A stretch of 64,000 nucleotides of DNA, from IMG/VR virus record IMGVR_UViG_3300045971_000344, positions 186,001-250,000 of that record. One strand, given 5' to 3'. Each line of letters begins with the position of its first letter. The first letter of the stretch is position 1. This document shows positions 1-64,000 of this stretch, one piece after another. The translations under genes were made by a program, and so were the position numbers. The notes below the pieces were generated by a model. That model was not told the origin of the DNA. It saw nothing but the letters and a program-made list of their open reading frames with translations, and did not search any database.

Positions 1-1358
1 GCAAACCACGTTGCCCAGTTAGTGTCGGTAGCACAGTAAACTGCGGCGACATGACCTGATGGAGGAACAGTATTTACTTTACCTGTAAAGTTATCTACAA
101 TATCAATCCATGGAGTGTAGATAGCTCCATAAGGAGTATCAACTGCGAGTCCACCATACTTGTTATCTCTATAGTCTACCGCATCCGTAGTAGGATCAAA
201 ACGATTACCTTGCTTATCAAAAGGCATGTCCAGAATAACAAAGCAGTCTCCTCTCTTAATGGCGATATCCAGCATGCGCTTCTGTACTGAAGGGAAAGTA
301 ATACCAGCATTAATCAGTAGGTCGAACTTAACTTCTTCACGCTCATAATACAGCTGAAGACCGCTGTTCTTAACAGGCGTAGGTGGATTAGCTATCTGTG
401 AAGGGAATGCGTCTGTACCGTTGTAAATAATAGGCAGATCGGTCATACTAATAGGCGACCCATCTTCCATAGTTGTTCCACTTTCACCATTAGACAGATA
501 AGCCAGGGATGCAGGATCTGTTCCTACAGGCGGTAAATACAGTAAGATATTATCTGAAGGAATCAATGAAGGGACAATTTTATCAGTATTTAGCGCGTTA
601 TTAGCTACCCTGATATACTTGGACTTTCCGTTTATTACTGTCTCCAGAAATTGCTGACGACCATAGCCATCTACCTGCTGGTCACGACTTACTGTCCAAG
701 TCTCTACAGGCCTAGAATTGGCCGCGCTATTTTTAGAGTAAACCAAAATCTGGAAAGTATTTGGATTAGACTTATCCGTGCTGTCTTTTATATTGGCAAC
801 TGCTACCCGATAATTTCCATTATACTTATTAGGATCTGCCCCGTAAATATAAAAGAAGTCTGCGTATTTATCTGGGATCATTATAGGGTGTCCGCCTGCG
901 TCAACCATAGGAACACCACCTGCATCAGTCTGCTGCTTCAAGGTATTGGTCAGACTAAAATCTGTATCGGCAGAGTCCAAGTAAAACATATTTGGATCAT
1001 ACGCGTCTACGTCTTTAGGTGTTGCCCATTGCTTGAATCCCATACCGCCCGAACCTTTGGTTACTGAGATCCCACCAAAACGTGCTCTGTGATGAACCCT
1101 GGTAATCAGGATCTCCTGCATATACAGTAAAGCGGTTAAGACAGTTTGATGCCCAAAACCTAGACTAGCGTCTGGAGTACCAAACAAAGACAGAAACTGA
1201 TTGGGACCATTTGTTATCTTAACAATTTGGTCAACAGGACCTTGATTAGATAACAATACGACCACGCCTTTACTTACTTGTTTTTGGTGTGAAGCAACCC
1301 GAGACCTATCTTCTACCTCGATGTATACTCCAGCTGATGCTTTAACAACTGATGCCAT
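1..1358 (-). CDS. Tail sheath protein (3' end runs off the window)
   Basis: Absent from the ORF track because it is truncated. Manual translation from ATG 1358 (AAGGAG RBS) gives MASVVKASAGVYIEVEDRS...QGPVDQIVKIT...FLSLFG and, later, FDLLINAG...RGDCFVILD...YGAIYTPW...SPSGHVAAVY...WFA. These are typical contractile sheath motifs. Confidence 0.88.
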   Translation of the reverse strand, partial: MASVVKASAGVYIEVEDRSRVASHQKQVSKGVVVLLSNQGPVDQIVKITNGPNQFLSLFGTPDASLGFGHQTVLTALLYMQEILITRVHHRARFGGISVTKGSGGMGFKQWATPKDVDAYDPNMFYLDSADTDFSLTNTLKQQTDAGGVPMVDAGGHPIMIPDKYADFFYIYGADPNKYNGNYRVAVANIKDSTDKSNPNTFQILVYSKNSAANSRPVETWTVSRDQQVDGYGRQQFLETVINGKSKYIRVANNALNTDKIVPSLIPSDNILLYLPPVGTDPASLAYLSNGESGTTMEDGSPISMTDLPIIYNGTDAFPSQIANPPTPVKNSGLQLYYEREEVKFDLLINAGITFPSVQKRMLDIAIKRGDCFVILDMPFDKQGNRFDPTTDAVDYRDNKYGGLAVDTPYGAIYTPWIDIVDNFTGKVNTVPPSGHVAAVYCATDTNWATWF

Positions 1359-1373
1359 AGAAGCTCCTTTCTA

Positions 1374-1700
1374 TTAGATATTATCTTGTTGTACATCTGT
1401 ACTAGAAGTGTTTGGTACATCTTGTGAACCACTCGTCTTACTTTTCTTATTACCGTAAAAAGTAGACGCGGCTGGTGACGCAGCTGGAGCAGAGGTCTCG
1501 ACCTTAGCTACTACGGGTCCATCTTTTAAGATCTTTAGACCTTTCTTAGTAAGGTCAGCCGCAGGGGTAAGAATTGTATCTTCATCAATTGATATTTGCT
1601 GACGACTTAATACTGTTGCGGAATCATGGTCTCCTTGCCGGTTAATAAATTCAATCCTCTGTGCGGTCTGGCCAAAATTTACTACTTTTACATTCGCCAT
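1374..1700 (-). CDS. Hypothetical virion-module protein
   Basis: Start reassigned to ATG 1700 (MANVKVVNFG) behind an AAGGAG RBS; located in the tail operon. Confidence 0.6.
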   Translation of the reverse strand: MANVKVVNFGQTAQRIEFINRQGDHDSATVLSRQQISIDEDTILTPAADLTKKGLKILKDGPVVAKVETSAPAASPAASTFYGNKKSKTSGSQDVPNTSSTDVQQDNI

Positions 1701-1716
1701 AATACGGGTTCTCCTT

Positions 1717-2274
1717 TTAGGGTAGTGAAAGTACAGGCAATCCTTTTGTCTCACCTTTTCTTGTGTATACTAAAATATTTGTATCTATTTTATCCAAGGG
1801 TATAAAGGTAGCACCATTTTCTACAGGTACTCCCATCTCTACCCCACTTAAATTCTTAAGTTTGACCTTATGTTTTTTCCTGTTTAACTGGGTTACGTTT
1901 ATATAGAGGCCTTGATTAAGGATCTTATCGTCTGTACTATACCAAACGGTCGTTATTACGGGTAGTTCTGTTATGGGTACTTTAAGCCAGACACGACCCA
2001 TATCCCCATGATTTATAAACAGACTGTTACAATAAATTTGTGCTGGTTTATCCATATCAATACGCTGAAACTCAATTAGGATAGGCTTCTCTGGTTTTAT
2101 CGCCAAAAAGTCTGTAATTACCCCTAAGTAAGTTCCAACCTGATCTGCAGTGTAAGTAGTACTATAAAAGTTCAGTCCTGTTAGCTTAGACGCGATCTTT
2201 TCATCGCCCACAATTTTGGGCTTATTGGCGTCCGCTATTCGGATAGAAAAATTTGTGGAAATTGATTTTGCCAC
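1717..2274 (-). CDS. Hypothetical structural-module protein
   Basis: GTG start with GAGGAGG RBS, 185 aa, co-oriented within the operon. Confidence 0.65.
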   Translation of the reverse strand: MAKSISTNFSIRIADANKPKIVGDEKIASKLTGLNFYSTTYTADQVGTYLGVITDFLAIKPEKPILIEFQRIDMDKPAQIYCNSLFINHGDMGRVWLKVPITELPVITTVWYSTDDKILNQGLYINVTQLNRKKHKVKLKNLSGVEMGVPVENGATFIPLDKIDTNILVYTRKGETKGLPVLSLP

Positions 2275-3007
2275 TGGCGTCCTCCTCTTCGCTTAAGACG
2301 TAGGAGAATTGTAATTGAGGGTCCAAATTTGCTTCTTCTGTATAAACATTTATCTTTACGTTCTTCACAGTTGGTGCAAAGGTAGTGAAGCCCATCCAAG
2401 ACTGAACCTCGAATCCGCAAGTTAAATGCCCTGTTGCAAAGTCATTTTCTTGGTCAGTGTTGATTCCCATTTCAGGAAAACTTATGTTACCTGTACGTTG
2501 GACCTTTACTTTAGCAAGCTGATCAAACGCCTTTATACCAAAATTGAATGCCCGACTAACGTCAGCCAAAAAGATTGACTGAGTTATACTAAGCATGCGC
2601 TGAATGTCTGAATCTAAAATATTAAGAGTGATATTGAATTTTATAGGAAACAGATAAGACACAGGAACTGCGTTTCCACTAAACTGAGGATTTATTATTC
2701 CTCTACGTGCCGCCGCCCCAGTATTTATTTGGTCCTTTACTAGGTCTAGATCTACAAAGTTCAAGTAACAGTAAGGGTATTTCAAGTTTCCTTTTGTTCT
2801 TTTGAATAACAGCTCTTTAAAACGGTCGGTAAACGCAAACTCTGGTGTGGTCGTACTCTGGACAATGCGGTTAAATGAAGACCTCAACCCGTGGAGGGTA
2901 AGGTTCAACCAGGATATATCTTTTATTGCCTGAATACTATTTGTAGTATATCCTGAAATATCTGTGTTAAATAAAAAGCTTACGTCTTGTTGATCCTGGT
3001 TATCCAT
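2222..3007 (-). CDS. Putative tail completion/neck protein
   Basis: 261 aa, beta-rich (YPYCYL, FPIKFNITLNI), between the capsid and sheath genes. Function inferred from position. Confidence 0.45.
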   Translation of the reverse strand: MDNQDQQDVSFLFNTDISGYTTNSIQAIKDISWLNLTLHGLRSSFNRIVQSTTTPEFAFTDRFKELLFKRTKGNLKYPYCYLNFVDLDLVKDQINTGAAARRGIINPQFSGNAVPVSYLFPIKFNITLNILDSDIQRMLSITQSIFLADVSRAFNFGIKAFDQLAKVKVQRTGNISFPEMGINTDQENDFATGHLTCGFEVQSWMGFTTFAPTVKNVKINVYTEEANLDPQLQFSYVLSEEEDASGKINFHKFFYPNSGRQ

Positions 3008-3010
3008 AGG

Positions 3011-3688
3011 TCACCCTAATAACAACGGTTTTACTGCCTTATGTAATTTCTTCAAGATCTTTTCGTTAATCTTATGGAGCCTGTTTAAGACCCCATTAAC
3101 TACATCTATGAGCTCTGCATCTCGCCCATTCCCCGAAGCTAAATCAGGAAGGATCTTAATCAACTTAGGAATATACTTTTTAGATTCCCAGTCATTAGAT
3201 CTAACCTTTAAAGCTATCATAGCGTTCTTTACGGCCTCGACTAATTCAGAATAAGATAGCGTAGCTACTGAGTGTTCTCTATGGACGTCAGAGGACTCAA
3301 ACTCGCAGACGCAAGGATATGACTCACAGTCCGGACACTCATATTCTTCATCCGGATCGTCTTCAGTTATATCCATAGTAAATTCGTTGGATGCTCTTGT
3401 TTTCTTTATTGTCCTAACCGCGTAGTTCAACTCAGAAACAGACATAGGTCCGTCTGATTCTAAGGAGTCTTCTATAGCTGATAGCACTCTATTAGAGGAG
3501 ATCTGAATATCTGATAGTCTCAGCTCGGAAGAAGAAACCGAAATATTACGGTCATTTTTTATAACGGACTTTATGAAAGTATCATGGTCAGAACAAGAGC
3601 ATGCAGTGGCAAAAAAGCGTGCCGCGGCCTTCATATCGTTAGCCTGGTAGGCTTTTATAGCCAACACCATTAGATTAGATGTAAGCAT
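3011..3688 (-). CDS. Hypothetical head-associated protein
   Basis: Start reassigned to ATG 3688 (GGAG RBS). Contains a CPDC-x3-CVC motif and lies directly downstream of the capsid gene. Confidence 0.6.
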   Translation of the reverse strand: MLTSNLMVLAIKAYQANDMKAAARFFATACSCSDHDTFIKSVIKNDRNISVSSSELRLSDIQISSNRVLSAIEDSLESDGPMSVSELNYAVRTIKKTRASNEFTMDITEDDPDEEYECPDCESYPCVCEFESSDVHREHSVATLSYSELVEAVKNAMIALKVRSNDWESKKYIPKLIKILPDLASGNGRDAELIDVVNGVLNRLHKINEKILKKLHKAVKPLLLG

Positions 3689-3742
3689 GAATGTCTCCAA
3701 TGTATACTTCACGTTAATTTTTATTCTCATTGGTAAATTATG

Positions 3743-3776
3743 AAAAAAGGGAGAGAGAATTAATCCCTCCCCCTTT
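3743..3776 (-). terminator. Intrinsic terminator after the major capsid gene
   Basis: Minus-strand G-rich/C-rich stem (GGGGGAGGGA...TCTCTCTCCC, G-U allowed) followed by a T6 run. Confidence 0.7.
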
Positions 3777-3835
3777 ATCTCAGCTAATATTTACGTTACT
3801 TACGACTAACGTAACCCATTGAAATCATTGAGTTT

Positions 3836-4930
3836 TCATCCCAGCTTTTGGCCTTTAGCAACTGAGCGCGCGTTGGTCAGAATCATGGACAGAGATTCTG
3901 CCAAGAACCAGCCCTTGCTGTTACGGCCCTGGAGTGATCCGTCGATGGGTGTTGACTCAACGCCGCCCCTTGTGGTGTACTGACCATGATTCTGAGGAGC
4001 ACCTACTACGTAGATTTCACCTGGGTTGAGAACCTGCAGTTCAGGTGCACGATAGCCGTCTGTTACGATTCTGAGTCCCAGAAGAATTCCGAGCTCACCG
4101 TTCAGAACGAGGTCGTACTTGCTGACCGGATCAAGCATGCTCTGGAATTCGCTATTGCTAACAATGTCATTCCAGAAGTCCTGTGCGAGCAGACAGGTAG
4201 TTGCAGGGATTTTCCAGTGAGCAACATTGTTCCTAAGTGTAGACAGAGTCGTTGGGCTAAGCTGGCCTGCGATATAGGTGATGTTATTGGCACTACCAAC
4301 AGTACCATCAGCCATTTTCTTCCAGGTAAGGTCTTCCTGAACCATGATGTTCTGCAGACCTTCTGTGTACTTCTCGTCCAGAATGTCGCTCGAGATCTGG
4401 TCGATATCGCGGTTTTCTACTTCAACATTGGCGTTGATGTAGAACTCGGGTGGATAGTAAATGCGCTCACGGACGAGCTGAGGGATGATGTCCGATACCG
4501 AAGTAGCAACCATTGCTACTACGTTGTTTACGCGCATACGGGCGCGTGGAATTTCACCCTGATTGAGCTGCTCTTCAACCATGAGGTTACGAGCAAAACC
4601 TTCACGATAAGCTGCTTCTTCAATCTTTGCGGCAAGTGCAACGCCGAGTTGTCCCCATTTAATGCCAGACTTGTCGTTATACGCTGCGGCGAGAACTTCA
4701 CGATGGAGTTTGCGGTCCTTCTCAGGAACGGACCGTACGATTTCACCACGTGAACTTGCTGTTACCAGTTCAGTGATTTTGCCCAGAAGGTCTTTGTTAG
4801 AGGAAGCGTTAATTTCGCCGTTAGATGCAATAGCTGCCTCACGCGAGGTACCAAGACGAAGGTCTGTAATTTCTGCACCCGAAGCAAGGGTGAATTTTAC
4901 ACCGGCATAGGGATTACGTTTTGACTTCAT
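3836..4930 (-). CDS. Major capsid protein (HK97-like fold inferred)
   Basis: 364 aa with capsid-like motifs (REGFARNL, YYPPEFYI.AN, QIMVQED-type NIMVQED, GELGILLGL.I.TD, LNPGEIYVV). Strong RBS, higher GC than the flanks, a downstream terminator, and a position after scaffold- and decoration-like genes. Confidence 0.82.
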   Translation of the reverse strand: MKSKRNPYAGVKFTLASGAEITDLRLGTSREAAIASNGEINASSNKDLLGKITELVTASSRGEIVRSVPEKDRKLHREVLAAAYNDKSGIKWGQLGVALAAKIEEAAYREGFARNLMVEEQLNQGEIPRARMRVNNVVAMVATSVSDIIPQLVRERIYYPPEFYINANVEVENRDIDQISSDILDEKYTEGLQNIMVQEDLTWKKMADGTVGSANNITYIAGQLSPTTLSTLRNNVAHWKIPATTCLLAQDFWNDIVSNSEFQSMLDPVSKYDLVLNGELGILLGLRIVTDGYRAPELQVLNPGEIYVVGAPQNHGQYTTRGGVESTPIDGSLQGRNSKGWFLAESLSMILTNARSVAKGQKLG

Positions 4931-4984
4931 TCATTTTCTCCTTTTTATTGAGTAATATGGTATATTGTTTTTTATTAACTTGGG

Positions 4985-5725
4985 TTAGGCGCCACTGTAA
5001 GGACCAAAATAGAGCGTCAAGAAAGCACCAAAGAACGAGCCATTAGGCGCGGTAGGAGCTTCAATGATGTTTGCGCCCTTAAGCTCAGTACCACCAGATT
5101 TAAGAGTGAAGATACCATTACCCAGATAAATAGGACCTTCAGTTTGGGTCCAATCATCAGTTACATCAAACTGGTCTGTGGCTACATCACCTTCTACGAT
5201 TACACCAGAAACAGCATAATACTGTGCGGCAGTAAATCCGCCGGCAGGGCCATTGCCCTGGGCATTGATTGCTTCTACAACTGTAGGTACATACTTGTAG
5301 ACGGCTTTGATTGAAACAGGAGCCAAAGCAGTACCAGCATTAGCAGAGTGAAGAGTAACAACACCAGTAGAGGTATTTACGCTGAATTTACCAGCTGCTT
5401 CTGAACCAGCGGCTACAGCCTGAAGGTAAGCCCCATTAACAATGATAGCAACCTGACCAGCTACGAGAGAAATACGAGCCAAGCTGATAGCTGTGCTACC
5501 ATTACCAACAAAGGTTTCTACTGCAGTCATCTGACTAGGAACTGCGACCTGTGAAAGACTCACGCCAGCAAACTTCTCACCAGCTACGCCCTGTGAAGGA
5601 CGTACTTTTGCAGAGCCTGCCTCGTTCACATAAACCAAGGGTACGCCTTCCTGTGCAATGTCATGACCAGTAGCAACATTGCGGTGAAGCGACTTGATGA
5701 TACGGGTTTTCTGAAGTTTAATCAT
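4985..5725 (-). CDS. Putative capsid decoration/stabilising protein
   Basis: 246 aa, Gly/Ala-rich and beta-rich, immediately upstream of the capsid gene. Confidence 0.5.
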   Translation of the reverse strand: MIKLQKTRIIKSLHRNVATGHDIAQEGVPLVYVNEAGSAKVRPSQGVAGEKFAGVSLSQVAVPSQMTAVETFVGNGSTAISLARISLVAGQVAIIVNGAYLQAVAAGSEAAGKFSVNTSTGVVTLHSANAGTALAPVSIKAVYKYVPTVVEAINAQGNGPAGGFTAAQYYAVSGVIVEGDVATDQFDVTDDWTQTEGPIYLGNGIFTLKSGGTELKGANIIEAPTAPNGSFFGAFLTLYFGPYSGA

Positions 5726-5776
5726 TTGATTCTGTCTCCTTTTTAATTTATTAGTTTAAAATCTGCCTAGAGTAAA

Positions 5777-7618
5777 CTAGAGCGATTTAATCGCTGTTTT
5801 AAGAATATTTGAAAAGTCGTTATTGCCGACTACCGAACTCGCTTGTGCTACATTGCCGCTGTTGCGCGAACCAAACATCTTGGAAGAGGCTTCTACTGCG
5901 GTATCTTCCTGCTGTTCCTGATCGTCCACTTCTTCAACTACAGGCTCTTCTACATCTACGTCTTCATCAGCGACAGTGATATAAGAAGTACCGATAATTG
6001 CCTTTGAAAGCTCTACCCGAACTTCCTGAGGTTTAGCATGAAGTTCACAAGCCTTTTCAATCAAGATTCTGGAGTAATCTTCAGCTGTTTCCTTAAACAC
6101 GCGGTCAATTACGCGGTGGGGCTGAGGAATTCCCATTGAAGAAAGTTCTTCCCACATCCGAACCTTAAGGGGATTGATGACCTCACCGAAGAATCCTCGG
6201 TTAATTCCAGCAGCGGCCATACCCATTGAAACCTTAAAATCAGATGCAAGAGTCTTGAGCTTGTTGTCAACTTTGGTCTCTGCGCTAGCAATTTCTGTAG
6301 CAACAGCGCTATTGATAAGTCCTTTAATCGGGGCAGAGATTACGATTGGAGTAAATCCCACTCCATTCAAACCTTTGAGGCCCGAAGAGGCAATAACCTG
6401 CTTTACAACTTTACCAAATGCGTCTGTATGGAAGATGTCTTTGTTCTGACCAGCAGTCTCTACAGTTGCATAGGCTACAGGAAGACCATTAACATTTACC
6501 AGCCAACGCTTTACACCATTCATTGAGGAGCTGTACTCTACATCGCAGTCATCGCCATCCTCAACTTCTGAGCCATTAACGAGATCGATATCAACTGAAC
6601 CTTCATCGTCTACGTAAAAATCTCCGTCCAGGTCTTCACTGTCTTCAAGTTCTTCATCATCAAGTTCATCACCAAGATCAAGATCTTCATCGTCTTCGAG
6701 TGCATCACCTTCTCCAACTTCTACTTCCTCGTCATCAAAGTCCTCGTCTTCATCGAGTTCGTCTCCGGGCTCTAGGTCTTCATCTTCATTCTCTTCATCA
6801 AGTTCATCTCCGTCCAGCTCTTCAAGGTCTTCCTCTTCTTCGTCTAGCTCATCACCAGTCTCAATGTCCTCATCCTCATCGTCTTCATCGAGTTCGTCTC
6901 CGAGCTCTAGGTCTTCATCATCTTCCTCATCCAACTCATCACCTTCAAGATCCTCAAGATCTTCGTCTTCATCAAGATCATCACCAAAGCTTTCCAAATC
7001 CTCGCCGTCATCTTCGTCTTCGTCCAGCTCATCACCCTCAAGATCATCTACAATTTCTTCATCTTCATCAAGTTCATCGCCTTCGATATCTTCAAGCTCT
7101 TCATCTTCATCAAGTTCATCACCATCAAGATCATCTTCAAGCTCTTCATCTTCATCAAGTTCATCGCCTTCGCAATCCTCATCACCTTCACAGTCTTCTT
7201 CGTCCATAGCATCAAATTCTTCGTTAGAAGGAATATCGAGCTCTACGGGCTCATAATCTTCTTCTTCAACTTCGGCCGCACAGAGAATGCAATGCTTAAG
7301 CTTTGTCTCACTGAGAATCGTTTCTTTACAGCAACTGCACTCTGTAGTGTACGCACGGACTCCATTACCTGAACGACCATCACTTGCTGTAGTAAGATTC
7401 AGGTCCTTTGCAAGTACACGAGCATGGTTTACTCCAGTTTTCGGATCCCAAAATTTTACCCCCGGAATCTTGTTTACTGCAAGTACACGCCCATCGTTTG
7501 CCACAATAAGTTGTTTCTTGTGGCCAGCGATTACCTGAACAAACTTCTGTGCTGCAGACTCTAATGATCCCGCAACTGTTACTACGCCAGAAAACCTAAG
7601 TTGCTTGCGTTTTGCCAT
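5777..7618 (-). CDS. Acidic prohead scaffold/core-like protein
   Basis: 613 aa with a ~230 aa D/E tract containing about a dozen GD[ED]LDE repeats and an N-terminal CSCC...CILC motif; upstream of the capsid genes. Confidence 0.6.
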   Translation of the reverse strand: MAKRKQLRFSGVVTVAGSLESAAQKFVQVIAGHKKQLIVANDGRVLAVNKIPGVKFWDPKTGVNHARVLAKDLNLTTASDGRSGNGVRAYTTECSCCKETILSETKLKHCILCAAEVEEEDYEPVELDIPSNEEFDAMDEEDCEGDEDCEGDELDEDEELEDDLDGDELDEDEELEDIEGDELDEDEEIVDDLEGDELDEDEDDGEDLESFGDDLDEDEDLEDLEGDELDEEDDEDLELGDELDEDDEDEDIETGDELDEEEEDLEELDGDELDEENEDEDLEPGDELDEDEDFDDEEVEVGEGDALEDDEDLDLGDELDDEELEDSEDLDGDFYVDDEGSVDIDLVNGSEVEDGDDCDVEYSSSMNGVKRWLVNVNGLPVAYATVETAGQNKDIFHTDAFGKVVKQVIASSGLKGLNGVGFTPIVISAPIKGLINSAVATEIASAETKVDNKLKTLASDFKVSMGMAAAGINRGFFGEVINPLKVRMWEELSSMGIPQPHRVIDRVFKETAEDYSRILIEKACELHAKPQEVRVELSKAIIGTSYITVADEDVDVEEPVVEEVDDQEQQEDTAVEASSKMFGSRNSGNVAQASSVVGNNDFSNILKTAIKSL

Positions 7619-7756
7619 TTGTTTCTCCTTTCACTGGATATAACCTACTTCACTAGGTTTAGTAAAATGTTACAGATATGTTACGACCCACAAAACACGT
7701 TCATTATGTATATAAATTATTAACTTCAAATTTTATATATCTATTTTACCCATATT

Positions 7757-8299
7757 CTACAACCCTTTTAACTCATGGTCAATTAAGAGCAATCCACCTG
7801 GGTTGTCCAAAGCTAATTCTATTCGGTCAATTATGTTTTTTAAGGACGCCTCTTCTTCAATCTGCTCTTTTATAAACGGTTGAAACCAGATAGCAGTAAC
7901 TATATCCATTTGCTGATAGATTTCAGTTAAGCCCTTTGTTCCAAACACCTCAATCTGGAGCGCCGTTAAGAACGCTTCTTTTAAGGTAGATATAGTAATA
8001 GTAAAGCTCTCAATAGTAGGGATTGTAATATTCAACTGTTTATCTCTGAGGTAGTCAATAATGATATGAGCATGAGATCTTTCTTCGGTGCTTCTTTTAG
8101 AAAAGTAAGAAGACGCACCGGTATAACCCATAAGATCGCAATCTAAAGAGAGCTTTAGATACACAAAGCTATTATAGAATTCGGTTCCTATTTGCTTAGT
8201 AAGATCCGCGTAGACCTCAGGTGCTATTGGAGTAACAGATAGTCCTCCACTTCCGCTTGCAGTTAGTACATTTAGTTTAAATGGGTTTGTTTTTGACAT
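7757..8299 (-). CDS. Ferritin (non-haem, FtnA-like)
   Basis: Ferroxidase-centre pattern E(FYNS)...Y...EERSH...QIE...EQIEEE and the C-terminal GLLLIDHEL. Start ATG 8299 chosen by RBS spacing. Confidence 0.85.
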   Translation of the reverse strand: MSKTNPFKLNVLTASGSGGLSVTPIAPEVYADLTKQIGTEFYNSFVYLKLSLDCDLMGYTGASSYFSKRSTEERSHAHIIIDYLRDKQLNITIPTIESFTITISTLKEAFLTALQIEVFGTKGLTEIYQQMDIVTAIWFQPFIKEQIEEEASLKNIIDRIELALDNPGGLLLIDHELKGL

Positions 8300-8304
8300 G
8301 AACA

Positions 8305-8730
8305 CTACTCCTTATCATTTCCAATCAACTTACTTTTATAGAAAATATTGGACAGAATCTTCAAACCTTCATTCAGGGCCTTATTTTTCTTTGCCGCGGA
8401 CACGTTTAACGCTATCTGGAGGAGCTTAAATCTTCTATTAACTTCAATTTTTGGAAGCCTACGAATTGTGTTTAAAACCTGGGTTTCTTGATAAGGCGCT
8501 ATTTTTGTCAAGTCCCTTGGAAGTTCAACTTCTTCTATTATGTCATCAACTGTAGGTATATAATTAATTTTGGTTTTCCAGCAACGGTTAAACTCATCTA
8601 AATGTTGTGCAGTAAAGCTTTTGTTTTGATCCTTAAATTTTTTCTTTATGTATTCAAAAACCTCTTTTTTACTATACTGTAAGTTCTTGTACTCTGCTAC
8701 CTTATCTATCCACTTAGTTCTTGTCTTCAT
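8305..8730 (-). CDS. Hypothetical protein (N-terminal domain shared with 38819 and 44417)
   Basis: 141 aa ORF within the operon. Confidence 0.6.
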   Translation of the reverse strand: MKTRTKWIDKVAEYKNLQYSKKEVFEYIKKKFKDQNKSFTAQHLDEFNRCWKTKINYIPTVDDIIEEVELPRDLTKIAPYQETQVLNTIRRLPKIEVNRRFKLLQIALNVSAAKKNKALNEGLKILSNIFYKSKLIGNDKE

Positions 8731-8736
8731 GGTTAA

Positions 8737-8952
8737 TTACTCCGTTAGAATTCTCCACAGAGGACTATAGTCACCTTTGTGCTTAATAAGCTCTAGCAAA
8801 GCCTCTGCTACATCCAGTTTACCTTCAGCTCTATATAGAACTGGAGCGATAGACGGATTACGTGAGTCCTTTTTACAAAATGCTATAGTTTCTTTTTGCT
8901 CTTTTATTATTTTCTCACAGTCAGTGCGTAGGCGTTTTAACGTGAGGCCCAT
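8737..8952 (-). CDS. Hypothetical protein
   Basis: 71 aa with GAGG RBS; overlaps the upstream gene. Confidence 0.55.
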   Translation of the reverse strand: MGLTLKRLRTDCEKIIKEQKETIAFCKKDSRNPSIAPVLYRAEGKLDVAEALLELIKHKGDYSPLWRILTE

Positions 8953-9242
8953 CTTAAATACCTCATTTCAATAATAGTCTTTTTTAGATAAATACAGTTG
9001 CCCGTACCTAGACAGCCTATATCCGCCATAACCTTTAACTTATTTCGGTCGTCACTTAAGCAGGCTTTGACCTCACAAGTAAAATGGTATAAGATCCACC
9101 CAAATATAGGATCTGGCTTATTGAGAATCAAATAGTTCTTTATCATGTTATCAATTAACTGATAATTTTTTGACTCAATGGCGGTAATAACGTGGTCTAT
9201 TACTATAAGATGTTCTATACCGATATCTTCGGAATTAATCAT
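8937..9242 (-). CDS. Hypothetical protein
   Basis: 101 aa, co-oriented. Confidence 0.55.
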   Translation of the reverse strand: MINSEDIGIEHLIVIDHVITAIESKNYQLIDNMIKNYLILNKPDPIFGWILYHFTCEVKACLSDDRNKLKVMADIGCLGTGNCIYLKKTIIEMRYLRWASR

Positions 9243-9257
9243 AATACTACACTCTCT

Positions 9258-9656
9258 TTATGTTAGAAGAATTTTACTATTCCCTCGCTTATTAGACTTA
9301 TCATACGCAGGATAAACATTCTCACTAACTTTTGACTTCATACCCTTATACTTCTCAAAATCAGAGTGATTGTCCGACCGGCGGACATTTACTGTAATAT
9401 CACTAGGTAGGGGCTTATTATCTTCTTGGTCGAATAAATCTCTAGGTTGTTTTCTACGCTGGTCCTCGTACAAAGCAAGTGTATAATTACAGCAACAGCC
9501 TTTTTCAGAGCCGTTCTTTCTAGAGCTAGTAGATTCATGGACTGGACAAAGTTGTTCCTCCTCTAGCATATCCCTTACCATTTTAGTTGTTGACTCACCA
9601 GATTCATTATAGGTAAAACGTGCATCCGCTACTATAACGAATTTAATGATCTTCAT
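9258..9656 (-). CDS. Hypothetical protein with leader motif and Cys/His cluster
   Basis: Begins MKIIKFVIVADA; contains CPVH...GCCC. Confidence 0.55.
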   Translation of the reverse strand: MKIIKFVIVADARFTYNESGESTTKMVRDMLEEEQLCPVHESTSSRKNGSEKGCCCNYTLALYEDQRRKQPRDLFDQEDNKPLPSDITVNVRRSDNHSDFEKYKGMKSKVSENVYPAYDKSNKRGNSKILLT

Positions 9657-9757
9657 GGGAAGCCCTTATCAATTAAGCATTTTATAACTGTTGCTGACCC
9701 ACATACATAGATCAACCCGCAGGTGATGATAAACATTGACATAGCTCAATCTCCAAT

Positions 9758-9964
9758 TTATAGTAAACCTCTCGAACTGAACTTCACATTCTTTCTCGCA
9801 TCTTCTAAAAGAGCCTCATGCTCTAATCCCTGGGTTTCATCAATCTCGGGCTTTATTTTTATTCTTAAATCTGGTGCAGTTAGTAACGCAGGGCTTTTAG
9901 CCGTAGGGAAAGCACGTGGTTTATCAAGGCTCCTATTTGCGATTGTAACCGCTTTGATCTTCAT
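9758..9964 (-). CDS. Hypothetical small protein with leader motif
   Basis: Begins MKIKAVTIAN; GGAG RBS; ATGA overlap with the glycosyltransferase stop. Confidence 0.55.
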   Translation of the reverse strand: MKIKAVTIANRSLDKPRAFPTAKSPALLTAPDLRIKIKPEIDETQGLEHEALLEDARKNVKFSSRGLL

Positions 9965-11247
9965 ATAACTATTCTCCCGGACAACCTGTTGTAATCTTTT
10001 ATGGCAATCAAGTGTGCAACTGCATAAGGGATATCGTTTTCTTTATGCCAATCTGAAAAGAAAACAGTATCTAAGTAGGACTCTCTAAAATGGATTGTAT
10101 CATTATCAATAAACTTGGATTGTTCCCGCCGGGTGTAGTACCAGAAGGAATTAGTATTCCAATAGCTGATATGGGTTGGGTCTTGGAATGCACCTTTACT
10201 TGGAGAAGATGGAACTTGAATAAGAATCATACCACCAGGAGCTAATACTCTGTGGGCCTCACTCATGACAAATTGCTTGTCCTTTAGGTGTTCTATAACG
10301 TCATTGGCTACAATCAGGCCCACGCTATTGTCTTCAAAAGGCCACGACTCATTTAAGTCGCATACTACATCTGCATCTTTTAGATCAACAGATAGTATCC
10401 CCGGTTTTTTATCAAAGCGTCCACCAAAGTCTAATGCCAGGAGGTTATTACGCGCCGCCCAAACAGTTGCTATTTGGTGAATATACCGGTTATATATAGG
10501 TAACACATTATCTTGGATTTCCTTATTATGGATAAGCCAAGTGTTGTTACCAGTTACCCTATACAGATATAAGCATTCTTTGATATGATACATCTCTGTA
10601 TAGATCGCTGTCCTACAAAGTAGCTCCTGATCATCTAATACCCGCATATTGGGATTATGACCACCTATATGCTTATACACTTCGGCTCGCCAGGCGCGTA
10701 AATGATTCGGAGCGTACCAGATTTTAGATACCGCGGCTGGGTGGTCATCAAAGCTCATAGGTACATCTAGAACATGACCTTTGTACTCTATCTGATAGTA
10801 GGTCCAACCGTTGCTTTCAGGATAACGCTCTACGTTCTCAAAGTCACCTTTAAAGTTAGCACAATCAGAATAAACGAAGCCAACTTCTGGATGGGCCATA
10901 AAGACGTCTATAACCTTTTGGATCGCGTTATCCATAAAGATATCATCGTGATCAACTTCAAGGTAAACGTCTCCGGTACAGTAAGAACAAGCATTGGCCT
11001 TTAATGCACCTACATAGGGATTACCAGTAAACCAATGAATACTTACCCTAGGGTCGGCCGCAATGTCCTTAAAGGCAGAGGCTTTCCAATCAGGATCATT
11101 TAAGTACAAGTACTCTAAATCTGTGTCGAGCCCATTTGCTACAATTACCCACTCATAAAATGGCTGGTCCTTTATAGATTCATAAAGGTCAAAAAGATAG
11201 GTCAAGTTATGGGTGGGCGTAAAGATTGATACTTTTAGTTGTTCCAT
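9961..11247 (-). CDS. GT2-family glycosyltransferase fused to a SAM-methyltransferase-like domain
   Basis: GT-A motifs VSIFTPTHN, EWVIVAN, EVDHDD, FVYSD and LDDQEL, followed by Methyltransf_11-like motifs LDFGG...DVIEHL...HRVLAPGG...QDPTH. Confidence 0.85.
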   Translation of the reverse strand: MEQLKVSIFTPTHNLTYLFDLYESIKDQPFYEWVIVANGLDTDLEYLYLNDPDWKASAFKDIAADPRVSIHWFTGNPYVGALKANACSYCTGDVYLEVDHDDIFMDNAIQKVIDVFMAHPEVGFVYSDCANFKGDFENVERYPESNGWTYYQIEYKGHVLDVPMSFDDHPAAVSKIWYAPNHLRAWRAEVYKHIGGHNPNMRVLDDQELLCRTAIYTEMYHIKECLYLYRVTGNNTWLIHNKEIQDNVLPIYNRYIHQIATVWAARNNLLALDFGGRFDKKPGILSVDLKDADVVCDLNESWPFEDNSVGLIVANDVIEHLKDKQFVMSEAHRVLAPGGMILIQVPSSPSKGAFQDPTHISYWNTNSFWYYTRREQSKFIDNDTIHFRESYLDTVFFSDWHKENDIPYAVAHLIAIKDYNRLSGRIVI

Positions 11248-11277
11248 TTGTTCCCTCACTCTCACGTAGTATTTAAT

Positions 11278-11293
11278 AGTAAATTACGAATTT
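11278..11293 (-). promoter_or_regulatory. Putative phage late promoter (AAATTCGTAATTTACT)
   Basis: The same 16-mer occurs at 30739-30754. The RTAATTT core recurs upstream of many operon starts. Confidence 0.5.
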
Positions 11294-11349
11294 AGCGTGG
11301 TAAGGACAACCAAATAGCTGTCTGCCCTTACCACTATACTAAGTATTAA

Positions 11350-14300
11350 CTAAAAGGCTACAGTCGGTACATCATAGTAATTTCTAGCTTTTCCTACGGT
11401 CAGTCTAAAGTCATCAATGTAGCAATCTGGACTAGACCCAAGAGTGGTATACTCACCGATTCTGTTTATTGTACCAGCGTATAGAGTACCAGTAAGCGTA
11501 GACTCATAAATCTGTACGCCGTCTTTCAGTACATAATAGTTTGAACCTACACGACTGACCCTTAAATGATACCAAGTGCCTGCTACCATTGGAGTAGTTA
11601 CAGCAGTAGTAAACTGCCACGTTGTTCCATTTATTGAAGCATAGAATAATAGCCCGGTAGTACTAGAAGTACGAACTCCGAATCCTGCATAACCTGTAGC
11701 ATTAGCATTAAGGATTACAAGATGCTTATTGTCAACAACGGTAACAAAGTTGAACCAGAATTCAAGAGTGAAGTCCTGAGCACCTAAAGTTGGTGGATTA
11801 ATTATCTCTACATAGTTTCCACTACCACCAGGTATTCTTAAACTAGAGGTTCCATACTTGAAGTTTGAAGTCGATATTGCTGCTGTACCTTTTAGCATCA
11901 AGGTACTTGTCATAGACTGGTCAACTACTTGTCCGTTTATTCCACTCAATAATAACTGAGTGTTTGTTATGGCAGTCAAGGGTCCAAGTTCTGGTGTAAA
12001 GTTGATATTATAAAGTGCGGTACCTTTTACAATACGAACATTTGAAATATAACCATTATAAAAATAACCATTAGCCCCTGCAATAAATACACCGGTGTTA
12101 TCAGTAAAATTCACTGCATTTGTAACAGAGCCACCACCGTCTATACCATTAATATAAATCTTAAATACGTTTCCTGTTCTAACTAACGCAATATGAGTCC
12201 ATGTGTTAAGACTCACAGAAGCAGTAGTAGTCATAATCGTAGAACCAACTGTGCTTACAGTAACACAGCCAGTAGCCTGTTGAATGTATAGTGCCCAACC
12301 AGTAGAACCTGAATTTGTAGTTACTCCTAAAAGAAAGCCTATTGCCGTCCGCGCACTTTGGTATGCCCAGCATTCAGCAGTAAAATCAGAGGTACCCATC
12401 ACTACATTAGGGCTAATAGCTGATGTAATTATATCAGAAGTCCCGTTAAAGTATAGAGAACCACAGATACTATTACTAACTACTGCCAAAGGAAAGGGAG
12501 ATTGCGTAGAAATCAGAGGGTTAGTATTAGCAGTAACAGTTAAGTTATTAGTGGAGGCATCTGTAAACTTATTAGATGTACACATTAATAACTGAGTACC
12601 TGAAACTGCGGTCAATGTCTGAGTAGGTACTGCAAAGTTGGAGGTATAGATAGCAGTACCTTTAATGATACGAGCGTTAGAAACGTATCCACCTAAAAAG
12701 TGGCCTATTTGTATAGTAGGTGTTGTACCTTCCAGTGCCCAAGTGTACGTCATTGATGCCTTAGATACGCCATCAACCCATAGTGTTAATAGATTACCTT
12801 GACGAGTTAATGCAACATGATACCATCTACCTGTAACTGGAATTATACCTGAGTTCAAAGTTTGACTACTCCAGCTCTGACCTGAAGCAGAACTCATAAA
12901 AGATATTTGACTGTACCTACCAGGATTTCCTAAATTTAAACTCCAGGCTGAAGAGGAGTTACCAAAAATTAAGCTTAAAGGATAGACTCCATTATTATAG
13001 GGGGCATATTCAACTTTACCAAATGCTTCAATAGTAAAATCACCAGTACCTAAAGTAATCCCAGCATTAGTAGGTACCGACAAAGAACAGGTACTAACCT
13101 GATAAACGCTATTACCAAAATAGGTGCTCCAGTCAGTATTAACACTTATAGTATCCAACTTAGTGAAAGGAGACATAGGTACAACTTGAAGAGTTCCTGT
13201 TACGGTTAGCGTGCTATTATTACTTGAGTTATCTAAGAAACGATTTGACTGGCAGGTCAACAACTGAGTATTAGTTACAGCTGTTAATGCTGCAGTAGGT
13301 ACTGAGAAATCAGAAGTATATAATGCGGTACCCTTTACAAGTCTAAGATTTGAAAGGTTGCCAGACATTGCTTGACTAGTATCTGCACCATTCATACCAA
13401 TAAATACAAATCCTGTAGTACAGGTATAGTTTGTACTATCAGAATAAGTTGTATTTACTTGGGTACCATTTAAGTAAATTCTTGTACTTCCTGATGCTCT
13501 ACATACAGAAATATGATTCCAGACATTTGTTAGAACTACTCCACCTGAGGTCTTTACTGCGCCACTTGCACCAGCTAACTGAATTACCCCAGAGGTAGAT
13601 AACAATAATAACATTCTGCCTGCGCTATTACCGTCATAAATATCAAGTATGTCTCTGGCAGTAGACAAATCTTTAACCCTTAGCCAGCATTCCATAGTAA
13701 AATCACCAGTACCTAATGCAAAATTTGATGACCATGAAACTTTTTGTCCATTACCGGTTGTACCATCAGAGTAAACACTCCAATTTGGAGCATACGGAGT
13801 AAATGATCCTTGACTTGGAGCACCTGTTGGAGTAACAGTAAAGTTATTCAAAGACGAGTCCAAGAATATTCCGTTAGTACCATCGGAAGTCATACCGCTC
13901 AATCCAGAAATTGAAGTAGAACCATTCGTACCTTCTGCTTTAAGTAGCAAAGAGGTAACTGACCAGTAGTTATCTGTAACATCTGGTAGTTCTGTGACTG
14001 GTGATGTGAAGTTTGCTGTGTAACGAGCAACACCTTTTGTTAGTCGAATGGAATCCAGGTAACCAACAAACGGGTTACCTCCAGTTATCCACATGCCTAG
14101 TCTAAACTGATTATTGTTACAATCAGTAGAATCAGTCCAACTCGAACCTTCTTGAACTCCATCTAAGAACATTTTGGTAATACCAGATGCTCTAGCTACG
14201 GCTACATGATACCAGGTATTATTCTGAATTGTTGTAGCACCTACAATGTTAGTAATACCTGAAACTCCATAGGATAACTTATTGCTTGCATTAACCCATA

Positions 14301-16584
14301 AACGAGGACCATTAACTCCTGAATTTGCAAAGTCCATAATGCAACTACCTGCATTAGTCTGGCGGTAAATCCAAAGTTCTACTGTGTAGTTACCAGTACC
14401 GAAGTTGTAGAGTAGCGTAGATGCGGGACCCATTGCATAGTCGCCGGAACCACCTGGGAAGTACAAACTAGACGTTCCAAATTTCTTTTGTGCGGTTGAA
14501 ATCTGAGCAGAACCATAAGCAGTAAGTGTAATAACACCCATGCCAGCTACGGGTGGCTCATAGCTAAGCTGTAATTGAGTATAGTTACTTTGTGAGTCCA
14601 AACTTAAATTTGGATTTTTAGCAGGAGTGAAGTTTCTAGAATACCTACAAGCACCATTGGTAATCCTTACGTCATCAACCAATATTGGTGCCGTGTAAGT
14701 ATTCATCTGACCAATAGTTATATAGCTCTGTGTTACTGATATAGCAGTAAAAGTATTTACTAATCCTTCTTTTACTCCGTTTACAAAGAGTGAGATTACT
14801 CCGGCTTCACAGGTTACAGCTAAATGATACCACTGATTTAGAGCCAATACTGTAGAACCAGTTAAATTAACGGCTGCTGAACCGGTCCAATAATAAAAAT
14901 GTGCATAACTCTGCCAGTCTATACCAAAACCCCAATCCATAAAGGCACCACTTGGACTGTACTGACCAATACCACATGGAAACGAGGCATAACCGTAAGT
15001 ACCTGTTCTGCATAACCACATTTCAACAGTCCAGTTAGCACTGGTATTCATTGAAATTTGTGGGGGATTGGTTATTGGAGTCTGTAGATAACCACCTGCA
15101 TCCAACTTAATACTTCCTGTACCAAACTTCTTACTAGAAGTAGTAATCTGTGCATTACCTACCGAAGTCCAGTTCTGTAACTTTGATTCATCTATTATTC
15201 CAGCGTTTGAATTTGTTACCAAAAGCTTAGTATTGGTAATAGCCATTAACGAGGAAGTAGGAACTGTATAGGTAGTCCCTGAATAAACTGCGGTTCCTAT
15301 AACTACTCTCGCATTTGAGATATACCCATTAAAGAAATGTAAAGTTGGGTCCCAACCTATTCTGGTCGCATACTGATAATACACATCTCCGGCTCTAGTA
15401 AATGTTTTAAGTTGGACCCCGTCCATCCACAAGGCATAAACAGAACCAGTACGAGTTATAGCTACATGATGCCACTGATTAAGACCAACAGCAACTAAAC
15501 TATCCATGTTGGCCACACTCTGTATAGTAAAATACAGATTATTAGTATTTTGCATGAATAACAGAATTTGGTCATTTGCTATAATTGGTTGAATGGCCCC
15601 ACCAGCTTTTGGATAGATAAATGCTTCCCAGGTAAAGTCCTGAGAAAGGATTACGTTATTTGTACTTGAAGCAGCAGTTAAATAATCAGTAGTGCCATTT
15701 AGCAATACAGAAGCCCCATTAATAGCTGGGTCATAAGTAACAGTCTTAAACGGAGAAAACGTTGAGATTGCGGCACTTCCATAGACCACTGGAGTTTGAG
15801 CAATAGTAGAGTTGTCTAAGAATCTGTTATCTTGGCAAGTCAACAACTGGGTTCCAGTTATAGCCGGTAGTCTCGTTGTAGGTACTGTAAAATTAGAGGT
15901 ATATACAGCACTACCTTTAACTAGTCGGAAGTTTGAAACAACTCCGTTAATACCACACTCTGGTCCTGTCCAGTAATCACCAATAGATATTTTAGTATTA
16001 GTATAGTTCATGGTATCTGCAACAGTATAAATATTAACTCCGTTAAGATATATCTTAGTTGAACCTCCGGTCTTAACGTATGCAATATGATACCAGGTAT
16101 TGCGTTTAGGTAAAACTGTGGTATATGCTACTTGAGAACCATTAGCAGAAAAATACCAACCATTTGAGTGAACAGCAACTGCCCACAGGTTAGCTACACT
16201 ATTACTAACTCCGCTGTTACCACCACCGGGACATGAAAATACTCCTCCTGCATAAGTACCCCATGCTGTAAAATACGCCCAGCACTCAGCTGTAAAATCT
16301 CCTGTACCCATTGCATTTCCAGCATTAGTGAAACTAACGGCCCCTACAGGAGACCATGTAAAAGACGTTGCCCAGTCTGAACCGAAAGGTCCGAATGAAC
16401 CTTGACTTGGAGTACCAGTTGGAGTTATTGCCAAAGCGTTTGTACTCGTATCTAAATAAGTATTATTGTTTGCCGCATTTACTCCATCACCAGATAGTAA
16501 TATCGTAACATAACTTGCTAAAACATCGGCTAAGGTTTGGGTAAATACTTTTCGAGCTGCAACAAATCTTGAGTATGATAACAT
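11350..16584 (-). CDS. Multi-LamG (concanavalin A-like) domain virion fibre/adhesin
   Basis: 1744 aa with eight FT.E.W...WxH[IVL]A...GY.SN.R modules. Confidence 0.88.
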   Translation of the reverse strand: MLSYSRFVAARKVFTQTLADVLASYVTILLSGDGVNAANNNTYLDTSTNALAITPTGTPSQGSFGPFGSDWATSFTWSPVGAVSFTNAGNAMGTGDFTAECWAYFTAWGTYAGGVFSCPGGGNSGVSNSVANLWAVAVHSNGWYFSANGSQVAYTTVLPKRNTWYHIAYVKTGGSTKIYLNGVNIYTVADTMNYTNTKISIGDYWTGPECGINGVVSNFRLVKGSAVYTSNFTVPTTRLPAITGTQLLTCQDNRFLDNSTIAQTPVVYGSAAISTFSPFKTVTYDPAINGASVLLNGTTDYLTAASSTNNVILSQDFTWEAFIYPKAGGAIQPIIANDQILLFMQNTNNLYFTIQSVANMDSLVAVGLNQWHHVAITRTGSVYALWMDGVQLKTFTRAGDVYYQYATRIGWDPTLHFFNGYISNARVVIGTAVYSGTTYTVPTSSLMAITNTKLLVTNSNAGIIDESKLQNWTSVGNAQITTSSKKFGTGSIKLDAGGYLQTPITNPPQISMNTSANWTVEMWLCRTGTYGYASFPCGIGQYSPSGAFMDWGFGIDWQSYAHFYYWTGSAAVNLTGSTVLALNQWYHLAVTCEAGVISLFVNGVKEGLVNTFTAISVTQSYITIGQMNTYTAPILVDDVRITNGACRYSRNFTPAKNPNLSLDSQSNYTQLQLSYEPPVAGMGVITLTAYGSAQISTAQKKFGTSSLYFPGGSGDYAMGPASTLLYNFGTGNYTVELWIYRQTNAGSCIMDFANSGVNGPRLWVNASNKLSYGVSGITNIVGATTIQNNTWYHVAVARASGITKMFLDGVQEGSSWTDSTDCNNNQFRLGMWITGGNPFVGYLDSIRLTKGVARYTANFTSPVTELPDVTDNYWSVTSLLLKAEGTNGSTSISGLSGMTSDGTNGIFLDSSLNNFTVTPTGAPSQGSFTPYAPNWSVYSDGTTGNGQKVSWSSNFALGTGDFTMECWLRVKDLSTARDILDIYDGNSAGRMLLLLSTSGVIQLAGASGAVKTSGGVVLTNVWNHISVCRASGSTRIYLNGTQVNTTYSDSTNYTCTTGFVFIGMNGADTSQAMSGNLSNLRLVKGTALYTSDFSVPTAALTAVTNTQLLTCQSNRFLDNSSNNSTLTVTGTLQVVPMSPFTKLDTISVNTDWSTYFGNSVYQVSTCSLSVPTNAGITLGTGDFTIEAFGKVEYAPYNNGVYPLSLIFGNSSSAWSLNLGNPGRYSQISFMSSASGQSWSSQTLNSGIIPVTGRWYHVALTRQGNLLTLWVDGVSKASMTYTWALEGTTPTIQIGHFLGGYVSNARIIKGTAIYTSNFAVPTQTLTAVSGTQLLMCTSNKFTDASTNNLTVTANTNPLISTQSPFPLAVVSNSICGSLYFNGTSDIITSAISPNVVMGTSDFTAECWAYQSARTAIGFLLGVTTNSGSTGWALYIQQATGCVTVSTVGSTIMTTTASVSLNTWTHIALVRTGNVFKIYINGIDGGGSVTNAVNFTDNTGVFIAGANGYFYNGYISNVRIVKGTALYNINFTPELGPLTAITNTQLLLSGINGQVVDQSMTSTLMLKGTAAISTSNFKYGTSSLRIPGGSGNYVEIINPPTLGAQDFTLEFWFNFVTVVDNKHLVILNANATGYAGFGVRTSSTTGLLFYASINGTTWQFTTAVTTPMVAGTWYHLRVSRVGSNYYVLKDGVQIYESTLTGTLYAGTINRIGEYTTLGSSPDCYIDDFRLTVGKARNYYDVPTVAF

Positions 16585-16605
16585 TTTTCCTCCCCAAATT
16601 TAAAG

Positions 16606-17616
16606 TTATAAAACTCCACTATAGTCATTTAGGCCTCCAGAAAATGGAGCGTATTGCCACAATTTAGAATATGCACCACCTATAGCATATAGTCTTGAAC
16701 TAGTTATTAATAGTTCTGGCGCATCTGTACAGCTTACTGTAGGTGTTTCAACAATCCAAGTTCCAATAGTACCATCAGAGTTTATTGGAGCACTTTGTGT
16801 ATAAGTTGTATAGCCTCCATTATGTCCACTAAAAACATATACACGATTTCTAGTAGCTATAACTTTTGCTCGACCAACAGCATACGTCTTTTGCGTACTA
16901 GAAGTAGTCCAGGGTCCTATATTTCCGTTGCTATCTATAGTTGACTGAATGTTTAATAAATTTCCAGTATTACCACCACATACTCTATGTATAATATTTT
17001 TTGCAATTATAAATGCATCTCCTCTATTACATACTGGTGCTGAATTAGCAAGTTGTTTAAATGTTCCAACAATACCAGAAGAGTCTATAGGGGCTACGTA
17101 ACTAACACCACCAGTTCCACCAACTAAATAAATTCTTCCGTTATATACTAATGGAAATTTACCATTTCCTGCAGCAAATAAACCTGTTGTTAGCACCCAA
17201 GTATTTAATGAACCATCACTATTATAAGTAGCAGATAATAAGTCGGTACCCATTACAATGTATACCATACTTCTAGTAGTAAAAGCATATGCACTAGCAT
17301 CAATAGTTGTTACTGGTATTGTCTTATCTACAAGTTGTGTCCAAGTACCAATAACACCAGAAGAATCAATAGGTGCTCTCCAGCATGTTCCACCTACTTG
17401 GTAAATAAAATACGCATAAGATTTTAAGATAAAGGTTATACCATTAGTTGTTGCTGCGCCATAAGGTAAAGTACCTAATGCTGTAAATGCACCGAGAGCA
17501 GAATAGGTGGAGGTATTAAACGTATATTGCTGACACCAAGGATTGCAGTTTACAAACGAAGTATCTCCCGATGGCAGCATTAAAGCCCTATTTCTTGCGA
17601 GCCGTGTAGAAAACAT
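16606..17616 (-). CDS. Kelch-like beta-propeller virion accessory protein
   Basis: Repeats of the form R.Y..GG...APIDSSG.IG.W; start reassigned to ATG 17616 (GGAG RBS). Confidence 0.65.
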   Translation of the reverse strand: MFSTRLARNRALMLPSGDTSFVNCNPWCQQYTFNTSTYSALGAFTALGTLPYGAATTNGITFILKSYAYFIYQVGGTCWRAPIDSSGVIGTWTQLVDKTIPVTTIDASAYAFTTRSMVYIVMGTDLLSATYNSDGSLNTWVLTTGLFAAGNGKFPLVYNGRIYLVGGTGGVSYVAPIDSSGIVGTFKQLANSAPVCNRGDAFIIAKNIIHRVCGGNTGNLLNIQSTIDSNGNIGPWTTSSTQKTYAVGRAKVIATRNRVYVFSGHNGGYTTYTQSAPINSDGTIGTWIVETPTVSCTDAPELLITSSRLYAIGGAYSKLWQYAPFSGGLNDYSGVL

Positions 17617-17679
17617 AGTTTCTCCAATTTGGGGCGGGTTCCTAATAAAAAGAACCCGCCCCACACCCAATAAAGTTAA

Positions 17680-20600
17680 TTAGTAGTTCCGTCCGCCATC
17701 AGCTCCGAAGGTATTTGTTCCATCAGAGGTAAATACATAAATATCAAATTTACTATTAACTGAGGTAGCAGTCGGAGCGGAACCACCTTGCCACTTCAAA
17801 GTTCCTCCACCTGCCCAAGTAACAGTATGCGAACCGCCATAAGCTACTATAACAGTGTAGGACTTACCTGCTACAGCCGAAGGTAATGTAATAGTAGTAT
17901 TAGCATTGGTAGTAAACTTCTGCATTGTTCCATTAGCCAAATCCATTGTAAAGGATGCACCAGCCGCAGGAGCATATAATGTCTCTACGTAGTTCGTAAC
18001 AACTGGATTAGTTAGGGTCTTATTAGTTAATGTCTCACTACCAGTGAGTGTAACACCACCTGCACCGGCCACCCCTTGATTACCCTGGTTACCTTGATTG
18101 CCTTGGTAACCTTGCGGGCCTTGGACGTTGGATGCAGTACCTATCGAACCCTGATTGCCTTGGTTTCCCTGATAACCTTGAGGTCCCTGACTACCAGTTT
18201 GACCTTGTGCACCGTTTAATCCTGCAGAACCTTGAGATCCTTGAGAACCAGCCGCACCTTGAGGTCCTTGTGCACCAGCCTGACCTTGTGTTCCATTCAA
18301 TCCCGCAGAACCTTGCGCTCCCTGTGCACCTTGGCTTCCAGAACCAGTAGAACCTTGAGGGCCTTGGATACCAGTAGAGCCAGAAAGGTCAGTTATAAAC
18401 TGATAAGCCGAACCTGTCCACAAATATACTTTAGCGTTGTCTGCATCTTGAACGTTTCCGGTATTGATTATCGCAAATTCACCAGAAAGAATACCACTAG
18501 GGTTTGTATCGGCTGTTAACGCCGCAACAGATGCATACGTCTTGGAGGCAACAAAGTTTTTACCTGTTAAACCCTGAGTACCTTGTGAACCTTGAGGTCC
18601 TTGGACATTTGAGGCCGCACCAACCGAACCTTGAGGACCAGTTTGACCTTGTGAACCCTGAGAACCTTGTGCTCCAGCAGAACCTTGTTGACCTTGAGAT
18701 CCAGAAGCACCTTGTGCACCTGTACCGGTCAAACCTTGGGTACCTTGAGAACCAGTTTGTCCCTGATAACCCTGGAATCCTTGATACCCGCGAGCACCTT
18801 GAGTACCCTGGGTTCCCTGTGTACCGACCGAACCTTGAGGTCCTTGACTACCTGTGGCTCCCTGGACACCAGACCCAGTAAAGCCTTGTGTACCTTGAGG
18901 GCCTTGACTACCAGTTGGTCCCTGAGGTCCAGTATCTCCAGTGTATCCCTGTACACCCGGAATATTAGATGGAGTTCCTTGTGGTCCCCTTAATCCTTGT
19001 GTGCCTTGAGGTCCTTGTGATCCAACAGAAGCCCAAATCATCCAATAGCTTGAACCAATGGCTGGGCTAGCGTTTGATGTAGCGACTGCACAGTACCAGC
19101 TAGAACCATTGTAACTTACTGCGTCTCCAATAGCGTAAGCCACACCTGAAACCCAAGTTCCTTTCCAGCGATAATTAACGTTCGCCATTGGAACCATTGG
19201 ATCAATAGCGTACCCAACTTCGAGCTCAATTATTTGTGGAGTATTTCCTGGGTTATCCCCTGAAGACATTGCTACTTGTGCCTTCCAGTATTTATAGCTC
19301 GTGCTTGTTATTGCAGAAAGAGGAATATTCTGTCCATTTGGAATATTGAAGTACTTTCCTTCTTCAAACCAGCTATGTGTACTTGGATAAGTAACTGAGG
19401 TCTTAAACGACAAATCATTAGATCCAAGCAAACGGAAACGAGGATTAGGATTATAGTAACCTGTCCAAACGGACCGTAAAGAAGTGGGCTTAATTAGCCT
19501 AATATCTTGTGAGCCAAACACTGCTGAGGTCCATACCTGAGTATCTGAGTAATAGCCTGTAGGTCCATAAAGTACAGACACCTGTGCCAGTAATGGAGTC
19601 TGTGAGCCGTTGCCCGTGATATTAATCTTGTAGTAAAAATTTCCACCATTTGGAGTAATTCCAGAAATATCAATACCATTGGTAAGGTTCAAGGTTGTTG
19701 GAGCACCCCAGTTCACGCCGTTTGTACTAAACTGAACGGTAGCCGTACAAGTATCTGGTAAATCGTAGAACGTGCAGTAGAATCCACTAAGACCCGTTAC
19801 TACTTTATCTTTAAGGATATTTGTAGAAACAATAGTTGCAGTTGTAGAGTATGACCCTTCAAGGTCAACTATGTTTGAATCGGGCTTAAAGTAAGTTGTA
19901 GCATAAGGGCTTCGTGTTTGGTATATAGTTACGATCCTACCAACACCTCCACCATTAGCGTACTGTGCTTCTTGAGTATTGTAAGCATACATACGAACAT
20001 TACTAAGTTCTTTTGTCTTCAGAACTATAGTACCAGGGGAGGAGACTACACCTGGGTTACTTCTTCCAGAATTAGATACAATACTTCCAGATACACTAGC
20101 AGTACCAGAACAAGTAATATAAATTACACCAGCACCTGTTCTCCCAGAAGCACAGCCACCTATGGCTAGTCTTGAAATGTCTCCACCCATTCCATTTAAG
20201 ATATTATCTACTGGAGGCATACCAGCCGTTCCATCCGGAGACATTCCAGTATTAAACCAAACAGGGTGAAGACCCTGATTAGACATATCTATCGTACCAT
20301 CAACAACAAGGTTGTTACAACGGAAAAATATTGTACCAGAACCACCGTAGGCGATGCACCTTGAAGAAATAGTTGCTCCTTGACCTACGGACACAGTATT
20401 CCAGTTAGGCACTTTGCTAATAGTACAAATAGCACGACCAGAAGCAGTATTAACTCCAGATATTGTTATTCCGTTATCATCGTTACCTGTACCATAATTT
20501 TTAAGCTTCGGTGTTGTAAAATAAATCTTATTACTTACTATTTCTTTTACCTTCAAGAATTCATAGTTACCATAGTTAGTGGGACTAATAGTAGAGTGAA

Positions 20601-22941
20601 GTACTACCTCGTCTCCTACTTTTAATTTTGCTTGATTAACATTTGCATTTGTAAGTACAAAGTCCTCACCTAGTTGAACAACATGGTCCCAATAAACATT
20701 GTCACAATAGGTCCAGCCACTACCATTGGGTCTTATTAAGTCACCGTCTGCCCCTGTACTATACTCAATATTTGTCCCAACTGAGATTGAACTTTCTTTG
20801 GATACAATGTTTACACTTTTAACTGGGTCAATATGAATAAGATCGTAACAATCATCTATAAAGGACCCGTTTGCTAAAGCCAGCCTAAGGTCAGCATTAG
20901 CAGTGTCAATACCTACGTCTTTTGCTGAGGCACTACTAAAGGCACCACTAGTATTCCAAACTATTGATCCACTACCAACACCTTCTACATCAATAGTTAC
21001 TTTCTGATTGGCGTTATCGTATGCAACAGTAGCACCATTACCTATAATGTCTACAGTAGAAACTGCAGAACCAATTGAGACTCCGTCTTTCTGGACAGTA
21101 AGTTTATTCAGCCCGGCTGCACCTTGAGGACCTTGTATTCCCATACCAATCGCAGATAGTACTGTCCAATCTGAGGTCGTTGTAGGAACGCTGGTTGCTG
21201 TCTGGACCTTACAAATATAAGATGAACCTTCAAAACTTACTATATCACCTTCATAATAAGTAGTGGCGTCTGCCCAAGTTCCTTTATTGATTAATCCTCT
21301 TTTTGCTAAGATAAACCAATAAGTATCTGCGGCATCAATGGGTGGGGTATGATTAGTATTAGCAGGGACCTTACTCAGATAAGAACTACCTTTGTAAAGA
21401 ACAATGTCATTCTCTTCATACCTAGTAGTTGAATTCCAGTCACCTTTATCAGATACGCCTATTGCTACGCATTCCCAATACTGAGGGCTAGCCGTAGTAG
21501 GATTAATACTTTTGTTTGCCCAGATACAACGCCAAGTACCGTTACCGTAGGTAACTACGTCTTTAACTTGGTAGGTTATATCTGTTGACCAAACACCTTT
21601 AGTTAAATAACTTGAAGGACCAACTACACCTTGGAAGCCTTGTGTACCTTGGTTTCCCTGATACCCTTGAGGTCCTTGGACTGTTGAAGGCAGACCTTGA
21701 TTACCCTGATTACCCTGGTTACCTTGGTTTCCCTGGTACCCTTGAACACCAGTCGCTCCTTGGACTCCCTGTGAACCTGTTGCACCAGTATATCCTTGTG
21801 GTCCAAGTAGACCTTGGGTACCTTGAGATCCTTGTGTACCAGTATCACCCTTCAAACCTTGTACGCCTTGGTCGCCTTTTATAATAGACGCAGGTCCAAG
21901 TGTATTTACGTAGTCATAAGTAGACCCGGTCCAGATATAAAACTTACCGTTATCTCCGTCTGAGGACTGTACGAGTCCAAATTCACCAACTAAAATACCA
22001 GGAGAGTTGTCCGCCTGCAGACTGGACAGACTTGAGTAAACCTTTGCGATTTTAAATCCCGAACCTATGCCACCCTGAACACCGACTTGACCTTGTACAC
22101 CTTGTGTTCCTTGTACTCCTGTCAAGCCCTGGGTTCCTTGAGTTCCCTGTGTACCTTGTGAGCCTTGTGCTCCAGTGTTACCTTGAGGACCTGTTAAACC
22201 TTGTGTTCCCTGGATTCCCTGAAAGCCCTGAGTTCCCTGAACCCCTTGTGTACCTTGTGCACCGTTCAATCCAGTAGAACCTTGCGTACCCTGAGGACCA
22301 GGAACAGTAGAGTCTGCACCAATTTCTCCTTGAGTACCTTGATTACCTTGATTACCTTGATTACCTTGAGGGCCTGGAACAGTAGAGTCTGCACCGATTT
22401 CTCCTTGAGGACCTTGTGTACCTGCATCACCTTGAAGACCGGTAGCGCCCTGTGCTCCAGCATCACCTTGAGGGCCAGCCGAAGTTATTTGTTTCCAAAT
22501 AGCAACATTTGTGCCTGGGTTTACGTTTATGCAATCTACAAGGCAAACCCAACCTAGACTTAAATAAACAACTAGATCTCCAACAACATAAGAATCAGTT
22601 GCTACCCAGTCACCTTTAAGGGCAATACCTTCTCCAGATTGTCCTTGAGGACCAATGGAACCATTTTGTCCGTCAATACCATTGAAGCCCTGGGTTCCTT
22701 GTGCACCTTGAGAGCCTTGACTACCTTGAGGTCCTTGTGTACCAACTGATCCATTTAGACCAGCCGGTCCTTGTGTACCCTGAGGACCTTGAGCTCCACT
22801 ACCAACTAATACTTCAGCGATTCTAGTGTCGATATACGCAGCATCGCTAAGTGTATCAATAAGATCGGTAAAGTCAGTACCTGTAGGCTTATCTCCAGTT
22901 TCAAACCTTGTCTTTAAGACGTCTAATACGACTTTTGACAT
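17680..22941 (-). CDS. Collagen-like (Gly-X-Gln) fibre protein with carbohydrate-binding-like repeats
   Basis: 1753 aa with long GxQ tracts, five KG.W.....Y...D.V.[YF] repeats (CBM5/12-like) and a C-terminal beta-sandwich. Confidence 0.85.
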   Translation of the reverse strand: MSKVVLDVLKTRFETGDKPTGTDFTDLIDTLSDAAYIDTRIAEVLVGSGAQGPQGTQGPAGLNGSVGTQGPQGSQGSQGAQGTQGFNGIDGQNGSIGPQGQSGEGIALKGDWVATDSYVVGDLVVYLSLGWVCLVDCINVNPGTNVAIWKQITSAGPQGDAGAQGATGLQGDAGTQGPQGEIGADSTVPGPQGNQGNQGNQGTQGEIGADSTVPGPQGTQGSTGLNGAQGTQGVQGTQGFQGIQGTQGLTGPQGNTGAQGSQGTQGTQGTQGLTGVQGTQGVQGQVGVQGGIGSGFKIAKVYSSLSSLQADNSPGILVGEFGLVQSSDGDNGKFYIWTGSTYDYVNTLGPASIIKGDQGVQGLKGDTGTQGSQGTQGLLGPQGYTGATGSQGVQGATGVQGYQGNQGNQGNQGNQGLPSTVQGPQGYQGNQGTQGFQGVVGPSSYLTKGVWSTDITYQVKDVVTYGNGTWRCIWANKSINPTTASPQYWECVAIGVSDKGDWNSTTRYEENDIVLYKGSSYLSKVPANTNHTPPIDAADTYWFILAKRGLINKGTWADATTYYEGDIVSFEGSSYICKVQTATSVPTTTSDWTVLSAIGMGIQGPQGAAGLNKLTVQKDGVSIGSAVSTVDIIGNGATVAYDNANQKVTIDVEGVGSGSIVWNTSGAFSSASAKDVGIDTANADLRLALANGSFIDDCYDLIHIDPVKSVNIVSKESSISVGTNIEYSTGADGDLIRPNGSGWTYCDNVYWDHVVQLGEDFVLTNANVNQAKLKVGDEVVLHSTISPTNYGNYEFLKVKEIVSNKIYFTTPKLKNYGTGNDDNGITISGVNTASGRAICTISKVPNWNTVSVGQGATISSRCIAYGGSGTIFFRCNNLVVDGTIDMSNQGLHPVWFNTGMSPDGTAGMPPVDNILNGMGGDISRLAIGGCASGRTGAGVIYITCSGTASVSGSIVSNSGRSNPGVVSSPGTIVLKTKELSNVRMYAYNTQEAQYANGGGVGRIVTIYQTRSPYATTYFKPDSNIVDLEGSYSTTATIVSTNILKDKVVTGLSGFYCTFYDLPDTCTATVQFSTNGVNWGAPTTLNLTNGIDISGITPNGGNFYYKINITGNGSQTPLLAQVSVLYGPTGYYSDTQVWTSAVFGSQDIRLIKPTSLRSVWTGYYNPNPRFRLLGSNDLSFKTSVTYPSTHSWFEEGKYFNIPNGQNIPLSAITSTSYKYWKAQVAMSSGDNPGNTPQIIELEVGYAIDPMVPMANVNYRWKGTWVSGVAYAIGDAVSYNGSSWYCAVATSNASPAIGSSYWMIWASVGSQGPQGTQGLRGPQGTPSNIPGVQGYTGDTGPQGPTGSQGPQGTQGFTGSGVQGATGSQGPQGSVGTQGTQGTQGARGYQGFQGYQGQTGSQGTQGLTGTGAQGASGSQGQQGSAGAQGSQGSQGQTGPQGSVGAASNVQGPQGSQGTQGLTGKNFVASKTYASVAALTADTNPSGILSGEFAIINTGNVQDADNAKVYLWTGSAYQFITDLSGSTGIQGPQGSTGSGSQGAQGAQGSAGLNGTQGQAGAQGPQGAAGSQGSQGSAGLNGAQGQTGSQGPQGYQGNQGNQGSIGTASNVQGPQGYQGNQGNQGNQGVAGAGGVTLTGSETLTNKTLTNPVVTNYVETLYAPAAGASFTMDLANGTMQKFTTNANTTITLPSAVAGKSYTVIVAYGGSHTVTWAGGGTLKWQGGSAPTATSVNSKFDIYVFTSDGTNTFGADGGRNY

Positions 22942-22963
22942 TATGTTTTCTCCTCTTTATTAT

Positions 22964-23344
22964 TTATTGGATAATGAAATTTTGACCTATAATTGCTTGT
23001 CCGATAGGAGGAAGCCCTTGAGGTAAGCCATCAATAAAAGGAACAGTATCAAAAACGGCTGAGGTTACTTGGAATGTAACAGCCGTAGCAAAGTCCTTCC
23101 TACGAATAATTGTCTGAGTATCAGTTACGCGCTTGGTCTCATAGTCAGAACCGGATCCGACTACACCGTTAGTTATCTCAACACTATCAGCGGTAACTGT
23201 AGGAATCTGGGTCAGTCCAATTGGGTCATGCGTGATACAAAGAAACTCCGCATCAGTTGTTAAAGGATCAACACTAGCAATCTGGGCCATACTTGGGTTT
23301 ATCTGTGTTCCGTAAAAAACTTGACTACTTTTCCTATACGTCAT
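22964..23344 (-). CDS. Hypothetical virion protein
   Basis: 126 aa with AAGGAG RBS, inside the fibre cluster. Confidence 0.6.
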   Translation of the reverse strand: MTYRKSSQVFYGTQINPSMAQIASVDPLTTDAEFLCITHDPIGLTQIPTVTADSVEITNGVVGSGSDYETKRVTDTQTIIRRKDFATAVTFQVTSAVFDTVPFIDGLPQGLPPIGQAIIGQNFIIQ

Positions 23345-23357
23345 GTGTTCTACTCCT

Positions 23358-24353
23358 TTATGCTAAGATTAACTTCAATTTCTGGATAAATTTATCGGCC
23401 TTCATTTGATTACAGCATTCTGCGGTTCCTAGAAAACACTGTTCATAATTCCAATAATGGGAAGCCCAGCGAGACTCACAATAAAGGCACTCAAGCTCTG
23501 GTTTAACCACATAGGTAACTCCAGTTGTCCTTATGGGTACCCTATGAATTGCATCTACGGTAGTATACCCACACACTATTGGAACGTCTGTACAGCCAGC
23601 CAAATGTATGGGCCCACTATCAAGTCCTATTACAGCCCTGCTCTTGGACATTATAGTAGCCAGTTCAGAAATGGTCGTTTTGTTTCTCAAGTCTAACCCG
23701 TGTGCTGAAATGTCTTCAGGAAGGTCAGATTTTGGAATCAAATGAGTATCCATATTCATGTCGGTCTTACCAACAAATACTGGCAAGAGATCTTGCTTTC
23801 TGATCCAGGCGGCGATCTCCAGCATATAATCTGCTTTCCACGCTCTAGTCTCATCTCTATAAGTAGAAACCAAAATAACTGCACTAGAGAATGGTCCAAA
23901 TTTATCTATATTAACCTTCTTAAGTGGAACATAATTAAGCTCGTCTAGGGTCAATATTCTATCAGCGAGCTTTATGGATGCAAACTCTGAAAGGTGATAC
24001 ATACGTGGTACATTTCTTAAAATCTTGCCTTGGTTCTTTGCATTTAAGGCCGAAATAGAAAAATCAGCAGGTATCCCCCAATCATTATCCTTATCCTCAT
24101 AATTTCGGAAATTTGAATCCGGAATAAAATGAAAAAACGGTCTAAACATTTGTTTAGCCACAACCATATAGGAACAAGGATCAGTATAATAATTTTCAAT
24201 CATGTACTTTACAACTGGAACCGCCGCTATAGCGTCGCCCATAGCTAAAGTATTCAACATGAAACACGTTGGATTTAATACCCACCTTGTAATATTCTTA
24301 TTAGGAACATTCCATTTATCTATCTTTTGCTTGTGTTCTTCACTAATTCCCAT
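23358..24353 (-). CDS. GT9-family (heptosyltransferase-like) glycosyltransferase
   Basis: Motifs AMGDAI, DLRNKTTISEL and IGLDSGPIHLA, plus a C-terminal C..C...C....C cluster. Confidence 0.85.
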   Translation of the reverse strand: MGISEEHKQKIDKWNVPNKNITRWVLNPTCFMLNTLAMGDAIAAVPVVKYMIENYYTDPCSYMVVAKQMFRPFFHFIPDSNFRNYEDKDNDWGIPADFSISALNAKNQGKILRNVPRMYHLSEFASIKLADRILTLDELNYVPLKKVNIDKFGPFSSAVILVSTYRDETRAWKADYMLEIAAWIRKQDLLPVFVGKTDMNMDTHLIPKSDLPEDISAHGLDLRNKTTISELATIMSKSRAVIGLDSGPIHLAGCTDVPIVCGYTTVDAIHRVPIRTTGVTYVVKPELECLYCESRWASHYWNYEQCFLGTAECCNQMKADKFIQKLKLILA

Positions 24354-24382
24354 CTCGTATCCGCCTCTCTCTCATTTTATAG

Positions 24383-24417
24383 AAAAATAGGAGGGTAGAT
24401 TTGCCTACCCTCCTATT
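24383..24417 (-). terminator. Intrinsic terminator after the EITAR fibre gene
   Basis: Perfect 13-bp stem AATAGGAGGGTAG/CTACCCTCCTATT running into a T run on the minus strand. Confidence 0.7.
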
Positions 24418-24435
24418 ATCCTACTTAGGTAAATC

Positions 24436-27400
24436 TTAAACGTATGCGGCGATGAAGTCGATAATAAGCAGATCGTTTACACCAGGAGCAGTAACAAACG
24501 AAACAGTGTTTCCGCTAACAGTGTAATCGTTAGCAGGGTGCTGACGCAGACCATTGAGGTAAACCTGCTCTGTACCAGCATCAAAAGATACAGAAGTTGT
24601 GAAGTTCATATTGAAACCATCAAGGGCACCACTGAAGATATCATTGATAATTACAGATGCGCGGAATACTGCGGTCTCATCAATTACTTTAATTGCGGCC
24701 GCGCGGGCAGTTACTTCGGTCAACAGATTCGCTGTAAGAGTAGCATCAGCGTTTGTGCGGGCGGTGATCTCAGTGTTCAGGTCAGCAGTCAGAGTACTTG
24801 CGGCACTCAGGCGGGCAGTTACTTCGGTCAGCAGATCTGCAGTCAGAGTAGCATCACCAGCTACGCGAGCAGTAGTCTCGATATCCAGGTTAGCCTGGAG
24901 TGTGCTGTCTGCGCCTGTGCGGGCAGTGATTTCAGTGTTCAGGTTACTCTGAAGAGTATTATCAGCGTTTACTCGTGCGGTGGTCTCGATATCCAGGTTA
25001 GACTGAAGGGTGCTGTCTGCGGACTTACGGGCAGTTACTTCTGTCAACAGATCGGCTGTAAGGGTGTTATCAGCTGCAGTCCGTGCAGTGATTTCAGTAT
25101 TGATAGCTGCAGTACGGTCCAGAACCTCAGTAGCTACTGCATTTGTCCTTGCAGTTACTTCGGTCAGCAGATCTGCAGTCAGGGTAGCATCAGCGTTTGT
25201 GCGACTCGTTATTTCATTGTTAATTGCCGTTGTGAGGTCACCATTAGCATTACTTACTGCATTGATACGGGCAGTGATTTCAATATCCAGGTTGGACTGA
25301 AGAGTGTTGTCAGCGTTTGTCCGTGCAGTTATTTCAGTGTTGATCGCCGCGGTCCGAGCAGTAATATCAGCATTCAACTGACCCAGAGTTACAGGTGCGT
25401 CAGCGTCAACTGCATCCTGAACGTGGACGGAACCATCTGCGTTGATCTTAAGGGCATTTAAACCTGCCTCAGTTTTAACCTGTACGATTTCTGCGGCTGC
25501 AAAACCCGTTACAGGCTGAACGCTTAAGCCTTTTGCTGCACCAGCGGGGCTAAGGTCAAGGTGTTCAGAGTTTGTAACAACAGAGTCGATCTGAGTAGTC
25601 GAACCACTTACGTAGAGCTCACCAGTGATAGTCATGTTACCACTTACATTAACAGGACCGGTCATTGAAGCCGAACCGGTTTCAGAGTCAACCTGGAAGT
25701 AAATAGTATCTTCGGTGTCGTCTGTAATACGGAAGTCTTTACCGGTTGTGAGCTTGATGTTTGCAACTCCACCACCAACAGCTGTCTGATTGTAAATATC
25801 TTGCAGGGTAACTGACTGACGGGCCGTTACTTCGGTTAACAAATTCGCAGTAAGCGTATCATCAGCAGACTTACGGGCCGTTGCTTCTACGTCCAGGTTG
25901 GATTGAAGAGTGTTGTCAGCGTTTGTGCGACTCGTGATTTCACTGTTAATAGCTGCCGTACGGTCCTGAACCTCAGTAGCTACTGCATTTGTCCTTGCAG
26001 TGATTTCAGTGTTCAGGTTAGCTGTAAGGGTGGCATCGCCAGCGATACGGCTCGTAGTTTCTACGTCCAGGTTGGATTGAAGAATGTTGTCAGCGTTTGT
26101 GCGGGCGGTGATTTCAGTATTTAATGCTGCACTACCATCAGTACCTGCACTCAGGCGGGCGGTGATTTCAGTCTGCAAATCAGCAGCCAGAGTAGCATCG
26201 CCAGAGATACGGGCAGTTACTTCGGTCAGCAAATCAGCTGTAAGGGTGTTATCAGCTGCAGTCCTTGCAGTGAGTTCAGTGTTGATAGCCGCAGTACGGT
26301 CCAGAACCTCAGTAGCTACTGCATTTGTCCTTGCAGTTATTTCAGTCTGCAGATCAGCCGTAAGGGTGTTGTCTGCAGTGGTCCGTGCAGTTACTTCTGT
26401 TAACAGATTAGCAGTAACTGTGTTAATGTTACCCTGAAGGGTAGCATCTGCATTTGTACGACCAGTGATCTCAGTCTGCAGATCAGCTGTAAGAGTAGCA
26501 TCAGCGTTTGTACGGGCGGTTACTTCGTTTGCGATAGCTGTAGTAATGTCGCCAGTAATTGTGTTAGACAGGTTATTGATCGCAGTGGTCCGTGCGGTTA
26601 CTTCTGTCAACAGATCAGCAGCCAGAGTAGCATCACCAGCAATGCGTGCGGTTACTTCTGTCAACAGATCAGCTGTAAGGGTAGCATCACCAGCGATACG
26701 TGCAGTTACTTCGGTCAGCAAGTCAGCTGTAAGAGTGTCATCAGCGGCCTTACGGGCGGTTACTTCAATGTCCAGATTGGACTGAAGGGTGCTGTCAGCG
26801 TTTGTACGACTCGTAATTTCAGTATTCAGACCCGAAGTCAGTATAGCATCGCCGGAGATACGGGCAGTTACTTCTGTCAACAGATCAGCCGTAAGGGTGT
26901 TGTCTGCAGTTGTTCTAGCCGTTGCTTCAATGTCCAGGTTAGATTGAAGAGTGTTATCGGCGTTTGTCCGACTCGTGATCTCACTGTTCAGGTTACTCTG
27001 AAGAGTGTTGTCACCAGCAACTCGGCTCGTGATTTCACTGTTAATGGCGGCTGTAAGGTCACCATTGGCATTACTTACAGCGTTCATACGGGCAGTGATC
27101 TCGATATCCAGGTTGGACTGAAGGGTGTTGTCAGCGTTTGCCCGAGCAGTTGCCTCAGTAGAAATTGCGGTAGTAAGGGTAGTTGCAATGCTAGCATCGT
27201 TAGCAATAGCATCAGCAATTTCTTTCAAGGTATCAAGAGCGGCTGGTGCGCTGTTAATAACACCAGCAATAGCTGTACTGATGTTACCATCAGTTTCTAC
27301 TTTGGTGTAAACATCGGCCTTACGATAGGTGTCACCAGCCAGAGTATCAAGGTTACCCTGGATAGTTAGGTCTGCGGCTTTACGGGCCGTGATTTCACTG

Positions 27401-28092
27401 TTAAGATCAGCAGTCAGTGTGTTGTCTGCAGACAGACGGGCAGTGATTTCAGTGTTCAATGCTGCACTGTTATCAGTACCTGCGGATAAACGTGCTGTGA
27501 TTTCAAGGTTCAGGTTTGCCTGAAGAGTATCATCAGCTGCCTTACGGGCTGTGATCTCAGTGTCCAAATTGCTAGTAAGCTGTGAATCACCAGACTGACG
27601 TGCAGTTACTTCGGTCAACAGGTCTGCAGTAAGAGTGGCGTCACCAGCTACTCGGGCAGTGATTTCAGTGTTCAGGTTACTCTGAAGAGTGTTATCACCA
27701 GCTACGCGAGCCGTTGTTTCTACATCTAAGTTACTCTGAAGAGTAGCATCACCAGCGATCCTGGCAGTTACTTCAGTCAGCAGATCTGCAGTCAGGGTAG
27801 CATCTGCATTTGTCCTTGCGGTTGCTTCTGTGTTAAGATTACTCTGAAGAGTGTTGTCTGCGGTGGTCCGGGCAGTTAGTTCTGTCAACAAGTCAGCAGT
27901 AAGGGTGTTCGATGCGGAAGTACGCGCAGTGATTTCAGTATTAATATTAGCTTGGAGATTGTCCAGGCTAGTACCAAGTCCTTCGATCTTGCTCTGCTTA
28001 ATACCGGCAGCGTTAATGATCTGACTATCGGTAATACCTTCCAGTGTAGTTGCGACAGCAATTTGACTGGCTTTAATCTGTGTAATAGACAT
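24436..28092 (-). CDS. Long coiled-coil repeat fibre protein (EITAR/EVTAR repeats)
   Basis: 1218 aa with dozens of mostly 18-aa L.TE[IV]TAR..AD.TL repeats, the fibre motif AP.ALDTLKEIA, and a C-terminal VYLNGLRQ...DY domain. Confidence 0.85.
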   Translation of the reverse strand: MSITQIKASQIAVATTLEGITDSQIINAAGIKQSKIEGLGTSLDNLQANINTEITARTSASNTLTADLLTELTARTTADNTLQSNLNTEATARTNADATLTADLLTEVTARIAGDATLQSNLDVETTARVAGDNTLQSNLNTEITARVAGDATLTADLLTEVTARQSGDSQLTSNLDTEITARKAADDTLQANLNLEITARLSAGTDNSAALNTEITARLSADNTLTADLNSEITARKAADLTIQGNLDTLAGDTYRKADVYTKVETDGNISTAIAGVINSAPAALDTLKEIADAIANDASIATTLTTAISTEATARANADNTLQSNLDIEITARMNAVSNANGDLTAAINSEITSRVAGDNTLQSNLNSEITSRTNADNTLQSNLDIEATARTTADNTLTADLLTEVTARISGDAILTSGLNTEITSRTNADSTLQSNLDIEVTARKAADDTLTADLLTEVTARIAGDATLTADLLTEVTARIAGDATLAADLLTEVTARTTAINNLSNTITGDITTAIANEVTARTNADATLTADLQTEITGRTNADATLQGNINTVTANLLTEVTARTTADNTLTADLQTEITARTNAVATEVLDRTAAINTELTARTAADNTLTADLLTEVTARISGDATLAADLQTEITARLSAGTDGSAALNTEITARTNADNILQSNLDVETTSRIAGDATLTANLNTEITARTNAVATEVQDRTAAINSEITSRTNADNTLQSNLDVEATARKSADDTLTANLLTEVTARQSVTLQDIYNQTAVGGGVANIKLTTGKDFRITDDTEDTIYFQVDSETGSASMTGPVNVSGNMTITGELYVSGSTTQIDSVVTNSEHLDLSPAGAAKGLSVQPVTGFAAAEIVQVKTEAGLNALKINADGSVHVQDAVDADAPVTLGQLNADITARTAAINTEITARTNADNTLQSNLDIEITARINAVSNANGDLTTAINNEITSRTNADATLTADLLTEVTARTNAVATEVLDRTAAINTEITARTAADNTLTADLLTEVTARKSADSTLQSNLDIETTARVNADNTLQSNLNTEITARTGADSTLQANLDIETTARVAGDATLTADLLTEVTARLSAASTLTADLNTEITARTNADATLTANLLTEVTARAAAIKVIDETAVFRASVIINDIFSGALDGFNMNFTTSVSFDAGTEQVYLNGLRQHPANDYTVSGNTVSFVTAPGVNDLLIIDFIAAYV

Positions 28093-28195
28093 GTGATCTC
28101 CTTAAAATTTTGTTTTTATTATCATTTAAAACCCTCTCTCTTTCTTTCGCTCACTCACTCACGAACTCACACGTTCTCTTTTTACACTCAGTTTA

Positions 28196-28414
28196 CTAAC
28201 TCATGAATTGGCGCAACCCCATTACAAGTGAATCATGAACTCTACAACAAGAATTAGCATATTCAATTTCCAACTCTCCCTTTGTCCTCTCGTTACCGTC
28301 ATCGTCCATTGCCTCTAACCTAAACATTCTGTTTTCAAAACTAAGTAGTTTATGCCCCCGCATCTTAATATATGCAGCTAAACCTAAGTCCCTTGTCTCA
28401 ATCGCGCTAGTCAT
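28196..28414 (-). CDS. Small hypothetical protein (DUF5659-like)
   Basis: T.DL.LAAY motif; AGGAG RBS. Confidence 0.55.
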   Translation of the reverse strand: MTSAIETRDLGLAAYIKMRGHKLLSFENRMFRLEAMDDDGNERTKGELEIEYANSCCRVHDSLVMGLRQFMS

Positions 28415-28433
28415 CTGCTTGGTCTCCTGTTTA

Positions 28434-29099
28434 TTATGCTTTATTATAGTCGATTACTAAAACGTCATCTAATTGCGGGGGATCCATAAGAAGAATGGAG
28501 GTATTTGTTTCTTCAAAATAGTCTTCACCTGGTAATATTCGCAGACCGTTCAAACTAACTGTAACTGAACCGGATCTAAATGCCGGTAGAATATAGGACT
28601 GGTTGAATCCGTCTATTGCGCCTGTATAAGTTCCTCCATAGATTCGGTTATTAACTAGATCTGTAATTGTCCCACCACTTATGGTTACGATCGCTGTATC
28701 CATTAAGTCAGTTTGATAATTACGGACCGCTGTAAGAAAATCAGAAGAGATATTAAAGAGTAAAAAATCTGGAATCTGAATAAGACCAGAATGATTGGGT
28801 CTACCAATTATGCCTTCAAAAGATTGTGGATCATAGATAGCATCCATAGGATATTCTTGTCTTACGGTTATAACAACTGTAGGTGGATTGCTGTTGTCAT
28901 CAACTGAAATAACATGATAACGTAAAACCTGAGGATAAAATGCAGGCACTCCATTGGAATAAAAAATATCTCCTATCTGGACGTCTCCTGAATAGTATAC
29001 TCCTGTGTTATCAACTACATTTCCAGTAATCTGAAAATCACCAGGCGGATCAAGCGCAGTCACGCCTTGCACTATAAAGGAGGCATTAAATTTACTCAT
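28434..29099 (-). CDS. Virion protein; paralog of 30768-31346 with a C-terminal domain shared with 24436-28092
   Basis: G.VVDNTGV...GD..YS N-terminal motif; GAIDGFN...LNGLR..PG.DY C-terminal motif. Confidence 0.7.
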   Translation of the reverse strand: MSKFNASFIVQGVTALDPPGDFQITGNVVDNTGVYYSGDVQIGDIFYSNGVPAFYPQVLRYHVISVDDNSNPPTVVITVRQEYPMDAIYDPQSFEGIIGRPNHSGLIQIPDFLLFNISSDFLTAVRNYQTDLMDTAIVTISGGTITDLVNNRIYGGTYTGAIDGFNQSYILPAFRSGSVTVSLNGLRILPGEDYFEETNTSILLMDPPQLDDVLVIDYNKA

Positions 29100-29112
29100 A
29101 GTGAGCCCCCCC

Positions 29113-29697
29113 TTAAAATGCTATGTTCATTATGTAATTCATATTCGCTGTAAGGCCTGTAATCTGAAGAGTGTTTTGTGCTGTATTCCAGTTTATCGCA
29201 CCAACTGCCGCTCTAGACCCAGGTGTATCCCTAAAACAAATATATTGAATTGCATAATAGCTAGAGCCAGTACCTACACCAAATCCAGACGGAACGGTAA
29301 CAAGAAAGTTAGTATTAGTTGAAAGCTGAGTTGAAGTTAAATACAGAGAAGCTGTTATTATTTGTACTCCAACGGGAACAGTAATAACTGCAGTTGGAGG
29401 ACTTCCACTTATTGTAATATCTACTCCTGACCCTGTAGCTAATACCTGACAATTTGGGCTCGATGCTGTTGCGTATCTTGTTATAGACGCACCACCACCA
29501 GCTTGTCCCTGAAAACCTTGTGCTCCTTGGTAACCTTGCGCTCCCTGCGGTCCCTGCAATCCTAAGGCTTCTAAGGATTGTCCCACTCCCTTACCCATGA
29601 ATAATTGTTTAGTATCAAGGGTTAAAAGCAATTCACCAAGATCAGCGGAACTAGGTAGGTTGGCAAAATTACCCCTTTTTAAGAGTATTTTTGTCAT
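29113..29697 (-). CDS. Fibre protein with Mtd-N/hyaluronidase-N-like domain and short collagen segment
   Basis: ILLKRG...LGELLLTLDTKQLFMG followed by GxQ triplets. Confidence 0.7.
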   Translation of the reverse strand: MTKILLKRGNFANLPSSADLGELLLTLDTKQLFMGKGVGQSLEALGLQGPQGAQGYQGAQGFQGQAGGGASITRYATASSPNCQVLATGSGVDITISGSPPTAVITVPVGVQIITASLYLTSTQLSTNTNFLVTVPSGFGVGTGSSYYAIQYICFRDTPGSRAAVGAINWNTAQNTLQITGLTANMNYIMNIAF

Positions 29698-29711
29698 TAT
29701 TAAACCTCACG

Positions 29712-29746
29712 GTGGAGTGCAGTGAGCATTACTCACTGCACTCCAC
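29712..29746. repeat. Perfect 15-bp inverted repeat (hairpin without U-tract)
   Basis: GTGGAGTGCAGTGAG-catta-CTCACTGCACTCCAC. Confidence 0.85.
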
Positions 29747-29757
29747 TAACCTTTAGA

Positions 29758-30702
29758 TTAAAATGCTCCGCCGTCTACGGTACCAACTGAAAGTACACCT
29801 GTTGTAAAGACCAAACCATCACCAGCGACTGTTGGGTCAAGTTGGAAGTCATTAACGCTTTTTGTTACACCGGTTGATGCTGTGTAGGTAACTATGGCCG
29901 ACATACGGGCTGTGATCTCAGTGTTAAGGGCAGCTTGAAGAGTACTATCAGCAGATGTCCGGGCAGTGATTTCAGTGTTCAAGTTAGAGGTTAAGGTACT
30001 GTCCGCACTTGTACGGGCCGTGATCTCAATGTCCAGGGCAGCTGAAGTAGCTTTGTCGCCTACAGATGTAAGAAGTGTACTAAGGGTACCTTCATCTGCC
30101 TGAAGAGCGGTAGCAAGTTCTTGGAGGGTATCAAGAGTAGCTGGGGCAGTACCAACCAGATCAGCAATAGCAGCCTTACGAGCAGTTACTTCAGTATCAA
30201 TTGCTGCTTGAACTGTTGAAACCGCGGATGTTCGGGCCGTGATCTCAATCAATAAATCAGAGGCTACTGTACTAACTGCAGAAGTCCGTGCAGTGATTTC
30301 AGTCAACAGGTCCGCTGCTACAGTACTAACTGCAGAAGTCCGGGCGGTGATTTCGGTATTAAGGGCCGTAACATCTGCTTTTCCATCCAGTGCTGATTGG
30401 AGCGCAGTACTATCTGAAGGTACACCAGTCAAGGACGCAAAACTCGCGGCCGCTGCTTCAGGTGCAAGAATAACCCAAGTAGTACCGTTATGACGCTTCA
30501 TTACGTTATTAGTTGTGTCTACCCACAAGCGGGTAGTATCGGAGGGGGCTGAGGTAGCAAAGTTTACATCTGTAACTTTAGCAACGCCTGTACCCGTACC
30601 GATATAAAGTTCATTAGTGTCGGTAGTTACCAACGGTTCACCGACAGTTGCAGTTGCAGGAAGATTGGCTTTCAAACCACGCTTTAGTAGAACTTGTGTC
30701 AT
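29758..30702 (-). CDS. Fibre protein with Mtd-N-like domain, EITAR repeats and C-terminal DGG motif
   Basis: VLLKRG...GEPLVTTDTNELYIG, EITAR repeats and APATLDTLQELA; ends VDGGAF. Confidence 0.75.
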   Translation of the reverse strand: MTQVLLKRGLKANLPATATVGEPLVTTDTNELYIGTGTGVAKVTDVNFATSAPSDTTRLWVDTTNNVMKRHNGTTWVILAPEAAAASFASLTGVPSDSTALQSALDGKADVTALNTEITARTSAVSTVAADLLTEITARTSAVSTVASDLLIEITARTSAVSTVQAAIDTEVTARKAAIADLVGTAPATLDTLQELATALQADEGTLSTLLTSVGDKATSAALDIEITARTSADSTLTSNLNTEITARTSADSTLQAALNTEITARMSAIVTYTASTGVTKSVNDFQLDPTVAGDGLVFTTGVLSVGTVDGGAF

Positions 30703-30738
30703 GTTTATTTCTCCTTTTTTGTCTTTTTATTATTCGTA

Positions 30739-30754
30739 AGTAAATTACGAATTT
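30739..30754 (-). promoter_or_regulatory. Putative phage late promoter (identical to 11278-11293)
   Basis: AAATTCGTAATTTACT, about 40 nt upstream of the 30702 start. Confidence 0.5.
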
Positions 30755-30767
30755 CAAATATTGATTG

Positions 30768-31346
30768 TTAAAATGTTCCGGAGTCAACTACTTGTGACCA
30801 AGACAAACTACGATCTTTGTTTCCAAATAAAACTGAGCTATCTTCAGATGGTACCGGCAATTCAGGTTGTAGAGCGATTGGGTTATTTGTAGTTAGTGAA
30901 GGATTACTTATACTTAAGTATTTACTGTGCCTAGTTGATTCTACGTTCCTAATTGCGGCAATAAAAAATTCATCTACGCCATTAACAAACATGGAAGTTA
31001 TTGCCATTGTTCCTAAGTCATCTGTTGCACCAATTACTGCCTGTGAACTTTGCAAGGGGTAATCATAAGTTGTCCAGCCGGAGGGCTGTGCTTCTAGCAT
31101 ATCCCATTTTAAGATCACCCTTAAGAAAGCTCCATTGGTAGCCACATCAATAGTTGTTATCTTAAATCTAAGAGCTCCTAATCCTAATAAAGCACAGTCA
31201 GAATAAACTACGTCTCCTAGTTTAGCGTCCATTGCACTGAATACACCAGTGTTATCAATTACAGTTCCCTCTAAAACCCACTCATCTGTAGTTCCACCCA
31301 CAGGGGTGACAGATGAAATATCCAGCCTACCATTTAGCACATTCAT
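30768..31346 (-). CDS. Virion protein; paralog of 28434-29099
   Basis: GTVIDNTGVF...GDVVYS; ends VDSGTF. Confidence 0.7.
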   Translation of the reverse strand: MNVLNGRLDISSVTPVGGTTDEWVLEGTVIDNTGVFSAMDAKLGDVVYSDCALLGLGALRFKITTIDVATNGAFLRVILKWDMLEAQPSGWTTYDYPLQSSQAVIGATDDLGTMAITSMFVNGVDEFFIAAIRNVESTRHSKYLSISNPSLTTNNPIALQPELPVPSEDSSVLFGNKDRSLSWSQVVDSGTF

Positions 31347-31356
31347 CTAACACCCC

Positions 31357-33720
31357 TTAAAACACGAGATTTATCCAACACGGCTGACTGTTCTGCGTAA
31401 ACCCTGTTAGCTTCAGCGTGTGGGAATTTGTTCCAAAATTTCCGAAAACTGTTGACTTATTAGCATACCCTGCTCCATCATCTGAGAAAACTTGAAACTG
31501 TGGACAGTACAGGGTGCTATACGCAGTATACAGAGAGGAAGATACTTCGGCTAAGTCAATGGTTACTCCAGATGTTGCAGTCGACATGTCCGTTGCAGTC
31601 ATGTGGATACTCATACTATGAAGTATCGTATTAGCAGCAACTGAAATCTTAACATCCGTTGTCTGACTACTTCCATCTTTTAGGTATGCTATAGCCGTAG
31701 AATATTCTGTAGGTGCGTCTAAAGATGCTACTGTTGCATAACTATTTGAGGAAGATAAAGGGTTCATTGTATTAGCTGATACACCACAGCGTATTCTAGC
31801 TGTCGTGTAGCCCCCAGTTGAACCTGACCCAGGCAAACCTTGAGGACCTTGTGGTCCTGCTACTGTTGAGGCCGTTCCTTGTGTTCCTTGTGAACCAGTC
31901 AGACCTTGGGGTCCCTGTGAACCTGTGTTACCTTGTGAACCTTGAGGTCCCTGACTTCCAGTCAAACCTTGAGGACCAGTACTACCTTGATTACCGGTTA
32001 CACCGATATTACCCTGACTGCCTTGACTACCGGTCAACCCCTGGTAACCTTGAGTGCCCTGACTACCAGTATTACCTTGATAACCTTGACTACCTTGTGC
32101 TCCAGTAGTTCCCTGTGCTCCTGTTAAACCTTGATAACCTTGAGGGCCTTGACTACCAGTTTGTCCTTGACTACCAGTGTTGCCTTGACTGCCAGTCAAA
32201 CCTTGAGTTCCTTGAGGACCCTGAATACCTTGAGCTCCACTTAAATCGGTAACGTAAGAATAAGCGTTGGATGCCCAAATATATAGTTTAGAATTATCTG
32301 GATCATTAACGTCATTAGTATTAATGACAGCAAATTCGCCGTTACTAATCCCCGTAGGACTAGTGTCCGCCAATAACTGCGCTACAGAAGTATAAACTTT
32401 CGAGACAGTAAAACCTTGTCCTGCAACGCCTTGACTGCCCTGAGGTCCTTGTGCGCCTTGGGATCCAGAAGAACCTTGTGTACCTTGTGTACCTTGAGAA
32501 CCAGTCTGGCCTTGTGATCCAGTTAGTCCTTGAGAACCTTGTGCTCCGACCAGGCCTTGACTCCCAGTTAAACCTTGTGTTCCTTGACTGCCTTGTGTTC
32601 CCTGACTGCCTTGTGTTCCTTCATTTCCTTGTGGTCCAGTTAACCCCTGTTGACCTTGACCTCCAGTGTTGCCTTGATAACCTTGAGGGCCCTGACTTCC
32701 AGTCAAACCTTGGGTTCCAGTTAATCCCTGAGGACCTTGACTTCCAGTATTACCTTGAGCTCCTTGACTACCGGTAAGACCTTGTGCACCTACCTGACCT
32801 TGAGGTCCTTGACTTCCGGTGTTACCTTGTACTCCCTGTGCTCCTGTTAGGCCCTGAGGACCTTGCACTCCAGTATTACCTTGAGTTCCAGTATTTCCCT
32901 GCGATCCTTGACTACCAGTTTGTCCTTGTACTCCCTGTGCTCCTGTTAGGCCTTGAGGACCTTGGACATTAGACGGAGCACCAATTTGTCCTTGGTAACC
33001 TTGGTAGCCCTGATTACCTTGAGTACCAACCGCACCTTGGACACCTTGTGTTCCCTGAGCTCCAGTTATTCCTTGTACGCCTTGAGTGCCCTGAGGTCCT
33101 TGTGCACCGACCGTTCCTTGTACCCCATCTGTTCCTCGGGCAATAAAAAGTTCCCAGTAAACACCGCTAACAGGAGTTTCATTGGTATTGGTAGTCAAAC
33201 AAACCCACGCCTCACCGTTATAGTTAACTATATCGGCTGGTGCATAAGTTGTAATTGATGCCCAATTACCTTTGTAAGATCCAGTTAAGCCAATTGAACC
33301 TTGAATACCTTGAGTTCCTTGTTGACCTTGGATACCCTGAGGTCCTTGATATCCCCTAGGTCCTTGTGCACCTTGAGGACCTGACCCTCCGGATCCACCT
33401 GTGCCTAACTGCTGACCGTTCCACGTTGGGTTGCCCACACCGTCCACGCCCAGCATTTCAAGCGCAGTTCCATTAGTATGAGCGTGCATGGATACAAGTT
33501 TCCAGTTTGCATTGTTAGCATACGCTGCCTGTGTTTCAGTTCCTGTAAACTCAAACTTGTAGTAAGTATTAGTCGAGCGAACAAAAACAATCATCCCTTT
33601 ATAGCGATAACCCGCAGGAATGGCATCCCTCTCAGCAACGGTATTAACGGATTCTCGACTATCCAGTGCCTTGTTGACCACATCAACAAAAATTTGTCCG
33701 CTTATAGGGTTTCCTTTCAT
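31357..33720 (-). CDS. Collagen-like (Gly-X-Gln) fibre protein
   Basis: 787 aa. N-terminal LDSR...RYKGMIVFV domain, about 150 GxQ-type triplets, and a C-terminal domain resembling that of 29113-29697. Confidence 0.85.
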   Translation of the reverse strand: MKGNPISGQIFVDVVNKALDSRESVNTVAERDAIPAGYRYKGMIVFVRSTNTYYKFEFTGTETQAAYANNANWKLVSMHAHTNGTALEMLGVDGVGNPTWNGQQLGTGGSGGSGPQGAQGPRGYQGPQGIQGQQGTQGIQGSIGLTGSYKGNWASITTYAPADIVNYNGEAWVCLTTNTNETPVSGVYWELFIARGTDGVQGTVGAQGPQGTQGVQGITGAQGTQGVQGAVGTQGNQGYQGYQGQIGAPSNVQGPQGLTGAQGVQGQTGSQGSQGNTGTQGNTGVQGPQGLTGAQGVQGNTGSQGPQGQVGAQGLTGSQGAQGNTGSQGPQGLTGTQGLTGSQGPQGYQGNTGGQGQQGLTGPQGNEGTQGSQGTQGSQGTQGLTGSQGLVGAQGSQGLTGSQGQTGSQGTQGTQGSSGSQGAQGPQGSQGVAGQGFTVSKVYTSVAQLLADTSPTGISNGEFAVINTNDVNDPDNSKLYIWASNAYSYVTDLSGAQGIQGPQGTQGLTGSQGNTGSQGQTGSQGPQGYQGLTGAQGTTGAQGSQGYQGNTGSQGTQGYQGLTGSQGSQGNIGVTGNQGSTGPQGLTGSQGPQGSQGNTGSQGPQGLTGSQGTQGTASTVAGPQGPQGLPGSGSTGGYTTARIRCGVSANTMNPLSSSNSYATVASLDAPTEYSTAIAYLKDGSSQTTDVKISVAANTILHSMSIHMTATDMSTATSGVTIDLAEVSSSLYTAYSTLYCPQFQVFSDDGAGYANKSTVFGNFGTNSHTLKLTGFTQNSQPCWINLVF

Positions 33721-33778
33721 TCGTACCCCCTAACGATAAAGTTACCTTGTCCCATAAAGGTCCTCCAATAGTTATTGT

Positions 33779-34366
33779 TTAAATAATGTAGCGTATTGTT
33801 TTACCACTTAAAGACAGGCAAGGATCTGCTGTAAAGTACACATAAAAGTCAACACCATCATAAGTAACTTCTCTAGGAAGGACTTCGTAAGATGCAAGAA
33901 TAGAAGCATAGCTAAAATTAGGATCCTGGACGTCAACAATAGGCCCATAGCTCTTAGGATAAGCAAAGGTCCTATAAGTTACATTAGACGTATAGATAAC
34001 ATCTTTAGGTCCACCTTGCCATTGCATGGTTGTCAAACCCGCAAAGAATCCTGGAGGGTCAAGTATTGGATCATTAGTAAGTACGTCCCCAAAATAGACG
34101 TTGGTTGCAACATTATTTGTGAATCTAAAAATTACATCCAGTGCTTCGGACACAGTCCTCACGTCTACTTGCTCATTGAAACGATTAGAGAATGCCGATC
34201 TAACATAGGGCATTTCAGAAGCGGAAACTGGACGTCCGCCGGGTGTTACACCATCACCTACCCAAAGTTGTAATACATCTGTACACCATACGAGCTCACC
34301 ATTAGCAAAGACCACCCCAACTCGCTCAGAGTTTGTTCCTCTTCTGACCTGAATACAATTTGACAT
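33779..34366 (-). CDS. Mtd-N-like domain virion protein
   Basis: IQVRRGT...GELVWCTDVLQLWVGDG.T.GG. Confidence 0.7.
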   Translation of the reverse strand: MSNCIQVRRGTNSERVGVVFANGELVWCTDVLQLWVGDGVTPGGRPVSASEMPYVRSAFSNRFNEQVDVRTVSEALDVIFRFTNNVATNVYFGDVLTNDPILDPPGFFAGLTTMQWQGGPKDVIYTSNVTYRTFAYPKSYGPIVDVQDPNFSYASILASYEVLPREVTYDGVDFYVYFTADPCLSLSGKTIRYII

Positions 34367-34385
34367 AGACTATTCTTCCTTTCCT

Positions 34386-34619
34386 TTATTGTATTGTTCC
34401 ACCATCGTACTTAACACTGTCAACAGGATACACATCCTGAATTAAGCCCCCATCTATGTGCTCCATTAGATGGGTGAAGCGATCCCTACAGGTTCCACCA
34501 TCTATTAAGGCATGTAGGTTAAACAGATTCCTAGGTATAGTGTCTGCGGCAGTATATTCAGACAGGGCAATAACATTACCTTGTCCATCATATACCAGTT
34601 TAACCGGATATATGTCCAT
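34386..34619 (-). CDS. Small virion adaptor with three DGG motifs
   Basis: Start reassigned to ATG 34619 (AAAGGGG RBS). Contains LIDGG, HIDGG and KYDGG. Confidence 0.6.
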   Translation of the reverse strand: MDIYPVKLVYDGQGNVIALSEYTAADTIPRNLFNLHALIDGGTCRDRFTHLMEHIDGGLIQDVYPVDSVKYDGGTIQ

Positions 34620-34719
34620 TATGGATACCCCTTTATGTTTATATACATATAAATTATGTATTGTTTGTTCTATATTGATTATGAAATACGTAGCAAAATT
34701 AAAGAATCTTAATTTTCGG

Positions 34720-35300
34720 GGCGCCGCGCTAAGTGTTGCATCCCGCACGCTGTGCTAGCACAGCGTGCTTTCAATAAGCATCTAGATCCGGTTCTGCTAG
34801 CGATACTCAACAAAGTGAAGTATATAGTGCTTCTGAGCTAGCTCAGAAGCTAAAGGTAAGCGTGGTTAGATTTGGAAAATGCTAAGAAAGGAAGGATAAA
34901 GGGAAGTGATAAGCGAAGTAAGTACAGCAATAAGTAAAGTACCGCCGAAGGCGGATTGAAAATCCCAAAAAAAAAAAAAAAGAAAAGCTTTCCAGATTTT
35001 AGGTACAGTGAGGGTTTTATGGAAAGGGCCTAGTGAACCTAGTGAGGTTAGAGCTATCCATTACCGCCCTACCACCGCACCTTTCACACTGTCCTCATGC
35101 TCTTTCAATCTTTTCCCTTTTGTACTGTTCCTTGTACCCTAACTCCCAGGTTATCGATCTTACGGCAGACTACGTCTGCCATGTCTCGAGCTAAGCTCTC
35201 AACATTTGAGAAACTTCGTTTCTCTAGCATTGTTTATCATTGTGAGACAATGCGCGGTCGCAAGAAATCCCGCGGAAACGGGATTTACTGATAAAATTAC
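34720..35300. other. Candidate replication origin / structured DNA control region
   Basis: Perfect 24-bp and 22-bp palindromes centred on GCTAGC, C-GNA-G triloop hairpins on opposite strands, an A15 run and a purine-skew inversion, all close to the coding-strand switch. Confidence 0.5.
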
Positions 35301-35374
35301 AAATAAACATAAAAATTATAAAAAATACAAGTAATTTATGTATTTCTATAGGATTTTATGAGAATTCGGGTACA

Positions 35375-36870
35375 ATTATCAGGGTGTTGGGTTATGGTCT
35401 CCAGGTCGTGCATTACAACCACAAGCTTGAGTCATAAGCTAGTACCAAACACCTCCTACACGGACGGTTTACTTTCATCTGGAACAGCACCCTTATTTAG
35501 CGAGGAGTGCCACCCTCGACTACCTGACTCTTAGGTACTTGCCTAAGACTCTCGTATCCTCTTGTCGGATACGGCCACGCTGGTAGTTTTTGTTCTATAA
35601 ACAGTGTTGGAATATTATTCCGCAGTTCATAGAACGTTGCGTGGTCTACATGCCAGGACATGTTAGATTAGATACCTGGTCCCATTACCTAGCCTTCAAT
35701 TCATAAGTATTCGGTGCGCTTTCGGTACACACCTACATATATTGTTTTAAGCTCATCCTTATGAGCAAAATACTTATGTTCTTGAAGATCGCAACCCTTG
35801 GGGTTAGGGCTCCCCAGTCTGATGGATTCTTATCGTACTTGGTCTAAACAAGTTAGAACCCTGTTTCCGATAGTCATTTCGTGCCAATGTACTTTCGTAG
35901 CGCAGGTCTCGATGGACCCGACTATTGGCCTTATCGCTGTTACGGAAGTAACGATCTTCCTACAGCTCATTCCATTGTGCTGGTAATAGTGAGTAGGGTG
36001 AGTACCTTTATACTCTGATATTAGGCATTGTCCACATTTTGTGTGGTAATGGAAGACATTATCTGCATAAGCACATTGCGTAGCGGTAGTTAGCCCCTCG
36101 CTTCCGTGGTCTCCATGTGGGACTCAATCCCACCTCCCGAGTATGACAATTGCGGTCGCCTTTAATCTCGGACATAGCCTTTCTCTAGATCTTATCTGTG
36201 CGTATCTGCGATGTGCTTAAACGCCATTCATACCTTTATACTCAACCTAGGTCACTATGCCTATATCTGAAGAGTAAACCTGGAGAATTTTTACAGATTT
36301 TAAAAATCTACGTGCGTTTGATCCGCGTTCAGGTACAGTGTACCCTTCGACTTACGCCTCGTTTTCGTAGATCTTTCGGTGGATCCAAAGCCACCATAAC
36401 CCAAACAACTCAGAATGAAAACCTGATTACCGCAACATTACGCCCTTGGGTTAAAACCTCCGGGGCAGCCCGAGTATCGTAGTACCTACTATTTCCTGTA
36501 GGTTAGCATTGGGCTATGCCTTCTCGTGACTGTGTTGCCTTCATCCTCGGATAATCAGTGATCCTGATTTGCACTATTAGACTCGGATATATAACGCATC
36601 ATATCTACTTAGATTTGGTTAAACCGTCTTTAGGATAGACGATAAGACCGATTGAAGTTTACGAAACTTATCACATAACGGACAGGTTCTTTAAAGGAGA
36701 ATAGTCAGAAAAACCTTGTGGGGTTTGTAGGGGCTCGCGCATCCTACTTCCTCTGTGAGGCATTCGTAAAGTTCCCGCTCAATGCCCGCGGTACTAATGC
36801 TCTTGGTACAGCGTACTCATAACTGGTTACAACAAGACAGTTGTCTCCACTTATCAGGACGATGTACTTC
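35375..36870 (-). ncRNA. Candidate very large (~1.5 kb) structured non-coding RNA of unknown class
   Basis: No credible long ORF. More than 25 hairpins seen by eye. G-U pairs and GNRA loops favour the minus strand. A 12-bp perfect long-range helix joins 36393-36404 and 35387-35398. A CGTAATTTG motif lies upstream. Confidence 0.7.
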
Positions 36871-36901
36871 TCTTATTTACATTATTCACTCGTTGTATAA
36901 A

Positions 36902-36910
36902 CAAATTACG
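36902..36910 (-). promoter_or_regulatory. Putative late-type promoter for the large ncRNA (CGTAATTTG)
   Basis: Matches the RTAATTT motif seen upstream of virion operons. Confidence 0.4.
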
Positions 36911-36951
36911 TAGTTCAGCAATGACGTTAAAAAATACGTCTAGTGTGTACC

Positions 36952-36994
36952 TAGTACAACCCAGTAACGCTTATGACTTTACTGGGTTGTACTA
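36952..36994. repeat. Perfect 16-bp inverted repeat downstream of the RuvC-like gene
   Basis: TAGTACAACCCAGTAA-N11-TTACTGGGTTGTACTA. Confidence 0.85.
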
Positions 36995-37016
36995 CATTAA
37001 GTAACTATAATCTTAA

Positions 37017-37652
37017 TTATTTTTTAATGATACAGGTTTTAATGCGAGGTTTGGATATTCTTTTTGCTTTCTTAGCAGCCTTTGCTTCTTCGTCTACTCT
37101 AAAGCCTATTTCTTTCAAACCAGCTATTATACGTCCTACGTTCCTATCGCTAAGCGTGCTATAGGGTTTTACACCTAAATGAGAGTATAACCCATACAGG
37201 GCGATAAAGGTGGAGTCTACTAGGTGAGGTGGACAGGGCTTTACTTCTGCATAGATTTCTGATAGGTCGTAATAGCGTTTTATCTGAGATTTCCAAGTAA
37301 CAGCGGGAATAACAGTACAGACAGTTGACTTTAATTGTAGAGCAGTTACCGCAAGCATACAAGTAATCGCTTCTCCTAACTGGACCAGTCCACCCCTCGG
37401 CATGAATCTCTCGGCTATCCAGATATCCGGGTAGCCATGTTCAGTTATAAGGGCCTTTACACTTCGTCTATATTTAGTCAAGACCTTTCTAAAGTTGGTC
37501 TTTATATCCGTTGGAACAATGGGATTAGCTACCATCCAGGACTTTAACGAGACTATCCTAAAGGTATTATCTTTAGTAAGTTGTACGGTTAATAGTGTAC
37601 GCCCATAGTTTACCGTTGCAGGGTCATCTCCAAGAATAACATATTTTTTCAT
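37017..37652 (-). CDS. RuvC-like (RNase H fold) Holliday junction resolvase
   Basis: Motifs ILGDDPATVNYG, IAERF, PAVTWK and HLVDS, plus a basic C-terminal tail. Confidence 0.7.
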   Translation of the reverse strand: MKKYVILGDDPATVNYGRTLLTVQLTKDNTFRIVSLKSWMVANPIVPTDIKTNFRKVLTKYRRSVKALITEHGYPDIWIAERFMPRGGLVQLGEAITCMLAVTALQLKSTVCTVIPAVTWKSQIKRYYDLSEIYAEVKPCPPHLVDSTFIALYGLYSHLGVKPYSTLSDRNVGRIIAGLKEIGFRVDEEAKAAKKAKRISKPRIKTCIIKK

Positions 37653-37741
37653 AGCCCACACTCACTCTCAAAAGAAAAATTACATAATTTATTATTAAAT
37701 ATACAATCATAATCAAATTACAAACAAAGTGGGGGGCCTAT

Positions 37742-38809
37742 ATGGTCCAACGAATATCACATAAAAACCCAATTAACGCTAAAAACTTCACAGCAAAGTT
37801 GGCAGAACAGCGTAGAATTGAGATACAAAAGGCGCGTCAAAATTTCCAACAAAACTCTTTCTTGGTTGACAGCCCAGTAATTATATATTACTCTCAGATC
37901 AGAAATGGCTATACCTGTACGTGCCACGCTTATGAAAAGCCAGTAGAGGCGGAGAACGTACTAACTGTGGAGCCCACACTGGTTAATCATACTAATAAGG
38001 TTACAGAGATTTCGTACTCTACGCTGTCCAAGTCTCCGATGTTTGGATCATCTCTCCCTGTAGAGTCCAATATAGAAGACCTTTTATTGGATGATACCGA
38101 GACTGCTGAATCAAGTTCTACCCACCCATTATTTGGGACGCTCTTCAATAAAGGTTCTGATTGTGGGATTTGTATGAGGACAGGATTTAGCCCCTTATTT
38201 AGTCCCGTGGGTCGCCAGTTCTATGCTCTTACTACACATAATGTGTCTAACCTGGACGGGTATTATGTGGATACAACAGCAACCCCTCATTTATTTAAGC
38301 ACATACCTGAGGGACGTTCTTTATTTACATTTAAGGTACCCAAGTATTTCAAGACCTGTTCTTACAGGATTTTTAATAACGTACAGCCCTTGGAAGAAAA
38401 TCTCTATGTGGGGGCCGTTGCGCTAAATAAAGACCTGCTGAATTTAGCACGTGGGCAGGAATTAGTTGTGGAAATCCGTAACAAGGACTTTACTCATGTC
38501 TTTATTGAGTTCGATCTAGGTGTAGAGACTCACGCCAATTTTCCTCAGTTTTCTGTCTCAAAGGATTACACTTCGTTTTTCAATCTACAGTCAGTGTCAA
38601 TTGAGCTCCCTCCTTCAATGGGGAACTGTCAGGTGAATGATATTGTGTATGCTCCACAATGGAGTCGTTCTTGGCTAGTGTTTGATGTTCAGCCAAAATG
38701 GGAGGGGCCGAATCAGACAGTATTACTGGGTACAACCGTACAAGGTAGATTAATCCAGCCCCTAGAAACATTTTCAATATTAAGATCATTAAGACCAATA
38801 GAAAGGTAG
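37742..38809 (+). CDS. Putative virion structural (neck/head-closure-like) protein with a zinc-binding motif
   Basis: CTC...CGICMRTGF motif; 355 aa. Function inferred. Confidence 0.5.
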   Translation: MVQRISHKNPINAKNFTAKLAEQRRIEIQKARQNFQQNSFLVDSPVIIYYSQIRNGYTCTCHAYEKPVEAENVLTVEPTLVNHTNKVTEISYSTLSKSPMFGSSLPVESNIEDLLLDDTETAESSSTHPLFGTLFNKGSDCGICMRTGFSPLFSPVGRQFYALTTHNVSNLDGYYVDTTATPHLFKHIPEGRSLFTFKVPKYFKTCSYRIFNNVQPLEENLYVGAVALNKDLLNLARGQELVVEIRNKDFTHVFIEFDLGVETHANFPQFSVSKDYTSFFNLQSVSIELPPSMGNCQVNDIVYAPQWSRSWLVFDVQPKWEGPNQTVLLGTTVQGRLIQPLETFSILRSLRPIER

Positions 38810-38818
38810 GTGAGTTAA

Positions 38819-39394
38819 GTGTCTACGGTATCTCAAGAAGAAAAAGAAAGAGAGAAGCTGATTAATCAGTTTGTAATTCGGGTCTTTAAGCTCCGAGCAA
38901 AGAATATTCCTCAGGAATACATCGAAATAAAGCTCAAGGCTTTTATTCGGGCACGTGGTAAGAAGTGGAGTCCTAGGCTCCAGTTACTCTTTGATTCCTC
39001 CATGAAAAAAGATATTCCTCAGAGCGTGCTTCGTAAGCTCAATTTACTAGAACCAAAGATCAAGCCTAACGCTAAGCAACAACAGGAGCACGAGCCTAAT
39101 ATAAAGCCAAAGCGTAAATATAGGCAGGACCGTGTAGATGAGTTTGAAGAAGAATTTGATGATCCTCGTTATGACTATCCTATTGAGGCAATACCAGAGG
39201 TAACTAGAACGTGCACCAAGTGCAATAATAAGTTCGTACAGAATAAGGATTACGTTAATCGTATGCTGTGTCCAAAGTGTGATGCTTGGTCAAAAAACAT
39301 CTTTTCTATAAATAATATTTATGCTTCTTCGGATGAGATAATTGACCAACAGCAAGATAAAAAACATAAGGCACTGAAAATACGTCCATTATAA
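38819..39394 (+). CDS. Hypothetical protein with zinc ribbon
   Basis: CTKC...CPKC. Confidence 0.6.
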   Translation: MSTVSQEEKEREKLINQFVIRVFKLRAKNIPQEYIEIKLKAFIRARGKKWSPRLQLLFDSSMKKDIPQSVLRKLNLLEPKIKPNAKQQQEHEPNIKPKRKYRQDRVDEFEEEFDDPRYDYPIEAIPEVTRTCTKCNNKFVQNKDYVNRMLCPKCDAWSKNIFSINNIYASSDEIIDQQQDKKHKALKIRPL

Positions 39395-39408
39395 GAGGAG
39401 TAAAATAT

Positions 39409-40941
39409 ATGTCACGCAAGGTCGCAGAAAACTTTTTATTTGAGTTCAACGACTCAAGGTCGGTAAAAGAAGGAATTAAGGTATTGAACAATATCCTCAG
39501 TTTTCTTCAAAAAAAGAAACAAACTATAGATGACATCTTAACAGAGATGAGCTCGAACAATGCTTTTATTAGGGTCATAAAGACAAAGCAGGTAGTGATC
39601 TCTGCAGGAGAAAGAGAAATAACCACCCGAGGTACGCCTACTCTTATAGAGGTTCAGGCCAAACCTGCGGATATAAAAGAGGTAATTGCAACTTGGGACA
39701 CTCTAGTGGAACTCAATGAAGTTATTGATCGCTATGAACGTTCTATTGCTCCATCTGCGGAATCTCGCTATAAGAACGTGCCTGAGCTTAAGGCTGTTGA
39801 AGCAAAGGTAGAGTCCTTCATAAAGAAAACAAAGGAAAGCAGGGACAAGCTTTTGAAGAAGTTACAGTCAAAAGTTGATACTTATATGCCACGTTCTTTG
39901 AAGGTCATTGTAGATAAGTTGAAAGAAGAGCTAACTACAAACCTTAAGGGGAGGTTTGAAGAATGCAATGTTCTTTATTATCCATGTGTAATGCCTGTAA
40001 ATAAAGTAAACGTACTCGCATTTTACTGTTACCTCAGTTTTACCCGATTGAAGGACGATGATGACTGGCAACATGAGGTCTTTGACGTGGTCGTGATCTC
40101 CATACCCTTAGCAGATGGGACGACCAAATTTCAGATAAACACTTATGAAGGCCACGCGCTTCCTCTAGAAATTCCTTTGGAGCCTAACAGCTGGGTTGGT
40201 ACTGTTAAGGGCGTTACGGACCGATTGTACTCAACACTAACTGATGTTCACGCCCTTAATTTATTGAAGCCCCAGATGCTTAAAGTTTCAGATAAGGACG
40301 CGAAAAAGACAAAGGACTTTAAATCAAACCAAGAAGTTGCGAAGCTCGAAGTAGTGGATGAAACTTTTAAGATCTATTTAAAGCCTTCTTATGTTAAGTC
40401 AGAGCCTCAGGCGCATAACGTTGGTAAGGCTTTGTGGGCAAAGGTAGTAAAATTCCTCTTAATAGATGCCAAATATAAGTTGAGTTATAAACCAACTCAA
40501 GAAGGAACGAGCTGGATTTTGAATTTTAAAGTGTCTACCCCTACTCAAATAAGTGGTAAGATACAGTCAAATATTCATTTCGATAGTTCTGCGTTTAAAG
40601 ATTTCTGTGTAAGGCAAAACCTGGATGGCCCTCAAATCCGTAAGGTTGAAGAGGCTTTGAAGCACGCAATTTATGAAAAGCATAAGCGGTCAGCGTTTAC
40701 ACAACCCGATATTATTACAGAAAAGGATGATGTTAAGAACCGTCTAAATGATAGCGCAATTATTCCTGCAAAGCGCACAAGTGTAGAAAAACCTGAAACT
40801 GAAAAGACTGCGGTAAGGAAGATACAGCCTAGTATGGCCCCAGAGTCAAAGGAAAAACTTACTAAGGAAATGATTAGACAACAAACTCTGAACAAGCGTA
40901 AGTTCGCACGCCAATTGGAAGATGAGGACGTGGATATATGA
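39409..40941 (+). CDS. Hypothetical protein (510 aa)
   Basis: Long ORF with GAGGAG RBS. Confidence 0.75.
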   Translation: MSRKVAENFLFEFNDSRSVKEGIKVLNNILSFLQKKKQTIDDILTEMSSNNAFIRVIKTKQVVISAGEREITTRGTPTLIEVQAKPADIKEVIATWDTLVELNEVIDRYERSIAPSAESRYKNVPELKAVEAKVESFIKKTKESRDKLLKKLQSKVDTYMPRSLKVIVDKLKEELTTNLKGRFEECNVLYYPCVMPVNKVNVLAFYCYLSFTRLKDDDDWQHEVFDVVVISIPLADGTTKFQINTYEGHALPLEIPLEPNSWVGTVKGVTDRLYSTLTDVHALNLLKPQMLKVSDKDAKKTKDFKSNQEVAKLEVVDETFKIYLKPSYVKSEPQAHNVGKALWAKVVKFLLIDAKYKLSYKPTQEGTSWILNFKVSTPTQISGKIQSNIHFDSSAFKDFCVRQNLDGPQIRKVEEALKHAIYEKHKRSAFTQPDIITEKDDVKNRLNDSAIIPAKRTSVEKPETEKTAVRKIQPSMAPESKEKLTKEMIRQQTLNKRKFARQLEDEDVDI

Positions 40942-41696
40942 GACATATAGAAACTTCGGTACCTATTTCAAAAGGTGATTACGAAGATACGTTTTTTTAT
41001 AGTGAGACAAAAAATATTTATACTGATATTTTTGGTGCAATGATGGATTACGTAACTACATCAGATAGAGACTCCAAGAGTAGATTAGGTAGACTACTAT
41101 TACAGAATTGGAATAAGCTACCTAAGAGAACAGTTCAGTTATCGGGCTCTGCGTTTCGCATTTGGATATTTGGACCCAAGAAAGCAGGAAAAGTTCTTGA
41201 ACGGCTTGAAAATAATGAAGGAATTAAGATTGATTGCTCTGATTTTTTGTCTTTCACGGCCAAACTACCAAGTAGTCCAAGTACATTTAAAAAGTATTGG
41301 TCAGTTCTGAAAACAAATTCAGAATGTGGATCAGTTGTTCTAGTACAGAAGTGTAGATACAAGAAAGGCTTTTCGGTAACAGACTTCCTTGAGTGGTTAA
41401 GAACAGCGGGGTACTTTAAAGATAGCGATGAAACAGACGATTACTCTAGCGGTATAATGATGGACGTAGATGACTCATTAATAACACTGATGAATCAAGA
41501 GCAGGAAGTCTTTGTCTTTGATTCTGTTTTGGACATACATCCAAAGGAAGTAGTAAATATAAAGGTTGCGGTTAAACCAAGTTCACCTTTACCTGGGTTA
41601 CTAATTCCAAGAACAGGAGTAAAGTTTGTAGAAGCACCTGATACAGATCACGCAAAAGAGATGTTGGGCTTAAATAAAAGGAGGACGTCACTGTGA
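40938..41696 (+). CDS. Putative ADP-ribosyltransferase (R-S-E clade)
   Basis: AFR, LSFT and QEQEV motifs occur in the canonical order. Confidence 0.45.
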   Translation: MRHIETSVPISKGDYEDTFFYSETKNIYTDIFGAMMDYVTTSDRDSKSRLGRLLLQNWNKLPKRTVQLSGSAFRIWIFGPKKAGKVLERLENNEGIKIDCSDFLSFTAKLPSSPSTFKKYWSVLKTNSECGSVVLVQKCRYKKGFSVTDFLEWLRTAGYFKDSDETDDYSSGIMMDVDDSLITLMNQEQEVFVFDSVLDIHPKEVVNIKVAVKPSSPLPGLLIPRTGVKFVEAPDTDHAKEMLGLNKRRTSL

Positions 41697-42841
41697 ATTT
41701 TGTCTATAAGTCAACTGATTACCATTTTAGAAACAGAGTAAATCCACGTACTAAGTCATATTTTAATATCATGGTAGGTAGGAATCACAACCACCTTAAA
41801 ACCTATAAGGTTATTGAGCGATTGAAGAAGTATTTGTTTGCACAACAGGCTATATTGGTCAGCCCCAATAACTTCACACTGGTTAATGTAACTTCCTTAT
41901 TGTCCGCAATTTCCTTTGGTTATTCTCAAGAGCCAGTAAACGTACTTCGCTTTGACTCTACTATTGCTTTTACGTTTGCTTTGAGGGCTGACTCCGATCT
42001 TAACTATAGTGCCGCTCCTCCGCATATCAAGAAAATTAGTCATGACATTACGTTCTGGGGTTATAACCACCCGCAGGACTTTGTTACTATTGCCGTGGAT
42101 ATCGCTGACATAGTAGAGGAAGGACTTTCCATAAAGGACTTTGAATACCTTTACTTGGTTACAGGGTCAGTAACTAAGAACTTTGCGCTCTTTAAAGAGG
42201 CGGCACAGCACTCTATGCCTAAGGACAAGCATACTATTGTAAAGAACTATACCAATATCTATAATCTGGATTTGGCTACCCTGATGTACACTGTACCTTA
42301 CGTAGAGTGGGTTTACAATAAACAGATTTGGGAATTTGCACCCGAAGTTATTCCTGCAAACCAAATACACGCCTATAGCGCCCTGTATTATGCTTTGTTT
42401 CTGTCTACCAAATCCTTGACGGTTAAGTACGTTACGAACCTCAAAGGTTGTGGACATTTACTCAATGAGCTGTATCGCTATTATCTAAAATCTCAACAGC
42501 AGTTAATCTCCAATCAGGTTGGTGAGACCGACCACTCCGAAGAGCAAGAGTATCTGATTTCCTTTATTTACCCCGCGTCTGTTTATTGCGTCTTCGCAAT
42601 GATGAACACGCCGGGCTATCGTGACTGGAAGCCCAAAGCTCGTCTGTCTAATATGTACGAATGGTTGTCAAATTTGTCGGTCAAGCTTCAAGAAGATATT
42701 GCTATATTCCAGGATCTCCAATTCTTAGCACAGATTCCTGGACTAGCTAAAGACGCTATTACAAACAAGCTTGCTACATTTAGAAAGGCCGCTGTAATCT
42801 TAGGTGAGCAGTCTAAAATGGCAACCTTCATGCCTAAATAA
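41693..42841 (+). CDS. Hypothetical protein (382 aa)
   Basis: GTG start with AGGAGG RBS. Confidence 0.7.
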   Translation: MNFVYKSTDYHFRNRVNPRTKSYFNIMVGRNHNHLKTYKVIERLKKYLFAQQAILVSPNNFTLVNVTSLLSAISFGYSQEPVNVLRFDSTIAFTFALRADSDLNYSAAPPHIKKISHDITFWGYNHPQDFVTIAVDIADIVEEGLSIKDFEYLYLVTGSVTKNFALFKEAAQHSMPKDKHTIVKNYTNIYNLDLATLMYTVPYVEWVYNKQIWEFAPEVIPANQIHAYSALYYALFLSTKSLTVKYVTNLKGCGHLLNELYRYYLKSQQQLISNQVGETDHSEEQEYLISFIYPASVYCVFAMMNTPGYRDWKPKARLSNMYEWLSNLSVKLQEDIAIFQDLQFLAQIPGLAKDAITNKLATFRKAAVILGEQSKMATFMPK

Positions 42842-42861
42842 TAATCTATAAGGAGAATTAA

Positions 42862-43107
42862 ATGAGACGTGTAGTTATATCCTCTAGTCCTAGAAAACCT
42901 AATAAGGTAATAACTATTTCTTATGAGGATTGGATAAGGTTCAAACTACATCCATATTTTAGGCGTGCCACCCCTATGGAAACCTCAGGTGAGATTAAAT
43001 GTGAGTTACTCTTTTTACCTGAGAGAAATGAGACTTTTGTTTTTAATAACCATAAGACCAGAGAATATTTTAAATTAAACAAAATAAAAAAGGAGTGTAC
43101 TAAATGA
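42862..43107 (+). CDS. Small leader-bearing hypothetical protein
   Basis: Begins MRRVVISSS; AAGGAG RBS. Confidence 0.65.
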   Translation: MRRVVISSSPRKPNKVITISYEDWIRFKLHPYFRRATPMETSGEIKCELLFLPERNETFVFNNHKTREYFKLNKIKKECTK

Positions 43108-43784
43108 GAAAAGTAATTGTAACGTTGGCAGCGTCAAAAAGGCCCTCAAAAGAACAACTGAAAGCAGAGTTAAAACTGGCGATTGCTGACCATAAGAAAA
43201 TATTGGCAAAGCTCAAAAAGGCTAACGTTAATATAACGCTCGAAAATGAACCTGAAATAGGATGGACTGATTCCGGTTATGATGCAGTTCTGAGTGGAGA
43301 GATAGTTGTAAGAGGTAAGACTGCCTCATACTCTATTAATACCCCTGAAGTAAATTCTGTTGCTAAATTAACAAAAAAGACAAGTTGGGTATTTGATGTA
43401 TTTAAAGGACAGCCTTTGGCTTGTCTAAAGTTTATTATAGAAGCTGTTACTGCAGACGGTGGTGTAACTAAGGTAGACAGTAATCTATTAAGTGCTGAAA
43501 AAGGAATTCTAAAGGCATTGTCAAACGCCGCTGATGCTTATGTAAGAGCTACTAATGTAGCACGCTTAACCTATAGAACTAAAAGTCAGGGTGGCAAAAT
43601 CCTTTGGATTGCAGTACAAGCTCCAAGCGATATGACTGATATGGAAGGTGGGGCAATTCGTGAGGACGATGCTAAAAAGGTTGGGGTGACACTTCAACAG
43701 ATACTGGATTATCTTGTAGCAAAAGATGCGCGTAAGCCCAAGCCTCAGAAACGCTCTCCTTTTAGAGGATGTATGTATGACTAA
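43104..43784 (+). CDS. Leader-bearing hypothetical protein
   Basis: Begins MRKVIVTLAAS; AAGGAG RBS. Confidence 0.7.
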   Translation: MRKVIVTLAASKRPSKEQLKAELKLAIADHKKILAKLKKANVNITLENEPEIGWTDSGYDAVLSGEIVVRGKTASYSINTPEVNSVAKLTKKTSWVFDVFKGQPLACLKFIIEAVTADGGVTKVDSNLLSAEKGILKALSNAADAYVRATNVARLTYRTKSQGGKILWIAVQAPSDMTDMEGGAIREDDAKKVGVTLQQILDYLVAKDARKPKPQKRSPFRGCMYD

Positions 43785-44103
43785 GGTTGGGGTGGTGGGA
43801 TTATTCGGACCAGTTGAGCTAAAAGAAGTGTATCACCCACCTAGTCATAAGAGACGGTATAACGATTATGGTCCTGACTGGGATGAACTGTCTAACACTT
43901 GCTTACTCTTGGCAAATCATATCTGTCAGGACTGTCATAAAAACAAGGCAACTAATGCTCATCACATTACTCCCCTGACCAAAGGTGGGGCAAATGTGCT
44001 GAGTAACCTAAAAGCACTCTGTTTTTATTGCCACGCTAAGTATCATACGCACATGAACAAAGGTCGTAGAAAGGAGGACCATCCTAATGGCGGTGGCAAT
44101 TAA
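43777..44103 (+). CDS. Small HNH endonuclease
   Basis: CQDC...AHHI.PL..GG.N...NL.ALC..CH...H; start reassigned to ATG 43777. Confidence 0.85.
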   Translation: MTKVGVVGLFGPVELKEVYHPPSHKRRYNDYGPDWDELSNTCLLLANHICQDCHKNKATNAHHITPLTKGGANVLSNLKALCFYCHAKYHTHMNKGRRKEDHPNGGGN

Positions 44104-44401
44104 ACAACCCAAGTTAAGTTTTAAAAAACAGCCGGGGGCTAAGGGATTATCTTCGGTCGGTAACCCTCATCAGGACGTGACCATTCTATTAGATAAAAAG
44201 CAGATTGGCGTGATTTATGGCCCTACTTGGAGAGACAAAGATAGTAAATGGTCCATCCAGCTAATGGTTAAACATGCTAATAGTTGGAAAAATATTTTGC
44301 TTAAGGCTAAATTTGATACTGAAGAACACGCTAGACAGTTTATGATAAACAATATTGGCCGTATACTCCAAAAATACGAAATACATTACTTAGAAAATTA
44401 A
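44087..44401 (+). CDS. Hypothetical protein
   Basis: 104 aa with GGAGG RBS. Confidence 0.65.
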   Translation: MAVAIKQPKLSFKKQPGAKGLSSVGNPHQDVTILLDKKQIGVIYGPTWRDKDSKWSIQLMVKHANSWKNILLKAKFDTEEHARQFMINNIGRILQKYEIHYLEN

Positions 44402-44416
44402 GATGGGAGATTTACA

Positions 44417-45412
44417 ATGACACTGACCGAAACCGTTGTTAAGTTAAAAGCAAAAGGTAAATCTAAGGATGAGGTCTTGGCCAAAGTAAAGGAATCTATT
44501 AAGACCTTGGGTGAACGGTGGACTTCTAAGAAGCAAGATCTATTTGATGAAGCTTGGGGAACTGAGGTAACTGTTAAGACAAAAGAACCTAAAATTAAGT
44601 TACCCAAAAAGAGTAAGAACCCAGAATTGGACGCAGCTCTCCAGTGGTACTCCGCAAAATACGGTGGTGGTCAGGGACCCAAGGCTACTCCAGATCAGAT
44701 TATAGCAATGTGGAAAAAGGCAACAGGTAGTAAAAAGGAAGCAACGAGGAAAGAACCTGTTCCTAGAGAGCGCGTTAAGAACAAAGAAAAGGTTATCAAA
44801 GAAAAAACAAAGTCCGTCTCTAAGTATGACCTTTATTTGGAGTTCAATAACGTAATAAGTGGATTGGCTTTCAATACAGGGCTCGTAAGTAATGAGGACC
44901 GTAGAGAGCTCTACAATGGTCCTACCAAAGTTTTAGGTGATTTCGGTCAAGGCCTGGGTGCCCTTTGGGGTGAAGGCATGAATGGTGGTATCGCCTTTGG
45001 TAAAAAAGCTCTGAAGAAGATACCTCAGGATCGTGTAGAGAAGGCTATAAAGGCAGTTTTACCTAAGATCGTACCTGCCGCCAAGGAACAAAAGCAAACC
45101 TTGATTACTATAATGGAGCAACTACCTGAGATTTATTCTACCGTAAACGGTACAAAGGCCAGCGTAGATGACGTAGGTGAGCCCATTGGTAACTTCATGT
45201 TGTTCATTGGTAAGATTTATAAATCCAAACCTGAGATTGACACAACTCAAGATGGGTGTAAGGTATATACCTACTTCAATGGCCCAAAGTCAGGTCTTCC
45301 CAAGCTGTACGTAATTCTGGATAAAAAGACTTTCTTATATGCTCGTATAAAAGACAACACTTACTTGACGCTTGAAACCTTAAAGACAAAACTAGACTCT
45401 TATAAGGGGTAG
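44417..45412 (+). CDS. Hypothetical Lys-rich protein
   Basis: 331 aa; N-terminal domain shared with 8305 and 38819. Confidence 0.7.
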   Translation: MTLTETVVKLKAKGKSKDEVLAKVKESIKTLGERWTSKKQDLFDEAWGTEVTVKTKEPKIKLPKKSKNPELDAALQWYSAKYGGGQGPKATPDQIIAMWKKATGSKKEATRKEPVPRERVKNKEKVIKEKTKSVSKYDLYLEFNNVISGLAFNTGLVSNEDRRELYNGPTKVLGDFGQGLGALWGEGMNGGIAFGKKALKKIPQDRVEKAIKAVLPKIVPAAKEQKQTLITIMEQLPEIYSTVNGTKASVDDVGEPIGNFMLFIGKIYKSKPEIDTTQDGCKVYTYFNGPKSGLPKLYVILDKKTFLYARIKDNTYLTLETLKTKLDSYKG

Positions 45413-45418
45413 AGGTCT

Positions 45419-46441
45419 ATGAGATATGTAGCCATTTCAAGCGGACTAACGGATGAGATCAGAGGTTTGTTCTCAATAGCCGTTAAGGACGATAAACAAC
45501 CGGGTGATATAAGGGAATGGGAAGATAGCCTAAAAGCACTTAAGCCTAAGCTATATGAAGCATATAGATCAGCTATTACTAATAAGCTCATAGAGTGGCG
45601 TGTAGAGCTCGTACCTTACCATGGATTAGGTAGTCGTAGCTGGAGCGTTAATTCCTACAGAGCTGGTCTTAAAGGTGATGACGCGGCGATCAAGCACCCC
45701 GCCCACGTTTTAAGAGAGACGAATTCTAAGACACAGGCCCAGAAGGCAAAAGAAAAAATTGATGAATATAAATACACTAAGGTTTTATCAAGAGAACAGG
45801 GCTTCTATAAGCGCCTACGGTATCTGTATAAATTCAATTCCACTAAATTGTCTGATTGGGACCGACAGTTTATTACCTCTTTGGGTAACCAATTGACCGA
45901 AGGTAGACCTAGTACATTGAAGCAAAAGCAAATAGCGAGTAAATTATTTGAAAAATATAAAGTACCAGAAGGAGCAGAGGCAACTACTATGAGAAAGACT
46001 ACTATAAGGCATACCAAATCTAATAAGTCCAAGACTACTGCTGTGGACATGGATACAGAGTACAAAATGCTTAAGGCTCTTAATAAGTTTGCTGGTAAAG
46101 ACATTAGATTCAAGGACATGATTAAGCTCGAATTTAGGGGTGAAACCGACCACATTGAGATTTTTAGTCACCCTTTGAATTTCAATGTCAGTATAAACAC
46201 AAGCGAATTACTACATAAGTTTAAGGTTCACCCTGGTGCATTCTTGACCTTTTTGTACTATAACGGGGCTCAAAATAACGATCCTCAGAATTTAAAAGCT
46301 TATGTACCATATTCCTTTAGAAGGAAAGGCGTAAAAGCATTCAAAGGCCCTTCAAAATGGGTACATGATAGCGCTGGTTTTTGGAAGCAGATTCCTCTTA
46401 ATCCAGAAGATGAGGATTTTGAAAGCATAGAAGTTGAATAA
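45419..46441 (+). CDS. Leader-bearing two-part hypothetical protein
   Basis: Begins MRYVAISSG; internal in-frame RBS plus ATG at 45989. Confidence 0.7.
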   Translation: MRYVAISSGLTDEIRGLFSIAVKDDKQPGDIREWEDSLKALKPKLYEAYRSAITNKLIEWRVELVPYHGLGSRSWSVNSYRAGLKGDDAAIKHPAHVLRETNSKTQAQKAKEKIDEYKYTKVLSREQGFYKRLRYLYKFNSTKLSDWDRQFITSLGNQLTEGRPSTLKQKQIASKLFEKYKVPEGAEATTMRKTTIRHTKSNKSKTTAVDMDTEYKMLKALNKFAGKDIRFKDMIKLEFRGETDHIEIFSHPLNFNVSINTSELLHKFKVHPGAFLTFLYYNGAQNNDPQNLKAYVPYSFRRKGVKAFKGPSKWVHDSAGFWKQIPLNPEDEDFESIEVE

Positions 46442-46469
46442 CTAATCTCTTAATGAAGGGAGTGTATAA

Positions 46470-46715
46470 ATGAGAAAGACCCTTGTTGTTAATATCCGCC
46501 AAAAAGAACAATCTTATGTAAATGAAATAGAGATAGAAAAGGCTGTAGAAAAGGCTAGAGAGGCCAAAGATTTTCGTCAAGAACTACTAAAATTAGATAG
46601 GATCTTTACGAAAAACCTAAACGAGTCAATTGGTAGTGACCGCTTTATCTATAAGAAGTATAGAGACAAGGTTAGAGGTCTTATGACGGTCCGTATGCCC
46701 GCTGGTTGGGACTGA
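46470..46715 (+). CDS. Small hypothetical protein
   Basis: GGGAG RBS; begins MRKTLVVNI. Confidence 0.6.
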   Translation: MRKTLVVNIRQKEQSYVNEIEIEKAVEKAREAKDFRQELLKLDRIFTKNLNESIGSDRFIYKKYRDKVRGLMTVRMPAGWD

Positions 46716-46746
46716 TCACTAAAAATACAAGCATATCTAAGCAAAT

Positions 46747-46755
46747 CGTAATTTA
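46747..46755 (+). promoter_or_regulatory. Putative late promoter CGTAATTTA
   Basis: Same motif as 11280 and 30741, 25 nt upstream of 46780. Confidence 0.45.
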
Positions 46756-46779
46756 TTTATGATTGAGGAGGTTTGATCT

Positions 46780-47238
46780 ATGCGAAAGATAAGGGTTGCT
46801 ATTGCATCCGTAAAGAACGAATTATCTTATCAGTGGTACAAAATAAAGAGTCGGGTACAGCCCATGGAACTCCGAGGTAAAGAAGTACGACTCAATCAGG
46901 GTGATGTTATCGGTTTCCGTCCAGGTTCCAATGGAAAGACCACTCGCATGGTCCTCAAGGATAGCATCGGGTACGTTATGAGTCCTACCAAAGAACAGGT
47001 TGAGTATTTATTGAAGAAATGCGAGCCCTTAATTGGTGGCGCAATAGACACAGCCAAGATAGGCTTAGTAACTGAACCTAAGGTTAGCGTTAAAGACAGG
47101 CGCATACTTGAAGAACTAAAGGACATGTCTAATATCTTGAAAAGGTATAAAGACATAACTGACATAAAGATCGAAAATAAACGTTTGCTATTTAGGTACG
47201 ATAATCGTCCTTACAGTATTATTAGCGACCCTTCTTAA
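46780..47238 (+). CDS. Leader-bearing hypothetical protein
   Basis: Begins MRKIRVAIAS; GAGGAGG RBS. Confidence 0.7.
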   Translation: MRKIRVAIASVKNELSYQWYKIKSRVQPMELRGKEVRLNQGDVIGFRPGSNGKTTRMVLKDSIGYVMSPTKEQVEYLLKKCEPLIGGAIDTAKIGLVTEPKVSVKDRRILEELKDMSNILKRYKDITDIKIENKRLLFRYDNRPYSIISDPS

Positions 47239-47249
47239 AGGAGAAGTGT

Positions 47250-47801
47250 ATGAAGACCATTAGTGTAGAAATAAGTAGCGGAGATAACCAGTTAGTGTCC
47301 CAAGCAATACGGATCCTAACTAAGGTTGTTGACGCGGGTTTTAAGAAGAAAAAGGGTAAGGGCGCTACGGGGAAAAATACTGTACAAAAGGCCATAGAGA
47401 AATTCGTTAGAAGTCTTCCTGAAAAGGATCTTCAGGAATTGATAGAAAGTAAGTACGAAAATACGGAGACCTCTGAAGATAGATTACTCGCTTTGGCTTA
47501 CAATATGAAGCAGCAGTCTACTAGGATGCCAAAAGAAAAGATAGCGGAACGGTCGGAACGCCATAAGGCAATGATAACAAAGCGTAAGAACAGAATAAAA
47601 GAACTTGAAATGAAGAAAAAGAACAGTACAAACCCAGATACTGTAAAGCGTATCTCACAGATTGTTACCAAGCATAAAGATCGTATTGACCGCCATAATG
47701 AAGCTCTTAAGTATTACAAAATGCTTGGGTCGTTAAAGCCCAAGACGCATAAAGACATAGTTAAAAAGAAGACCAATCCAATGGGCCAGTCTACTAAATA
47801 A
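47250..47801 (+). CDS. Leader-bearing basic helical protein
   Basis: Begins MKTISVEISSG. Confidence 0.7.
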   Translation: MKTISVEISSGDNQLVSQAIRILTKVVDAGFKKKKGKGATGKNTVQKAIEKFVRSLPEKDLQELIESKYENTETSEDRLLALAYNMKQQSTRMPKEKIAERSERHKAMITKRKNRIKELEMKKKNSTNPDTVKRISQIVTKHKDRIDRHNEALKYYKMLGSLKPKTHKDIVKKKTNPMGQSTK

Positions 47802-47813
47802 GGATAAATAAAA

Positions 47814-48206
47814 ATGAGAAAAATCAGTGTCCGTATTGTCACAACCGCGGCTGGCGCAGGAGAAGCATGGTGGAACAATCAGAGCAAAGAGCAGAAGGCG
47901 GCGTACATCAAAGCTCATCCAAATAGTAAGTATGCTAAACAAGCGGGAGCAGAAAAAGAGACTGTGGTAAACCAACATCCAAAGAAACTTATAACTGATT
48001 CTAAACTTAATAAGAAACAAGAAAAAATAAAGGAGCTTAACGTCCAGTTAAAAAATGAAAAGGAGACGTTAAAAAAGCTTACGAAACAACTACCAAAGTA
48101 TAGATGGGGCTCATCCGCTAGTTTATGTAGATCAGAAATAGCCGATATTAAAGAAAAGATACAAAAGATTGAAAAGCAACTACAAAAATATGAAGATAAA
48201 ATCTAA
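47814..48206 (+). CDS. Leader plus WW-HPxSKY module protein
   Basis: MRKISVRIVTTAAG..EAWWNNQSKEQKAAYIKAHPNSKYAK. Confidence 0.75.
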   Translation: MRKISVRIVTTAAGAGEAWWNNQSKEQKAAYIKAHPNSKYAKQAGAEKETVVNQHPKKLITDSKLNKKQEKIKELNVQLKNEKETLKKLTKQLPKYRWGSSASLCRSEIADIKEKIQKIEKQLQKYEDKI

Positions 48207-48227
48207 CAAAAAAGAAATAAAGGAGAA

Positions 48228-48398
48228 ATGAAAAAGAAAAATACGACTAACCCAGATACTGTAAAGCGTATCTCTCAGATCGTGACCAAGCATAATGAGG
48301 CACTAAAGTATTACAAAATGCTTGGGTCGTTAAAGCCCAAGACACATAAAGACATAGTTAAGAAGAAGACCAACCCTATGGGACAGTCTACTAAGTAA
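48228..48398 (+). CDS. 56-aa duplicated copy of the 47250 gene C-terminus
   Basis: AAGGAG RBS. MKKKNTTNPDTVKRISQ...NPMGQSTK is near-identical to 47610-47801, with a 21-nt deletion. Confidence 0.5.
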   Translation: MKKKNTTNPDTVKRISQIVTKHNEALKYYKMLGSLKPKTHKDIVKKKTNPMGQSTK

Positions 48399-48410
48399 AA
48401 GGGAGATGTT

Positions 48411-48896
48411 ATGAGAAGAATAATTGTAAAGATTGTAACAACTGCTTCTGGGGATGACTGGTGGAATAGTCAGAGCAAAGAGCAGAAAGCGGCTTACATA
48501 AAAGCCCATCCTAGAAGTAAGTACGCTAAACAAGCTGGTTCGGCTGCACCTAAAGCCACTAAAACAAAGACCGAAAAGGTAGAATCACTAAAAAATAAAT
48601 TGGTAGTACATCATAAGCCATCAAAAAATTTAACGAAAGAGCAAATTGAAGATAATAAAAGGTATAATAAGTTTAAAGATAAAGAGAATCTTAAAAAAGC
48701 GAAGCTTTTAGCTGAAGGTGCTGAAGAAAAAATTAAAGCCCTTAAGGCTAAACTTAAAAAAGAAAATGACGCTAGCATAAAAACGCGCATCCAAAAACAA
48801 ATACAAAAGTTAGAGTCAGCTGTTCGTATAACGGCTATGTACTCTAGAGAAAAGGTTGACGGTTACTATAATTCAGACCGACATTATCAAAGTTAA
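48411..48896 (+). CDS. Leader plus WW-HPxSKY module protein
   Basis: MRRIIVKIVTTASGDDWWNSQSKEQKAAYIKAHPRSKYAK. Confidence 0.75.
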   Translation: MRRIIVKIVTTASGDDWWNSQSKEQKAAYIKAHPRSKYAKQAGSAAPKATKTKTEKVESLKNKLVVHHKPSKNLTKEQIEDNKRYNKFKDKENLKKAKLLAEGAEEKIKALKAKLKKENDASIKTRIQKQIQKLESAVRITAMYSREKVDGYYNSDRHYQS

Positions 48897-48950
48897 GAAG
48901 AAGACCAACCCTATGGGTAATAAACCCTAATACAAAAAAAGGAGAAGTGT

Positions 48951-50141
48951 ATGAAGAAGATTAGCGTACGTATCAGCAGCATGAACAAGGCAACTGCAGC
49001 AAGAACTCGTATGAACTTTGAGAGCGAAGGTGATGAAGGCATGAGCTTCAGGGCGGCCAAGGGCGTCAATGATGAGCTGAACGTAGTTGAAGGCGATGTT
49101 ATTTTTGATAGTGAGAACGGAATTAAATTCAAGCCTTCTCGGGCATTCCGAAAAGAAGTACCTATGAAGACAGGTAATACGATTAAGGTAGAAAAGGATG
49201 CAGAAGGTGAGCTTACCTTTGAGTTCGAAGGTAATGATATTAAATTTAAGCCTTCTCGCGCTCTTAAGAACAGCGTAATCCTTAAGAATAACAGTAAGAT
49301 CAAAGTAGCAAAAGACAATCACGGCGATATCATCTTTGAAGGCATTGACGGACTTGGATTCAAACCATCTAGCAAGATGAAGCGTATGCTCACAGCCTCG
49401 TCTGACTATACAGAGATTTCATCTGATAGTGGTGATGCATGGTGGGCGAAACAAAGCAAAGAGCAGAAAGCGGCTTATATAAAAGCCCACCCTAGAAGTA
49501 AGTACGCTAAACAATCAGGTGGACAAACTGCTCCAGCTAAAGAAAAGACAGGCGGGTCTAAGTCAACTAGCGCTCCAGAGCATTGGTTTAAGAATAAAGA
49601 AAAGCCTGGCACTAAAGAATATGACGATGCTATAATAGACGCTCTAAAGCAAAATAGTAAAGGATCTACATATGTAAATAAGAATGATAAACCTCTCTTT
49701 CTTAAGATAAAGAATCCTTCAGAAAGAGTACAAATGGAGGCAGTAAGAATTCAACCTTCTGTTTATGAGGCTATAAAAAATCCTAGTGAAAAAGTTTCTC
49801 TCTCTTACCTTAAATCTTTCCCTAGGGGAATAATGGATATAAAAAATCCTAGTGAAACTATGCTTAAAGTAGTTGAAAAGAAGGATCCCTTTTGGATAAA
49901 AGAACTGGAAAAGAAGAACGGTTCATCTAAAACAACCGTAGGTCCTAAAGATACTAACGGGCCTAAAGTAAAGGCTTTGAAAGAAAAGATTTCGGAGCTT
50001 ACTGAAAAAATGAATAAGTGGAAAGAAAAATATAGGGCGTCTAAATCAGCTACGGATAAGATAGTAGCAAAGACACACTATAAATCTACTAAAGCTGAAC
50101 TGACTAAGGTTAATCGCGAGATCAGGAAGCTTTCTAAGTAA
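48951..50141 (+). CDS. Leader, FKPS repeats, WW-HPxSKY module and IKNPSE repeats
   Basis: All motifs visible in the translation. Confidence 0.75.
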   Translation: MKKISVRISSMNKATAARTRMNFESEGDEGMSFRAAKGVNDELNVVEGDVIFDSENGIKFKPSRAFRKEVPMKTGNTIKVEKDAEGELTFEFEGNDIKFKPSRALKNSVILKNNSKIKVAKDNHGDIIFEGIDGLGFKPSSKMKRMLTASSDYTEISSDSGDAWWAKQSKEQKAAYIKAHPRSKYAKQSGGQTAPAKEKTGGSKSTSAPEHWFKNKEKPGTKEYDDAIIDALKQNSKGSTYVNKNDKPLFLKIKNPSERVQMEAVRIQPSVYEAIKNPSEKVSLSYLKSFPRGIMDIKNPSETMLKVVEKKDPFWIKELEKKNGSSKTTVGPKDTNGPKVKALKEKISELTEKMNKWKEKYRASKSATDKIVAKTHYKSTKAELTKVNREIRKLSK

Positions 50142-50155
50142 AGGACTAATTAACC

Positions 50156-51355
50156 ATGGCTATCAGAATATGGGAATATGGGTCATCCCCAGAAGCAGTA
50201 AATCAGAGTACGACTAATGTCCAGATTGTGGTTGGAAACCCTATTTCCTGTTCTGAGCAATTTTTGTCTACCGAGACGGGGGTTCCTTTGGAGCCCCTTT
50301 CTGGGTATCCTATTGTCCAAGTATTAGAGGGAGTTGACCTCATTACATCCACAATAGGTTATAGAAACAATAACGCTCTGCCCGGGGAGTGGACCGCGGA
50401 TCTAACAATCCCGCCCACAATAGAATTCAATTCTGGTAAAGAGAAGATACTTACCTTATCTTGGATATTTAAGTCCCTTGAAGGAACGGAAAAGTCCAAT
50501 CAGTATATAACCGTTGTACCCAAAGACGATGTCTACTCTGAGGACTACAAAGAGATTGTTTTACTTGGACCAGTACAGGACTTGAAGGTTACTGTCCCTT
50601 ACATAATAAACGTTCTGGCAGGTGACATTGCAGAATATACGTTATACGATGAAAACTCCCCTATCTCTTCAGGGAAAGCCGCAGACTCGGCTATAAATGG
50701 TCCTCACAGCGTTCTGTCTTTTACTGTAATCAGCCCCTTGTTTGTTCCACGACTTCGTCCATATAATCTTGTTATTACCTTGCGCTTTAACACCGCTGTC
50801 CGTCAGTTGTTTTCCAACGTATATCAGATTAATCCTACCATACTTAGTGCGATGCAGGCTCTAGAACTATCCATAAATAAGGCAAATCAAATTGAGACAA
50901 TTAGAGGACTCCAGTTCCGTGAGGTAGACCTTTTACAAGGATTAACCCGGGGACTCGACTACTTCAATAACGTACCGCCTACCCTAACGAGTTTCACCGG
51001 CGTCTGCATGACAGGCGGTATAAGAGAGGGCTGGCTCGTCTGCGCGTCAATCCGGTCCCTTAGAGCACAGCTACAGTCGGAGGGGATGTTCCAATTTGAT
51101 TTTTCTGGACAAAATATTAGTCTTAATGTTGACCGTCAGCAGGCAATAGAGAGTGCTTGTGGTCATTATGAATCATTAGTCGATACTATGGTCAGGCCCT
51201 TGAAGATCATACTGGGTAAAAAGGGCGTAGTAAACGGTGATGGCTCATTAGGTGATAAATTGGCATTGATGTCTTCAATGGGTCTGACCAGACTGAGTAA
51301 TAATGCTATAACTCGTTCTAAGTTAGGCAATCCATTATACCCTAGGACATGGTGA
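50156..51355 (+). CDS. Putative neck/head-tail adaptor structural protein
   Basis: Beta-rich N-terminus and a helical C-terminus with LDYFN..PP.LT and FDFSGQNISLNVDR. Function inferred. Confidence 0.45.
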   Translation: MAIRIWEYGSSPEAVNQSTTNVQIVVGNPISCSEQFLSTETGVPLEPLSGYPIVQVLEGVDLITSTIGYRNNNALPGEWTADLTIPPTIEFNSGKEKILTLSWIFKSLEGTEKSNQYITVVPKDDVYSEDYKEIVLLGPVQDLKVTVPYIINVLAGDIAEYTLYDENSPISSGKAADSAINGPHSVLSFTVISPLFVPRLRPYNLVITLRFNTAVRQLFSNVYQINPTILSAMQALELSINKANQIETIRGLQFREVDLLQGLTRGLDYFNNVPPTLTSFTGVCMTGGIREGWLVCASIRSLRAQLQSEGMFQFDFSGQNISLNVDRQQAIESACGHYESLVDTMVRPLKIILGKKGVVNGDGSLGDKLALMSSMGLTRLSNNAITRSKLGNPLYPRTW

Positions 51356-51359
51356 TAAT

Positions 51360-51596
51360 ATTAGATACACAACTATTGCTAAAACAACTAAGCGTGGTAA
51401 TTTAGATTACGACCCTGAAGATATCCCTGAGTATAAGAAGGGTGCGGTCAAAGCAAAGGCCGATGGTATGTTTGTTATGTTTTATGATAAAAAGGGAAAT
51501 GAACTGGGTAGAAAGAAAATAGGAAACGCTAATCAAGCACAAGAATGCGCGGAATCAAATAATGTATTCTATAAGAAATATGGAGTTATGCTATGA
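51360..51596 (+). CDS. Unannotated 78-aa ORF with probable ATT start (or start-mutated pseudogene)
   Basis: ATT AGA TAC ACA ACT ATT GCT reads (M)RYTTIA, which is leader-like. GGTGA lies upstream, the frame fills the gap, and its stop forms an ATGA overlap with the next gene. Confidence 0.55.
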   Translation: MRYTTIAKTTKRGNLDYDPEDIPEYKKGAVKAKADGMFVMFYDKKGNELGRKKIGNANQAQECAESNNVFYKKYGVML

Positions 51597-52027
51597 GGTA
51601 CGTTACCCTATCTGTATCTACTAATCCAAATAGACCTAAATTTGGGACCTGTATTACTAAAGGTAAATTATGTCTATGCTTTGAAAATGCTCGTTTAGAG
51701 TATTGGGCCCAAAAGGCTAAGGGTAATGATTGCAAGTACATAGTTGGACTTGTTTATGGTGTTCCAAAAGAATTTGAGAAGGAAAAACAAGATAGTAAAC
51801 CCAGTGGTCTTTCTCACGCATGGGTAGAACTTGAAGATAATACAATAGTGGACCCCACACCCTATGCAATAGGTAAGTGGGTTCAAAGTAGAGAAATAGA
51901 AAATAATACTGCTCCAAAAGAGTATGCACTTAAGTATTGGAGTAAAAAGCATCCTTTAGAATACAAGATAAATAAGGAAATAAAAGAATCAAAATTAAGG
52001 GCGGTACTAAAATACTTTCCTCTATAG
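51593..52027 (+). CDS. Transglutaminase/papain-like Cys-His-Asp protein with leader
   Basis: CFENA...HAWVE...VDPT; begins MRYVTLSVST. Confidence 0.6.
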   Translation: MRYVTLSVSTNPNRPKFGTCITKGKLCLCFENARLEYWAQKAKGNDCKYIVGLVYGVPKEFEKEKQDSKPSGLSHAWVELEDNTIVDPTPYAIGKWVQSREIENNTAPKEYALKYWSKKHPLEYKINKEIKESKLRAVLKYFPL

Positions 52028-52040
52028 ACAGGAATAAATT

Positions 52041-52313
52041 ATGCAAGTAGATACTGAGAAAATGGTTCCCACCCAAATGAAGTCCAAGCTTAAGAAGAAG
52101 GGCTATTGGATCGTATCTTGTGAGTCCGCGGGTGGTGGTAACCGTGCCCACAGCTATTGGTTCGTCTATTGGAATGACCTAGACGACTCGGTCCACGTAC
52201 AGACCGATGGTACCTTAGGTGGGGCGAGTAAGTCCTATAATAAGCAAAAGGCAATGGAAATCGCCATAACAAAAAGATATAAAGAACTTTATACGAAAGG
52301 ACAATTGCTATGA
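52041..52313 (+). CDS. Hypothetical protein
   Basis: 90 aa; ATGA overlap with the next gene. Confidence 0.6.
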   Translation: MQVDTEKMVPTQMKSKLKKKGYWIVSCESAGGGNRAHSYWFVYWNDLDDSVHVQTDGTLGGASKSYNKQKAMEIAITKRYKELYTKGQLL

Positions 52314-52798
52314 AAAAGATAACGGTTAGAATCACCACCGCAAAGACCGATGAGCCTGTAGTAGAAAATCAATTTGCAGAGATCGTAAAAGAGATGCGGC
52401 AAATGCCTGCAGTTAAGAACAAAGAAGCCGTGTTGAAGAAGCGTAAAAACTGTATTCACCTGGAATATAAGGGCGCTAATTACTATATCGTACGCCATAT
52501 CCATGAATTGAAGAAACTTAGAGAAGAGTCTTCTGAAACTCCAGGGGACTTAGACTTTATGGATTCTTATGGCTTTAAATACTATGGGTTAACTGAAGGT
52601 AACCACGTATTTTCTTATTCTAAATTCGTGCCATCTAAAGGTATAACTTTTAGTTGTTCCGTTCGAGTAGCTAAAGATGGAACTTGGAGTGGTGGTGGGT
52701 CTGATGCTAAATTTCCTAAAAACAGAGGGTCTAACCTTTCTCAGTTAAAGACTTACGCTAATTCAGTTAAAAAGAAAATGAATTCCTTAGGTTCTTAA
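52310..52798 (+). CDS. Leader-bearing hypothetical protein
   Basis: Begins MKKITVRITTA. Confidence 0.7.
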   Translation: MKKITVRITTAKTDEPVVENQFAEIVKEMRQMPAVKNKEAVLKKRKNCIHLEYKGANYYIVRHIHELKKLREESSETPGDLDFMDSYGFKYYGLTEGNHVFSYSKFVPSKGITFSCSVRVAKDGTWSGGGSDAKFPKNRGSNLSQLKTYANSVKKKMNSLGS

Positions 52799-52825
52799 AT
52801 AAAAGAAATTGAAGGAGCAATAGTA

Positions 52826-53197
52826 ATGGCAACAATTTGTGTTGACTTTGATGGAACTGTAGTTACCCATGACTACCCAAGAGTAGGTAAAGATATAGGA
52901 GCGGTTCCTGTACTAAAAAGATTAGTCGAAGACGGGCATAGACTAATCTTATGGACAATGAGAGACAAAGCTGAGTTACAAGATGCAGTCAATTGGTTTT
53001 TTCAGAATAATATACCTCTTTGGGGTGTGAATGAGAACCCAGAACAACATACTTGGACGGACAGTCCAAAGGCTTATGGCCAACATTATATAGACGATTG
53101 TGCGGTTGGCACTCCCTTAATTCATGGTGTACACAGTAGACCTTATATTGATTGGGCACGTATGGAGCAATTATTGTTGGAGATGGGGGTACTATGA
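52826..53197 (+). CDS. HAD-superfamily hydrolase (small capless type)
   Basis: VDFDGT (motif I), LWTMR (motif II) and K..YIDD (motifs III/IV). Confidence 0.85.
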   Translation: MATICVDFDGTVVTHDYPRVGKDIGAVPVLKRLVEDGHRLILWTMRDKAELQDAVNWFFQNNIPLWGVNENPEQHTWTDSPKAYGQHYIDDCAVGTPLIHGVHSRPYIDWARMEQLLLEMGVL

Positions 53198-53397
53198 AGA
53201 TCAAACGACTAAAAATAACAACTGCGGCTGATACAGATAAGCATGACTACATAATTGCCGTAAAAGAGATGCTAGATAGCCATGATGAAAATGACCACAA
53301 TAAGACACAGTTCGATAACTACTCTGATAAAGCGCGCCAATTATTGGACAACAATAAAGATCGTGATAGAATGACAGTACTACTTTTATCTACCTGA
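53194..53397 (+). CDS. Small leader-bearing hypothetical protein
   Basis: Start reassigned to ATG 53194; begins MKIKRLKITTAA. Confidence 0.6.
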   Translation: MKIKRLKITTAADTDKHDYIIAVKEMLDSHDENDHNKTQFDNYSDKARQLLDNNKDRDRMTVLLLST

Positions 53398-53410
53398 TAA
53401 GGATAATCTT

Positions 53411-54727
53411 ATGATATGTATTAAGCGATATAGGGTCCATATAAGAACCACAGCTAAAGAAGTATTGGCTAAAAACGATGACGAATGGTTTAAGGGCCTA
53501 ACTAAAGAACAGCAAAAGCAGTACTTGGAAGAACACCCAAATAGTAAATTTGCTAAAACCTTTAAGGCTAAAGAAGATGAGAATGGCCAATCAGGATCTA
53601 AAAAGACTGGCCCAGCCAAAGTAAAAAAAGAAAAGACTGACCCTTATAAAGATGTACCCGAAGAAGATAAAAAGGTCATGCTGGCGGCAAAGACTCGCGG
53701 ATATAGAGTGCCTCCTGCGTGGAGAAATGTGTGGCTCAATCCTAACCCAAAGGCTGATCTTCAGGTTAAAGGTAAGGATGCAAAGGGCCGTACTCAAAGT
53801 GTATATACTGCGTCTTTTAGAGCCGCTCAGGATATAAAGAAGTTTAACCGCCTAAGAGATTTCACTAAGGCCTATAAAGGTATGCGGACCCAGATAGACA
53901 AGGACTTTGATGAATCTCCTGAGGCACAGTGTTTATATTTGATAGCCAAGACAGGATTCAGGATTGGCAGCTCCAAAGAGACTGGCGCGAAGGTTAAAGC
54001 GTACGGAGCATCTACTCTTACTGTTGACCATATCTCAATAGATGGGGACATTATTAACTTTGATTTTACTGGTAAAAAGGGCGTACACCAGAAACATGAG
54101 ATTGTAGATGCAAAGCTCGCTAAAATGCTGAGTACTAAGAAAGAGGGCTTATTATTTGAGACGAATGGAGCAAAGATACATAAGTATTTAGAATCCTTAA
54201 ATCCAGAACAAAAATTTGAGGTCAAAGATTTTAGAACATACGTTGCTACCTCCACAGCTCTATCTTCGGTATCCTCTATGGAAGCCCCTAGGACTAAAGC
54301 AGAATATATAAAATCCGTAAATAAGGTCTGTAAGACTGTTTCAGAAAAATTAGGTAACTCCCCAGACATGGCTAAAAAGTCTTATATAGATCCTACCGTC
54401 TTCAAGGAATGGCAATCGAATATAACTGACCCGGATGTAGAGACCTCGAGTGATTCTATTGGGCCTTATTTCTGTCTAGCTATGGACAAAGAACAGCAAC
54501 TTATGCAGGACTTTATAGAGTGCAATCACTATAGGATTCCAGATAAGGTAGTTATAGCCCTTAAGAGAGTTATTAAACTTCCTCGTGGAAAAGATAGAGA
54601 GATCGCCTATTCTGCCTTCCAAAAGCTCGCAAAGGTTTTCAACTTAGTAGATACTTCAAGTAAAAAGGTCTACATAGACTCTCTCCGTGAGATCGAAAAG
54701 ATTGCACGTTCACAGGGTGATTTATGA
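53411..54727 (+). CDS. DNA topoisomerase IB (poxvirus/bacterial type) with N-terminal leader and WF-HPNSKF module
   Basis: Motifs PPAW..V, G.D.KGR.Q..Y, GFRIG, F.GKKG, KDFRT and LGN.P..AKKSYI (catalytic Tyr). Confidence 0.9.
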   Translation: MICIKRYRVHIRTTAKEVLAKNDDEWFKGLTKEQQKQYLEEHPNSKFAKTFKAKEDENGQSGSKKTGPAKVKKEKTDPYKDVPEEDKKVMLAAKTRGYRVPPAWRNVWLNPNPKADLQVKGKDAKGRTQSVYTASFRAAQDIKKFNRLRDFTKAYKGMRTQIDKDFDESPEAQCLYLIAKTGFRIGSSKETGAKVKAYGASTLTVDHISIDGDIINFDFTGKKGVHQKHEIVDAKLAKMLSTKKEGLLFETNGAKIHKYLESLNPEQKFEVKDFRTYVATSTALSSVSSMEAPRTKAEYIKSVNKVCKTVSEKLGNSPDMAKKSYIDPTVFKEWQSNITDPDVETSSDSIGPYFCLAMDKEQQLMQDFIECNHYRIPDKVVIALKRVIKLPRGKDREIAYSAFQKLAKVFNLVDTSSKKVYIDSLREIEKIARSQGDL

Positions 54728-54972
54728 GTCGTCTCGTAGTTATCGCCGGCTCGGCCTGTAAAGGCTGTGGGGAGTCGAATACTATAAAAGACAAGCGTAG
54801 GGACTACGTAGATGTAGATAACAGCGATGAAATGCAGACTTTTAGGGTCTGTCGTCTTTGTGGACACAGGGAAATTATAAAGACACGAATGACGGTCCGT
54901 AAACGCGCAAGGCAGGATAAGCTGGCTGGTCTAGCTGACCTAATAAACGAATTGACCAATAGAGGGCAATAG
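54724..54972 (+). CDS. Zinc-ribbon protein
   Basis: CKGC...CRLC. Confidence 0.65.
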   Translation: MSRLVVIAGSACKGCGESNTIKDKRRDYVDVDNSDEMQTFRVCRLCGHREIIKTRMTVRKRARQDKLAGLADLINELTNRGQ

Positions 54973-54974
54973 AT

Positions 54975-55292
54975 ATGAAGATCAAAGGAATTACTATAGC
55001 TTCTTCTATAGATGACCGGCTGGAGACCATATTCAAGCAATTAGGTGCAAAGTACATGAACCATAACGGACAGTCAGTATTGGTCTTGAATACTACTCCA
55101 GACGTAATGGCACAAAAGGTTGAGATAGCGTATGAACAGTTGAGGAAACTGGGATATGATAATAAAAGCCAGTCCCAAAAGCATTTCTGGTATATAGTAG
55201 ATGCTCAAAATGAATTACCTGAGGTTCAGATTGAGTCACAAGGTTCTGAGGGTTTTATCAAAGAAAAGCACAATTATACTATAACTTGGTAA
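54975..55292 (+). CDS. Leader-bearing hypothetical protein
   Basis: Begins MKIKGITIASS. Confidence 0.65.
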   Translation: MKIKGITIASSIDDRLETIFKQLGAKYMNHNGQSVLVLNTTPDVMAQKVEIAYEQLRKLGYDNKSQSQKHFWYIVDAQNELPEVQIESQGSEGFIKEKHNYTITW

Positions 55293-55333
55293 GGGTCTTT
55301 GTAATTTATTAATAACAATGATGAGGAGAAATC

Positions 55334-55633
55334 ATGAGAACGATAAGGGTAAGTATTGAGACCACCAAGACTACTGCGGCATCTCCGAAGGGAATTATCC
55401 AAGTATTCTTCTGTAATGGCTTGAATACTGCAATGGGTAAAGGCGTTATCTTTCCTACTAAGGCTGAGGCAGTTGAGTATGCTATTAGCAAGTTAAGAAC
55501 AAGCAGTAATTTATTTAGTTCAAAAGTATGTTTAGATACAGTTGACTCTAAAGGATGGACTTCACAAGAAACTCTCGCTGAGTTTGTAAAAAACAGCTCG
55601 GGTAAGGTTTGCAAATTAGTTCCAGTAAAATAA
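55334..55633 (+). CDS. Leader-bearing hypothetical protein
   Basis: Begins MRTIRVSIETT; preceded by GTAATTTA (55301) and GAGGAG. Confidence 0.65.
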   Translation: MRTIRVSIETTKTTAASPKGIIQVFFCNGLNTAMGKGVIFPTKAEAVEYAISKLRTSSNLFSSKVCLDTVDSKGWTSQETLAEFVKNSSGKVCKLVPVK

Positions 55634-55697
55634 TAAATATCAGGAGCACTTGTCCATGACAAGACAAATACAAACAGCAGGACAAAGGAGAAGGGTC

Positions 55698-56522
55698 ATG
55701 AAAGAAATCGGGAAATCAATTATTCAGGAATTAGCGGCAAACATGGATCGTCTCACTGTTGGCATCGAGAGCTTCAAGACACACGGAGACAAGAGCAAGG
55801 TTCGTGTATCAGTAATTGCAACTTCGGACTCAAACAAATCTGATATCTTGAAGTCAATTAACTCACAGTTCGGTGGTCGTCTTAGGGCAGTTGCTCGCTC
55901 ATTCCGTATCGTAGAATCGTCTAATGCGGACCGTAATAACGTAACTTTTAAGCTCCAGGGATACGTTGTACCAAATGTAGAAATAGTGGCCGCATCTTCT
56001 GAGCAGGGAAAGAAAATGAAGTGTGTTGCGTCCAATATGTTTATGGACCAGTCTGATTGCATTTGGAGCAAAACTGGAGATTTCTTATATAAGAAATCAG
56101 ATGTTGAGACCGCAGAAGAACTTAATCAGTTTCTTACTGAGTGTAGCTCAACCACAACCCGGGTCAGAAAGGGCCTTGATTTTGAGACCGTAGTGGCCTC
56201 CGCAGGAGATTTCGTCCGTTACTTGAGTAAAGGTGAAATGTGCTGTGGTATTGTAGTAGCGGCCGATGAAACAAATCATAAGCTCATGGTACTGGCCGAA
56301 GGTGAAGAAGACCCAGAAGTTATTGATACTTTTGACGTCCAGGATAGTCTGCCCGTAGATGATGAGAAAGTACGCTTTCCTGAAGAGACGGACATGGTTG
56401 AGACCTCGGCGTCAGCCGTAGATATTAACGCCATCGTTTCTTACTACAAGCGTTGGTTTACCTACAATCCCAACTACGCCCAGATGCTGATTGACCGATT
56501 GAATCAGCATGCCTTTTGCTAA
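55698..56522 (+). CDS. Putative head/virion structural protein
   Basis: Start at ATG 55698 (AAGGAG RBS). Several internal [VI]x[AT][SA] sites (IVAAS, CVAS, VVAS, VETSAS). Confidence 0.6.
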   Translation: MKEIGKSIIQELAANMDRLTVGIESFKTHGDKSKVRVSVIATSDSNKSDILKSINSQFGGRLRAVARSFRIVESSNADRNNVTFKLQGYVVPNVEIVAASSEQGKKMKCVASNMFMDQSDCIWSKTGDFLYKKSDVETAEELNQFLTECSSTTTRVRKGLDFETVVASAGDFVRYLSKGEMCCGIVVAADETNHKLMVLAEGEEDPEVIDTFDVQDSLPVDDEKVRFPEETDMVETSASAVDINAIVSYYKRWFTYNPNYAQMLIDRLNQHAFC

Positions 56523-56612
56523 AAAGAATTTACCCATATAGACTGTTTCGTTTTTGACCGCACACGTCCTTTAAGGATGACCTAACTGAGCGTAAAACAA
56601 ATATGTGGGTTC

Positions 56613-56650
56613 TGGGGTGGGGTGGTGATTAACTTTACTACCCCACCCCA
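56613..56650 (+). terminator. Strong GC-rich hairpin (no U-tract)
   Basis: TGGGGTGGGGTGGTGA/TTACTACCCCACCCCA, a 16-bp stem with two G-U pairs on the plus strand. Confidence 0.55.
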
Positions 56651-56683
56651 ACAATATTATTATTATATACTGTAGGAGAGTTT

Positions 56684-57013
56684 ATGAAAGTACGTTCAAT
56701 TGCCATTAAAGGCGAAGGAATAGAACTGGCTAAAGTTGCGATCCATGCAAAGAGAAACCGAATGAAGGGTATGTACGATAACACAAACCCTACGGCTATG
56801 GATATTTATAAAGCCCGTCATAAGTATGACTTTAAGCACGAGTTCAATAAGTTCATAGAAGATAACTACGTAGATGTTATATCCAAGACAGACCGTAAGG
56901 CTCTAATGCAGGCCGTAGAGACACACTACAATGAGGGCTGTATAGAGAACGTAGAAGACCTTAAAAGACATATTGAGGTCATAGGTAAGCGTGAAGGCAT
57001 AATCTTTGATTAA
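56684..57013 (+). CDS. Hypothetical protein
   Basis: AGGAG RBS; 109 aa. Confidence 0.65.
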   Translation: MKVRSIAIKGEGIELAKVAIHAKRNRMKGMYDNTNPTAMDIYKARHKYDFKHEFNKFIEDNYVDVISKTDRKALMQAVETHYNEGCIENVEDLKRHIEVIGKREGIIFD

Positions 57014-57031
57014 ACCATATAGGTGTGAACT

Positions 57032-57691
57032 ATGAAGACCCCAAAACGTACAGAAGTGGAATTGAGTACCTCAAGTAAGAGTAAGAAGCCTGTTAAAGTA
57101 AAGAAGGATTGTACTGATGTAAAGCCCGCCTTAGAAGTGAAAAAGAAGAAAAGGACTCCTGAACAGAAAGCAAAACGACTTGAAAAAATAAAGGCCAAAG
57201 TAGTGGCGGAAGAAGCGGTTGCACTCAAGCTCATTGATGACATTCATTTAAAGGCAAAAAAGAAGTTCAATGGTGAAGATGACCATAAAGAAGTTTATTT
57301 GGATATGTTTCGCCAATTGAGAAGAATAATAAAGAAAACAGAACGGTCCTGTCTTAAGTCAAAGAACGGTCAAGGTGCGTATCAACTTGCTACGTTGTAT
57401 ACTCAGTTAAGGGAAGTTCTGGCTGAGATTAGAGCCTACACGGATCTTTCTGACCATGTTGACTCTATGATTGAGCGCGTAATGAAACCCCTTTTTACTA
57501 CATTAGTACAAAGTACATCCAATGCAATGTACCAAACAAAAATAAAAATAAAAGACAAATTGAAAGAAAAAAGGGTCAGGCGGACCTTCGAAGACATAGA
57601 TGAAATAACACTTGACCAGGCGAATCAATTGCAGACACAGTATGATAAGGCCTGTCAGACAATAAGAGAGATTTTAATAGGAAATACGTAG
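57032..57691 (+). CDS. Helical hypothetical protein with basic N-terminus
   Basis: 219 aa. Confidence 0.7.
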   Translation: MKTPKRTEVELSTSSKSKKPVKVKKDCTDVKPALEVKKKKRTPEQKAKRLEKIKAKVVAEEAVALKLIDDIHLKAKKKFNGEDDHKEVYLDMFRQLRRIIKKTERSCLKSKNGQGAYQLATLYTQLREVLAEIRAYTDLSDHVDSMIERVMKPLFTTLVQSTSNAMYQTKIKIKDKLKEKRVRRTFEDIDEITLDQANQLQTQYDKACQTIREILIGNT

Positions 57692-57720
57692 TCATTAATA
57701 AAGATTTGAGGTAAACCTTT

Positions 57721-58590
57721 ATGGCATATCATAAGTTACAAGTAACTATTTCAGCGGCAGGTGGTGGAAAGTCCACGCATGACCATCCTAAGGGACTTTC
57801 TAAGCCAGCTAGCTCTGGTGATAACTGGTTTGACCGTTTAAGTGAGGACGAGCAGACGGAATATATAGAGTCGCATCCTAATTCAAAGTATGCTAAAAAT
57901 ATTCACCGTGTTGACCACGAAGACCAATCGGATAAGAGTAAGAAGAAATCCGGATCTGATACTAAAAATCCAAAAGCAATGCGCCATGTATTGGCTGATA
58001 AAATAAAGGTCCTACCTAAGAAACACAAAGAATTTTTTGAGACCGAGCAGGACCAACCCAATTCAGAACAACGTTCAGGTATTGCAAAGCACATACGATT
58101 GAACCATAAAGAAATAGTTAAGCACATGAAAGGTCAGATTGTAGAGTGGAAAGATGGATGCGGGGCTATTGCAAAGCTCGCTACTGGTAAGTCCATTTCG
58201 GCACATGAAAAGAAAGCATTGAAGGCCCTAGTTATAGATGCATCCGTTATAGCTGCTTCTGTTGCTGTAACAGGTGGGTTTGCTCACGGAGCAGCGCTGG
58301 CATTGAAGCACGTTGGATTCGATGTCTTAAAAGATGTTGTACTCAAAACGGTTATAAGAGGAACTACAAGAGCAATGGGCGCATCTACAGGAGTAACTGG
58401 ACTGGTAGGCTTAGAAGCCTTGGCTACTACAGCTGCCTCTAAGAAAGTAAACCCAGATAGAATAAACGATAAGATAATGAGCATGCTGGTTAAACAGCTT
58501 GCGGCCTATATTGAAAAGGGTGATATCCCTAAAGAGGCTTGGGATAAGGCTATTGATGAATTGGCTGCAACTAATAGGAAGCGTAAATGA
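57721..58590 (+). CDS. Leader plus WF-HPNSKY module protein with hydrophobic Gly/Ala-rich segments
   Basis: DNWFDRLSEDEQTEYIESHPNSKYAK; hydrophobic stretch ALVIDASVIAASVAVTGGFAHGAALAL. Confidence 0.7.
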   Translation: MAYHKLQVTISAAGGGKSTHDHPKGLSKPASSGDNWFDRLSEDEQTEYIESHPNSKYAKNIHRVDHEDQSDKSKKKSGSDTKNPKAMRHVLADKIKVLPKKHKEFFETEQDQPNSEQRSGIAKHIRLNHKEIVKHMKGQIVEWKDGCGAIAKLATGKSISAHEKKALKALVIDASVIAASVAVTGGFAHGAALALKHVGFDVLKDVVLKTVIRGTTRAMGASTGVTGLVGLEALATTAASKKVNPDRINDKIMSMLVKQLAAYIEKGDIPKEAWDKAIDELAATNRKRK

Positions 58591-58868
58591 AAGCCCGTTC
58601 AGCGTATGGCGCGTATAAGCAAGCACAAAGAACAATCCTTAAACAAAGACCTACGGCTAAACAGATTAGAACATCCAGTTATGGCGATGACTGGTCAAGT
58701 ATAAGTGCTACTTGTCTTAAGCTAGCAAATTATACTTGTAGCTGTGGATTGAAGGCAAATAGGGCGCATCATATTATTCCTCTATCTAAAGGCGGATCAA
58801 ACGCTCAGTTTAACCTAAAAGCAGTCTGTGAGGTCTGCCATAAAAAATATCATAAGCACCTGCGATAG
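58587..58868 (+). CDS. Small HNH endonuclease (paralog of 43777)
   Basis: YG.DW...C..LAN..C...AHHI.PL.KGG.N...NLKA.C..CH...H. Confidence 0.85.
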   Translation: MKARSAYGAYKQAQRTILKQRPTAKQIRTSSYGDDWSSISATCLKLANYTCSCGLKANRAHHIIPLSKGGSNAQFNLKAVCEVCHKKYHKHLR

Positions 58869-58909
58869 TATGTAGGGAATTAAATCTAATAAATGAGTGG
58901 GAGCAGCCT

Positions 58910-59158
58910 ATGGCTCGTACACAAGTAAATGCTGCACAGATCCTAAATGGAACAATACAAAAAGAGGACTTGAATACTAATACTCCAGGTAAGGCTGTAA
59001 TAACAAATTTAATAGCTGGTAATGGTATATCTTTAAGTAGCTCCGGCGTAGATCAAGGTACAGGATCAGTTACAATAAACGTAGTTAGAAATATTGATGG
59101 AGGTTCTCCAGATTCTGTCTACGCGAGAACACAGTCGATAGATGGAGGAGGACCTTAA
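58910..59158 (+). CDS. Small virion adaptor with two IDGG motifs
   Basis: Begins MARTQVNAAQI; contains NIDGG and SIDGG. Confidence 0.65.
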   Translation: MARTQVNAAQILNGTIQKEDLNTNTPGKAVITNLIAGNGISLSSSGVDQGTGSVTINVVRNIDGGSPDSVYARTQSIDGGGP

Positions 59159-59524
59159 ATGGCAGATTTAATTCAATTACGTGGTGGAGACTCGGCACAT
59201 TGGTCATTGGCCAACCCTGTACTTATGTCGCGTGAAGTAGGAATTGAGACAGATACTAATAGGATGAAGATTGGTGATGGAGTTACAAATTGGAATGATT
59301 TACCTTACCCTGCTACTTCTAATCATACTCATTTGACCTTTATTTTTAATCAAGATACTCCCAGTAACGTCTGGAATATAAATCATGGTCAAAATAAATT
59401 TCCTTCGGTTACTATCGTAGACTCAAGCGGCAGAGTAGTTATTGGACAAATAACTTATGTTGATCTTAATAATGTTCAACTTGACTTCAATGAAGGCTTT
59501 TCGGGAAAAGCCTATCTAAATTAA
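59159..59524 (+). CDS. Mtd-N-like domain virion protein
   Basis: IQLRGG...W...NPVL...EVGIETDT..MKIGDG.T.W..LPY, followed by a W.I.H....FPSV domain. Confidence 0.75.
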   Translation: MADLIQLRGGDSAHWSLANPVLMSREVGIETDTNRMKIGDGVTNWNDLPYPATSNHTHLTFIFNQDTPSNVWNINHGQNKFPSVTIVDSSGRVVIGQITYVDLNNVQLDFNEGFSGKAYLN

Positions 59525-59536
59525 AGGGGATTGACA

Positions 59537-61477
59537 ATGGCTTTAGACTACTACCAGAGTATAAACCTACACAAGGGTGAAATCCAGAATGTAAGAATCC
59601 AGAATTTACCGTCAGCACCAGCAGGACCAGTAGAAGGTCTTATTTATTATGACACTACGCTTCATCAGTTTGGTCACTACAATGGAACAGCCTGGGAATA
59701 TGTATCCTCAGTAGCAGGACTCAATTTAAAAGCAGACAAAACAATTACAATAAACGGTCATGACCTTTCTGCCAATGTAACCTTAAATGCCTCAGATGTA
59801 GGACTTGGTAACGTACTTAACGTAGCACAGATTCCAGCTACGGATAAAGGCGCGGCAAACGGTGTGGCCACCCTTGATGGTTCTGGTAGGTTGACTACTT
59901 CACAGATTCCAACGGTCTTAACCGGTGCAATGGTTTATCAGGGTACTTGGAACGCCGCTACTAATAGTCCTGCCCTAGCAAGTGGTACAGGCACGAAAGG
60001 TCAATATTACAAAGTATCTAATGCTGGTTCTACAGCTATTGATGGTAACAGCAATTGGACTACCGGAGATTTAATTATCTTCAATGGAACTACTTGGGAT
60101 AAAGTAGAAGGAGGATCTCCTGATGTTGTCTCCGTTGCTGGTCGGATTGGGGCTGTTGTGCTTACAACAGCAGATGTGGCTGCCTCTACTAATAAGAATT
60201 ATGTCACCGATGCCCAAGCAGTCGTCATCGGAAACACAAGTAACACAAACACAGGCGATGAGACTATCACCACAATCAAGTCCAAACTTGGAATAACTAC
60301 TCTCAGTGGTTCAAACACGGGTGATCAGACGATTACGCTTACTGGTGATGTAACTGGATCCGGTACAGGTTCATTTGCCACCACTATTGCTGCTTCTTCG
60401 GTAACGCTTGCTAAGATGTCAACGTTGGCCGCAAACTCTTTTATAGGTAATAATACAGCATCTAATGCTACTCCTATTGCCTTAACAGTTGCACAAGCAA
60501 AGACGTTGCTGGCTATTACAGAAGCAGACGTTACGAACCTAACTACTGACTTGGCTGCCCGCGCACTGCTGACAACAAATACCTTTACGGGAAAACAGAC
60601 TTTTGTAGCTCCTACGACGGCAATAGCTTCAGTACTTCTTCCTAACGGTGCGGCGAACCCTACTACTCCAGTTAGCGGTGACTTATGGGCAAACACTGGC
60701 GTCATTAAATGGTACAATGGAACAACAACAAAGAACATTGCTTTTACGGATTCGGCTATTACAGGTTCAGCCGCAGGAGTAACGGGCGGACTTGTAAATC
60801 AGATTCTGTATCAGACCGCAGCTTCTACTACAGGTTTTATTACTACCGCAAACTCTGGAGTACTGATTACATCAGCCGCAGGGGTGCCTTCGATTGCAAC
60901 TACGCTTCCTGCAGTAAATGGCTCCGCCTTAACAGGATTAACCGGCGCACAGATTACTGGAAATATCGCGGGCAGCGCGGCGAATGTAACAGGTACTGTA
61001 GCAATAGCTAATGGTGGTACTGGACAGACTACTCAGCAAGCTGCTCTTAACGCGCTGTCAGGTACGCAATCCTCAGGGAAGTATTTACGTTCTGATGGAG
61101 CCAATACTACCTTGGCATCTATTCAGGCCGCTGATGTTCCAACACTTAATCAGAACACAACTGGTACGGCTGCTAACGTAACCGGCGTGGTGGCAATCGC
61201 AAATGGTGGTACTGGAGCAGCAACAGCCGCCTTGGCCAGGACTGCATTAGCAGTTCCTACAAAGTACTCGGTAGCAATAGGTAATGGGGCCTTAACATCT
61301 TTCGTTATCACGCATAACTTAGGTACTCAGGACTTTGTTTTTGACTGCTGGGATATTTCAGTTAGTCCAAGAACTAGAGCAGTACCCTCGATTGTAAATA
61401 CTGATGCTAATAACGCTACAGTAAGTTTTTCAGTTGCTCCGACAACTAACCAGTTTCAGTTAATCTTTATTGGATAA
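59537..61477 (+). CDS. Tail fibre-like protein
   Basis: Thr/Ala/Gly-rich, with fibre motifs NGVATLD..G.L, YQGTWNA, V.SVAGR.GAV and IANGGTG. Confidence 0.8.
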   Translation: MALDYYQSINLHKGEIQNVRIQNLPSAPAGPVEGLIYYDTTLHQFGHYNGTAWEYVSSVAGLNLKADKTITINGHDLSANVTLNASDVGLGNVLNVAQIPATDKGAANGVATLDGSGRLTTSQIPTVLTGAMVYQGTWNAATNSPALASGTGTKGQYYKVSNAGSTAIDGNSNWTTGDLIIFNGTTWDKVEGGSPDVVSVAGRIGAVVLTTADVAASTNKNYVTDAQAVVIGNTSNTNTGDETITTIKSKLGITTLSGSNTGDQTITLTGDVTGSGTGSFATTIAASSVTLAKMSTLAANSFIGNNTASNATPIALTVAQAKTLLAITEADVTNLTTDLAARALLTTNTFTGKQTFVAPTTAIASVLLPNGAANPTTPVSGDLWANTGVIKWYNGTTTKNIAFTDSAITGSAAGVTGGLVNQILYQTAASTTGFITTANSGVLITSAAGVPSIATTLPAVNGSALTGLTGAQITGNIAGSAANVTGTVAIANGGTGQTTQQAALNALSGTQSSGKYLRSDGANTTLASIQAADVPTLNQNTTGTAANVTGVVAIANGGTGAATAALARTALAVPTKYSVAIGNGALTSFVITHNLGTQDFVFDCWDISVSPRTRAVPSIVNTDANNATVSFSVAPTTNQFQLIFIG

Positions 61478-61489
61478 TTAGGAGTAACT

Positions 61490-61981
61490 ATGCAAGATTT
61501 TAAAGATGTGCCAACGGTAAATGGTGTCCGTGTGTCCCTCCAGGGACACACGCACTCCGTATCAGAGATAACAGATACTTATGCCACAAGGGTACGTAGA
61601 GCGACTACAGTTCAGAGTATCTCAGCTAATACTGCTACTAAGATTCAGTTTAACGTGGAAGACTATGACTATGGAAATAACTATGATAATGTAACAAATT
61701 TTAGGTGGACAACACCAGCTGCACAGACAGTAGGTATTTACCGGGTAATGTGCTCTATATATTTATCCGGTACTTCTATTGGTAGACTTATGTTGTATAA
61801 AAACGGAGTAGAATATCAGAGACTTGTTGAGTATTCCTCGGCAATTATTCAGTACACTGGCTCTACAGAAATTGGCGGCTTAGTAGCTGGAACAGATTAC
61901 CTTGAGATCTATGCGTATTTGAGCACTGCAAGAAGTGTTGCTATAACAAATAGCTTTTTATCCATTAGTAGTGTATTTTAG
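61490..61981 (+). CDS. C1q/TNF-like domain fibre tip protein
   Basis: TKIQFN...GIYRV...LYKNG...DYLEIY. Confidence 0.65.
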   Translation: MQDFKDVPTVNGVRVSLQGHTHSVSEITDTYATRVRRATTVQSISANTATKIQFNVEDYDYGNNYDNVTNFRWTTPAAQTVGIYRVMCSIYLSGTSIGRLMLYKNGVEYQRLVEYSSAIIQYTGSTEIGGLVAGTDYLEIYAYLSTARSVAITNSFLSISSVF

Positions 61982-61991
61982 TGGAGGCACA

Positions 61992-63023
61992 ATGCAAGAT
62001 TATAAAGTTACTCCTACTGTTAATGGAGTTAAAGTGGTTCTGGAAGGTGGGACTACTAGCAAGGTAATAGCTGGGACAAGTGTAGTAGTAAGTTCAACAG
62101 GGCCTCAAGGTACTGGAGATGTTACCGTCGGATTAAATCAAGATCTGATTGAAATGACTTCTAATCTGCCTAAGTTAGTAATGACTGATACCCAGCAAAA
62201 TTATACCTTTGAGATCTGGCAGTTAGGAGGTTCAGAGGTAGATTTATTATTAAGAGATAACCTCGGTAATATAACAAATACCATCAATATGAATTACGAT
62301 GGAGAAAATGAGTATTTATCTGGAATGGCTAGACCTTTAGGTTCAGCTATCGGTCCTCGCCATGTTTTTTATATTTGTAATACCGAAGTAGGTGGGTTTG
62401 ACCATAGAGGTTGGGTTGCAGTAAATAGTAATAGAACCTCAGGGTCTACTACTAGGTCCCCATTAGATGTTACAGGTGATGCACTAATTGAAGGGGCCAT
62501 AACTGCTAATAGTTACAAGTCAAACGGTTTTACAGGTGTAACCGCCACTATTGGTAATCTAAGTTTTAATAATGGTTTACTTGTAGATAGTCCAGTTATT
62601 CCAAATACTTTTACCTCAGCGGTAGCTCCAGTAAAGGTACATACTATAGCTGCGCAAGCTATATCCGCAACAACCTATACTAAACTTGTTTTTGGTTCTA
62701 TAGACCATGCACCAATATCTGCAGCTTGGTCAGCCGCTAATAATAGGTATATAGCACAAACTTCCGGTATTTTTAGGGTCAGTGCTGCAATTAGGTGTAC
62801 AGGTACCGCTAGGTCGTCTAAACTGATGATCTATAAAAATGGTGTTTTAGTACATTCACTTCAAGATAATAACACAACCGCATTAACGGCTGTAAGCTAT
62901 GGAGGAACTACAGATATACAGTTAGTTCTGAATGACTATATAGAACTGTGGATTTATTCCTCTGCCGCAACAACCGTTGCTAGTAGCGCAGACTGTCATT
63001 TTTGTGTATCTCGTATTTACTAA
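61992..63023 (+). CDS. Fibre protein with C-terminal C1q-like domain
   Basis: Start at ATG 61992 (GGAGG RBS); TKLVF...GIFRV...IYKNG...DYIELW. Confidence 0.65.
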   Translation: MQDYKVTPTVNGVKVVLEGGTTSKVIAGTSVVVSSTGPQGTGDVTVGLNQDLIEMTSNLPKLVMTDTQQNYTFEIWQLGGSEVDLLLRDNLGNITNTINMNYDGENEYLSGMARPLGSAIGPRHVFYICNTEVGGFDHRGWVAVNSNRTSGSTTRSPLDVTGDALIEGAITANSYKSNGFTGVTATIGNLSFNNGLLVDSPVIPNTFTSAVAPVKVHTIAAQAISATTYTKLVFGSIDHAPISAAWSAANNRYIAQTSGIFRVSAAIRCTGTARSSKLMIYKNGVLVHSLQDNNTTALTAVSYGGTTDIQLVLNDYIELWIYSSAATTVASSADCHFCVSRIY

Positions 63024-63032
63024 GGAGTCGGT

Positions 63033-63821
63033 ATGATAAACTATGCACAATGTATACAGATAAAATACCCAGGAATTACTGAGTTAGACTTTGAATTACG
63101 TGAAGATGAAAATGGTTTAGACTTGATTTGGAATAATGAGGCAACTTATGGACCTAAGCCTTCATTTGGAGCTCTTGCAAGTTATGAACTTCCCACTAGA
63201 ATTCAGGAAAAGGTTATAGAACTTGATACAACTATGTATGATGAGATAACCAACGGCACTTCTGGTTATCAACTTCAAGGTCTTAACTCTAATTTTCGCA
63301 TAGACTCCGGTCGTGATGACCTGGACAATATGCGAAACTTGAGAGACTACTGCCGGCAGATGATAGTAGCATTTACAAATGGTGCCTATCCTGCAAACTT
63401 GGGTGGACAAGTTACAAACAATCACCCAGAGCTTAATCCCACTGGTGACTGGTATGGAGTAATCTCTAGCTTTGCGGTTGAATATGGATCGTGGGGAACT
63501 GGTGATGCCCAAGGAGTGGCCTACCTTAATTCCTGTAAAGGTACACTAACTGTAGGTGAACAAATTTATATGTGTGATAACGATCCTGTCAGATTGCCTG
63601 TTGCAGTTCCTGTATACTTTGTAAAAAATAACATGATGGGTACAGTTATCAAAGGTTTTGAAAATAACTTTCATCCAGTAACTTTGCAGGAACTAGACGT
63701 AATAATTTTTGAGTTACAAGCATACGGACTTTGGCTGTACCAACATAAATGGGAGAAGGTAGCACAGGTAATGACTTGTACTACTGTTGAACAATTAGAA
63801 GCAATTTCATTTTTCAGTTGA
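63033..63821 (+). CDS. Putative tail fibre assembly chaperone
   Basis: XkdW-like N-terminus (YP....DFEL......IWN....PKP) and a DUF4376-like C-terminus (TTVEQLEAI). Confidence 0.5.
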   Translation: MINYAQCIQIKYPGITELDFELREDENGLDLIWNNEATYGPKPSFGALASYELPTRIQEKVIELDTTMYDEITNGTSGYQLQGLNSNFRIDSGRDDLDNMRNLRDYCRQMIVAFTNGAYPANLGGQVTNNHPELNPTGDWYGVISSFAVEYGSWGTGDAQGVAYLNSCKGTLTVGEQIYMCDNDPVRLPVAVPVYFVKNNMMGTVIKGFENNFHPVTLQELDVIIFELQAYGLWLYQHKWEKVAQVMTCTTVEQLEAISFFS

Positions 63822-63854
63822 ACCTCAGTTAAACCCGTAAAGGGGAGGATAGAA

Positions 63855-64000
63855 ATGTCGGATAATATTTTATTTAAACCCATGGACGTTATTGTATTTT
63901 ATAGTCGCCCTTACAACATTCTCCATAAATTGATTAATTGGAGATGCTTAGATGATTCCCCTCATTGTGCCACTGTTGTAGACCTTGCTTCTTCTGGAGA
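63855..64000 (+). CDS. Partial ORF, possibly a permuted papain-like (YiiX/YebB-like) amidase
   Basis: GGAGG RBS; FKPMDVIVF...LI.W......HCA.V; truncated by the window end. Confidence 0.35.
   Translation, partial: MSDNILFKPMDVIVFYSRPYNILHKLINWRCLDDSPHCATVVDLASSG

What the first reader, a model, noticed from the sequence alone, without database searches (positions are those of the whole stretch)
29113..59524. DGG-peptide / Mtd-N domain gene pairing suggests a plug-and-socket chain for building branched fibres
Seen in sequence: all four Mtd-N-like genes in the window are immediately preceded, in transcription order, by a gene ending in a D[GS]G motif. The pairs are 34386-34619 (LIDGG, HIDGG, terminal YDGGTIQ) before 33779; 30768 (terminal VDSGTF) before 29758; 29758 (terminal VDGGAF) before 29113; and 58910 (NIDGG, terminal SIDGGGP) before 59159. 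Gene 29758 carries both parts, so it could extend a chain. Established knowledge: the Mtd N-terminal domain is the virion-proximal part of Bordetella phage Mtd trimers. Inference: the DGG peptide is the docking ligand, and multi-DGG adaptors create branch points for a hairy virion.
Basis: partly seen in the sequence, partly recalled or inferred. Interest (0 to 1): 0.66.

Follow-up and report, generated by a model that had tools for sequence, protein, structure and literature searches.

The report
Typed plug-and-socket joints between phage fibre proteins
In this 295-kb phage, and in many unrelated phages, a short C-terminal "DGG" peptide on one fibre protein is almost always followed by a gene whose product starts with the Mtd-N domain. 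Statistics, a natural fusion and a controlled complex model all indicate that the peptide docks into that domain, so fibre segments join in gene order.

Summary
All four N-terminal Mtd_N genes in the window follow a gene ending in h-D-[GS]-G-x-x. Only 6 of about 399 ORFs in the genome end that way (chance about 1e-8).

Across IMG/VR and prokaryote genomes, a DNA pattern for the two-unit tail (N-x-DGG-x-P-D-S-V-Y) gave 71 hits. All 71 lie 22-25 residues from a stop codon, and all 71 are followed at once by a canonical Mtd_N gene. In an unbiased Mtd_N sample, 36% of upstream genes carry the tail against 1.2% of other ORFs (p = 2e-23).

Plug type tracks socket type. KRG..LP sockets, as in genes 29758 and 29113, follow tails ending exactly in D-x-G-x-F-stop in 25 of 38 cases. 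RRGT..W sockets do so in 0 of 78 (p = 3e-16).

One contig fuses two DGG units and a socket in a single ORF. A 3+3 complex model scored ipSAE 0.79, best control 0.00.

No solved structure and no searchable paper describes this joint.

The 77-aa/195-aa pair has no support from other genomes. The "branch point" and "hairy virion" parts of the claim are unsupported. Binding is inferred, not measured.

The parts
58910..59158 (+). 82-aa carrier. Its last 22 residues (nt 59090-59155) form the canonical two-unit plug N-I-DGG-S-P-D-S-V-Y ... I-DGG-G-P-stop.
   Evidence: No Pfam, PHROG or close homologue for the whole protein, but the tail aligns with 31 distinct tails from other phages.
59159..59524 (+). 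121-aa socket protein. Type-A Mtd_N occupies residues 5-43, followed by a small C-terminal domain. The ATG directly abuts the TAA of the carrier.
   Evidence: Mtd_N 47.5 bits. PHROG hits to N-termini of tail fibres and hyaluronidases. Junction sequence. Complex model.
34386..34619 (-). 77-aa carrier (the ORF may start at GTG 34748) with three DGG units spaced about 16 residues apart; it ends YDGGTIQ.
   Evidence: An orphan by all searches.
33779..34366 (-). 195-aa socket protein (RRGT-type Mtd_N, residues 5-41) plus a C-terminal domain.
   Evidence: Mtd_N 32.4 bits. phrog_9648 tail protein. Relatives in IMG/VR lack a DGG-tailed upstream gene.
30768..31346 (-). 192-aa base adaptor. Its N-terminal domain of about 135 aa is shared with the 221-aa protein at 28434-29099. 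It ends in the F-type plug VDSGTF-stop (nt 30771-30788).
   Evidence: The F-type plug class is defined.
29758..30702 (-). 314-aa extender: a type-B socket (KRG..ANLP..GE..DT) at the N-terminus, a repeat-rich rod, and the F-type plug VDGGAF-stop (nt 29761-29778) at the C-terminus.
   Evidence: Mtd_N 39.4 bits. Pattern match. Tail alignment.
29113..29697 (-). 194-aa terminal piece: a type-B socket, a short collagen-like stretch and a C-terminal domain. It has no plug.
   Evidence: Mtd_N 19.5 bits, below the cut-off. It matches the type-B DNA pattern. phrog_3904 tail fibre.

Best explanation
These genes encode modular, probably trimeric, virion fibres whose segments are joined non-covalently in gene order.

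The proximal protein ends in a short 'DGG tail' (the plug). The next gene's product begins with the roughly 45-residue Mtd_N domain (the socket). The plug lies against the first strand of the socket (residues 2-10, the IQLRRG strand) and against its conserved Trp/Pro positions.

At least two plug-socket types exist:
- Type A: a two-unit tail, N-h-DGG-x-P-D-S-V-Y ... h-DGG-x-x-stop, with RRGT..W..NP..GE.G.E.DT..K.G.G sockets. In the window this is the 82-aa to 121-aa pair.
- Type B: a tail ending exactly in h-D-[GSAC]-G-x-F-stop, with KRG....LP.....GE.....DT sockets. In the window this is the chain 192 aa to 314 aa to 194 aa, where the 314-aa protein carries both a socket and a plug.

What is shown: the motifs, the adjacency, the enrichment across genomes, the type covariation, the fusion and the in-silico complex. 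What is inferred: physical binding, trimer stoichiometry, and plug-proximal/socket-distal polarity. Polarity is supported by carriers with baseplate-connector similarity and by Mtd sitting at fibre ends.
For: (1) Window and genome: 4 of 4 pairs; only 6 of about 399 ORFs end this way.

(2) Plug to socket: the DNA pattern for N-x-DGG-x-PD[ST]VY gave 69 IMG/VR loci and 2 prokaryote contigs. All are in frame and 22-25 residues from the stop. All are followed, at -16 to +28 nt (mostly an ATGA overlap), by a gene starting with canonical Mtd_N. The set holds 31 distinct tails, 43 distinct sockets and 16-23 socket clusters at 70-80% identity. Carriers span 34-1707 aa stop-to-stop, the shortest cut by a locus end.

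(3) Socket to plug: in an unbiased sample of type-A sockets, 28 of 78 dereplicated upstream ORFs have D[GSCA]G in the last 8 residues, against 9 of 722 other ORFs (odds ratio 44, p = 2e-23). In a separate rescan of the same loci (all stop-to-stop ORFs of 60 aa or more), six further tail-positive ORFs turned out to precede divergent sockets.

(4) Covariation: 25 of 38 type-B sockets follow tails ending D-x-G-x-F-stop, against 0 of 78 type-A sockets (p = 3e-16). P/Y-type first units occur in 13 of 78 type-A cases and 0 of 38 type-B cases.

(5) Fusion: L139 encodes collagen, two DGG units, a linker, Mtd_N and collagen in one ORF.

(6) Complex model: 3 x 121 aa plus 3 x the last 38 aa of the carrier scored ipSAE 0.79, with the best of 3 controls at 0.00. 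That mark was reached by 58 of 80 solved complexes and 2 of 110 mismatched pairs; these counts hold only roughly because my own alignments were used. The runs share at least 88% of contacts, and the partner's pLDDT is at least 53. The interface is socket residues 2-10, 14-15, 17-18, 20, 25 and 45 with the R-N-I-D-G-G-S-P-D-S and Y of the tail. That covers 7 of the 8 invariant tail positions and 8 of the conserved socket positions (Q6, R8, R9, G10, W15, P20, G25, W45).

(7) Synonymous codons in the first unit are diverse, so selection acts on the protein.

(8) Named phages follow the rule: MellowYellow gp36 (..LIDGGTP) to gp37 (socket ... TIDGGTP) to gp38 (socket); Gordonia phage TinaLin gp29 (..FDGGEL) to gp30; and, in degenerate form, BPP-1 Bbp9 (..ADLGGIA) to Mtd.

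(9) Carriers are collagen-like or tail-fibre-like, and one family resembles a baseplate-wedge/tail-fibre connector.
Against: No binding was measured. The complex test covered only the canonical pair and used a job type that differs from its calibration.

The model places only the first DGG unit with confidence. Three of the four window pairs have only a terminal unit, or a divergent tail.

The association is frequent but not universal: 36-53% for type-A sockets and 66% for type-B. T4-like cyanophages (Syn19), Herelleviridae and Aeromonas phage MQM1 have sockets without DGG-tailed neighbours. The closest relatives of the 195-aa gene have none either.

The genome's two internal sockets have no plug in front of them. 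Two DGG-ended ORFs are not followed by sockets.

In 23 of 40 junctions the terminal GG codons also form the Shine-Dalgarno sequence of the socket gene, so part of that unit's conservation may be at the nucleotide level.

The sampled loci are related to unknown degrees, so the p-values overstate independence.
Confidence: 0.8

Rival explanations
1. The conserved junction is mainly a nucleic-acid or evolutionary device: a standard cassette boundary for recombinational swapping of distal fibre modules, plus translational coupling and an embedded Shine-Dalgarno sequence. On this view the tail does not bind the Mtd_N domain.
For: Most junctions are ATGA overlaps. The terminal DGG codons contain GGAG/GAGG at -18 to -4 of the start in 23 of 40 junctions, including the window's GAT GGA GGA GGA CCT TAA ATG. 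Carriers and socket proteins are highly mosaic.
Against: The first unit lies about 66 nt upstream and is conserved as protein with free synonymous variation. Three window pairs and many other loci keep the tail despite 19-65-nt gaps. The plug type, including a strictly terminal Phe, covaries with the socket type. A fusion keeps both elements within one chain. The complex model passes its controls. Modular exchange is better seen as a consequence of a standard joint than as an alternative to it.
Confidence: 0.07
2. The DGG tail is a self-contained C-terminal element of fibre proteins, such as a trimerisation cap, a collagen registration signal or a chaperone tag. It sits next to Mtd_N genes only because fibre genes cluster.
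For: 14 of 39 carriers have collagen triplets directly before the tail, and 30 of 43 socket proteins have collagen after the socket. Some DGG-ended ORFs are not followed by sockets.
Against: Generic clustering cannot explain 71 of 71 immediate adjacency. It also cannot explain why other fibre-like ORFs in the same loci lack the tail (1.2% background), the type-specific covariation, or the zero score when either partner is replaced in the complex controls.
Confidence: 0.06
3. One reading: each DGG unit binds a separate Mtd_N trimer, so carriers with 2 or 3 units are branch points that build a branched, hairy virion.
For: The complex model leaves the second unit without confident contacts. In L107 a two-unit tail is followed by two consecutive small socket genes. 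BPP-1 fibres are reported to carry two Mtd trimers each (PMC2408619). The capsid protein's nearest GenBank relatives are Erwinia jumbo myoviruses of about 260 kb, and a 'hairy' Erwinia jumbo phage, vB_EamM_Y3, is cited by title in PMC7824862; kinship to Y3 was not tested.
Against: Two-unit tails are the norm for a single downstream socket gene. The window's 3-unit and 2-unit carriers each precede one socket gene. The fused ORF in L139 has two units per one socket in the same chain. BPP-1's Bbp9 has only one degenerate unit. No data place these fibres on the head or sheath.
Confidence: 0.1

Closest known systems
Bordetella phage BPP-1 Mtd (PDB 1yu0-1yu4) and its upstream gene bbp9
   Same: Mtd gives the socket domain its name. 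It is a trimeric receptor-binding protein at the ends of tail fibres (PMC2408619). Its upstream neighbour Bbp9 ends ..ADLGGIA, 15 nt before mtd. An IMG/VR phage (L144) with Mtd-like N-termini has ..TLDGGTF tails upstream.
   Different: The Bbp9 tail is a degenerate single unit (D-L-GG). Mtd matches the type-A profile only weakly (E = 0.04). How Mtd attaches to the fibre is not described in the papers I could search, and no paper mentions Bbp9.
Streptococcal prophage hyaluronidases HylP1/HylP2/HylP3 (PDB 2c3f, 2dp5, 2yvv, 3eka, 6x3m)
   Same: They are the best solved matches to the type-A socket profile (E = 5e-14 to 1e-9). The socket is N-terminal and is followed by collagen-like repeats.
   Different: They were solved as isolated proteins without a partner peptide. 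In phage Javan513 the upstream endopeptidase ends ..IILDGRRDR, which is at best a weak variant.
T4 long tail fibre (gp34-gp35-gp36-gp37), from established knowledge
   Same: Trimeric segments encoded by consecutive genes are joined end to end, the C-terminus of one to the N-terminus of the next, and gene order mirrors assembly order.
   Different: No sequence similarity was detected (Pfam and PHROG scans). The T4 joints are not a short, widely shared peptide-domain pair.
Adaptor or branched receptor-binding systems (TP901-1 BppU/BppL; G7C gp63.1/gp66; CBA120 tailspikes with T4 gp10-like domains), from established knowledge
   Same: The N-terminal anchor domain of a distal protein docks on a proximal adaptor. 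Small adaptor proteins exist.
   Different: Those systems use larger globular domains. None of those families was found here. Branching is not supported here.
Trimerisation or registration domains of collagen-like and fibrous proteins (for example the T4 fibritin foldon), from established knowledge
   Same: A small terminal beta-structure sits next to collagen-like or coiled rods.
   Different: A foldon acts within one protein. Here the conserved elements sit on two different gene products and covary by type.

Membership tests
Pfam PF18454 Mtd_N | HMM score at or above the gathering cut-off of 26.3 bits | tested here: met
   59159-59524 scores 47.5 bits, 29758-30702 scores 39.4, and 33779-34366 scores 32.4 (confirmed).
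Pfam PF18454 Mtd_N | The same cut-off, applied to gene 29113-29697 | tested here: not met
   19.5 bits and 21.6 bits. The gene nevertheless shares the exact K-R-G-x4-L-P-x5-G-E-x5-D-T signature with gene 29758 and 43 distinct IMG/VR sockets (40 rows in alignment A5).
Pfam PF18454 Mtd_N | Trimeric beta-prism fold at the N-terminus of a fibre or receptor-binding protein | not tested
   N-terminal position is met (residues 5-43). The fold was not compared with 1yu0 or 2c3f. The trimer was assumed in the complex job.
DGG-tail / Mtd_N joint (class proposed here) | h-D-[GSAC]-G within the last 8 residues of the gene directly upstream on the same strand | tested here: met
   All four window pairs.
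DGG-tail / Mtd_N joint (class proposed here) | Plug type agrees with socket type: the two-unit P/Y tail with the RRGT..W socket, and D-x-G-x-F-stop with the KRG..LP socket | tested here: met
   82 aa to 121 aa is type A. 192 aa to 314 aa and 314 aa to 194 aa are type B. The 77-aa/195-aa pair fits neither class cleanly, and its relatives lack the pairing.
DGG-tail / Mtd_N joint (class proposed here) | Physical binding of plug to socket | not testable with these tools
   In-silico support only, for one pair: ipSAE 0.79 against a best control of 0.00.
T4-type long tail fibre proteins (gp34-37) | Sequence or profile similarity to gp34-gp37 families | tested here: not met
   No such Pfam or PHROG hits for any of the seven proteins.
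RTX-type calcium-binding GGxGxD repeats | Match to the haemolysin-type calcium-binding repeat profile | tested here: not met
   No Pfam hit at E <= 1 for the 77-aa and 82-aa proteins. The likeness (D-G-G-x-x-D) is only a recollection prompted by literature hits.
Branched-adaptor systems with T4 gp10-like domains | Presence of a gp10-like or adaptor domain | tested here: inconclusive
   No Pfam or PHROG hit. For the 192-aa protein there are only weak Atlas leads to gp9/gp10-N and baseplate-wedge clusters (score 0.83, TM 0.45).

The most novel reading that the evidence does not exclude
The joints form an orthogonal connector code, with at least two plug-socket types that do not cross-react. That would let one virion build several different fibres without mis-wiring. 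Proteins that carry a socket and a plug of the same type (the 314-aa protein here; MellowYellow gp37; the 626-aa protein in L107) could also add onto themselves head to tail. The result would be fibres of variable length, capped by a plug-less terminal protein (the 194-aa protein). This is a simple sequence-encoded way to build long, hair-like appendages.
Probability: 0.15. Interest if true: 0.85.

Novelty: new variant of a known kind. Interest (0 to 1): 0.78.

Why it matters
If the joint is real, it gives a sequence rule for reading fibre architecture straight from a phage genome: which protein is proximal, which is distal, and which tiny orphan ORFs are adaptors.

It would explain how Mtd-type receptor-binding proteins and HylP-type enzymes are held on virions, which the solved structures of the isolated proteins do not show.

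It would account for the extreme mosaicism of fibre genes, because any carrier can present any distal module of the matching type.

It would define natural exchange points and compatibility classes for swapping receptor-binding modules between laboratory phages.

It is directly testable in cultivable, harmless systems such as Arthrobacter and Gordonia phages.

Tried and rejected
- Close homologues of the 82-aa, 77-aa and 192-aa carriers: none in GenBank phages, the word-indexed protein collection or IMG/VR. The whole proteins are orphans; only their tails are shared.
- One type-B DNA pattern was mistyped by one N and found nothing. It was corrected and rerun.
- Frameshift or read-through fusion as a general explanation: rejected. 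In 38 of 40 junctions the socket frame is closed by a stop inside the tail. Only the window's 82/121 pair is in one frame across a single TAA.
- Pure Shine-Dalgarno explanation: rejected for the first unit and for pairs with 19-65-nt gaps.
- Memory of a solved complex as the source of the model score: unlikely. No PDB chain matches the tail profile (E <= 10), and sockets are solved only in isolated HylP and Mtd.
- Literature: the tail string 'PDSVY' occurs in no paper, no paper mentions Bbp9, and Mtd_N appears only as an annotation label. Subscription journals are not covered.
- Relatives of the 195-aa socket protein: found, but without DGG-tailed neighbours.
- Not used: the reads tools, the large representative search, and any alternative genetic code. 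None was needed.


Full report
**What the window is.** The window is bases 186001-250000 of a 294,944-bp IMG/VR virus record with 39% GC. It carries a major head protein (3836-4930) and a head-tail connector (50156-51355). The head protein is about 47% identical to those of Erwinia jumbo myoviruses of about 260 kb. The region of interest is a minus-strand cluster of fibre-like genes at 24436-34748, plus a second small cluster at 58910-61981 on the plus strand.

**Checking the observation.**
- Pfam gives N-terminal Mtd_N matches of 47.5, 39.4 and 32.4 bits for 59159-59524, 29758-30702 and 33779-34366.
- It gives a sub-threshold 19.5 bits for 29113-29697 (cut-off 26.3).
- A search of the whole genome finds no other N-terminal Mtd_N gene. 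There are two internal copies, near residue 1200 of two proteins of about 1400 aa outside the window, and no DGG motif precedes them.
- Only 6 of about 399 ORFs in the genome have D[GS]G within their last 8 residues. Four of those are exactly the upstream neighbours of the four Mtd_N genes. The chance probability is about 1.4e-8, allowing that the motif was chosen after the fact.

**From plug to socket in other genomes.** The small carriers have no close relatives. Relatives of the 121-aa socket protein, however, showed upstream genes ending in the same kind of tail as the 82-aa protein.
- I searched IMG/VR for a degenerate DNA pattern encoding N-x-D-G-G-x-P-D-[ST]-V-Y. It returned 69 loci. 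All are in frame, and all lie 22-25 residues from a stop codon.
- In all 69 the next gene starts within -16 to +28 nt, mostly as an ATGA overlap, and opens with a canonical Mtd_N sequence.
- The same pattern in 596 Gb of prokaryote genomes gave two hits, both with the same architecture.
- The set holds 31 distinct tails and 43 distinct sockets, forming 16-23 clusters at 70-80% identity. Carriers range from 34 to 1707 residues stop-to-stop, the shortest being cut by the end of its locus.
- Carriers are collagen-like or tail-fibre-like. One family resembles a baseplate-wedge/tail-fibre connector.
- No Pfam model covers the tail.

**From socket to plug.** An IMG/VR sample chosen only by the socket core (G-E-x-G-x-E-x-D-T-x3-K-x-G-x-G) gave 78 dereplicated N-terminal sockets with an evaluable upstream ORF.
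- 28 of them (36%) have D[GSCA]G in the last 8 residues of that ORF, against 9 of 722 (1.2%) for the other ORFs of the same loci. The odds ratio is 44 and p = 2e-23. A looser motif gives 41 of 78 against 14 of 722.
- In a separate rescan of the same loci, using all stop-to-stop ORFs of 60 aa or more, six further tail-positive ORFs turned out to precede divergent sockets that my pattern had missed.
- The rule is not universal. T4-like cyanophage sockets follow acidic tails, and other families follow unrelated termini.

**Two types, and covariation.** The sockets of genes 29758 and 29113 differ from the canonical one: K-R-G-x4-L-P-x5-G-E-x5-D-T, with no Trp.
- A pattern for this 'type B' socket returned 45 loci.
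- Of 38 dereplicated upstream tails, 25 end exactly in D-[GSAC]-G-x-F-stop. None of the 78 type-A upstream tails does (p = 3e-16).
- First units of the D-G-G-x-[PA]-x-x-x-[YF] kind occur in 13 of 78 type-A cases and 0 of 38 type-B cases.
- Only the last six residues are shared among otherwise unrelated type-B carriers.
- The window fits this split. VDSGTF and VDGGAF precede type-B sockets, and the two-unit P/Y tail precedes the type-A socket.
- This covariation is the strongest comparative argument for specific recognition between the two elements.

**A natural fusion and chains.**
- In L139 a single ORF reads collagen, two DGG units, a short linker, Mtd_N and collagen. This is a Rosetta-stone case that puts both elements in one molecule.
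- Chains of three occur elsewhere. In Arthrobacter phage MellowYellow, gp36 (69 aa..LIDGGTP) is followed by gp37 (socket ... TIDGGTP) and then gp38 (socket). L107 and L144 show the same layout. L144 includes a 74-aa protein that is nothing but a socket plus a plug.
- Gordonia phage TinaLin gp29/gp30 obeys the rule. So does BPP-1 Bbp9 (..ADLGGIA) before Mtd, in degenerate form.
- Herelleviridae and Aeromonas phage MQM1 type-B sockets follow baseplate or fibre proteins that have no such tail.

**Structure prediction.** I modelled three copies of the 121-aa protein with three copies of the last 38 residues of the 82-aa protein, using my own alignments.
- The score was ipSAE 0.79 (runs 0.78, 0.79, 0.79), with the best of three controls at 0.00.
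- That mark was reached by 58 of 80 solved complexes and 2 of 110 mismatched pairs. These counts hold only roughly here.
- The runs share at least 88% of their contacts. The partner's pLDDT is at least 53, and the other chains score 89.
- The confident interface is socket residues 2-10, 14-15, 17-18, 20, 25 and 45 against R-N-I-D-G-G-S-P-D-S and Y of the tail. Seven of the eight invariant tail positions are involved, together with the conserved Q6, R8, R9, G10, W15, P20, G25 and W45 of the socket.
- The second unit is not placed with confidence.
- The PDB holds sockets only in isolated HylP and Mtd proteins, and no chain matches either the tail profile or the type-B socket. The score is therefore unlikely to be recalled from a solved complex.

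**Rivals.**
- A nucleotide-level explanation fails for the first unit, whose synonymous sites vary freely. It also fails for pairs with 19-65-nt gaps.
- The terminal GG codons do double as the Shine-Dalgarno sequence in 23 of 40 junctions, including the window's own.
- Frameshift fusion is excluded in 38 of 40 junctions.
- Generic clustering of fibre genes cannot give 71 of 71 adjacency or type covariation.

**Branching.** Branching is not supported. Two-unit tails normally precede one socket gene, and the fused ORF has two units per socket.

**The 77-aa/195-aa pair.** This pair rests on the window alone, because relatives of the 195-aa gene lack a DGG-tailed neighbour.

**Novelty.**
- The searchable literature mentions Mtd_N only as an annotation label.
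- The tail string occurs in no paper, and no paper mentions Bbp9. Subscription journals are not covered.
- Serial end-to-end assembly of fibre proteins is a known principle (T4 gp34-37).
- This widespread, typed peptide-domain connector appears to be undescribed.

**Verdict.**
- The docking interpretation is well supported in silico (confidence 0.8).
- The branching and hairy-virion extensions are unsupported.
- Binding has still to be shown at the bench.

Noticed in passing
window 34800-37000: A 2.2-kb ORF-poor stretch lies just upstream of the fibre cluster. It has no tRNA and no Rfam hit at gathering threshold, and its GC is 0.44-0.47 against 0.39 for the genome. The minus strand at 35500-36450 folds with z = -5.5 (plus strand -2.8). 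There is a sub-threshold full-length match to EGFOA RNA (RF02955, 30.1 bits against 37.7, E = 0.006) at 35384-35488(-). It may be a structured non-coding RNA.
   Followed up: partly
G000:C1 159053-163117(-) and 163152-167372(-), outside the window: Two proteins of about 1400 aa next to baseplate-like genes carry an internal type-B Mtd_N motif near residue 1200, with no DGG unit in front. The genome also has two 'orphan' DGG-ended ORFs not followed by sockets: window 17680-22941(-), a 1753-aa collagen-like protein ending ..ADGGRNY, and G000 170786-172063(-), ending ..DDGGIA. Orphan plugs and orphan sockets could pair in trans.
   Followed up: partly
window 59140-59161: The junction reads GAT GGA GGA GGA CCT TAA ATG. 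The terminal DGGG codons are the Shine-Dalgarno sequence of the 121-aa gene. The two ORFs are in the same frame across a single TAA, so read-through would fuse them. In 23 of 40 junctions elsewhere the terminal unit likewise overlaps an SD-like sequence.
   Followed up: yes
window 28434-29099(-), 30768-31346(-), 24436-28092(-): The 192-aa and 221-aa proteins share an N-terminal domain of about 135 aa (E = 4e-11). By eye, the 221-aa and 1218-aa proteins share a C-terminal segment of about 60 aa. Weak Atlas leads link the shared N-domain to baseplate-wedge and gp9/gp10-N clusters, which would place these fibres at the baseplate rather than as hairs.
   Followed up: partly
window 23358-24353(-) and 9961-11265(-): Glycosyltransferase genes sit among the giant fibre genes: a GT9 heptosyltransferase-like gene, and a GT2 fused to a methyltransferase. 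This hints that the fibres may be glycosylated.
   Followed up: no
window 53411-54727(+): A type IB topoisomerase gene (Topoisom_I, E = 9e-27) lies within the structural gene region of the phage.
   Followed up: no
L013/L039/L138 (IMG/VR) small carriers: Many carriers of 59-70 aa consist only of an N-terminal I-D-F-P-x-S-P ... W-x-W-D-G-x-x-W motif plus the DGG tail. Similar Y/W-x-x-x-G-x-x-W motifs occur in the window's 314-aa, 648-aa and 787-aa fibre proteins. This may be a second, separate docking element.
   Followed up: no

What the first reader, a model, noticed from the sequence alone, without database searches (positions are those of the whole stretch)
34720..35300. Symmetric origin-like element: GCTAGC-centred palindromes, opposed GNA-triloop hairpins and skew inversion
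Seen in sequence: perfect palindromes GCACGCTGTGCTAGCACAGCGTGC (34745-34768) and GCTTCTGAGCTAGCTCAGAAGC (34829-34850) share a GCTAGC centre. A CCGCC-GAA-GGCGG hairpin lies on the plus strand (34942-34954). GGCAGAC-GTA-GTCTGCC (35180-35164) and GAGAAAC-GAA-GTTTCTC (35224-35208) lie on the minus strand. There is an A15 run (34967-34981) and a CCTAGTGA direct repeat near 35029-35046. The plus strand is purine-rich at about 34850-34990 and pyrimidine-rich at about 35060-35150, so each strand is purine-rich when read toward the centre. The element lies close to where the coding strand flips. Established knowledge: C-GNA-G triloops are exceptionally stable ssDNA hairpins, related triloop hairpins serve as N4 virion RNAP promoters, and T4 origins use promoter-driven R-loops. 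Inference: a bidirectional origin or primer-RNA/R-loop site, possibly driven by the minus-strand GTAATTT motif at 35300. A packaging or resolution site is an alternative.
Basis: partly seen in the sequence, partly recalled or inferred. Interest (0 to 1): 0.66.

Follow-up and report, generated by a model that had tools for sequence, protein, structure and literature searches.

The report
Hairpin-rich non-coding element in jumbo phage
A 600-base stretch of unusual DNA hairpins, palindromes and a unique A15 run sits in the only large gene-free gap of a 295-kb phage genome and keeps its layout in related phages; it may be a replication start site or part of a non-coding RNA unit, and sequence alone cannot say which.

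Summary
The two palindromes are the longest perfect ones in the 294,944-bp genome. A15 is its only A/T run of 9 or more. Four of the genome's 45 GNA-triloop hairpins lie within 283 bp.

The element is the left 0.6 kb of the genome's one large gene-free gap (34623-37016). An EGFOA-class small-RNA match lies next to it at 35384-35488 on the minus strand.

Four related uncultured jumbo phages keep the same layout next to the same tail-fibre gene, with almost no sequence identity: AT-rich promoter, GC block, strong hairpins, purine-rich then pyrimidine-rich tract, C-GNA-G hairpins. Across five phages GNA triloops make up 24% of hairpins in the element against 2.2% genome-wide (P = 1e-8).

The skew argument fails. 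Skew follows gene orientation, and its inflection is 3.4-3.7 kb away, at the coding-strand flip.

The origin reading remains possible. DNA-type hairpins, the A15 run, a promoter-like motif and the strand arrangement all fit it, but nothing tests it directly. A minus-strand non-coding transcription unit is nearly as likely. N4-type promoters, a pac site, DnaA boxes and intrinsic terminators were tested and not supported.

The parts
34649..34657 (-). Promoter-like motif (ATAATTTAT on the minus strand), about 27 nt upstream of the first tail-fibre-block gene (34386-34622, minus). It marks the left boundary of the element.
   Evidence: The motif [AG]TAATTTAT is enriched upstream of genes. Most intergenic copies are co-oriented with a start codon 7-60 nt downstream.
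34695..34716 (.). AT-rich hairpin or palindrome (8-bp stem, 9% GC).
34717..34770 (.). GC-rich block (67% GC), which includes palindrome 1. The same GC block lies 60-150 nt from the gene start in relatives L001, L008 and L011.
34745..34768 (.). Perfect 24-nt palindrome centred on GCTAGC. It is the longest in the genome. As single-stranded DNA it gives a 10-bp stem with a CTAG loop at -12.4 kcal/mol.
   Evidence: Its first 9 nt recur in relative L011 as the 5' arm of a 6-bp hairpin with a GTTA loop.
34796..34801 (.). Third GCTAGC, 42 bp from the first and 41 bp from the next. That spacing is about four helical turns.
34829..34850 (.). Perfect 22-nt palindrome centred on GCTAGC. It is the second longest in the genome.
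34851..34941 (+). Purine-rich tract on the plus strand (75% purine). A minus-strand RNA across it would be pyrimidine-rich.
   Evidence: A purine-rich tract lies at about the same offset (200-400 nt from the gene start) in the window, L001 and L008, and nearer the gene (about 180-240 nt) in L067.
34942..34954 (+). Plus-strand hairpin with a 5-bp GC stem and a GAA triloop. It contains CCGAAGG.
34953..34965 (+). Second plus-strand GAA-triloop hairpin (5-bp AT-rich stem). It overlaps the previous hairpin by 2 nt.
34967..34981 (+). A15 run, the only A/T homopolymer of 9 or more in the whole genome. It lies near the centre of the element.
35029..35046 (+). Tandem direct repeat CCTAGTGA(A) x2. It resembles the hairpin-loop motif of L008 (AACGTAGTGAA) and that of L011 (GACCGAAGGGAA).
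35060..35150 (+). Pyrimidine-rich tract on the plus strand (26% purine), so purine-rich on the minus strand.
35164..35180 (-). Minus-strand hairpin with a 7-bp stem and a GTA triloop closed by C-G.
   Evidence: z = -4.5.
35208..35224 (-). Minus-strand hairpin with a 7-bp stem and a GAA triloop closed by C-G.
   Evidence: z = -4.1. Relatives L001 and L008 each carry two minus-strand C-G(A/T)A-G hairpins at a similar offset, with different stems.
35238..35252 (.). Hairpin with a 6-bp stem and a 3-nt loop.
35265..35286 (.). Hairpin with an 8-9-bp stem.
   Evidence: z = -5.2.
35292..35344 (-). AT-rich segment with promoter-like motifs. Minus-strand [AG]TAATTT copies lie at 35292-35300 and 35311-35319. 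A 20-nt direct repeat (85% identical) of the tail-fibre promoter region lies at 35325-35344. That repeat also reads as a full plus-strand match at 35331-35339.
   Evidence: (family D2). The orientation is ambiguous because the motif is nearly palindromic.
35384..35488 (-). EGFOA-class small-RNA match (context; outside the finding).
   Evidence: RF02955 scores 30.1 bits against a gathering score of 37.7. L001 has a syntenic hit. The 16-25-nt core is conserved in L001, L008, L070 and L067.

Best explanation
**What it is.** The element is a lineage-specific control site that works when one DNA strand is exposed. It is most likely a transcription-activated start zone for DNA replication, that is, an origin or priming site.

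**Proposed mechanism (inferred, not shown).**
- Transcription from the AT-rich promoter-like cluster at 35292-35344 (minus strand), and/or unwinding at the unique A15/T15 tract, exposes single strands.
- The C-GNA-G mini-hairpins then fold. These are exceptionally stable as DNA, and they sit on the plus strand in the left half and on the minus strand in the right half.
- The folded hairpins hold the region open or mark priming or helicase-loading sites on each strand. The phage's own DnaB-type helicase and Toprim primase would act there.
- The purine-rich RNA made across 35150-35060 would favour a persistent RNA-DNA hybrid.

**Shown here.**
- The features are statistically exceptional.
- The layout, though not the sequence, is conserved in four related phages.
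- GNA-triloop hairpins and the CG[AT]AG motif are specifically enriched.
- The promoter-like motif is enriched upstream of genes across the genome.

**Inferred only.** Any link to replication.
For: **Exceptional features.**
- The element holds the two longest palindromes in the genome, 3 of its 16 GCTAGC sites, and 4 of its 45 GNA hairpins within 283 bp.
- It holds the genome's only A/T run of 9 or more.
- It is the only large gene-free region of the genome. All six frames are full of stops, and no copy exists elsewhere.

**Conservation.**
- The gap has the same synteny in L001, L008 and a third contig.
- The compositional layout is the same by offset from the gene start.
- Two minus-strand C-GNA-G hairpins occur at similar offsets in three phages, with unrelated stems.

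**Specific enrichment.**
- GNA triloops are 11 of 46 hairpins in the element across five phages, against 45 of 2068 genome-wide. The odds ratio is 14 and P = 1e-8.
- CG[AT]AG occurs 28 times in 3.0 kb, against 2.4 per kb in the flanks (P = 3.5e-9). The strand order is +++|-- here and ++++|---- in L008.

**Published precedents.**
- GNA mini-hairpins are far more stable as DNA than as RNA.
- They occur at the phage G4 priming origin, in RSF1010 ssiA (CCGAAGG, the same heptamer as at 34944-34950), and in N4 promoters (PMC13037366).

**Other support.**
- The promoter-like motif is documented.
- The phage encodes DnaB, a Toprim primase and PolA.
Against: - There is no direct evidence of replication initiation.
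- The skew gives no support. Its inflection is at 38389-38689 and it follows gene orientation.
- The replication genes lie 65-80 kb away.
- There is no DnaA-box cluster.
- The only iteron-like repeats are a single 2 x 9-nt tandem.
- The symmetry is loose, and L001 has GNA motifs on the minus strand only.
- The purine and pyrimidine arms are not a real inverted repeat.
- The perfect palindromes and the GCTAGC centre are not conserved.
- Several observations fit a plain minus-strand RNA just as well:
  - the minus-type skew of the gap;
  - the orientation of the EGFOA match;
  - promoter motifs that are nearly all on the minus strand;
  - folding z-scores that are more negative on the minus strand in 4 of 4 loci.
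Confidence: 0.35

Rival explanations
1. The element is a purely RNA-level unit. It would be the 3' part of the phage's non-coding RNA locus, a minus-strand unit running from about 35300 to about 34745.

The RNA would start at the 35292-35344 promoter cluster and open with four or five stem-loops. It would continue through a purine-rich tract, U15 and a pyrimidine-rich tract that could load Rho. It would end at the two strong GC-rich hairpins, which are the palindromes.

Those hairpins would insulate the late tail-fibre promoter at 34649-34657 from read-through. On this reading no replication role exists.
For: - An EGFOA-class RNA lies on the same strand immediately upstream. This family is described as lying in unusually large gene-free intergenic regions (bioRxiv 10.64898/2026.07.01.735769).
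- Promoter-like motifs inside the gaps of four phages are nearly all on the minus strand. One copy lies at the right edge of the gap in the window, L001 and L008, just past the resolvase gene.
- The ORF-free gap has minus-block GC and AT skew.
- Folding z-scores are more negative on the minus strand in 4 of 4 loci.
- Every relative has one or two strong hairpins at the same offset, between the tract and the gene promoter.
- The hairpin at the convergent gene junction near 121.5 kb also lacks a clean U-tract.
Against: - It does not explain the 14-fold preference for GNA triloops. These are stable as DNA and much weaker as RNA.
- It does not explain why GNA loops sit on the plus strand in the left half.
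- The palindromes are perfect through their centres and are phased 41-42 bp apart.
- No U-tract follows either palindrome on either strand.
- The promoter sites at 35300 and 35319 match only the 7-mer core, inside a segment with 12% GC.
- The one full 9-mer match, at 35331, is on the plus strand.
- No RNA data exist for this sequence.
Confidence: 0.3
2. The element is a double-stranded DNA array of protein-binding sites. The three GCTAGC-centred sites share a CTG(N)GCTAGC half-site and are 41-42 bp apart. A dimeric phage protein would bind them to control the adjacent late tail-fibre promoter, or they would act as a centromere-like or recombination site.
For: - The two palindromes are perfect through their centres and share a centre. 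The three sites are phased by about four helical turns.
- They lie about 90-200 bp upstream of the promoter motif at 34649-34657.
- Three independent assemblies of a relative all break 47 nt upstream of the homologous gene. This suggests population-level variability at that point.
Against: - The closest relative with sequence here (L011) has a non-palindromic GTTA loop on the homologous hairpin and no GCTAGC array.
- Other relatives have different hairpins, which are mostly not perfect palindromes.
- This reading explains only the left 110 bp of the element.
Confidence: 0.15
3. The element is a packaging (pac), genome-end or resolution site, or an injection-stop signal.
For: - The region is non-coding and rich in palindromes.
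- A RuvC-like resolvase gene lies at 37017-37661.
- The element sits inside the structural-gene region.
Against: - The large terminase gene is at 260.5 kb of the genome and the portal gene at 267 kb. The terminase gene is 39 kb from the element.
- Contigs from two runs cross the region with no ends, joints or variants.
- The resolvase / 355-aa gene pair is also conserved in phage PaBG, without such a gap beside it.
Confidence: 0.07
4. The element is a rapidly evolving spacer with no specific function. Its features would be by-products of composition or of past rearrangements.
For: - There is almost no sequence conservation, even where the neighbouring protein is 73% identical.
Against: - The layout is conserved by offset in three or four phages.
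- A specific hairpin class and pentamer recur in five phages.
- The genome is 94% coding and holds no other gap of this size.
Confidence: 0.08

Closest known systems
RSF1010 oriV (iterons, GC-rich and AT-rich segments, ssiA/ssiB hairpins on opposite strands, RepB' primase)
   Same: - It combines a GC-rich block, an AT tract, short direct repeats and hairpin signals on opposite strands.
- The ssiA mini-hairpin heptamer CCGAAGG is identical to 34944-34950.
   Different: - No RepB'/RepC/RepA set was looked for or found.
- The only iteron-like repeat is a 2 x 9-nt tandem.
- The element is far longer (0.6 kb).
- It lies in a 295-kb lytic-type phage genome that carries DnaB, a Toprim primase and PolA.
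Phage G4/St-1/alpha3 complementary-strand origins and G4-type priming signals
   Same: Stable GC-closed mini-hairpins of the GCG(N)NAGC class mark where primase starts on single-stranded DNA.
   Different: Those templates are permanently single-stranded. Here the DNA is double-stranded and would first have to be opened. The hairpin number, spacing and flanks also differ.
T4 oriF/oriG, ColE1 and mitochondrial heavy-strand origins (promoter-driven R-loop primers)
   Same: A promoter-like motif is followed by a tract whose RNA would be purine-rich, and then by an easily melted A/T tract.
   Different: Neither the promoter class nor the transcript is demonstrated. No R-loop data exist.
Phage N4 virion-RNA-polymerase early promoters
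   Same: The hairpins have 5-7-bp stems and 3-nt GAA or GGA-type loops closed by C-G.
   Different: No N4-like giant polymerase is evident. The largest proteins are a 2035-aa helicase and tail or baseplate proteins. PF00940 gave no hit, although that search also stayed silent in all controls.
EGFOA gene-free regions (Rfam RF02955)
   Same: The element lies in a long ORF-free region, next to a sub-threshold EGFOA match that is syntenic in relatives.
   Different: Seventy-eight other EGFOA loci from metagenomes show no CG[AT]AG enrichment and no purine/pyrimidine pattern downstream. The hairpin element is therefore specific to this phage clade and is not a general EGFOA companion.

Membership tests
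Replication origin defined by compositional skew | The cumulative GC or purine skew extremum lies at the element, and the skew is independent of gene orientation. | tested here: not met
   The minima are at window 38389-38689, at the coding-strand flip. Contrary-oriented genes carry the opposite skew, and the ORF-free DNA to the right of the element keeps minus-block skew.
RSF1010-type oriV | Hairpin priming signals on opposite strands, next to GC-rich and AT-rich segments. | tested here: met
   Plus-strand GAA hairpins lie at 34942-34965 and minus-strand GTA/GAA hairpins at 35164-35224. The GC block is at 34717-34770 and A15 at 34967-34981.
RSF1010-type oriV | An array of three or more iterons, plus a cognate initiator, helicase and primase (RepC/RepA/RepB'). 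| tested here: inconclusive
   The only direct repeat is one 2 x 9-nt tandem. TRF found no intergenic iteron array among its 25 best-scoring hits. RepB'-type proteins were not searched for. DnaB and Toprim primase genes exist 65-80 kb away.
DnaA-dependent origin | A cluster of DnaA boxes. | tested here: not met
   With up to one mismatch allowed, no box lies in 34720-35300, and only one lies in the whole gap.
R-loop (T4 oriF/G, ColE1) origin | A promoter, with a persistent RNA-DNA hybrid at a downstream unwinding element. | not testable with these tools
   A promoter-like motif is present. No RNA runs hold this sequence.
N4-type hairpin promoter | A hairpin with a 5-7-bp stem and a 3-nt purine-centred loop. 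| tested here: met
N4-type hairpin promoter | The genome encodes an N4-like virion RNA polymerase. | tested here: not met
   PF00940 gave no hit, but the controls were also silent. The largest ORFs are a helicase and tail fibre, baseplate or tail proteins.
Intrinsic (Rho-independent) terminator | A GC-rich hairpin followed directly by a U-tract. | tested here: not met
   The scan found a single weak site, the minus-strand reading of the 34942-34954 hairpin, against 2.7 expected by chance. Neither palindrome is followed by a T-run on either strand.
pac / terminase recognition site | The site lies within or beside the terminase genes, and virion DNA ends map there. | tested here: not met
   The large terminase gene is at genome 260529-262652, which is 39 kb away. 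Contigs show no ends, but contigs cannot show termini.
EGFOA RNA (RF02955), for the neighbouring 35384-35488 | A score at or above the family gathering threshold. | tested here: inconclusive
   The score is 30.1 bits against 37.7. L001 has a syntenic hit of 29.4 bits, and the core is conserved in five loci.

The most novel reading that the evidence does not exclude
A clade of uncultured jumbo phages, distant kin of PaBG and Lu11, starts replication at a transcription-activated origin built from DNA mini-hairpins (C-GNA-G) on opposite strands around an A/T tract. This origin is physically coupled to an EGFOA-class structured RNA gene in the genome's single gene-free region. That would give the first mapped origin type for such phages and a biological context for the orphan EGFOA RNA.
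Probability: 0.2. Interest if true: 0.75.

Novelty: new variant of a known kind. Interest (0 to 1): 0.55.

Why it matters
- Replication origins of jumbo phages are essentially unmapped. A conserved layout that can be recognised from sequence would make them testable.
- The EGFOA RNA now has cryo-EM structures but no known organism, context or function. Here it sits at a fixed position between the resolvase gene and the tail-fibre genes, inside the only gene-free region of a complete 295-kb phage genome.
- The strong preference for DNA-type GNA triloops, conserved while the stems change, is a rare sequence-level sign that a double-stranded DNA virus uses folded single-stranded DNA.
- If instead the element is a non-coding RNA unit with terminators, it is ordinary regulatory DNA with an unusual hairpin style.

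Tried and rejected
**Searches that found nothing**
- Rfam at gathering thresholds over the whole window gave no hits, and no tRNAs were found.
- blastn of the gap against 50,697 phage records gave no match.
- The profile scan of IMG/VR returned only L001 again. The scan of the metagenome collection with the 355-aa protein profile found no relative.
- RF02956 turned out to be an unrelated family.
- A literature search on PaBG non-coding regions found nothing useful.
- The supplement of the paper that first described EGFOA is not held.

**Tests on the gap and its surroundings**
- The gap shows no protein-level conservation with the gaps of relatives by tblastx. The ORFs of 58-115 aa called there are unrelated in sequence.
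- No diversity-generating template repeat and no second copy of any gap segment exists in the genome.
- Reading the element as one large inverted repeat was rejected for the window. L008 does have a real 25-nt inverted repeat.
- The convergent gene junction at 121.5 kb has only one ordinary terminator-like hairpin and no GNA cluster.
- PaBG has no EGFOA match near its homologous gene pair.

**Searches for more EGFOA loci**
- An 18-nt pattern (15 specified bases) taken from the EGFOA core gave 49 IMG/VR hits. All were chance hits apart from L044, the L001 contig again.
- A two-block EGFOA pattern gave 78 distinct loci (11 IMG/VR stretches and at least 119 metagenome stretches). None belongs to this phage clade, and none shows the element's signature downstream.
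- Three contigs from gut metagenomes were left out of that analysis.

**Sequencing runs**
- Only two DNA runs hold the sequence, both kept as assembled contigs and both possibly its source.
- Laying them showed an unbroken contig and nothing else.

**Terminase search**
- Pfam terminase and polymerase-B models gave no hits.
- The terminase was found with PHROGs instead.
Full report
**Context**

The window is bases 186001-250000 of a single 294,944-bp virus record rated complete.
- The genome is about 94% coding.
- Genes run on the plus strand from about 224 kb, through the record ends, to 121 kb. They run on the minus strand from 121.5 to 223.7 kb.
- The finding lies at the left end of an ORF-free gap, window 34623-37016.
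- This is the only large gap in the genome. All other stretches without an ORF of 50 aa or more are at most 534 nt.
- All six frames of the gap carry 41-54 stops of all three kinds.
- To the left is a minus-strand block of baseplate and tail-fibre genes.
- To the right are a minus-strand RuvC-like resolvase gene (37017-37661), then the strand flip (37661/37742), then plus-strand genes that include a head-tail connector and a tail protein.
- The DnaB helicase, Toprim primase and PolA genes are at 6.3, 9.7 and 285 kb of the genome. The large terminase and portal genes are at 260.5 and 267 kb.
- Distant cultured relatives are PaBG, Lu11 and the Erwinia and Dickeya jumbo phages, at 25-28% identity for the 355-aa neighbour.

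Every feature is at the stated place. The features are not chance.
- The genome has six perfect palindromes of 18 nt or more. The two in the finding are the longest.
- Three of 16 GCTAGC sites lie here, at 42 and 41 bp spacing.
- Four of 45 GNA-triloop hairpins with stems of 5 bp or more, and two of five with 7-bp stems, lie within 283 bp.
- A15 is the only A/T run of 9 or more in the genome.
- The purine-rich and pyrimidine-rich tracts fall at the 99.6th and 0.4th percentiles.
- The individual hairpins fold well as DNA, with z from -2.9 to -5.6.

Two corrections apply.
- The two tracts are not a real inverted repeat.
- The order of parts is only loosely symmetric.

**Relatives**

The same synteny is found in several contigs: a 78-aa gene, then a gap, then the resolvase gene, then the divergent 355-aa gene.
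- L001 is an IMG/VR contig of 170 kb, with a gap of 1.9 kb.
- L008 is an ENA contig of 124 kb, with a gap of 3.05 kb.
- A 58-kb contig without retrievable DNA has a gap of 1.5 kb.
- L067 is more distant, with a gap of 1.4 kb.
- L011 and L015 cover the left part only.

Sequence identity in the gaps is almost nil.
- The only shared patch is a block of about 25 nt at 35392-35421.
- That patch is the conserved core of Rfam EGFOA. The window scores 30.1 bits and L001 29.4 bits, against a gathering score of 37.7.

The layout is nevertheless conserved by distance from the gene start.
- 0-60 nt: AT-rich, with the promoter-like motif.
- 60-150 nt: GC-rich block.
- About 120-230 nt: one or two strong hairpins.
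- 200-400 nt: purine-rich plus strand.
- 420-480 nt: pyrimidine-rich plus strand.
- 450-740 nt: two minus-strand C-G(A/T)A-G hairpins with unrelated stems.
- 620-860 nt: the EGFOA core.
- This layout holds in the window, L001 and L008. In the more distant L067 the purine-rich and pyrimidine-rich tracts lie closer to the gene.

Two signatures are specifically enriched across five phages.
- GNA triloops are 24% of hairpins in the element, against 2.2% in the genome. The odds ratio is 14 and P = 1e-8.
- CG[AT]AG occurs at 9.2 per kb, against 2.4 per kb in the flanks (P = 3.5e-9).
- Motif copies are on the plus strand in the left half and the minus strand in the right half, both here and in L008.
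- They are mostly plus in L011 (left half only) and in L067, and minus only in L001.
- L008 and L011 display a related 12-nt motif in hairpin loops. The window's CCTAGTGA repeat resembles it.

The palindromes themselves are not conserved.
- L011 keeps the first 9 nt of palindrome 1, but as a 6-bp hairpin with a non-palindromic GTTA loop.

**Skew**

- Cumulative GC, AT and purine skews reach their local minimum at 38389-38689, at the strand flip, and not at 35000.
- Genes oriented against their block carry the opposite skew. The ORF-free 35500-37016 has plus-strand GC skew of -0.068 and AT skew of -0.105, like the minus block.
- Skew therefore reports gene or transcript orientation here. It says nothing for or against an origin.
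- The short-range purine-to-pyrimidine switch inside the element has the opposite polarity to the global inflection.

**Transcription signals**

- The motif [AG]TAATTTAT is enriched upstream of genes, together with the ribosome-binding site.
- Most of its intergenic copies sit 7-60 nt before a co-oriented start codon.
- One copy drives the first tail-fibre-block gene (34649-34657, minus strand).
- Inside the gaps of four phages, the core motif is nearly always on the minus strand.
- One copy lies at the right edge of the gap in the window, L001 and L008. In L001 another copy lies directly before EGFOA.
- The AT-rich segment 35292-35344 holds two minus-strand core matches. It also holds a 20-nt repeat of the tail-fibre promoter, which reads as a full match on the plus strand.
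- RNA folding z-scores are more negative on the minus strand in all four loci.
- No RNA run holds the sequence. The two DNA runs are contigs that cross the region unbroken.

**Interpretation**

Two readings survive.

*(a) A replication start or priming zone that works through exposed single strands.*
- It accounts for the DNA-type GNA hairpins. Their RNA counterparts are much less stable. They occur at the G4 priming origin, in RSF1010 ssiA (with the same CCGAAGG heptamer), and in N4 promoters (PMC13037366).
- It also accounts for the strand arrangement, the unique A/T tract, the GC block, the promoter and the purine-rich transcript.
- I rate it at 0.35.

*(b) A minus-strand non-coding RNA unit ending in strong hairpins that shield the late promoter.*
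- It accounts for the orientation evidence and for the neighbouring EGFOA match.
- It does not account for the GNA preference, the plus-strand GNA loops or the perfect, phased palindromes.
- I rate it at 0.30.

The two readings are compatible if the transcript primes or activates replication.

Lesser rivals:
- A double-stranded DNA operator array at the GCTAGC sites (0.15).
- A packaging or end site (0.07; the terminase gene is 39 kb away and no ends are seen).
- Functionless spacer (0.08).

Readings tested and not supported:
- N4-type promoters are unlikely, because no N4-like polymerase is evident.
- DnaA boxes are absent.
- Intrinsic-terminator criteria are not met.

**Novelty**

- The element matches no curated RNA family and no sequence in the phage collection.
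- It is specific to this clade. Seventy-eight other EGFOA loci lack its signature.
- Its building blocks are known from origins and priming sites, so I rate it a new variant of a known kind.
- Its function is unproven.

Noticed in passing
window 35384-35488 (minus); L001 7241-7411; L008 about 7030-7265; L070 about 300-480; L067 about 5285: An EGFOA-class RNA (RF02955) gives sub-threshold matches with a conserved core of 16-25 nt. It sits at a syntenic position in a clade of uncultured jumbo phages. This orphan RNA family is otherwise known only from long gene-free regions of unclassified metagenomic DNA.
   Followed up: partly
window 35500-36900: About 1.4 kb of ORF-free DNA has no repeats, no Rfam match, no conservation with relatives and little local structure, with folding z-scores near 0 for 35750-36800. 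Its role is unknown. The corresponding stretch is 1.2-2.2 kb in relatives.
   Followed up: partly
window 36952-36994: A perfect 16-bp stem with an 11-nt loop lies 23 nt past the resolvase stop codon. A minus-strand GTAATTT motif follows at 36903-36909. Together they look like a terminator and promoter pair that opens the gap's transcription unit.
   Followed up: partly
genome-wide; for example window 34649, 37684, 46748, 55301: A candidate phage promoter motif, [AG]TAATTTAT(A), lies 7-60 nt upstream of many start codons. It is conserved before the homologous gene in relatives L001, L008 and L011.
   Followed up: partly
L012, L013, L014 (position 1): Three independent assemblies of one relative all begin exactly 47 nt upstream of the homologous 79-aa gene, at the edge of the element. 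This suggests strain-level variability or an assembly-breaking structure there.
   Followed up: no
window 35358-35534 (+); L001 7147-7377 (+); L008 about 7037-7240 (+): Short plus-strand ORFs of 58-76 aa run through the EGFOA core in the same frame in three phages. The window copy has a full promoter motif and an AGGA before its ATG. The peptides are unrelated outside the core, so the ORFs are probably spurious.
   Followed up: partly
window 29758-34366 and 17680-28092 (minus): The tail-fibre genes carry Mtd_N domains and collagen-like repeats. No reverse transcriptase gene and no template repeat was seen nearby.
   Followed up: partly
L071 8790-10266 (PaBG record 116153-117629): Cultured phage PaBG has an unannotated 1.48-kb stretch two genes downstream of its homologue of the 355-aa gene. 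No Rfam match was found there.
   Followed up: partly
genome 27083-29443 and 276672-282779: The phage encodes an SbcC-like subunit of a palindrome-specific nuclease and a 2035-aa helicase next to PolA.
   Followed up: no

What the first reader, a model, noticed from the sequence alone, without database searches (positions are those of the whole stretch)
35375..36870. Candidate giant (~1.5 kb) ornate non-coding RNA in a phage genome
Seen in sequence: about 1.5 kb lacks any convincing gene in an otherwise fully packed genome, and is tiled almost continuously with hairpins. Read on the minus strand, examples are CGUAUCC/GGAUACG, UCUUAGG/CCUAAGA, GUUCUAUGAAC/GUUUAUAGAAC, CAUAAGUAUUU/GAAUACUUAUG, GGUGUG/CGCACC, GGGUUCU/AGAAUCC, GGGCAUU/AAUGCCU and GUGGGA/UCCCAC. 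Non-Watson-Crick positions are almost all G-U on the minus strand and would be A-C on the plus strand. GNRA loops (UAC-GAAA-GUA, GC-GCGA-GC) also read on minus. A perfect 12-bp helix spans about 1 kb (36404-36393 with 35398-35387) and is extended by AUCAGG/CCUGAU (36427-36422 with 35383-35378). A second possible 8-bp helix (36860-36853 with 36568-36561) closes a 5' domain. A copy of the phage's putative late-promoter motif lies about 40 nt upstream. Established knowledge: large ornate phage-associated RNAs such as GOLLD and ROOL are known but are well under 1 kb, and I do not recognise rRNA, tmRNA, RNase P or intron cores here. Inference: this may be a new class of multi-domain phage RNA expressed late, for example a scaffold, a packaged RNA or a ribozyme.
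Basis: partly seen in the sequence, partly recalled or inferred. Interest (0 to 1): 0.92.

Follow-up and report, generated by a model that had tools for sequence, protein, structure and literature searches.

The report
Phage EGFOA RNA with long leader
The 2.3-kb gene-free stretch of this jumbo phage is real non-coding sequence. Its only conserved part is a divergent copy of the known EGFOA RNA at the 3' end of a probable ~1.6-kb transcript, so it is a variant of a known unexplained phage RNA, not a new class of giant RNA.

Summary
The gene-free stretch is real and larger than reported: 34749-37016, 2,268 nt, with no ORF under any stop reassignment and no protein-family signal. It is not an unknown RNA throughout. 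Positions 35384-35488 (minus) match Rfam EGFOA (RF02955) at 30.1 bits, below the gathering score of 37.7, with E=0.006. I accept the match for two reasons:
- Four related phage lineages carry EGFOA in the same place, downstream of the same resolvase.
- The window's changes to the conserved boxes (CUAG/CUAG to CGUG/CACG) keep a putative pseudoknot, read by eye, paired.

All five lineages share one layout: resolvase stop, a phage promoter-like motif about 100 nt later (not found in one lineage), 0.6-2.1 kb of non-coding sequence, EGFOA, then a GC hairpin. This suggests a ~1.6-kb minus-strand transcript in the window.

Only the 3' third is strongly structured (35489-35800, z=-6.6). The 5' ~1.1 kb folds weakly (z=-2.4 on both strands), varies in length between lineages and is not alignable, although neighbouring genes are. 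The 12-bp long-range helix exists, but it competes with the EGFOA fold and is absent from all four relatives.

Verdict: a divergent EGFOA RNA with an unusually long lineage-specific leader, not a new class of giant ornate RNA.

The parts
36952..36994 (-). Perfect 16-bp hairpin 23 nt after the resolvase stop. Probably the terminator or 3' stabiliser of the resolvase transcript.
   Evidence: Inverted repeat I2, 100% complementary. Local z=-6.1 on the minus strand.
36900..36911 (-). Copy of the phage's intergenic promoter-like motif (consensus TCGTAATTTAYT; here ACGTAATTTGTT). Proposed start region of the non-coding transcript.
   Evidence: Exact copies lie 20-45 nt upstream of gene starts at 11278(-), 30739(-) and 46746(+). 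A GTAATTTA copy sits 88-130 nt after the resolvase stop in L002 and L005, with a GATAATTTA variant in L007. On its own the window copy has 2 mismatches, which is at chance level.
35801..36890 (-). 5' leader of about 1.1 kb. It is non-coding, lineage-specific and only weakly structured.
   Evidence: z=-2.4 (minus) and -2.5 (plus). No nucleotide similarity to the syntenic gaps, although flanking genes align at 64-77%. No shared 12-mers beyond low-complexity runs. No protein-family hits.
35489..35800 (-). Hairpin-rich block directly upstream of EGFOA. It contains a three-way junction at 35694-35787, a long bulged hairpin at 35575-35644, and hairpins at 35553-35573, 35529-35548 and 35501-35518.
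   Evidence: MFE -104.5 against -74.3 +/- 4.6 kcal/mol in shuffles, z=-6.6, 0 of 100 shuffles as good. Helix probabilities 0.78-1.00, except 0.54 for the 35501-35518 hairpin. Its position matches EGFOA-assoc-1 in L103, but there is no sequence match.
35384..35488 (-). Divergent EGFOA RNA. It has the CCAGAUG box (35476-35482), the ACCGUC box with the pseudoknot 5' strand CGUG (35459-35462), the conserved loop GUAAUGCACGACCUGG (35401-35416) with the pseudoknot 3' strand CACG (35407-35410), and the P1 3' strand (35384-35391).
   Evidence: Rfam RF02955, 30.1 bits, E=0.0062, full-length model 1-108. Syntenic with EGFOA that passes the gathering score in L002, L004 and L007, and with weaker hits in L005 and L112. 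Two compensatory changes keep the CUAG/CUAG pairing (sequence).
35287..35383 (-). AU-rich linker with weak A-U hairpins. On the plus strand it also contains a promoter-motif-like GTAATTTAT at 35331.
35265..35286 (-). Terminator-like hairpin with an A-tract, a GC stem and a U-tract. Proposed 3' end of the RNA.
   Evidence: P=0.86. It has the same style as other hairpins at gene ends in this phage. A C-rich/G-rich hairpin followed by AUUG or UUUG lies 30-110 nt after EGFOA in L002, L005, L007 and L112.
36393..36404 (-). Its partner, 35387-35398, lies inside EGFOA.
   Evidence: Inverted repeat I10, P about 0.9. It overlaps the EGFOA P1 3' strand. No counterpart exists in L002, L005, L007 or L112.
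36277..36285 (-). 5' arm of a second long-range helix of 9 bp. It pairs with 35399-35407, which is the conserved EGFOA loop sequence GACCUGGAG, directly adjacent to the 12-bp helix.
   Evidence: P=0.95. It is specific to this lineage.
34749..35264 (-). Downstream non-coding tail. It contains structured hairpins, a U13 run (34969-34981 on the plus strand), a terminator-like hairpin (34942-34954) and two perfect zero-spacer palindromes (34829-34850 and 34745-34768).
   Evidence: z=-3.8 for 34935-35264. Palindromes I8 and I11. Terminator scan. Pyrimidine-rich tracts with UUUCCAAAU are shared with L002.

Best explanation
The gap encodes a minus-strand non-coding transcription unit whose conserved functional core is an EGFOA-family RNA at its 3' end.

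**Proposed layout**
- Transcription probably starts just downstream of the phage promoter-like motif at 36900-36911, about 105 nt after the resolvase stop.
- It runs through a fast-evolving ~1.1-kb leader.
- It then crosses a ~310-nt block of stable hairpins (35489-35800) and the EGFOA element (35384-35488).
- It ends at the hairpin at 35265-35286, giving an RNA of about 1.6 kb.

**Proposed action**
The EGFOA core folds into a compact domain that I read as pseudoknotted. Two other family members self-assemble into a trimer and a strand-swapped dimer in vitro. The working model is therefore a phage-made RNA that acts as an oligomeric scaffold or particle, sitting at the boundary between the recombination gene and the tail-fibre module. 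It may be released from the long precursor by processing.

**Status of each step**
- Shown here: non-coding status, EGFOA identity, synteny, local structure.
- Inferred: transcript ends, processing, function.
For: **EGFOA identity**
- The window gives a full-length EGFOA hit.
- EGFOA scores above the gathering score downstream of the orthologous resolvase in L002 (50.6 bits), L004 (48.7) and L007 (38.7).
- L005 has a core hit and L112 a 29.4-bit hit in the same position.
- The window's substitutions in the two conserved boxes are mutually compensatory.

**Shared layout**
- The promoter-like motif lies 88-130 nt after the resolvase stop in WIN, L002 and L005, with a variant in L007.
- No sense-strand terminator-like site lies before EGFOA in L002, L005 or WIN.
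- A conserved GC hairpin follows EGFOA.

**EGFOA elsewhere is also embedded in longer conserved non-coding modules**
- One well-sampled clade conserves about 600 nt, with compensatory changes in hairpins upstream of the Rfam motif: 14 of 117 pairs.
- In L103 the 250-nt EGFOA-assoc-1 ends 12 nt before EGFOA.
- All 35 EGFOA sites examined lie in gene-free gaps; those not cut short by a contig end measure about 0.6-2.2 kb.

**Phage origin**
- Neighbouring genes include major head protein, terminase and portal, DNA polymerase and integrase.
- The two-box pattern finds 0 hits in 185,579 species genomes.

**Oligomerisation**
- bioRxiv 10.64898/2026.07.01.735769.
Against: - There is no transcript evidence of any kind.
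- The window's promoter copy has 2 mismatches, and such matches occur at chance frequency.
- The EGFOA score is below Rfam's gathering score.
- The leader shows no conservation, no strand-biased folding and a 3.5-fold length range (585-2,170 nt), so it may be a spacer and not part of a functional RNA.
- A shorter transcript from an unrecognised promoter nearer to EGFOA is not excluded.
- The function is extrapolated from in vitro behaviour of two other family members.
Confidence: 0.55

Rival explanations
1. Only a short RNA is functional: EGFOA alone, or EGFOA plus the ~310-nt hairpin block, about 0.25-0.65 kb in all. The 5' ~1.1 kb is non-functional spacer or decayed DNA left by gene loss or by traffic of mobile endonuclease genes.
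For: - The leader folds no better on one strand than on the other (z=-2.4/-2.5).
- It is not alignable between lineages, although adjacent genes are.
- Its length varies from 585 to about 2,170 nt.
- Homing-endonuclease genes (GIY-YIG, HNH) occur near the gap in relatives.
- In other phages the conserved module is only about 600 nt.
Against: - No pseudogene remnants were detected.
- The promoter-like motif is conserved at the far 5' edge of the gap and not near EGFOA.
- No internal terminator was found.
- MFE z-scores also miss EGFOA itself, so weak z-scores are not evidence of absent structure.
Confidence: 0.28
2. One reading: the whole ~1.5 kb is one giant ornate RNA with a defined multi-domain fold, closed by the 12-bp helix 36393-36404 / 35387-35398.
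For: - z=-6.0 for the whole span on the minus strand.
- The 12-bp and the adjacent 9-bp helices have P of 0.9 or more and together cover 21 contiguous nt.
Against: - Most of the z-score comes from the 3' third.
- Both long-range helices consume the conserved EGFOA loop and the P1 3' strand, so they are incompatible with the conserved fold.
- No equivalent helix exists in L002, L005, L007 or L112.
- With G-U pairs allowed, shuffled targets give helices of 10-13 bp.
- No conserved sequence blocks lie outside EGFOA, unlike GOLLD, ROOL and OLE (from my own knowledge).
Confidence: 0.1
3. A DNA-level element, such as a replication origin, packaging site or regulatory region at the switch of transcription direction.
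For: - The cumulative GC-skew minimum and the strand switch lie at about 37.7-38 kb, 0.7 kb from the gap.
- Perfect zero-spacer palindromes and an A13/T13 run occur at 34745-34985.
Against: - There are no iterons or repeat families.
- GC content matches the genome, about 0.43.
- EGFOA in other phages lies between co-oriented genes.
- The conserved part is an RNA family with covarying pairs.
Confidence: 0.05
4. Unrecognised small protein genes, or genes read in an alternative genetic code.
For: Small ORFs of 30-54 aa with ATG or TTG starts, and stop-free stretches of up to 97 codons, exist on both strands.
Against: - No stop reassignment opens a long ORF.
- All flanking genes read in the standard code.
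- No family or tblastn hits.
- The minus-strand ORF starts lack the strong GGAG-type ribosome-binding sites seen before the real genes (read).
Confidence: 0.02

Closest known systems
EGFOA RNA motif (Rfam RF02955; Weinberg et al. 2017, PMC5737381)
   Same: - The match is full-length to the model.
- It has the CCAGAU and ACCGUC boxes and the GUAANGCNNGACCUGG loop.
- It has the P1 helix and the helix flanking the loop.
- It lies in an unusually large gene-free region.
- It is known only from uncultured sequence.
   Different: - It scores 30.1 bits, below the gathering score of 37.7.
- It lacks the first hairpin.
- Both CUAG boxes are changed, in a compensatory way, to CGUG and CACG.
- It sits at the end of a 1.5-kb leader in a 295-kb jumbo phage, next to a resolvase gene.
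EGFOA-assoc-1 (Rfam RF02970)
   Same: It is a structured domain directly upstream of EGFOA. In L103 it ends 12 nt before EGFOA. The window's hairpin block 35489-35800 occupies the same position and has a similar size.
   Different: There is no sequence or covariance-model match in the window, even at E up to 10. Any equivalence is positional only.
GOLLD and ROOL large ornate RNAs
   Same: They are large, phage- or prophage-associated non-coding RNAs of unknown function that form homo-oligomers. Some EGFOA loci also lie near tRNA genes (L087, L104), as GOLLD and ROOL do (PMC5737381).
   Different: There is no Rfam match. GOLLD and ROOL have conserved sequence and structure along most of their length. 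Here only about 110 nt is conserved.
phi29 packaging RNA (pRNA)
   Same: It is a phage-encoded small RNA that works as a homo-oligomer. Some EGFOA copies sit beside terminase, portal or capsid genes.
   Different: There is no sequence or structural homology and no evidence of a packaging role. This is an analogy from my own knowledge only.

Membership tests
EGFOA (RF02955) | Covariance-model score at or above Rfam's gathering score (37.7 bits) | tested here: not met
   30.1 bits, E=0.0062 for 2.6 kb against 4,227 families. Loci with both exact conserved boxes (L087, L104) and the syntenic L112 (29.4 bits) also fall below the gathering score, so the threshold misses true divergent members.
EGFOA (RF02955) | Conserved 5' boxes (CCAGAU, ACCGUC) and conserved loop GUAAAGCUAGACCUGG | tested here: met
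   CCAGAUG and ACCGUC are present. The loop matches at 13 of 16 positions.
EGFOA (RF02955) | Pairing between the 5' CUAG box and the loop CUAG (a putative pseudoknot that I infer from the sequences; it is not part of the Rfam model) | tested here: met
   The window has 5' CGUG (35459-35462) and loop CACG (35407-35410). Two positions changed on both sides and all 4 pairs are kept. This was read from the sequence. No formal covariation statistic was computed.
EGFOA (RF02955) | Closing helix P1 and the helix flanking the conserved loop | tested here: met
   The cmscan alignment marks 4 non-canonical pairs in all. P1 has 7 of 8 pairs and the loop-flanking stem is GGUU/GACC.
EGFOA (RF02955) | Same genomic position as accepted members in related genomes | tested here: met
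   EGFOA lies downstream of the orthologous resolvase (42-46% amino-acid identity) in L002, L004, L007, L005 and L112.
EGFOA (RF02955) | Homo-oligomer formation | not testable with these tools
   Shown by cryo-EM for only two other members.
EGFOA-assoc-1 (RF02970) | Covariance-model match upstream of EGFOA | tested here: not met
   No hit at E up to 10 in 34600-37200. It is present in L103 at 252 bits.
Known large RNAs (GOLLD, ROOL, OLE, HEARO, group I/II introns, RNase P, tmRNA, rRNA) | Match to the Rfam model; for introns, also a split host gene | tested here: not met
   There are no gathering-level hits in the 64-kb window and none of these at E up to 10 in the gap. ARAGORN finds no tRNA or tmRNA. 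The resolvase is complete, matching PHROG profile positions 4-172 of 187.
Diversity-generating retroelement template region | A template repeat matching a variable repeat in the nearby Mtd-like tail genes | tested here: not met
   Only collagen-type repeats occur in 28000-38000. No repeat links the gap to the tail genes.

The most novel reading that the evidence does not exclude
The full ~1.6-kb transcript is a single functional RNA. Two leader segments (36393-36404 and 36277-36285) clamp 21 contiguous nucleotides of the EGFOA 3' half (35387-35407). This would hold the oligomerisation-competent core in a masked state until processing or a trigger releases it. On this reading it is a self-gated precursor of an RNA assembly and the longest EGFOA-type RNA known.
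Probability: 0.1. Interest if true: 0.85.

Novelty: new variant of a known kind. Interest (0 to 1): 0.55.

Why it matters
EGFOA is a conserved RNA of unknown function. It was recently shown to self-assemble in vitro, and it has so far been known only from unassigned environmental sequence.

This locus and the related ones place it firmly in phages:
- Every neighbouring gene with a family match is phage-type.
- It is absent from 185,579 prokaryote species genomes.

The locus also gives a repeatable genomic layout in a jumbo-phage lineage: resolvase, promoter motif, long leader, EGFOA, hairpin, tail-fibre genes.

The Rfam motif appears to be only the conserved core of longer transcripts of roughly 0.6-2.2 kb. 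That turns the question of what EGFOA is into concrete, testable transcript models. It also shows that the Rfam threshold misses divergent members whose putative pseudoknot has co-varied.

Tried and rejected
- **Alternative genetic codes:** no long ORF under any stop reassignment.
- **Pseudogene remnants:** no credible Pfam, PHROG or tblastn match for ORF fragments. The L112 231-aa ORF has no match in the other gaps.
- **Nucleotide homology of the gap:**
  - No blastn match to GenBank phages.
  - No blastn or nhmmer match to syntenic gaps outside EGFOA.
  - No shared 12-mers beyond low-complexity runs.
- **Closer relatives of the window phage:** none found.
  - The resolvase search gave hits of at most 46% identity.
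  - The window-specific EGFOA 16-mer found only its own contig.
- **EGFOA in cultured phages:** none found by blastn.
- **Microdiversity between L002 and L004:** too few and too mosaic differences to test constraint.
- **DGR template repeat:** none.
- **Extra or inverted EGFOA copies in the gap:** none at E up to 10.
- **Conserved long-range helix onto EGFOA in relatives:** none above chance.
- **Custom covariance model:** not built. MAFFT misaligns the variable middle of EGFOA, and the Rfam model already answered the question.
- **Sigma-70 promoter and canonical terminator scans:** at or below chance.
Full report
**Source and setting**

The window is part of IMGVR_UViG_3300045971_000344, a 294,944-bp uncultured jumbo-phage contig. 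Its conserved proteins are distantly related (22-28% identity) to those of Pseudomonas phages Lu11 and PaBG and of Erwinia and Dickeya jumbo phages.

On the minus strand the gene order is:
- a Holliday-junction resolvase at 37017-37661 (phrog_18317, E=4e-23)
- the gene-free stretch
- a 120-aa ORF
- an Mtd_N-domain tail protein
- a collagen-repeat tail fibre

**Is it really gene-free?**

Yes, and the stretch is larger than reported.
- Nothing of 100 aa or more lies between 34749 and 37016 (2,268 nt). The next largest gap in the window is 568 nt.
- Ignoring TAG, TGA or TAA in turn opens no ORF longer than 154 aa.
- Nine ORF fragments have no credible Pfam or PHROG match; the only hit is one Pfam match at E=0.025, below its cut-off.
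- The two longest fragments have no tblastn match in 50,697 phage records.
- GC content (0.43) is like the rest of the genome.
- There are no repeat families that would suggest iterons, CRISPR or a DGR template.

**Is it structured beyond chance?**

Partly. All values below use dinucleotide shuffles.

| Span | z minus | z plus |
|---|---|---|
| 35270-35800 | -7.1 | -5.1 |
| 35489-35800 | -6.6 (0 of 100 shuffles as good) | not run |
| 35800-36870 | -2.4 | -2.5 |
| 34935-35264 (downstream tail) | -3.8 | not run |
| Coding control | -0.3 | not run |

- The signal comes mainly from the 3' third. The 5' 1.07 kb gives only weak folding with no strand preference.
- In 150-nt windows the gap averages z=-1.8 on the minus strand, against -0.3 in flanking coding sequence.
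Two are displaced by competitors, and the proposed 8-bp 5'-domain helix has probability 0.

**What it is**

Rfam gives nothing at gathering thresholds. At E-value thresholds the top hit in the gap is EGFOA (RF02955) at 35384-35488 on the minus strand. It is full-length, scores 30.1 bits against a gathering score of 37.7, and has E=0.006. Three independent lines make this a true member.

1. **Synteny.**
   - The resolvase has only seven relatives in 5.8 billion proteins, all at about 45% identity.
   - Every relative on a contig long enough to show it has a large gene-free gap downstream.
   - Those gaps hold EGFOA on the same strand: L002 50.6 bits, L004 48.7, L007 38.7.
   - L005 has an exact conserved loop. 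A fifth lineage, L112 on a 170-kb contig, scores 29.4 bits.
2. **Compensatory change.**
   - In the consensus, a 5' CUAG box can pair with CUAG in the conserved loop.
   - The window has CGUG (35459-35462) and CACG (35407-35410), so both inner positions changed on both sides and all four pairs are kept.
   - The covariance model cannot credit this pairing and penalises the changes, which explains the low score.
3. **Threshold behaviour.** Loci that carry both exact boxes (L087, L104) also fail the gathering score.

**What EGFOA looks like elsewhere**

- A two-box pattern found 28 metagenome loci and none in 185,579 species genomes.
- Five IMG/VR contigs carry it. No GenBank phage does.
- Neighbouring genes include major head protein, large terminase plus portal, DNA polymerase, integrase, NrdG and SbcC. 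On this sample EGFOA is a phage RNA.
- Every copy lies in a gene-free gap; those not cut short by a contig end measure about 0.6-2.2 kb.
- In the best-sampled clade about 600 nt is conserved between subclades whose upstream genes differ. This block has an AT-rich promoter-like box about 400 nt upstream, and 14 of 117 predicted pairs show double compensatory changes, including hairpins upstream of the Rfam motif.
- In L103 the 250-nt Rfam motif EGFOA-assoc-1 ends 12 nt before EGFOA.
- The Rfam motif is therefore the conserved core of longer RNAs. A 2026 preprint describes the family as lying in unusually large intergenic regions and shows a trimer and a strand-swapped dimer by cryo-EM.

**Architecture in the resolvase-linked lineage**

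- The phage's intergenic motif TCGTAATTTAYT occurs exactly at 11278(-), 30739(-) and 46746(+), 20-45 nt before gene starts.
- GTAATTTA copies are enriched upstream of ORFs: 4 of 20 within 90 nt of ORFs of at least 100 aa, against 5.4% expected (p=0.02). Further copies lie before smaller called genes.
- A copy or variant lies 88-130 nt after the resolvase stop in WIN (36900-36911, 2 mismatches), L002 and L005, with a GATAATTTA variant in L007. No such copy was found after the resolvase in L112.
- No sense-strand terminator-like site lies between it and EGFOA.
- In all five lineages a hairpin with a C-rich and a G-rich arm, followed by AUUG, UUUG or CUUG, lies 30-110 nt after EGFOA. In the window it is at 35265-35286.
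- This predicts RNAs of about 0.95 kb (L002), 1.6 kb (window) and 2.15 kb (L005).

**Why not a new giant ornate RNA**

- The distance from the resolvase stop to EGFOA is 585 nt (L007), 872 (L002), 1,528 (window), 1,741 (L112) and about 2,170 (L005).
- Outside EGFOA the gaps share no detectable sequence. The flanking genes of the same genomes align at 64-77%.
- The 12-bp helix is real. A further 9-bp helix (36277-36285 with 35399-35407) abuts it. Both consume the conserved loop and the P1 3' strand of EGFOA.
- None of four relatives has a counterpart above chance.

**Conclusion**

The finding is a real non-coding locus on the minus strand. Its conserved core is a divergent EGFOA RNA, preceded by a strongly structured ~310-nt block and a long, fast-evolving leader. 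A 1.6-kb transcript is plausible but untested.

Three points are not in the literature I could search: the phage assignment, the conserved layout and the compensatory change in the putative pseudoknot.

Noticed in passing
window 34745-34768 and 34829-34850: Two perfect palindromes with no spacer (12+12 and 11+11 nt), both centred on CTAG. They lie just upstream of, and overlapping, the start of the 120-aa ORF. They look more like protein-binding DNA sites than RNA hairpins. L002 and L007 share a related block, UUUAAGGNUAGCUCU, in the same region.
   Followed up: partly
window 36003-36015 and 36231-36243 (minus strand): An exact 13-nt direct repeat, GAGTATAAAGGTA, occurs twice in the 64-kb window, both times inside the gap, 228 nt apart. 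About 0.04 such pairs are expected by chance. It contains a TATAAA element.
   Followed up: partly
window 35325-35345 (plus strand): A GTAATTTAT promoter-motif-like sequence points antisense to the proposed RNA, between EGFOA and its hairpin. It could drive an antisense transcript. L002 and L005 have no counterpart.
   Followed up: partly
L103 4757-5009 and 5021-5129: Rfam EGFOA-assoc-1 (252 bits) lies 12 nt upstream of EGFOA. The two probably form one RNA of about 370 nt, inside a 1.9-kb gene-free gap next to a DNA polymerase gene.
   Followed up: partly
L087 1247-1319; L104 203-274: tRNA genes lie within 0.3-1 kb of EGFOA on the same strand. This recalls the tRNA association reported for GOLLD and ROOL.
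   Followed up: no
L099 687-829 and 9792-9901: Two EGFOA modules, about 90% identical over 1.6 kb, lie 9.1 kb apart on one 11,350-bp contig. This could be two diverged copies in one small phage genome or a chimeric assembly.
   Followed up: no
window 37662-37741 and about 38000: The cumulative GC-skew minimum coincides with the divergent promoter region between the leftward and rightward gene blocks. It is a candidate replication origin or simply a transcription-strand effect.
   Followed up: partly
window 33779-34366 and 31357-33720; L005 13991-14584: Tail proteins with an Mtd_N domain (the N-terminal domain of the Bordetella phage tropism determinant) and a 787-aa collagen-repeat fibre follow the gap. 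No reverse transcriptase or template repeat was seen nearby.
   Followed up: partly
L003 12921-13919; L005 4466-4786: Homing-endonuclease-type genes (GIY-YIG, HNH) lie near the gene-free gap in relatives. This suggests the region tolerates insertions.
   Followed up: no
window 34969-34981: An A13 run on the plus strand (U13 on the minus strand) is followed on the minus strand by a short GC hairpin (34942-34954) scored as terminator-like. This may be the end of a second small transcript downstream of EGFOA.
   Followed up: partly
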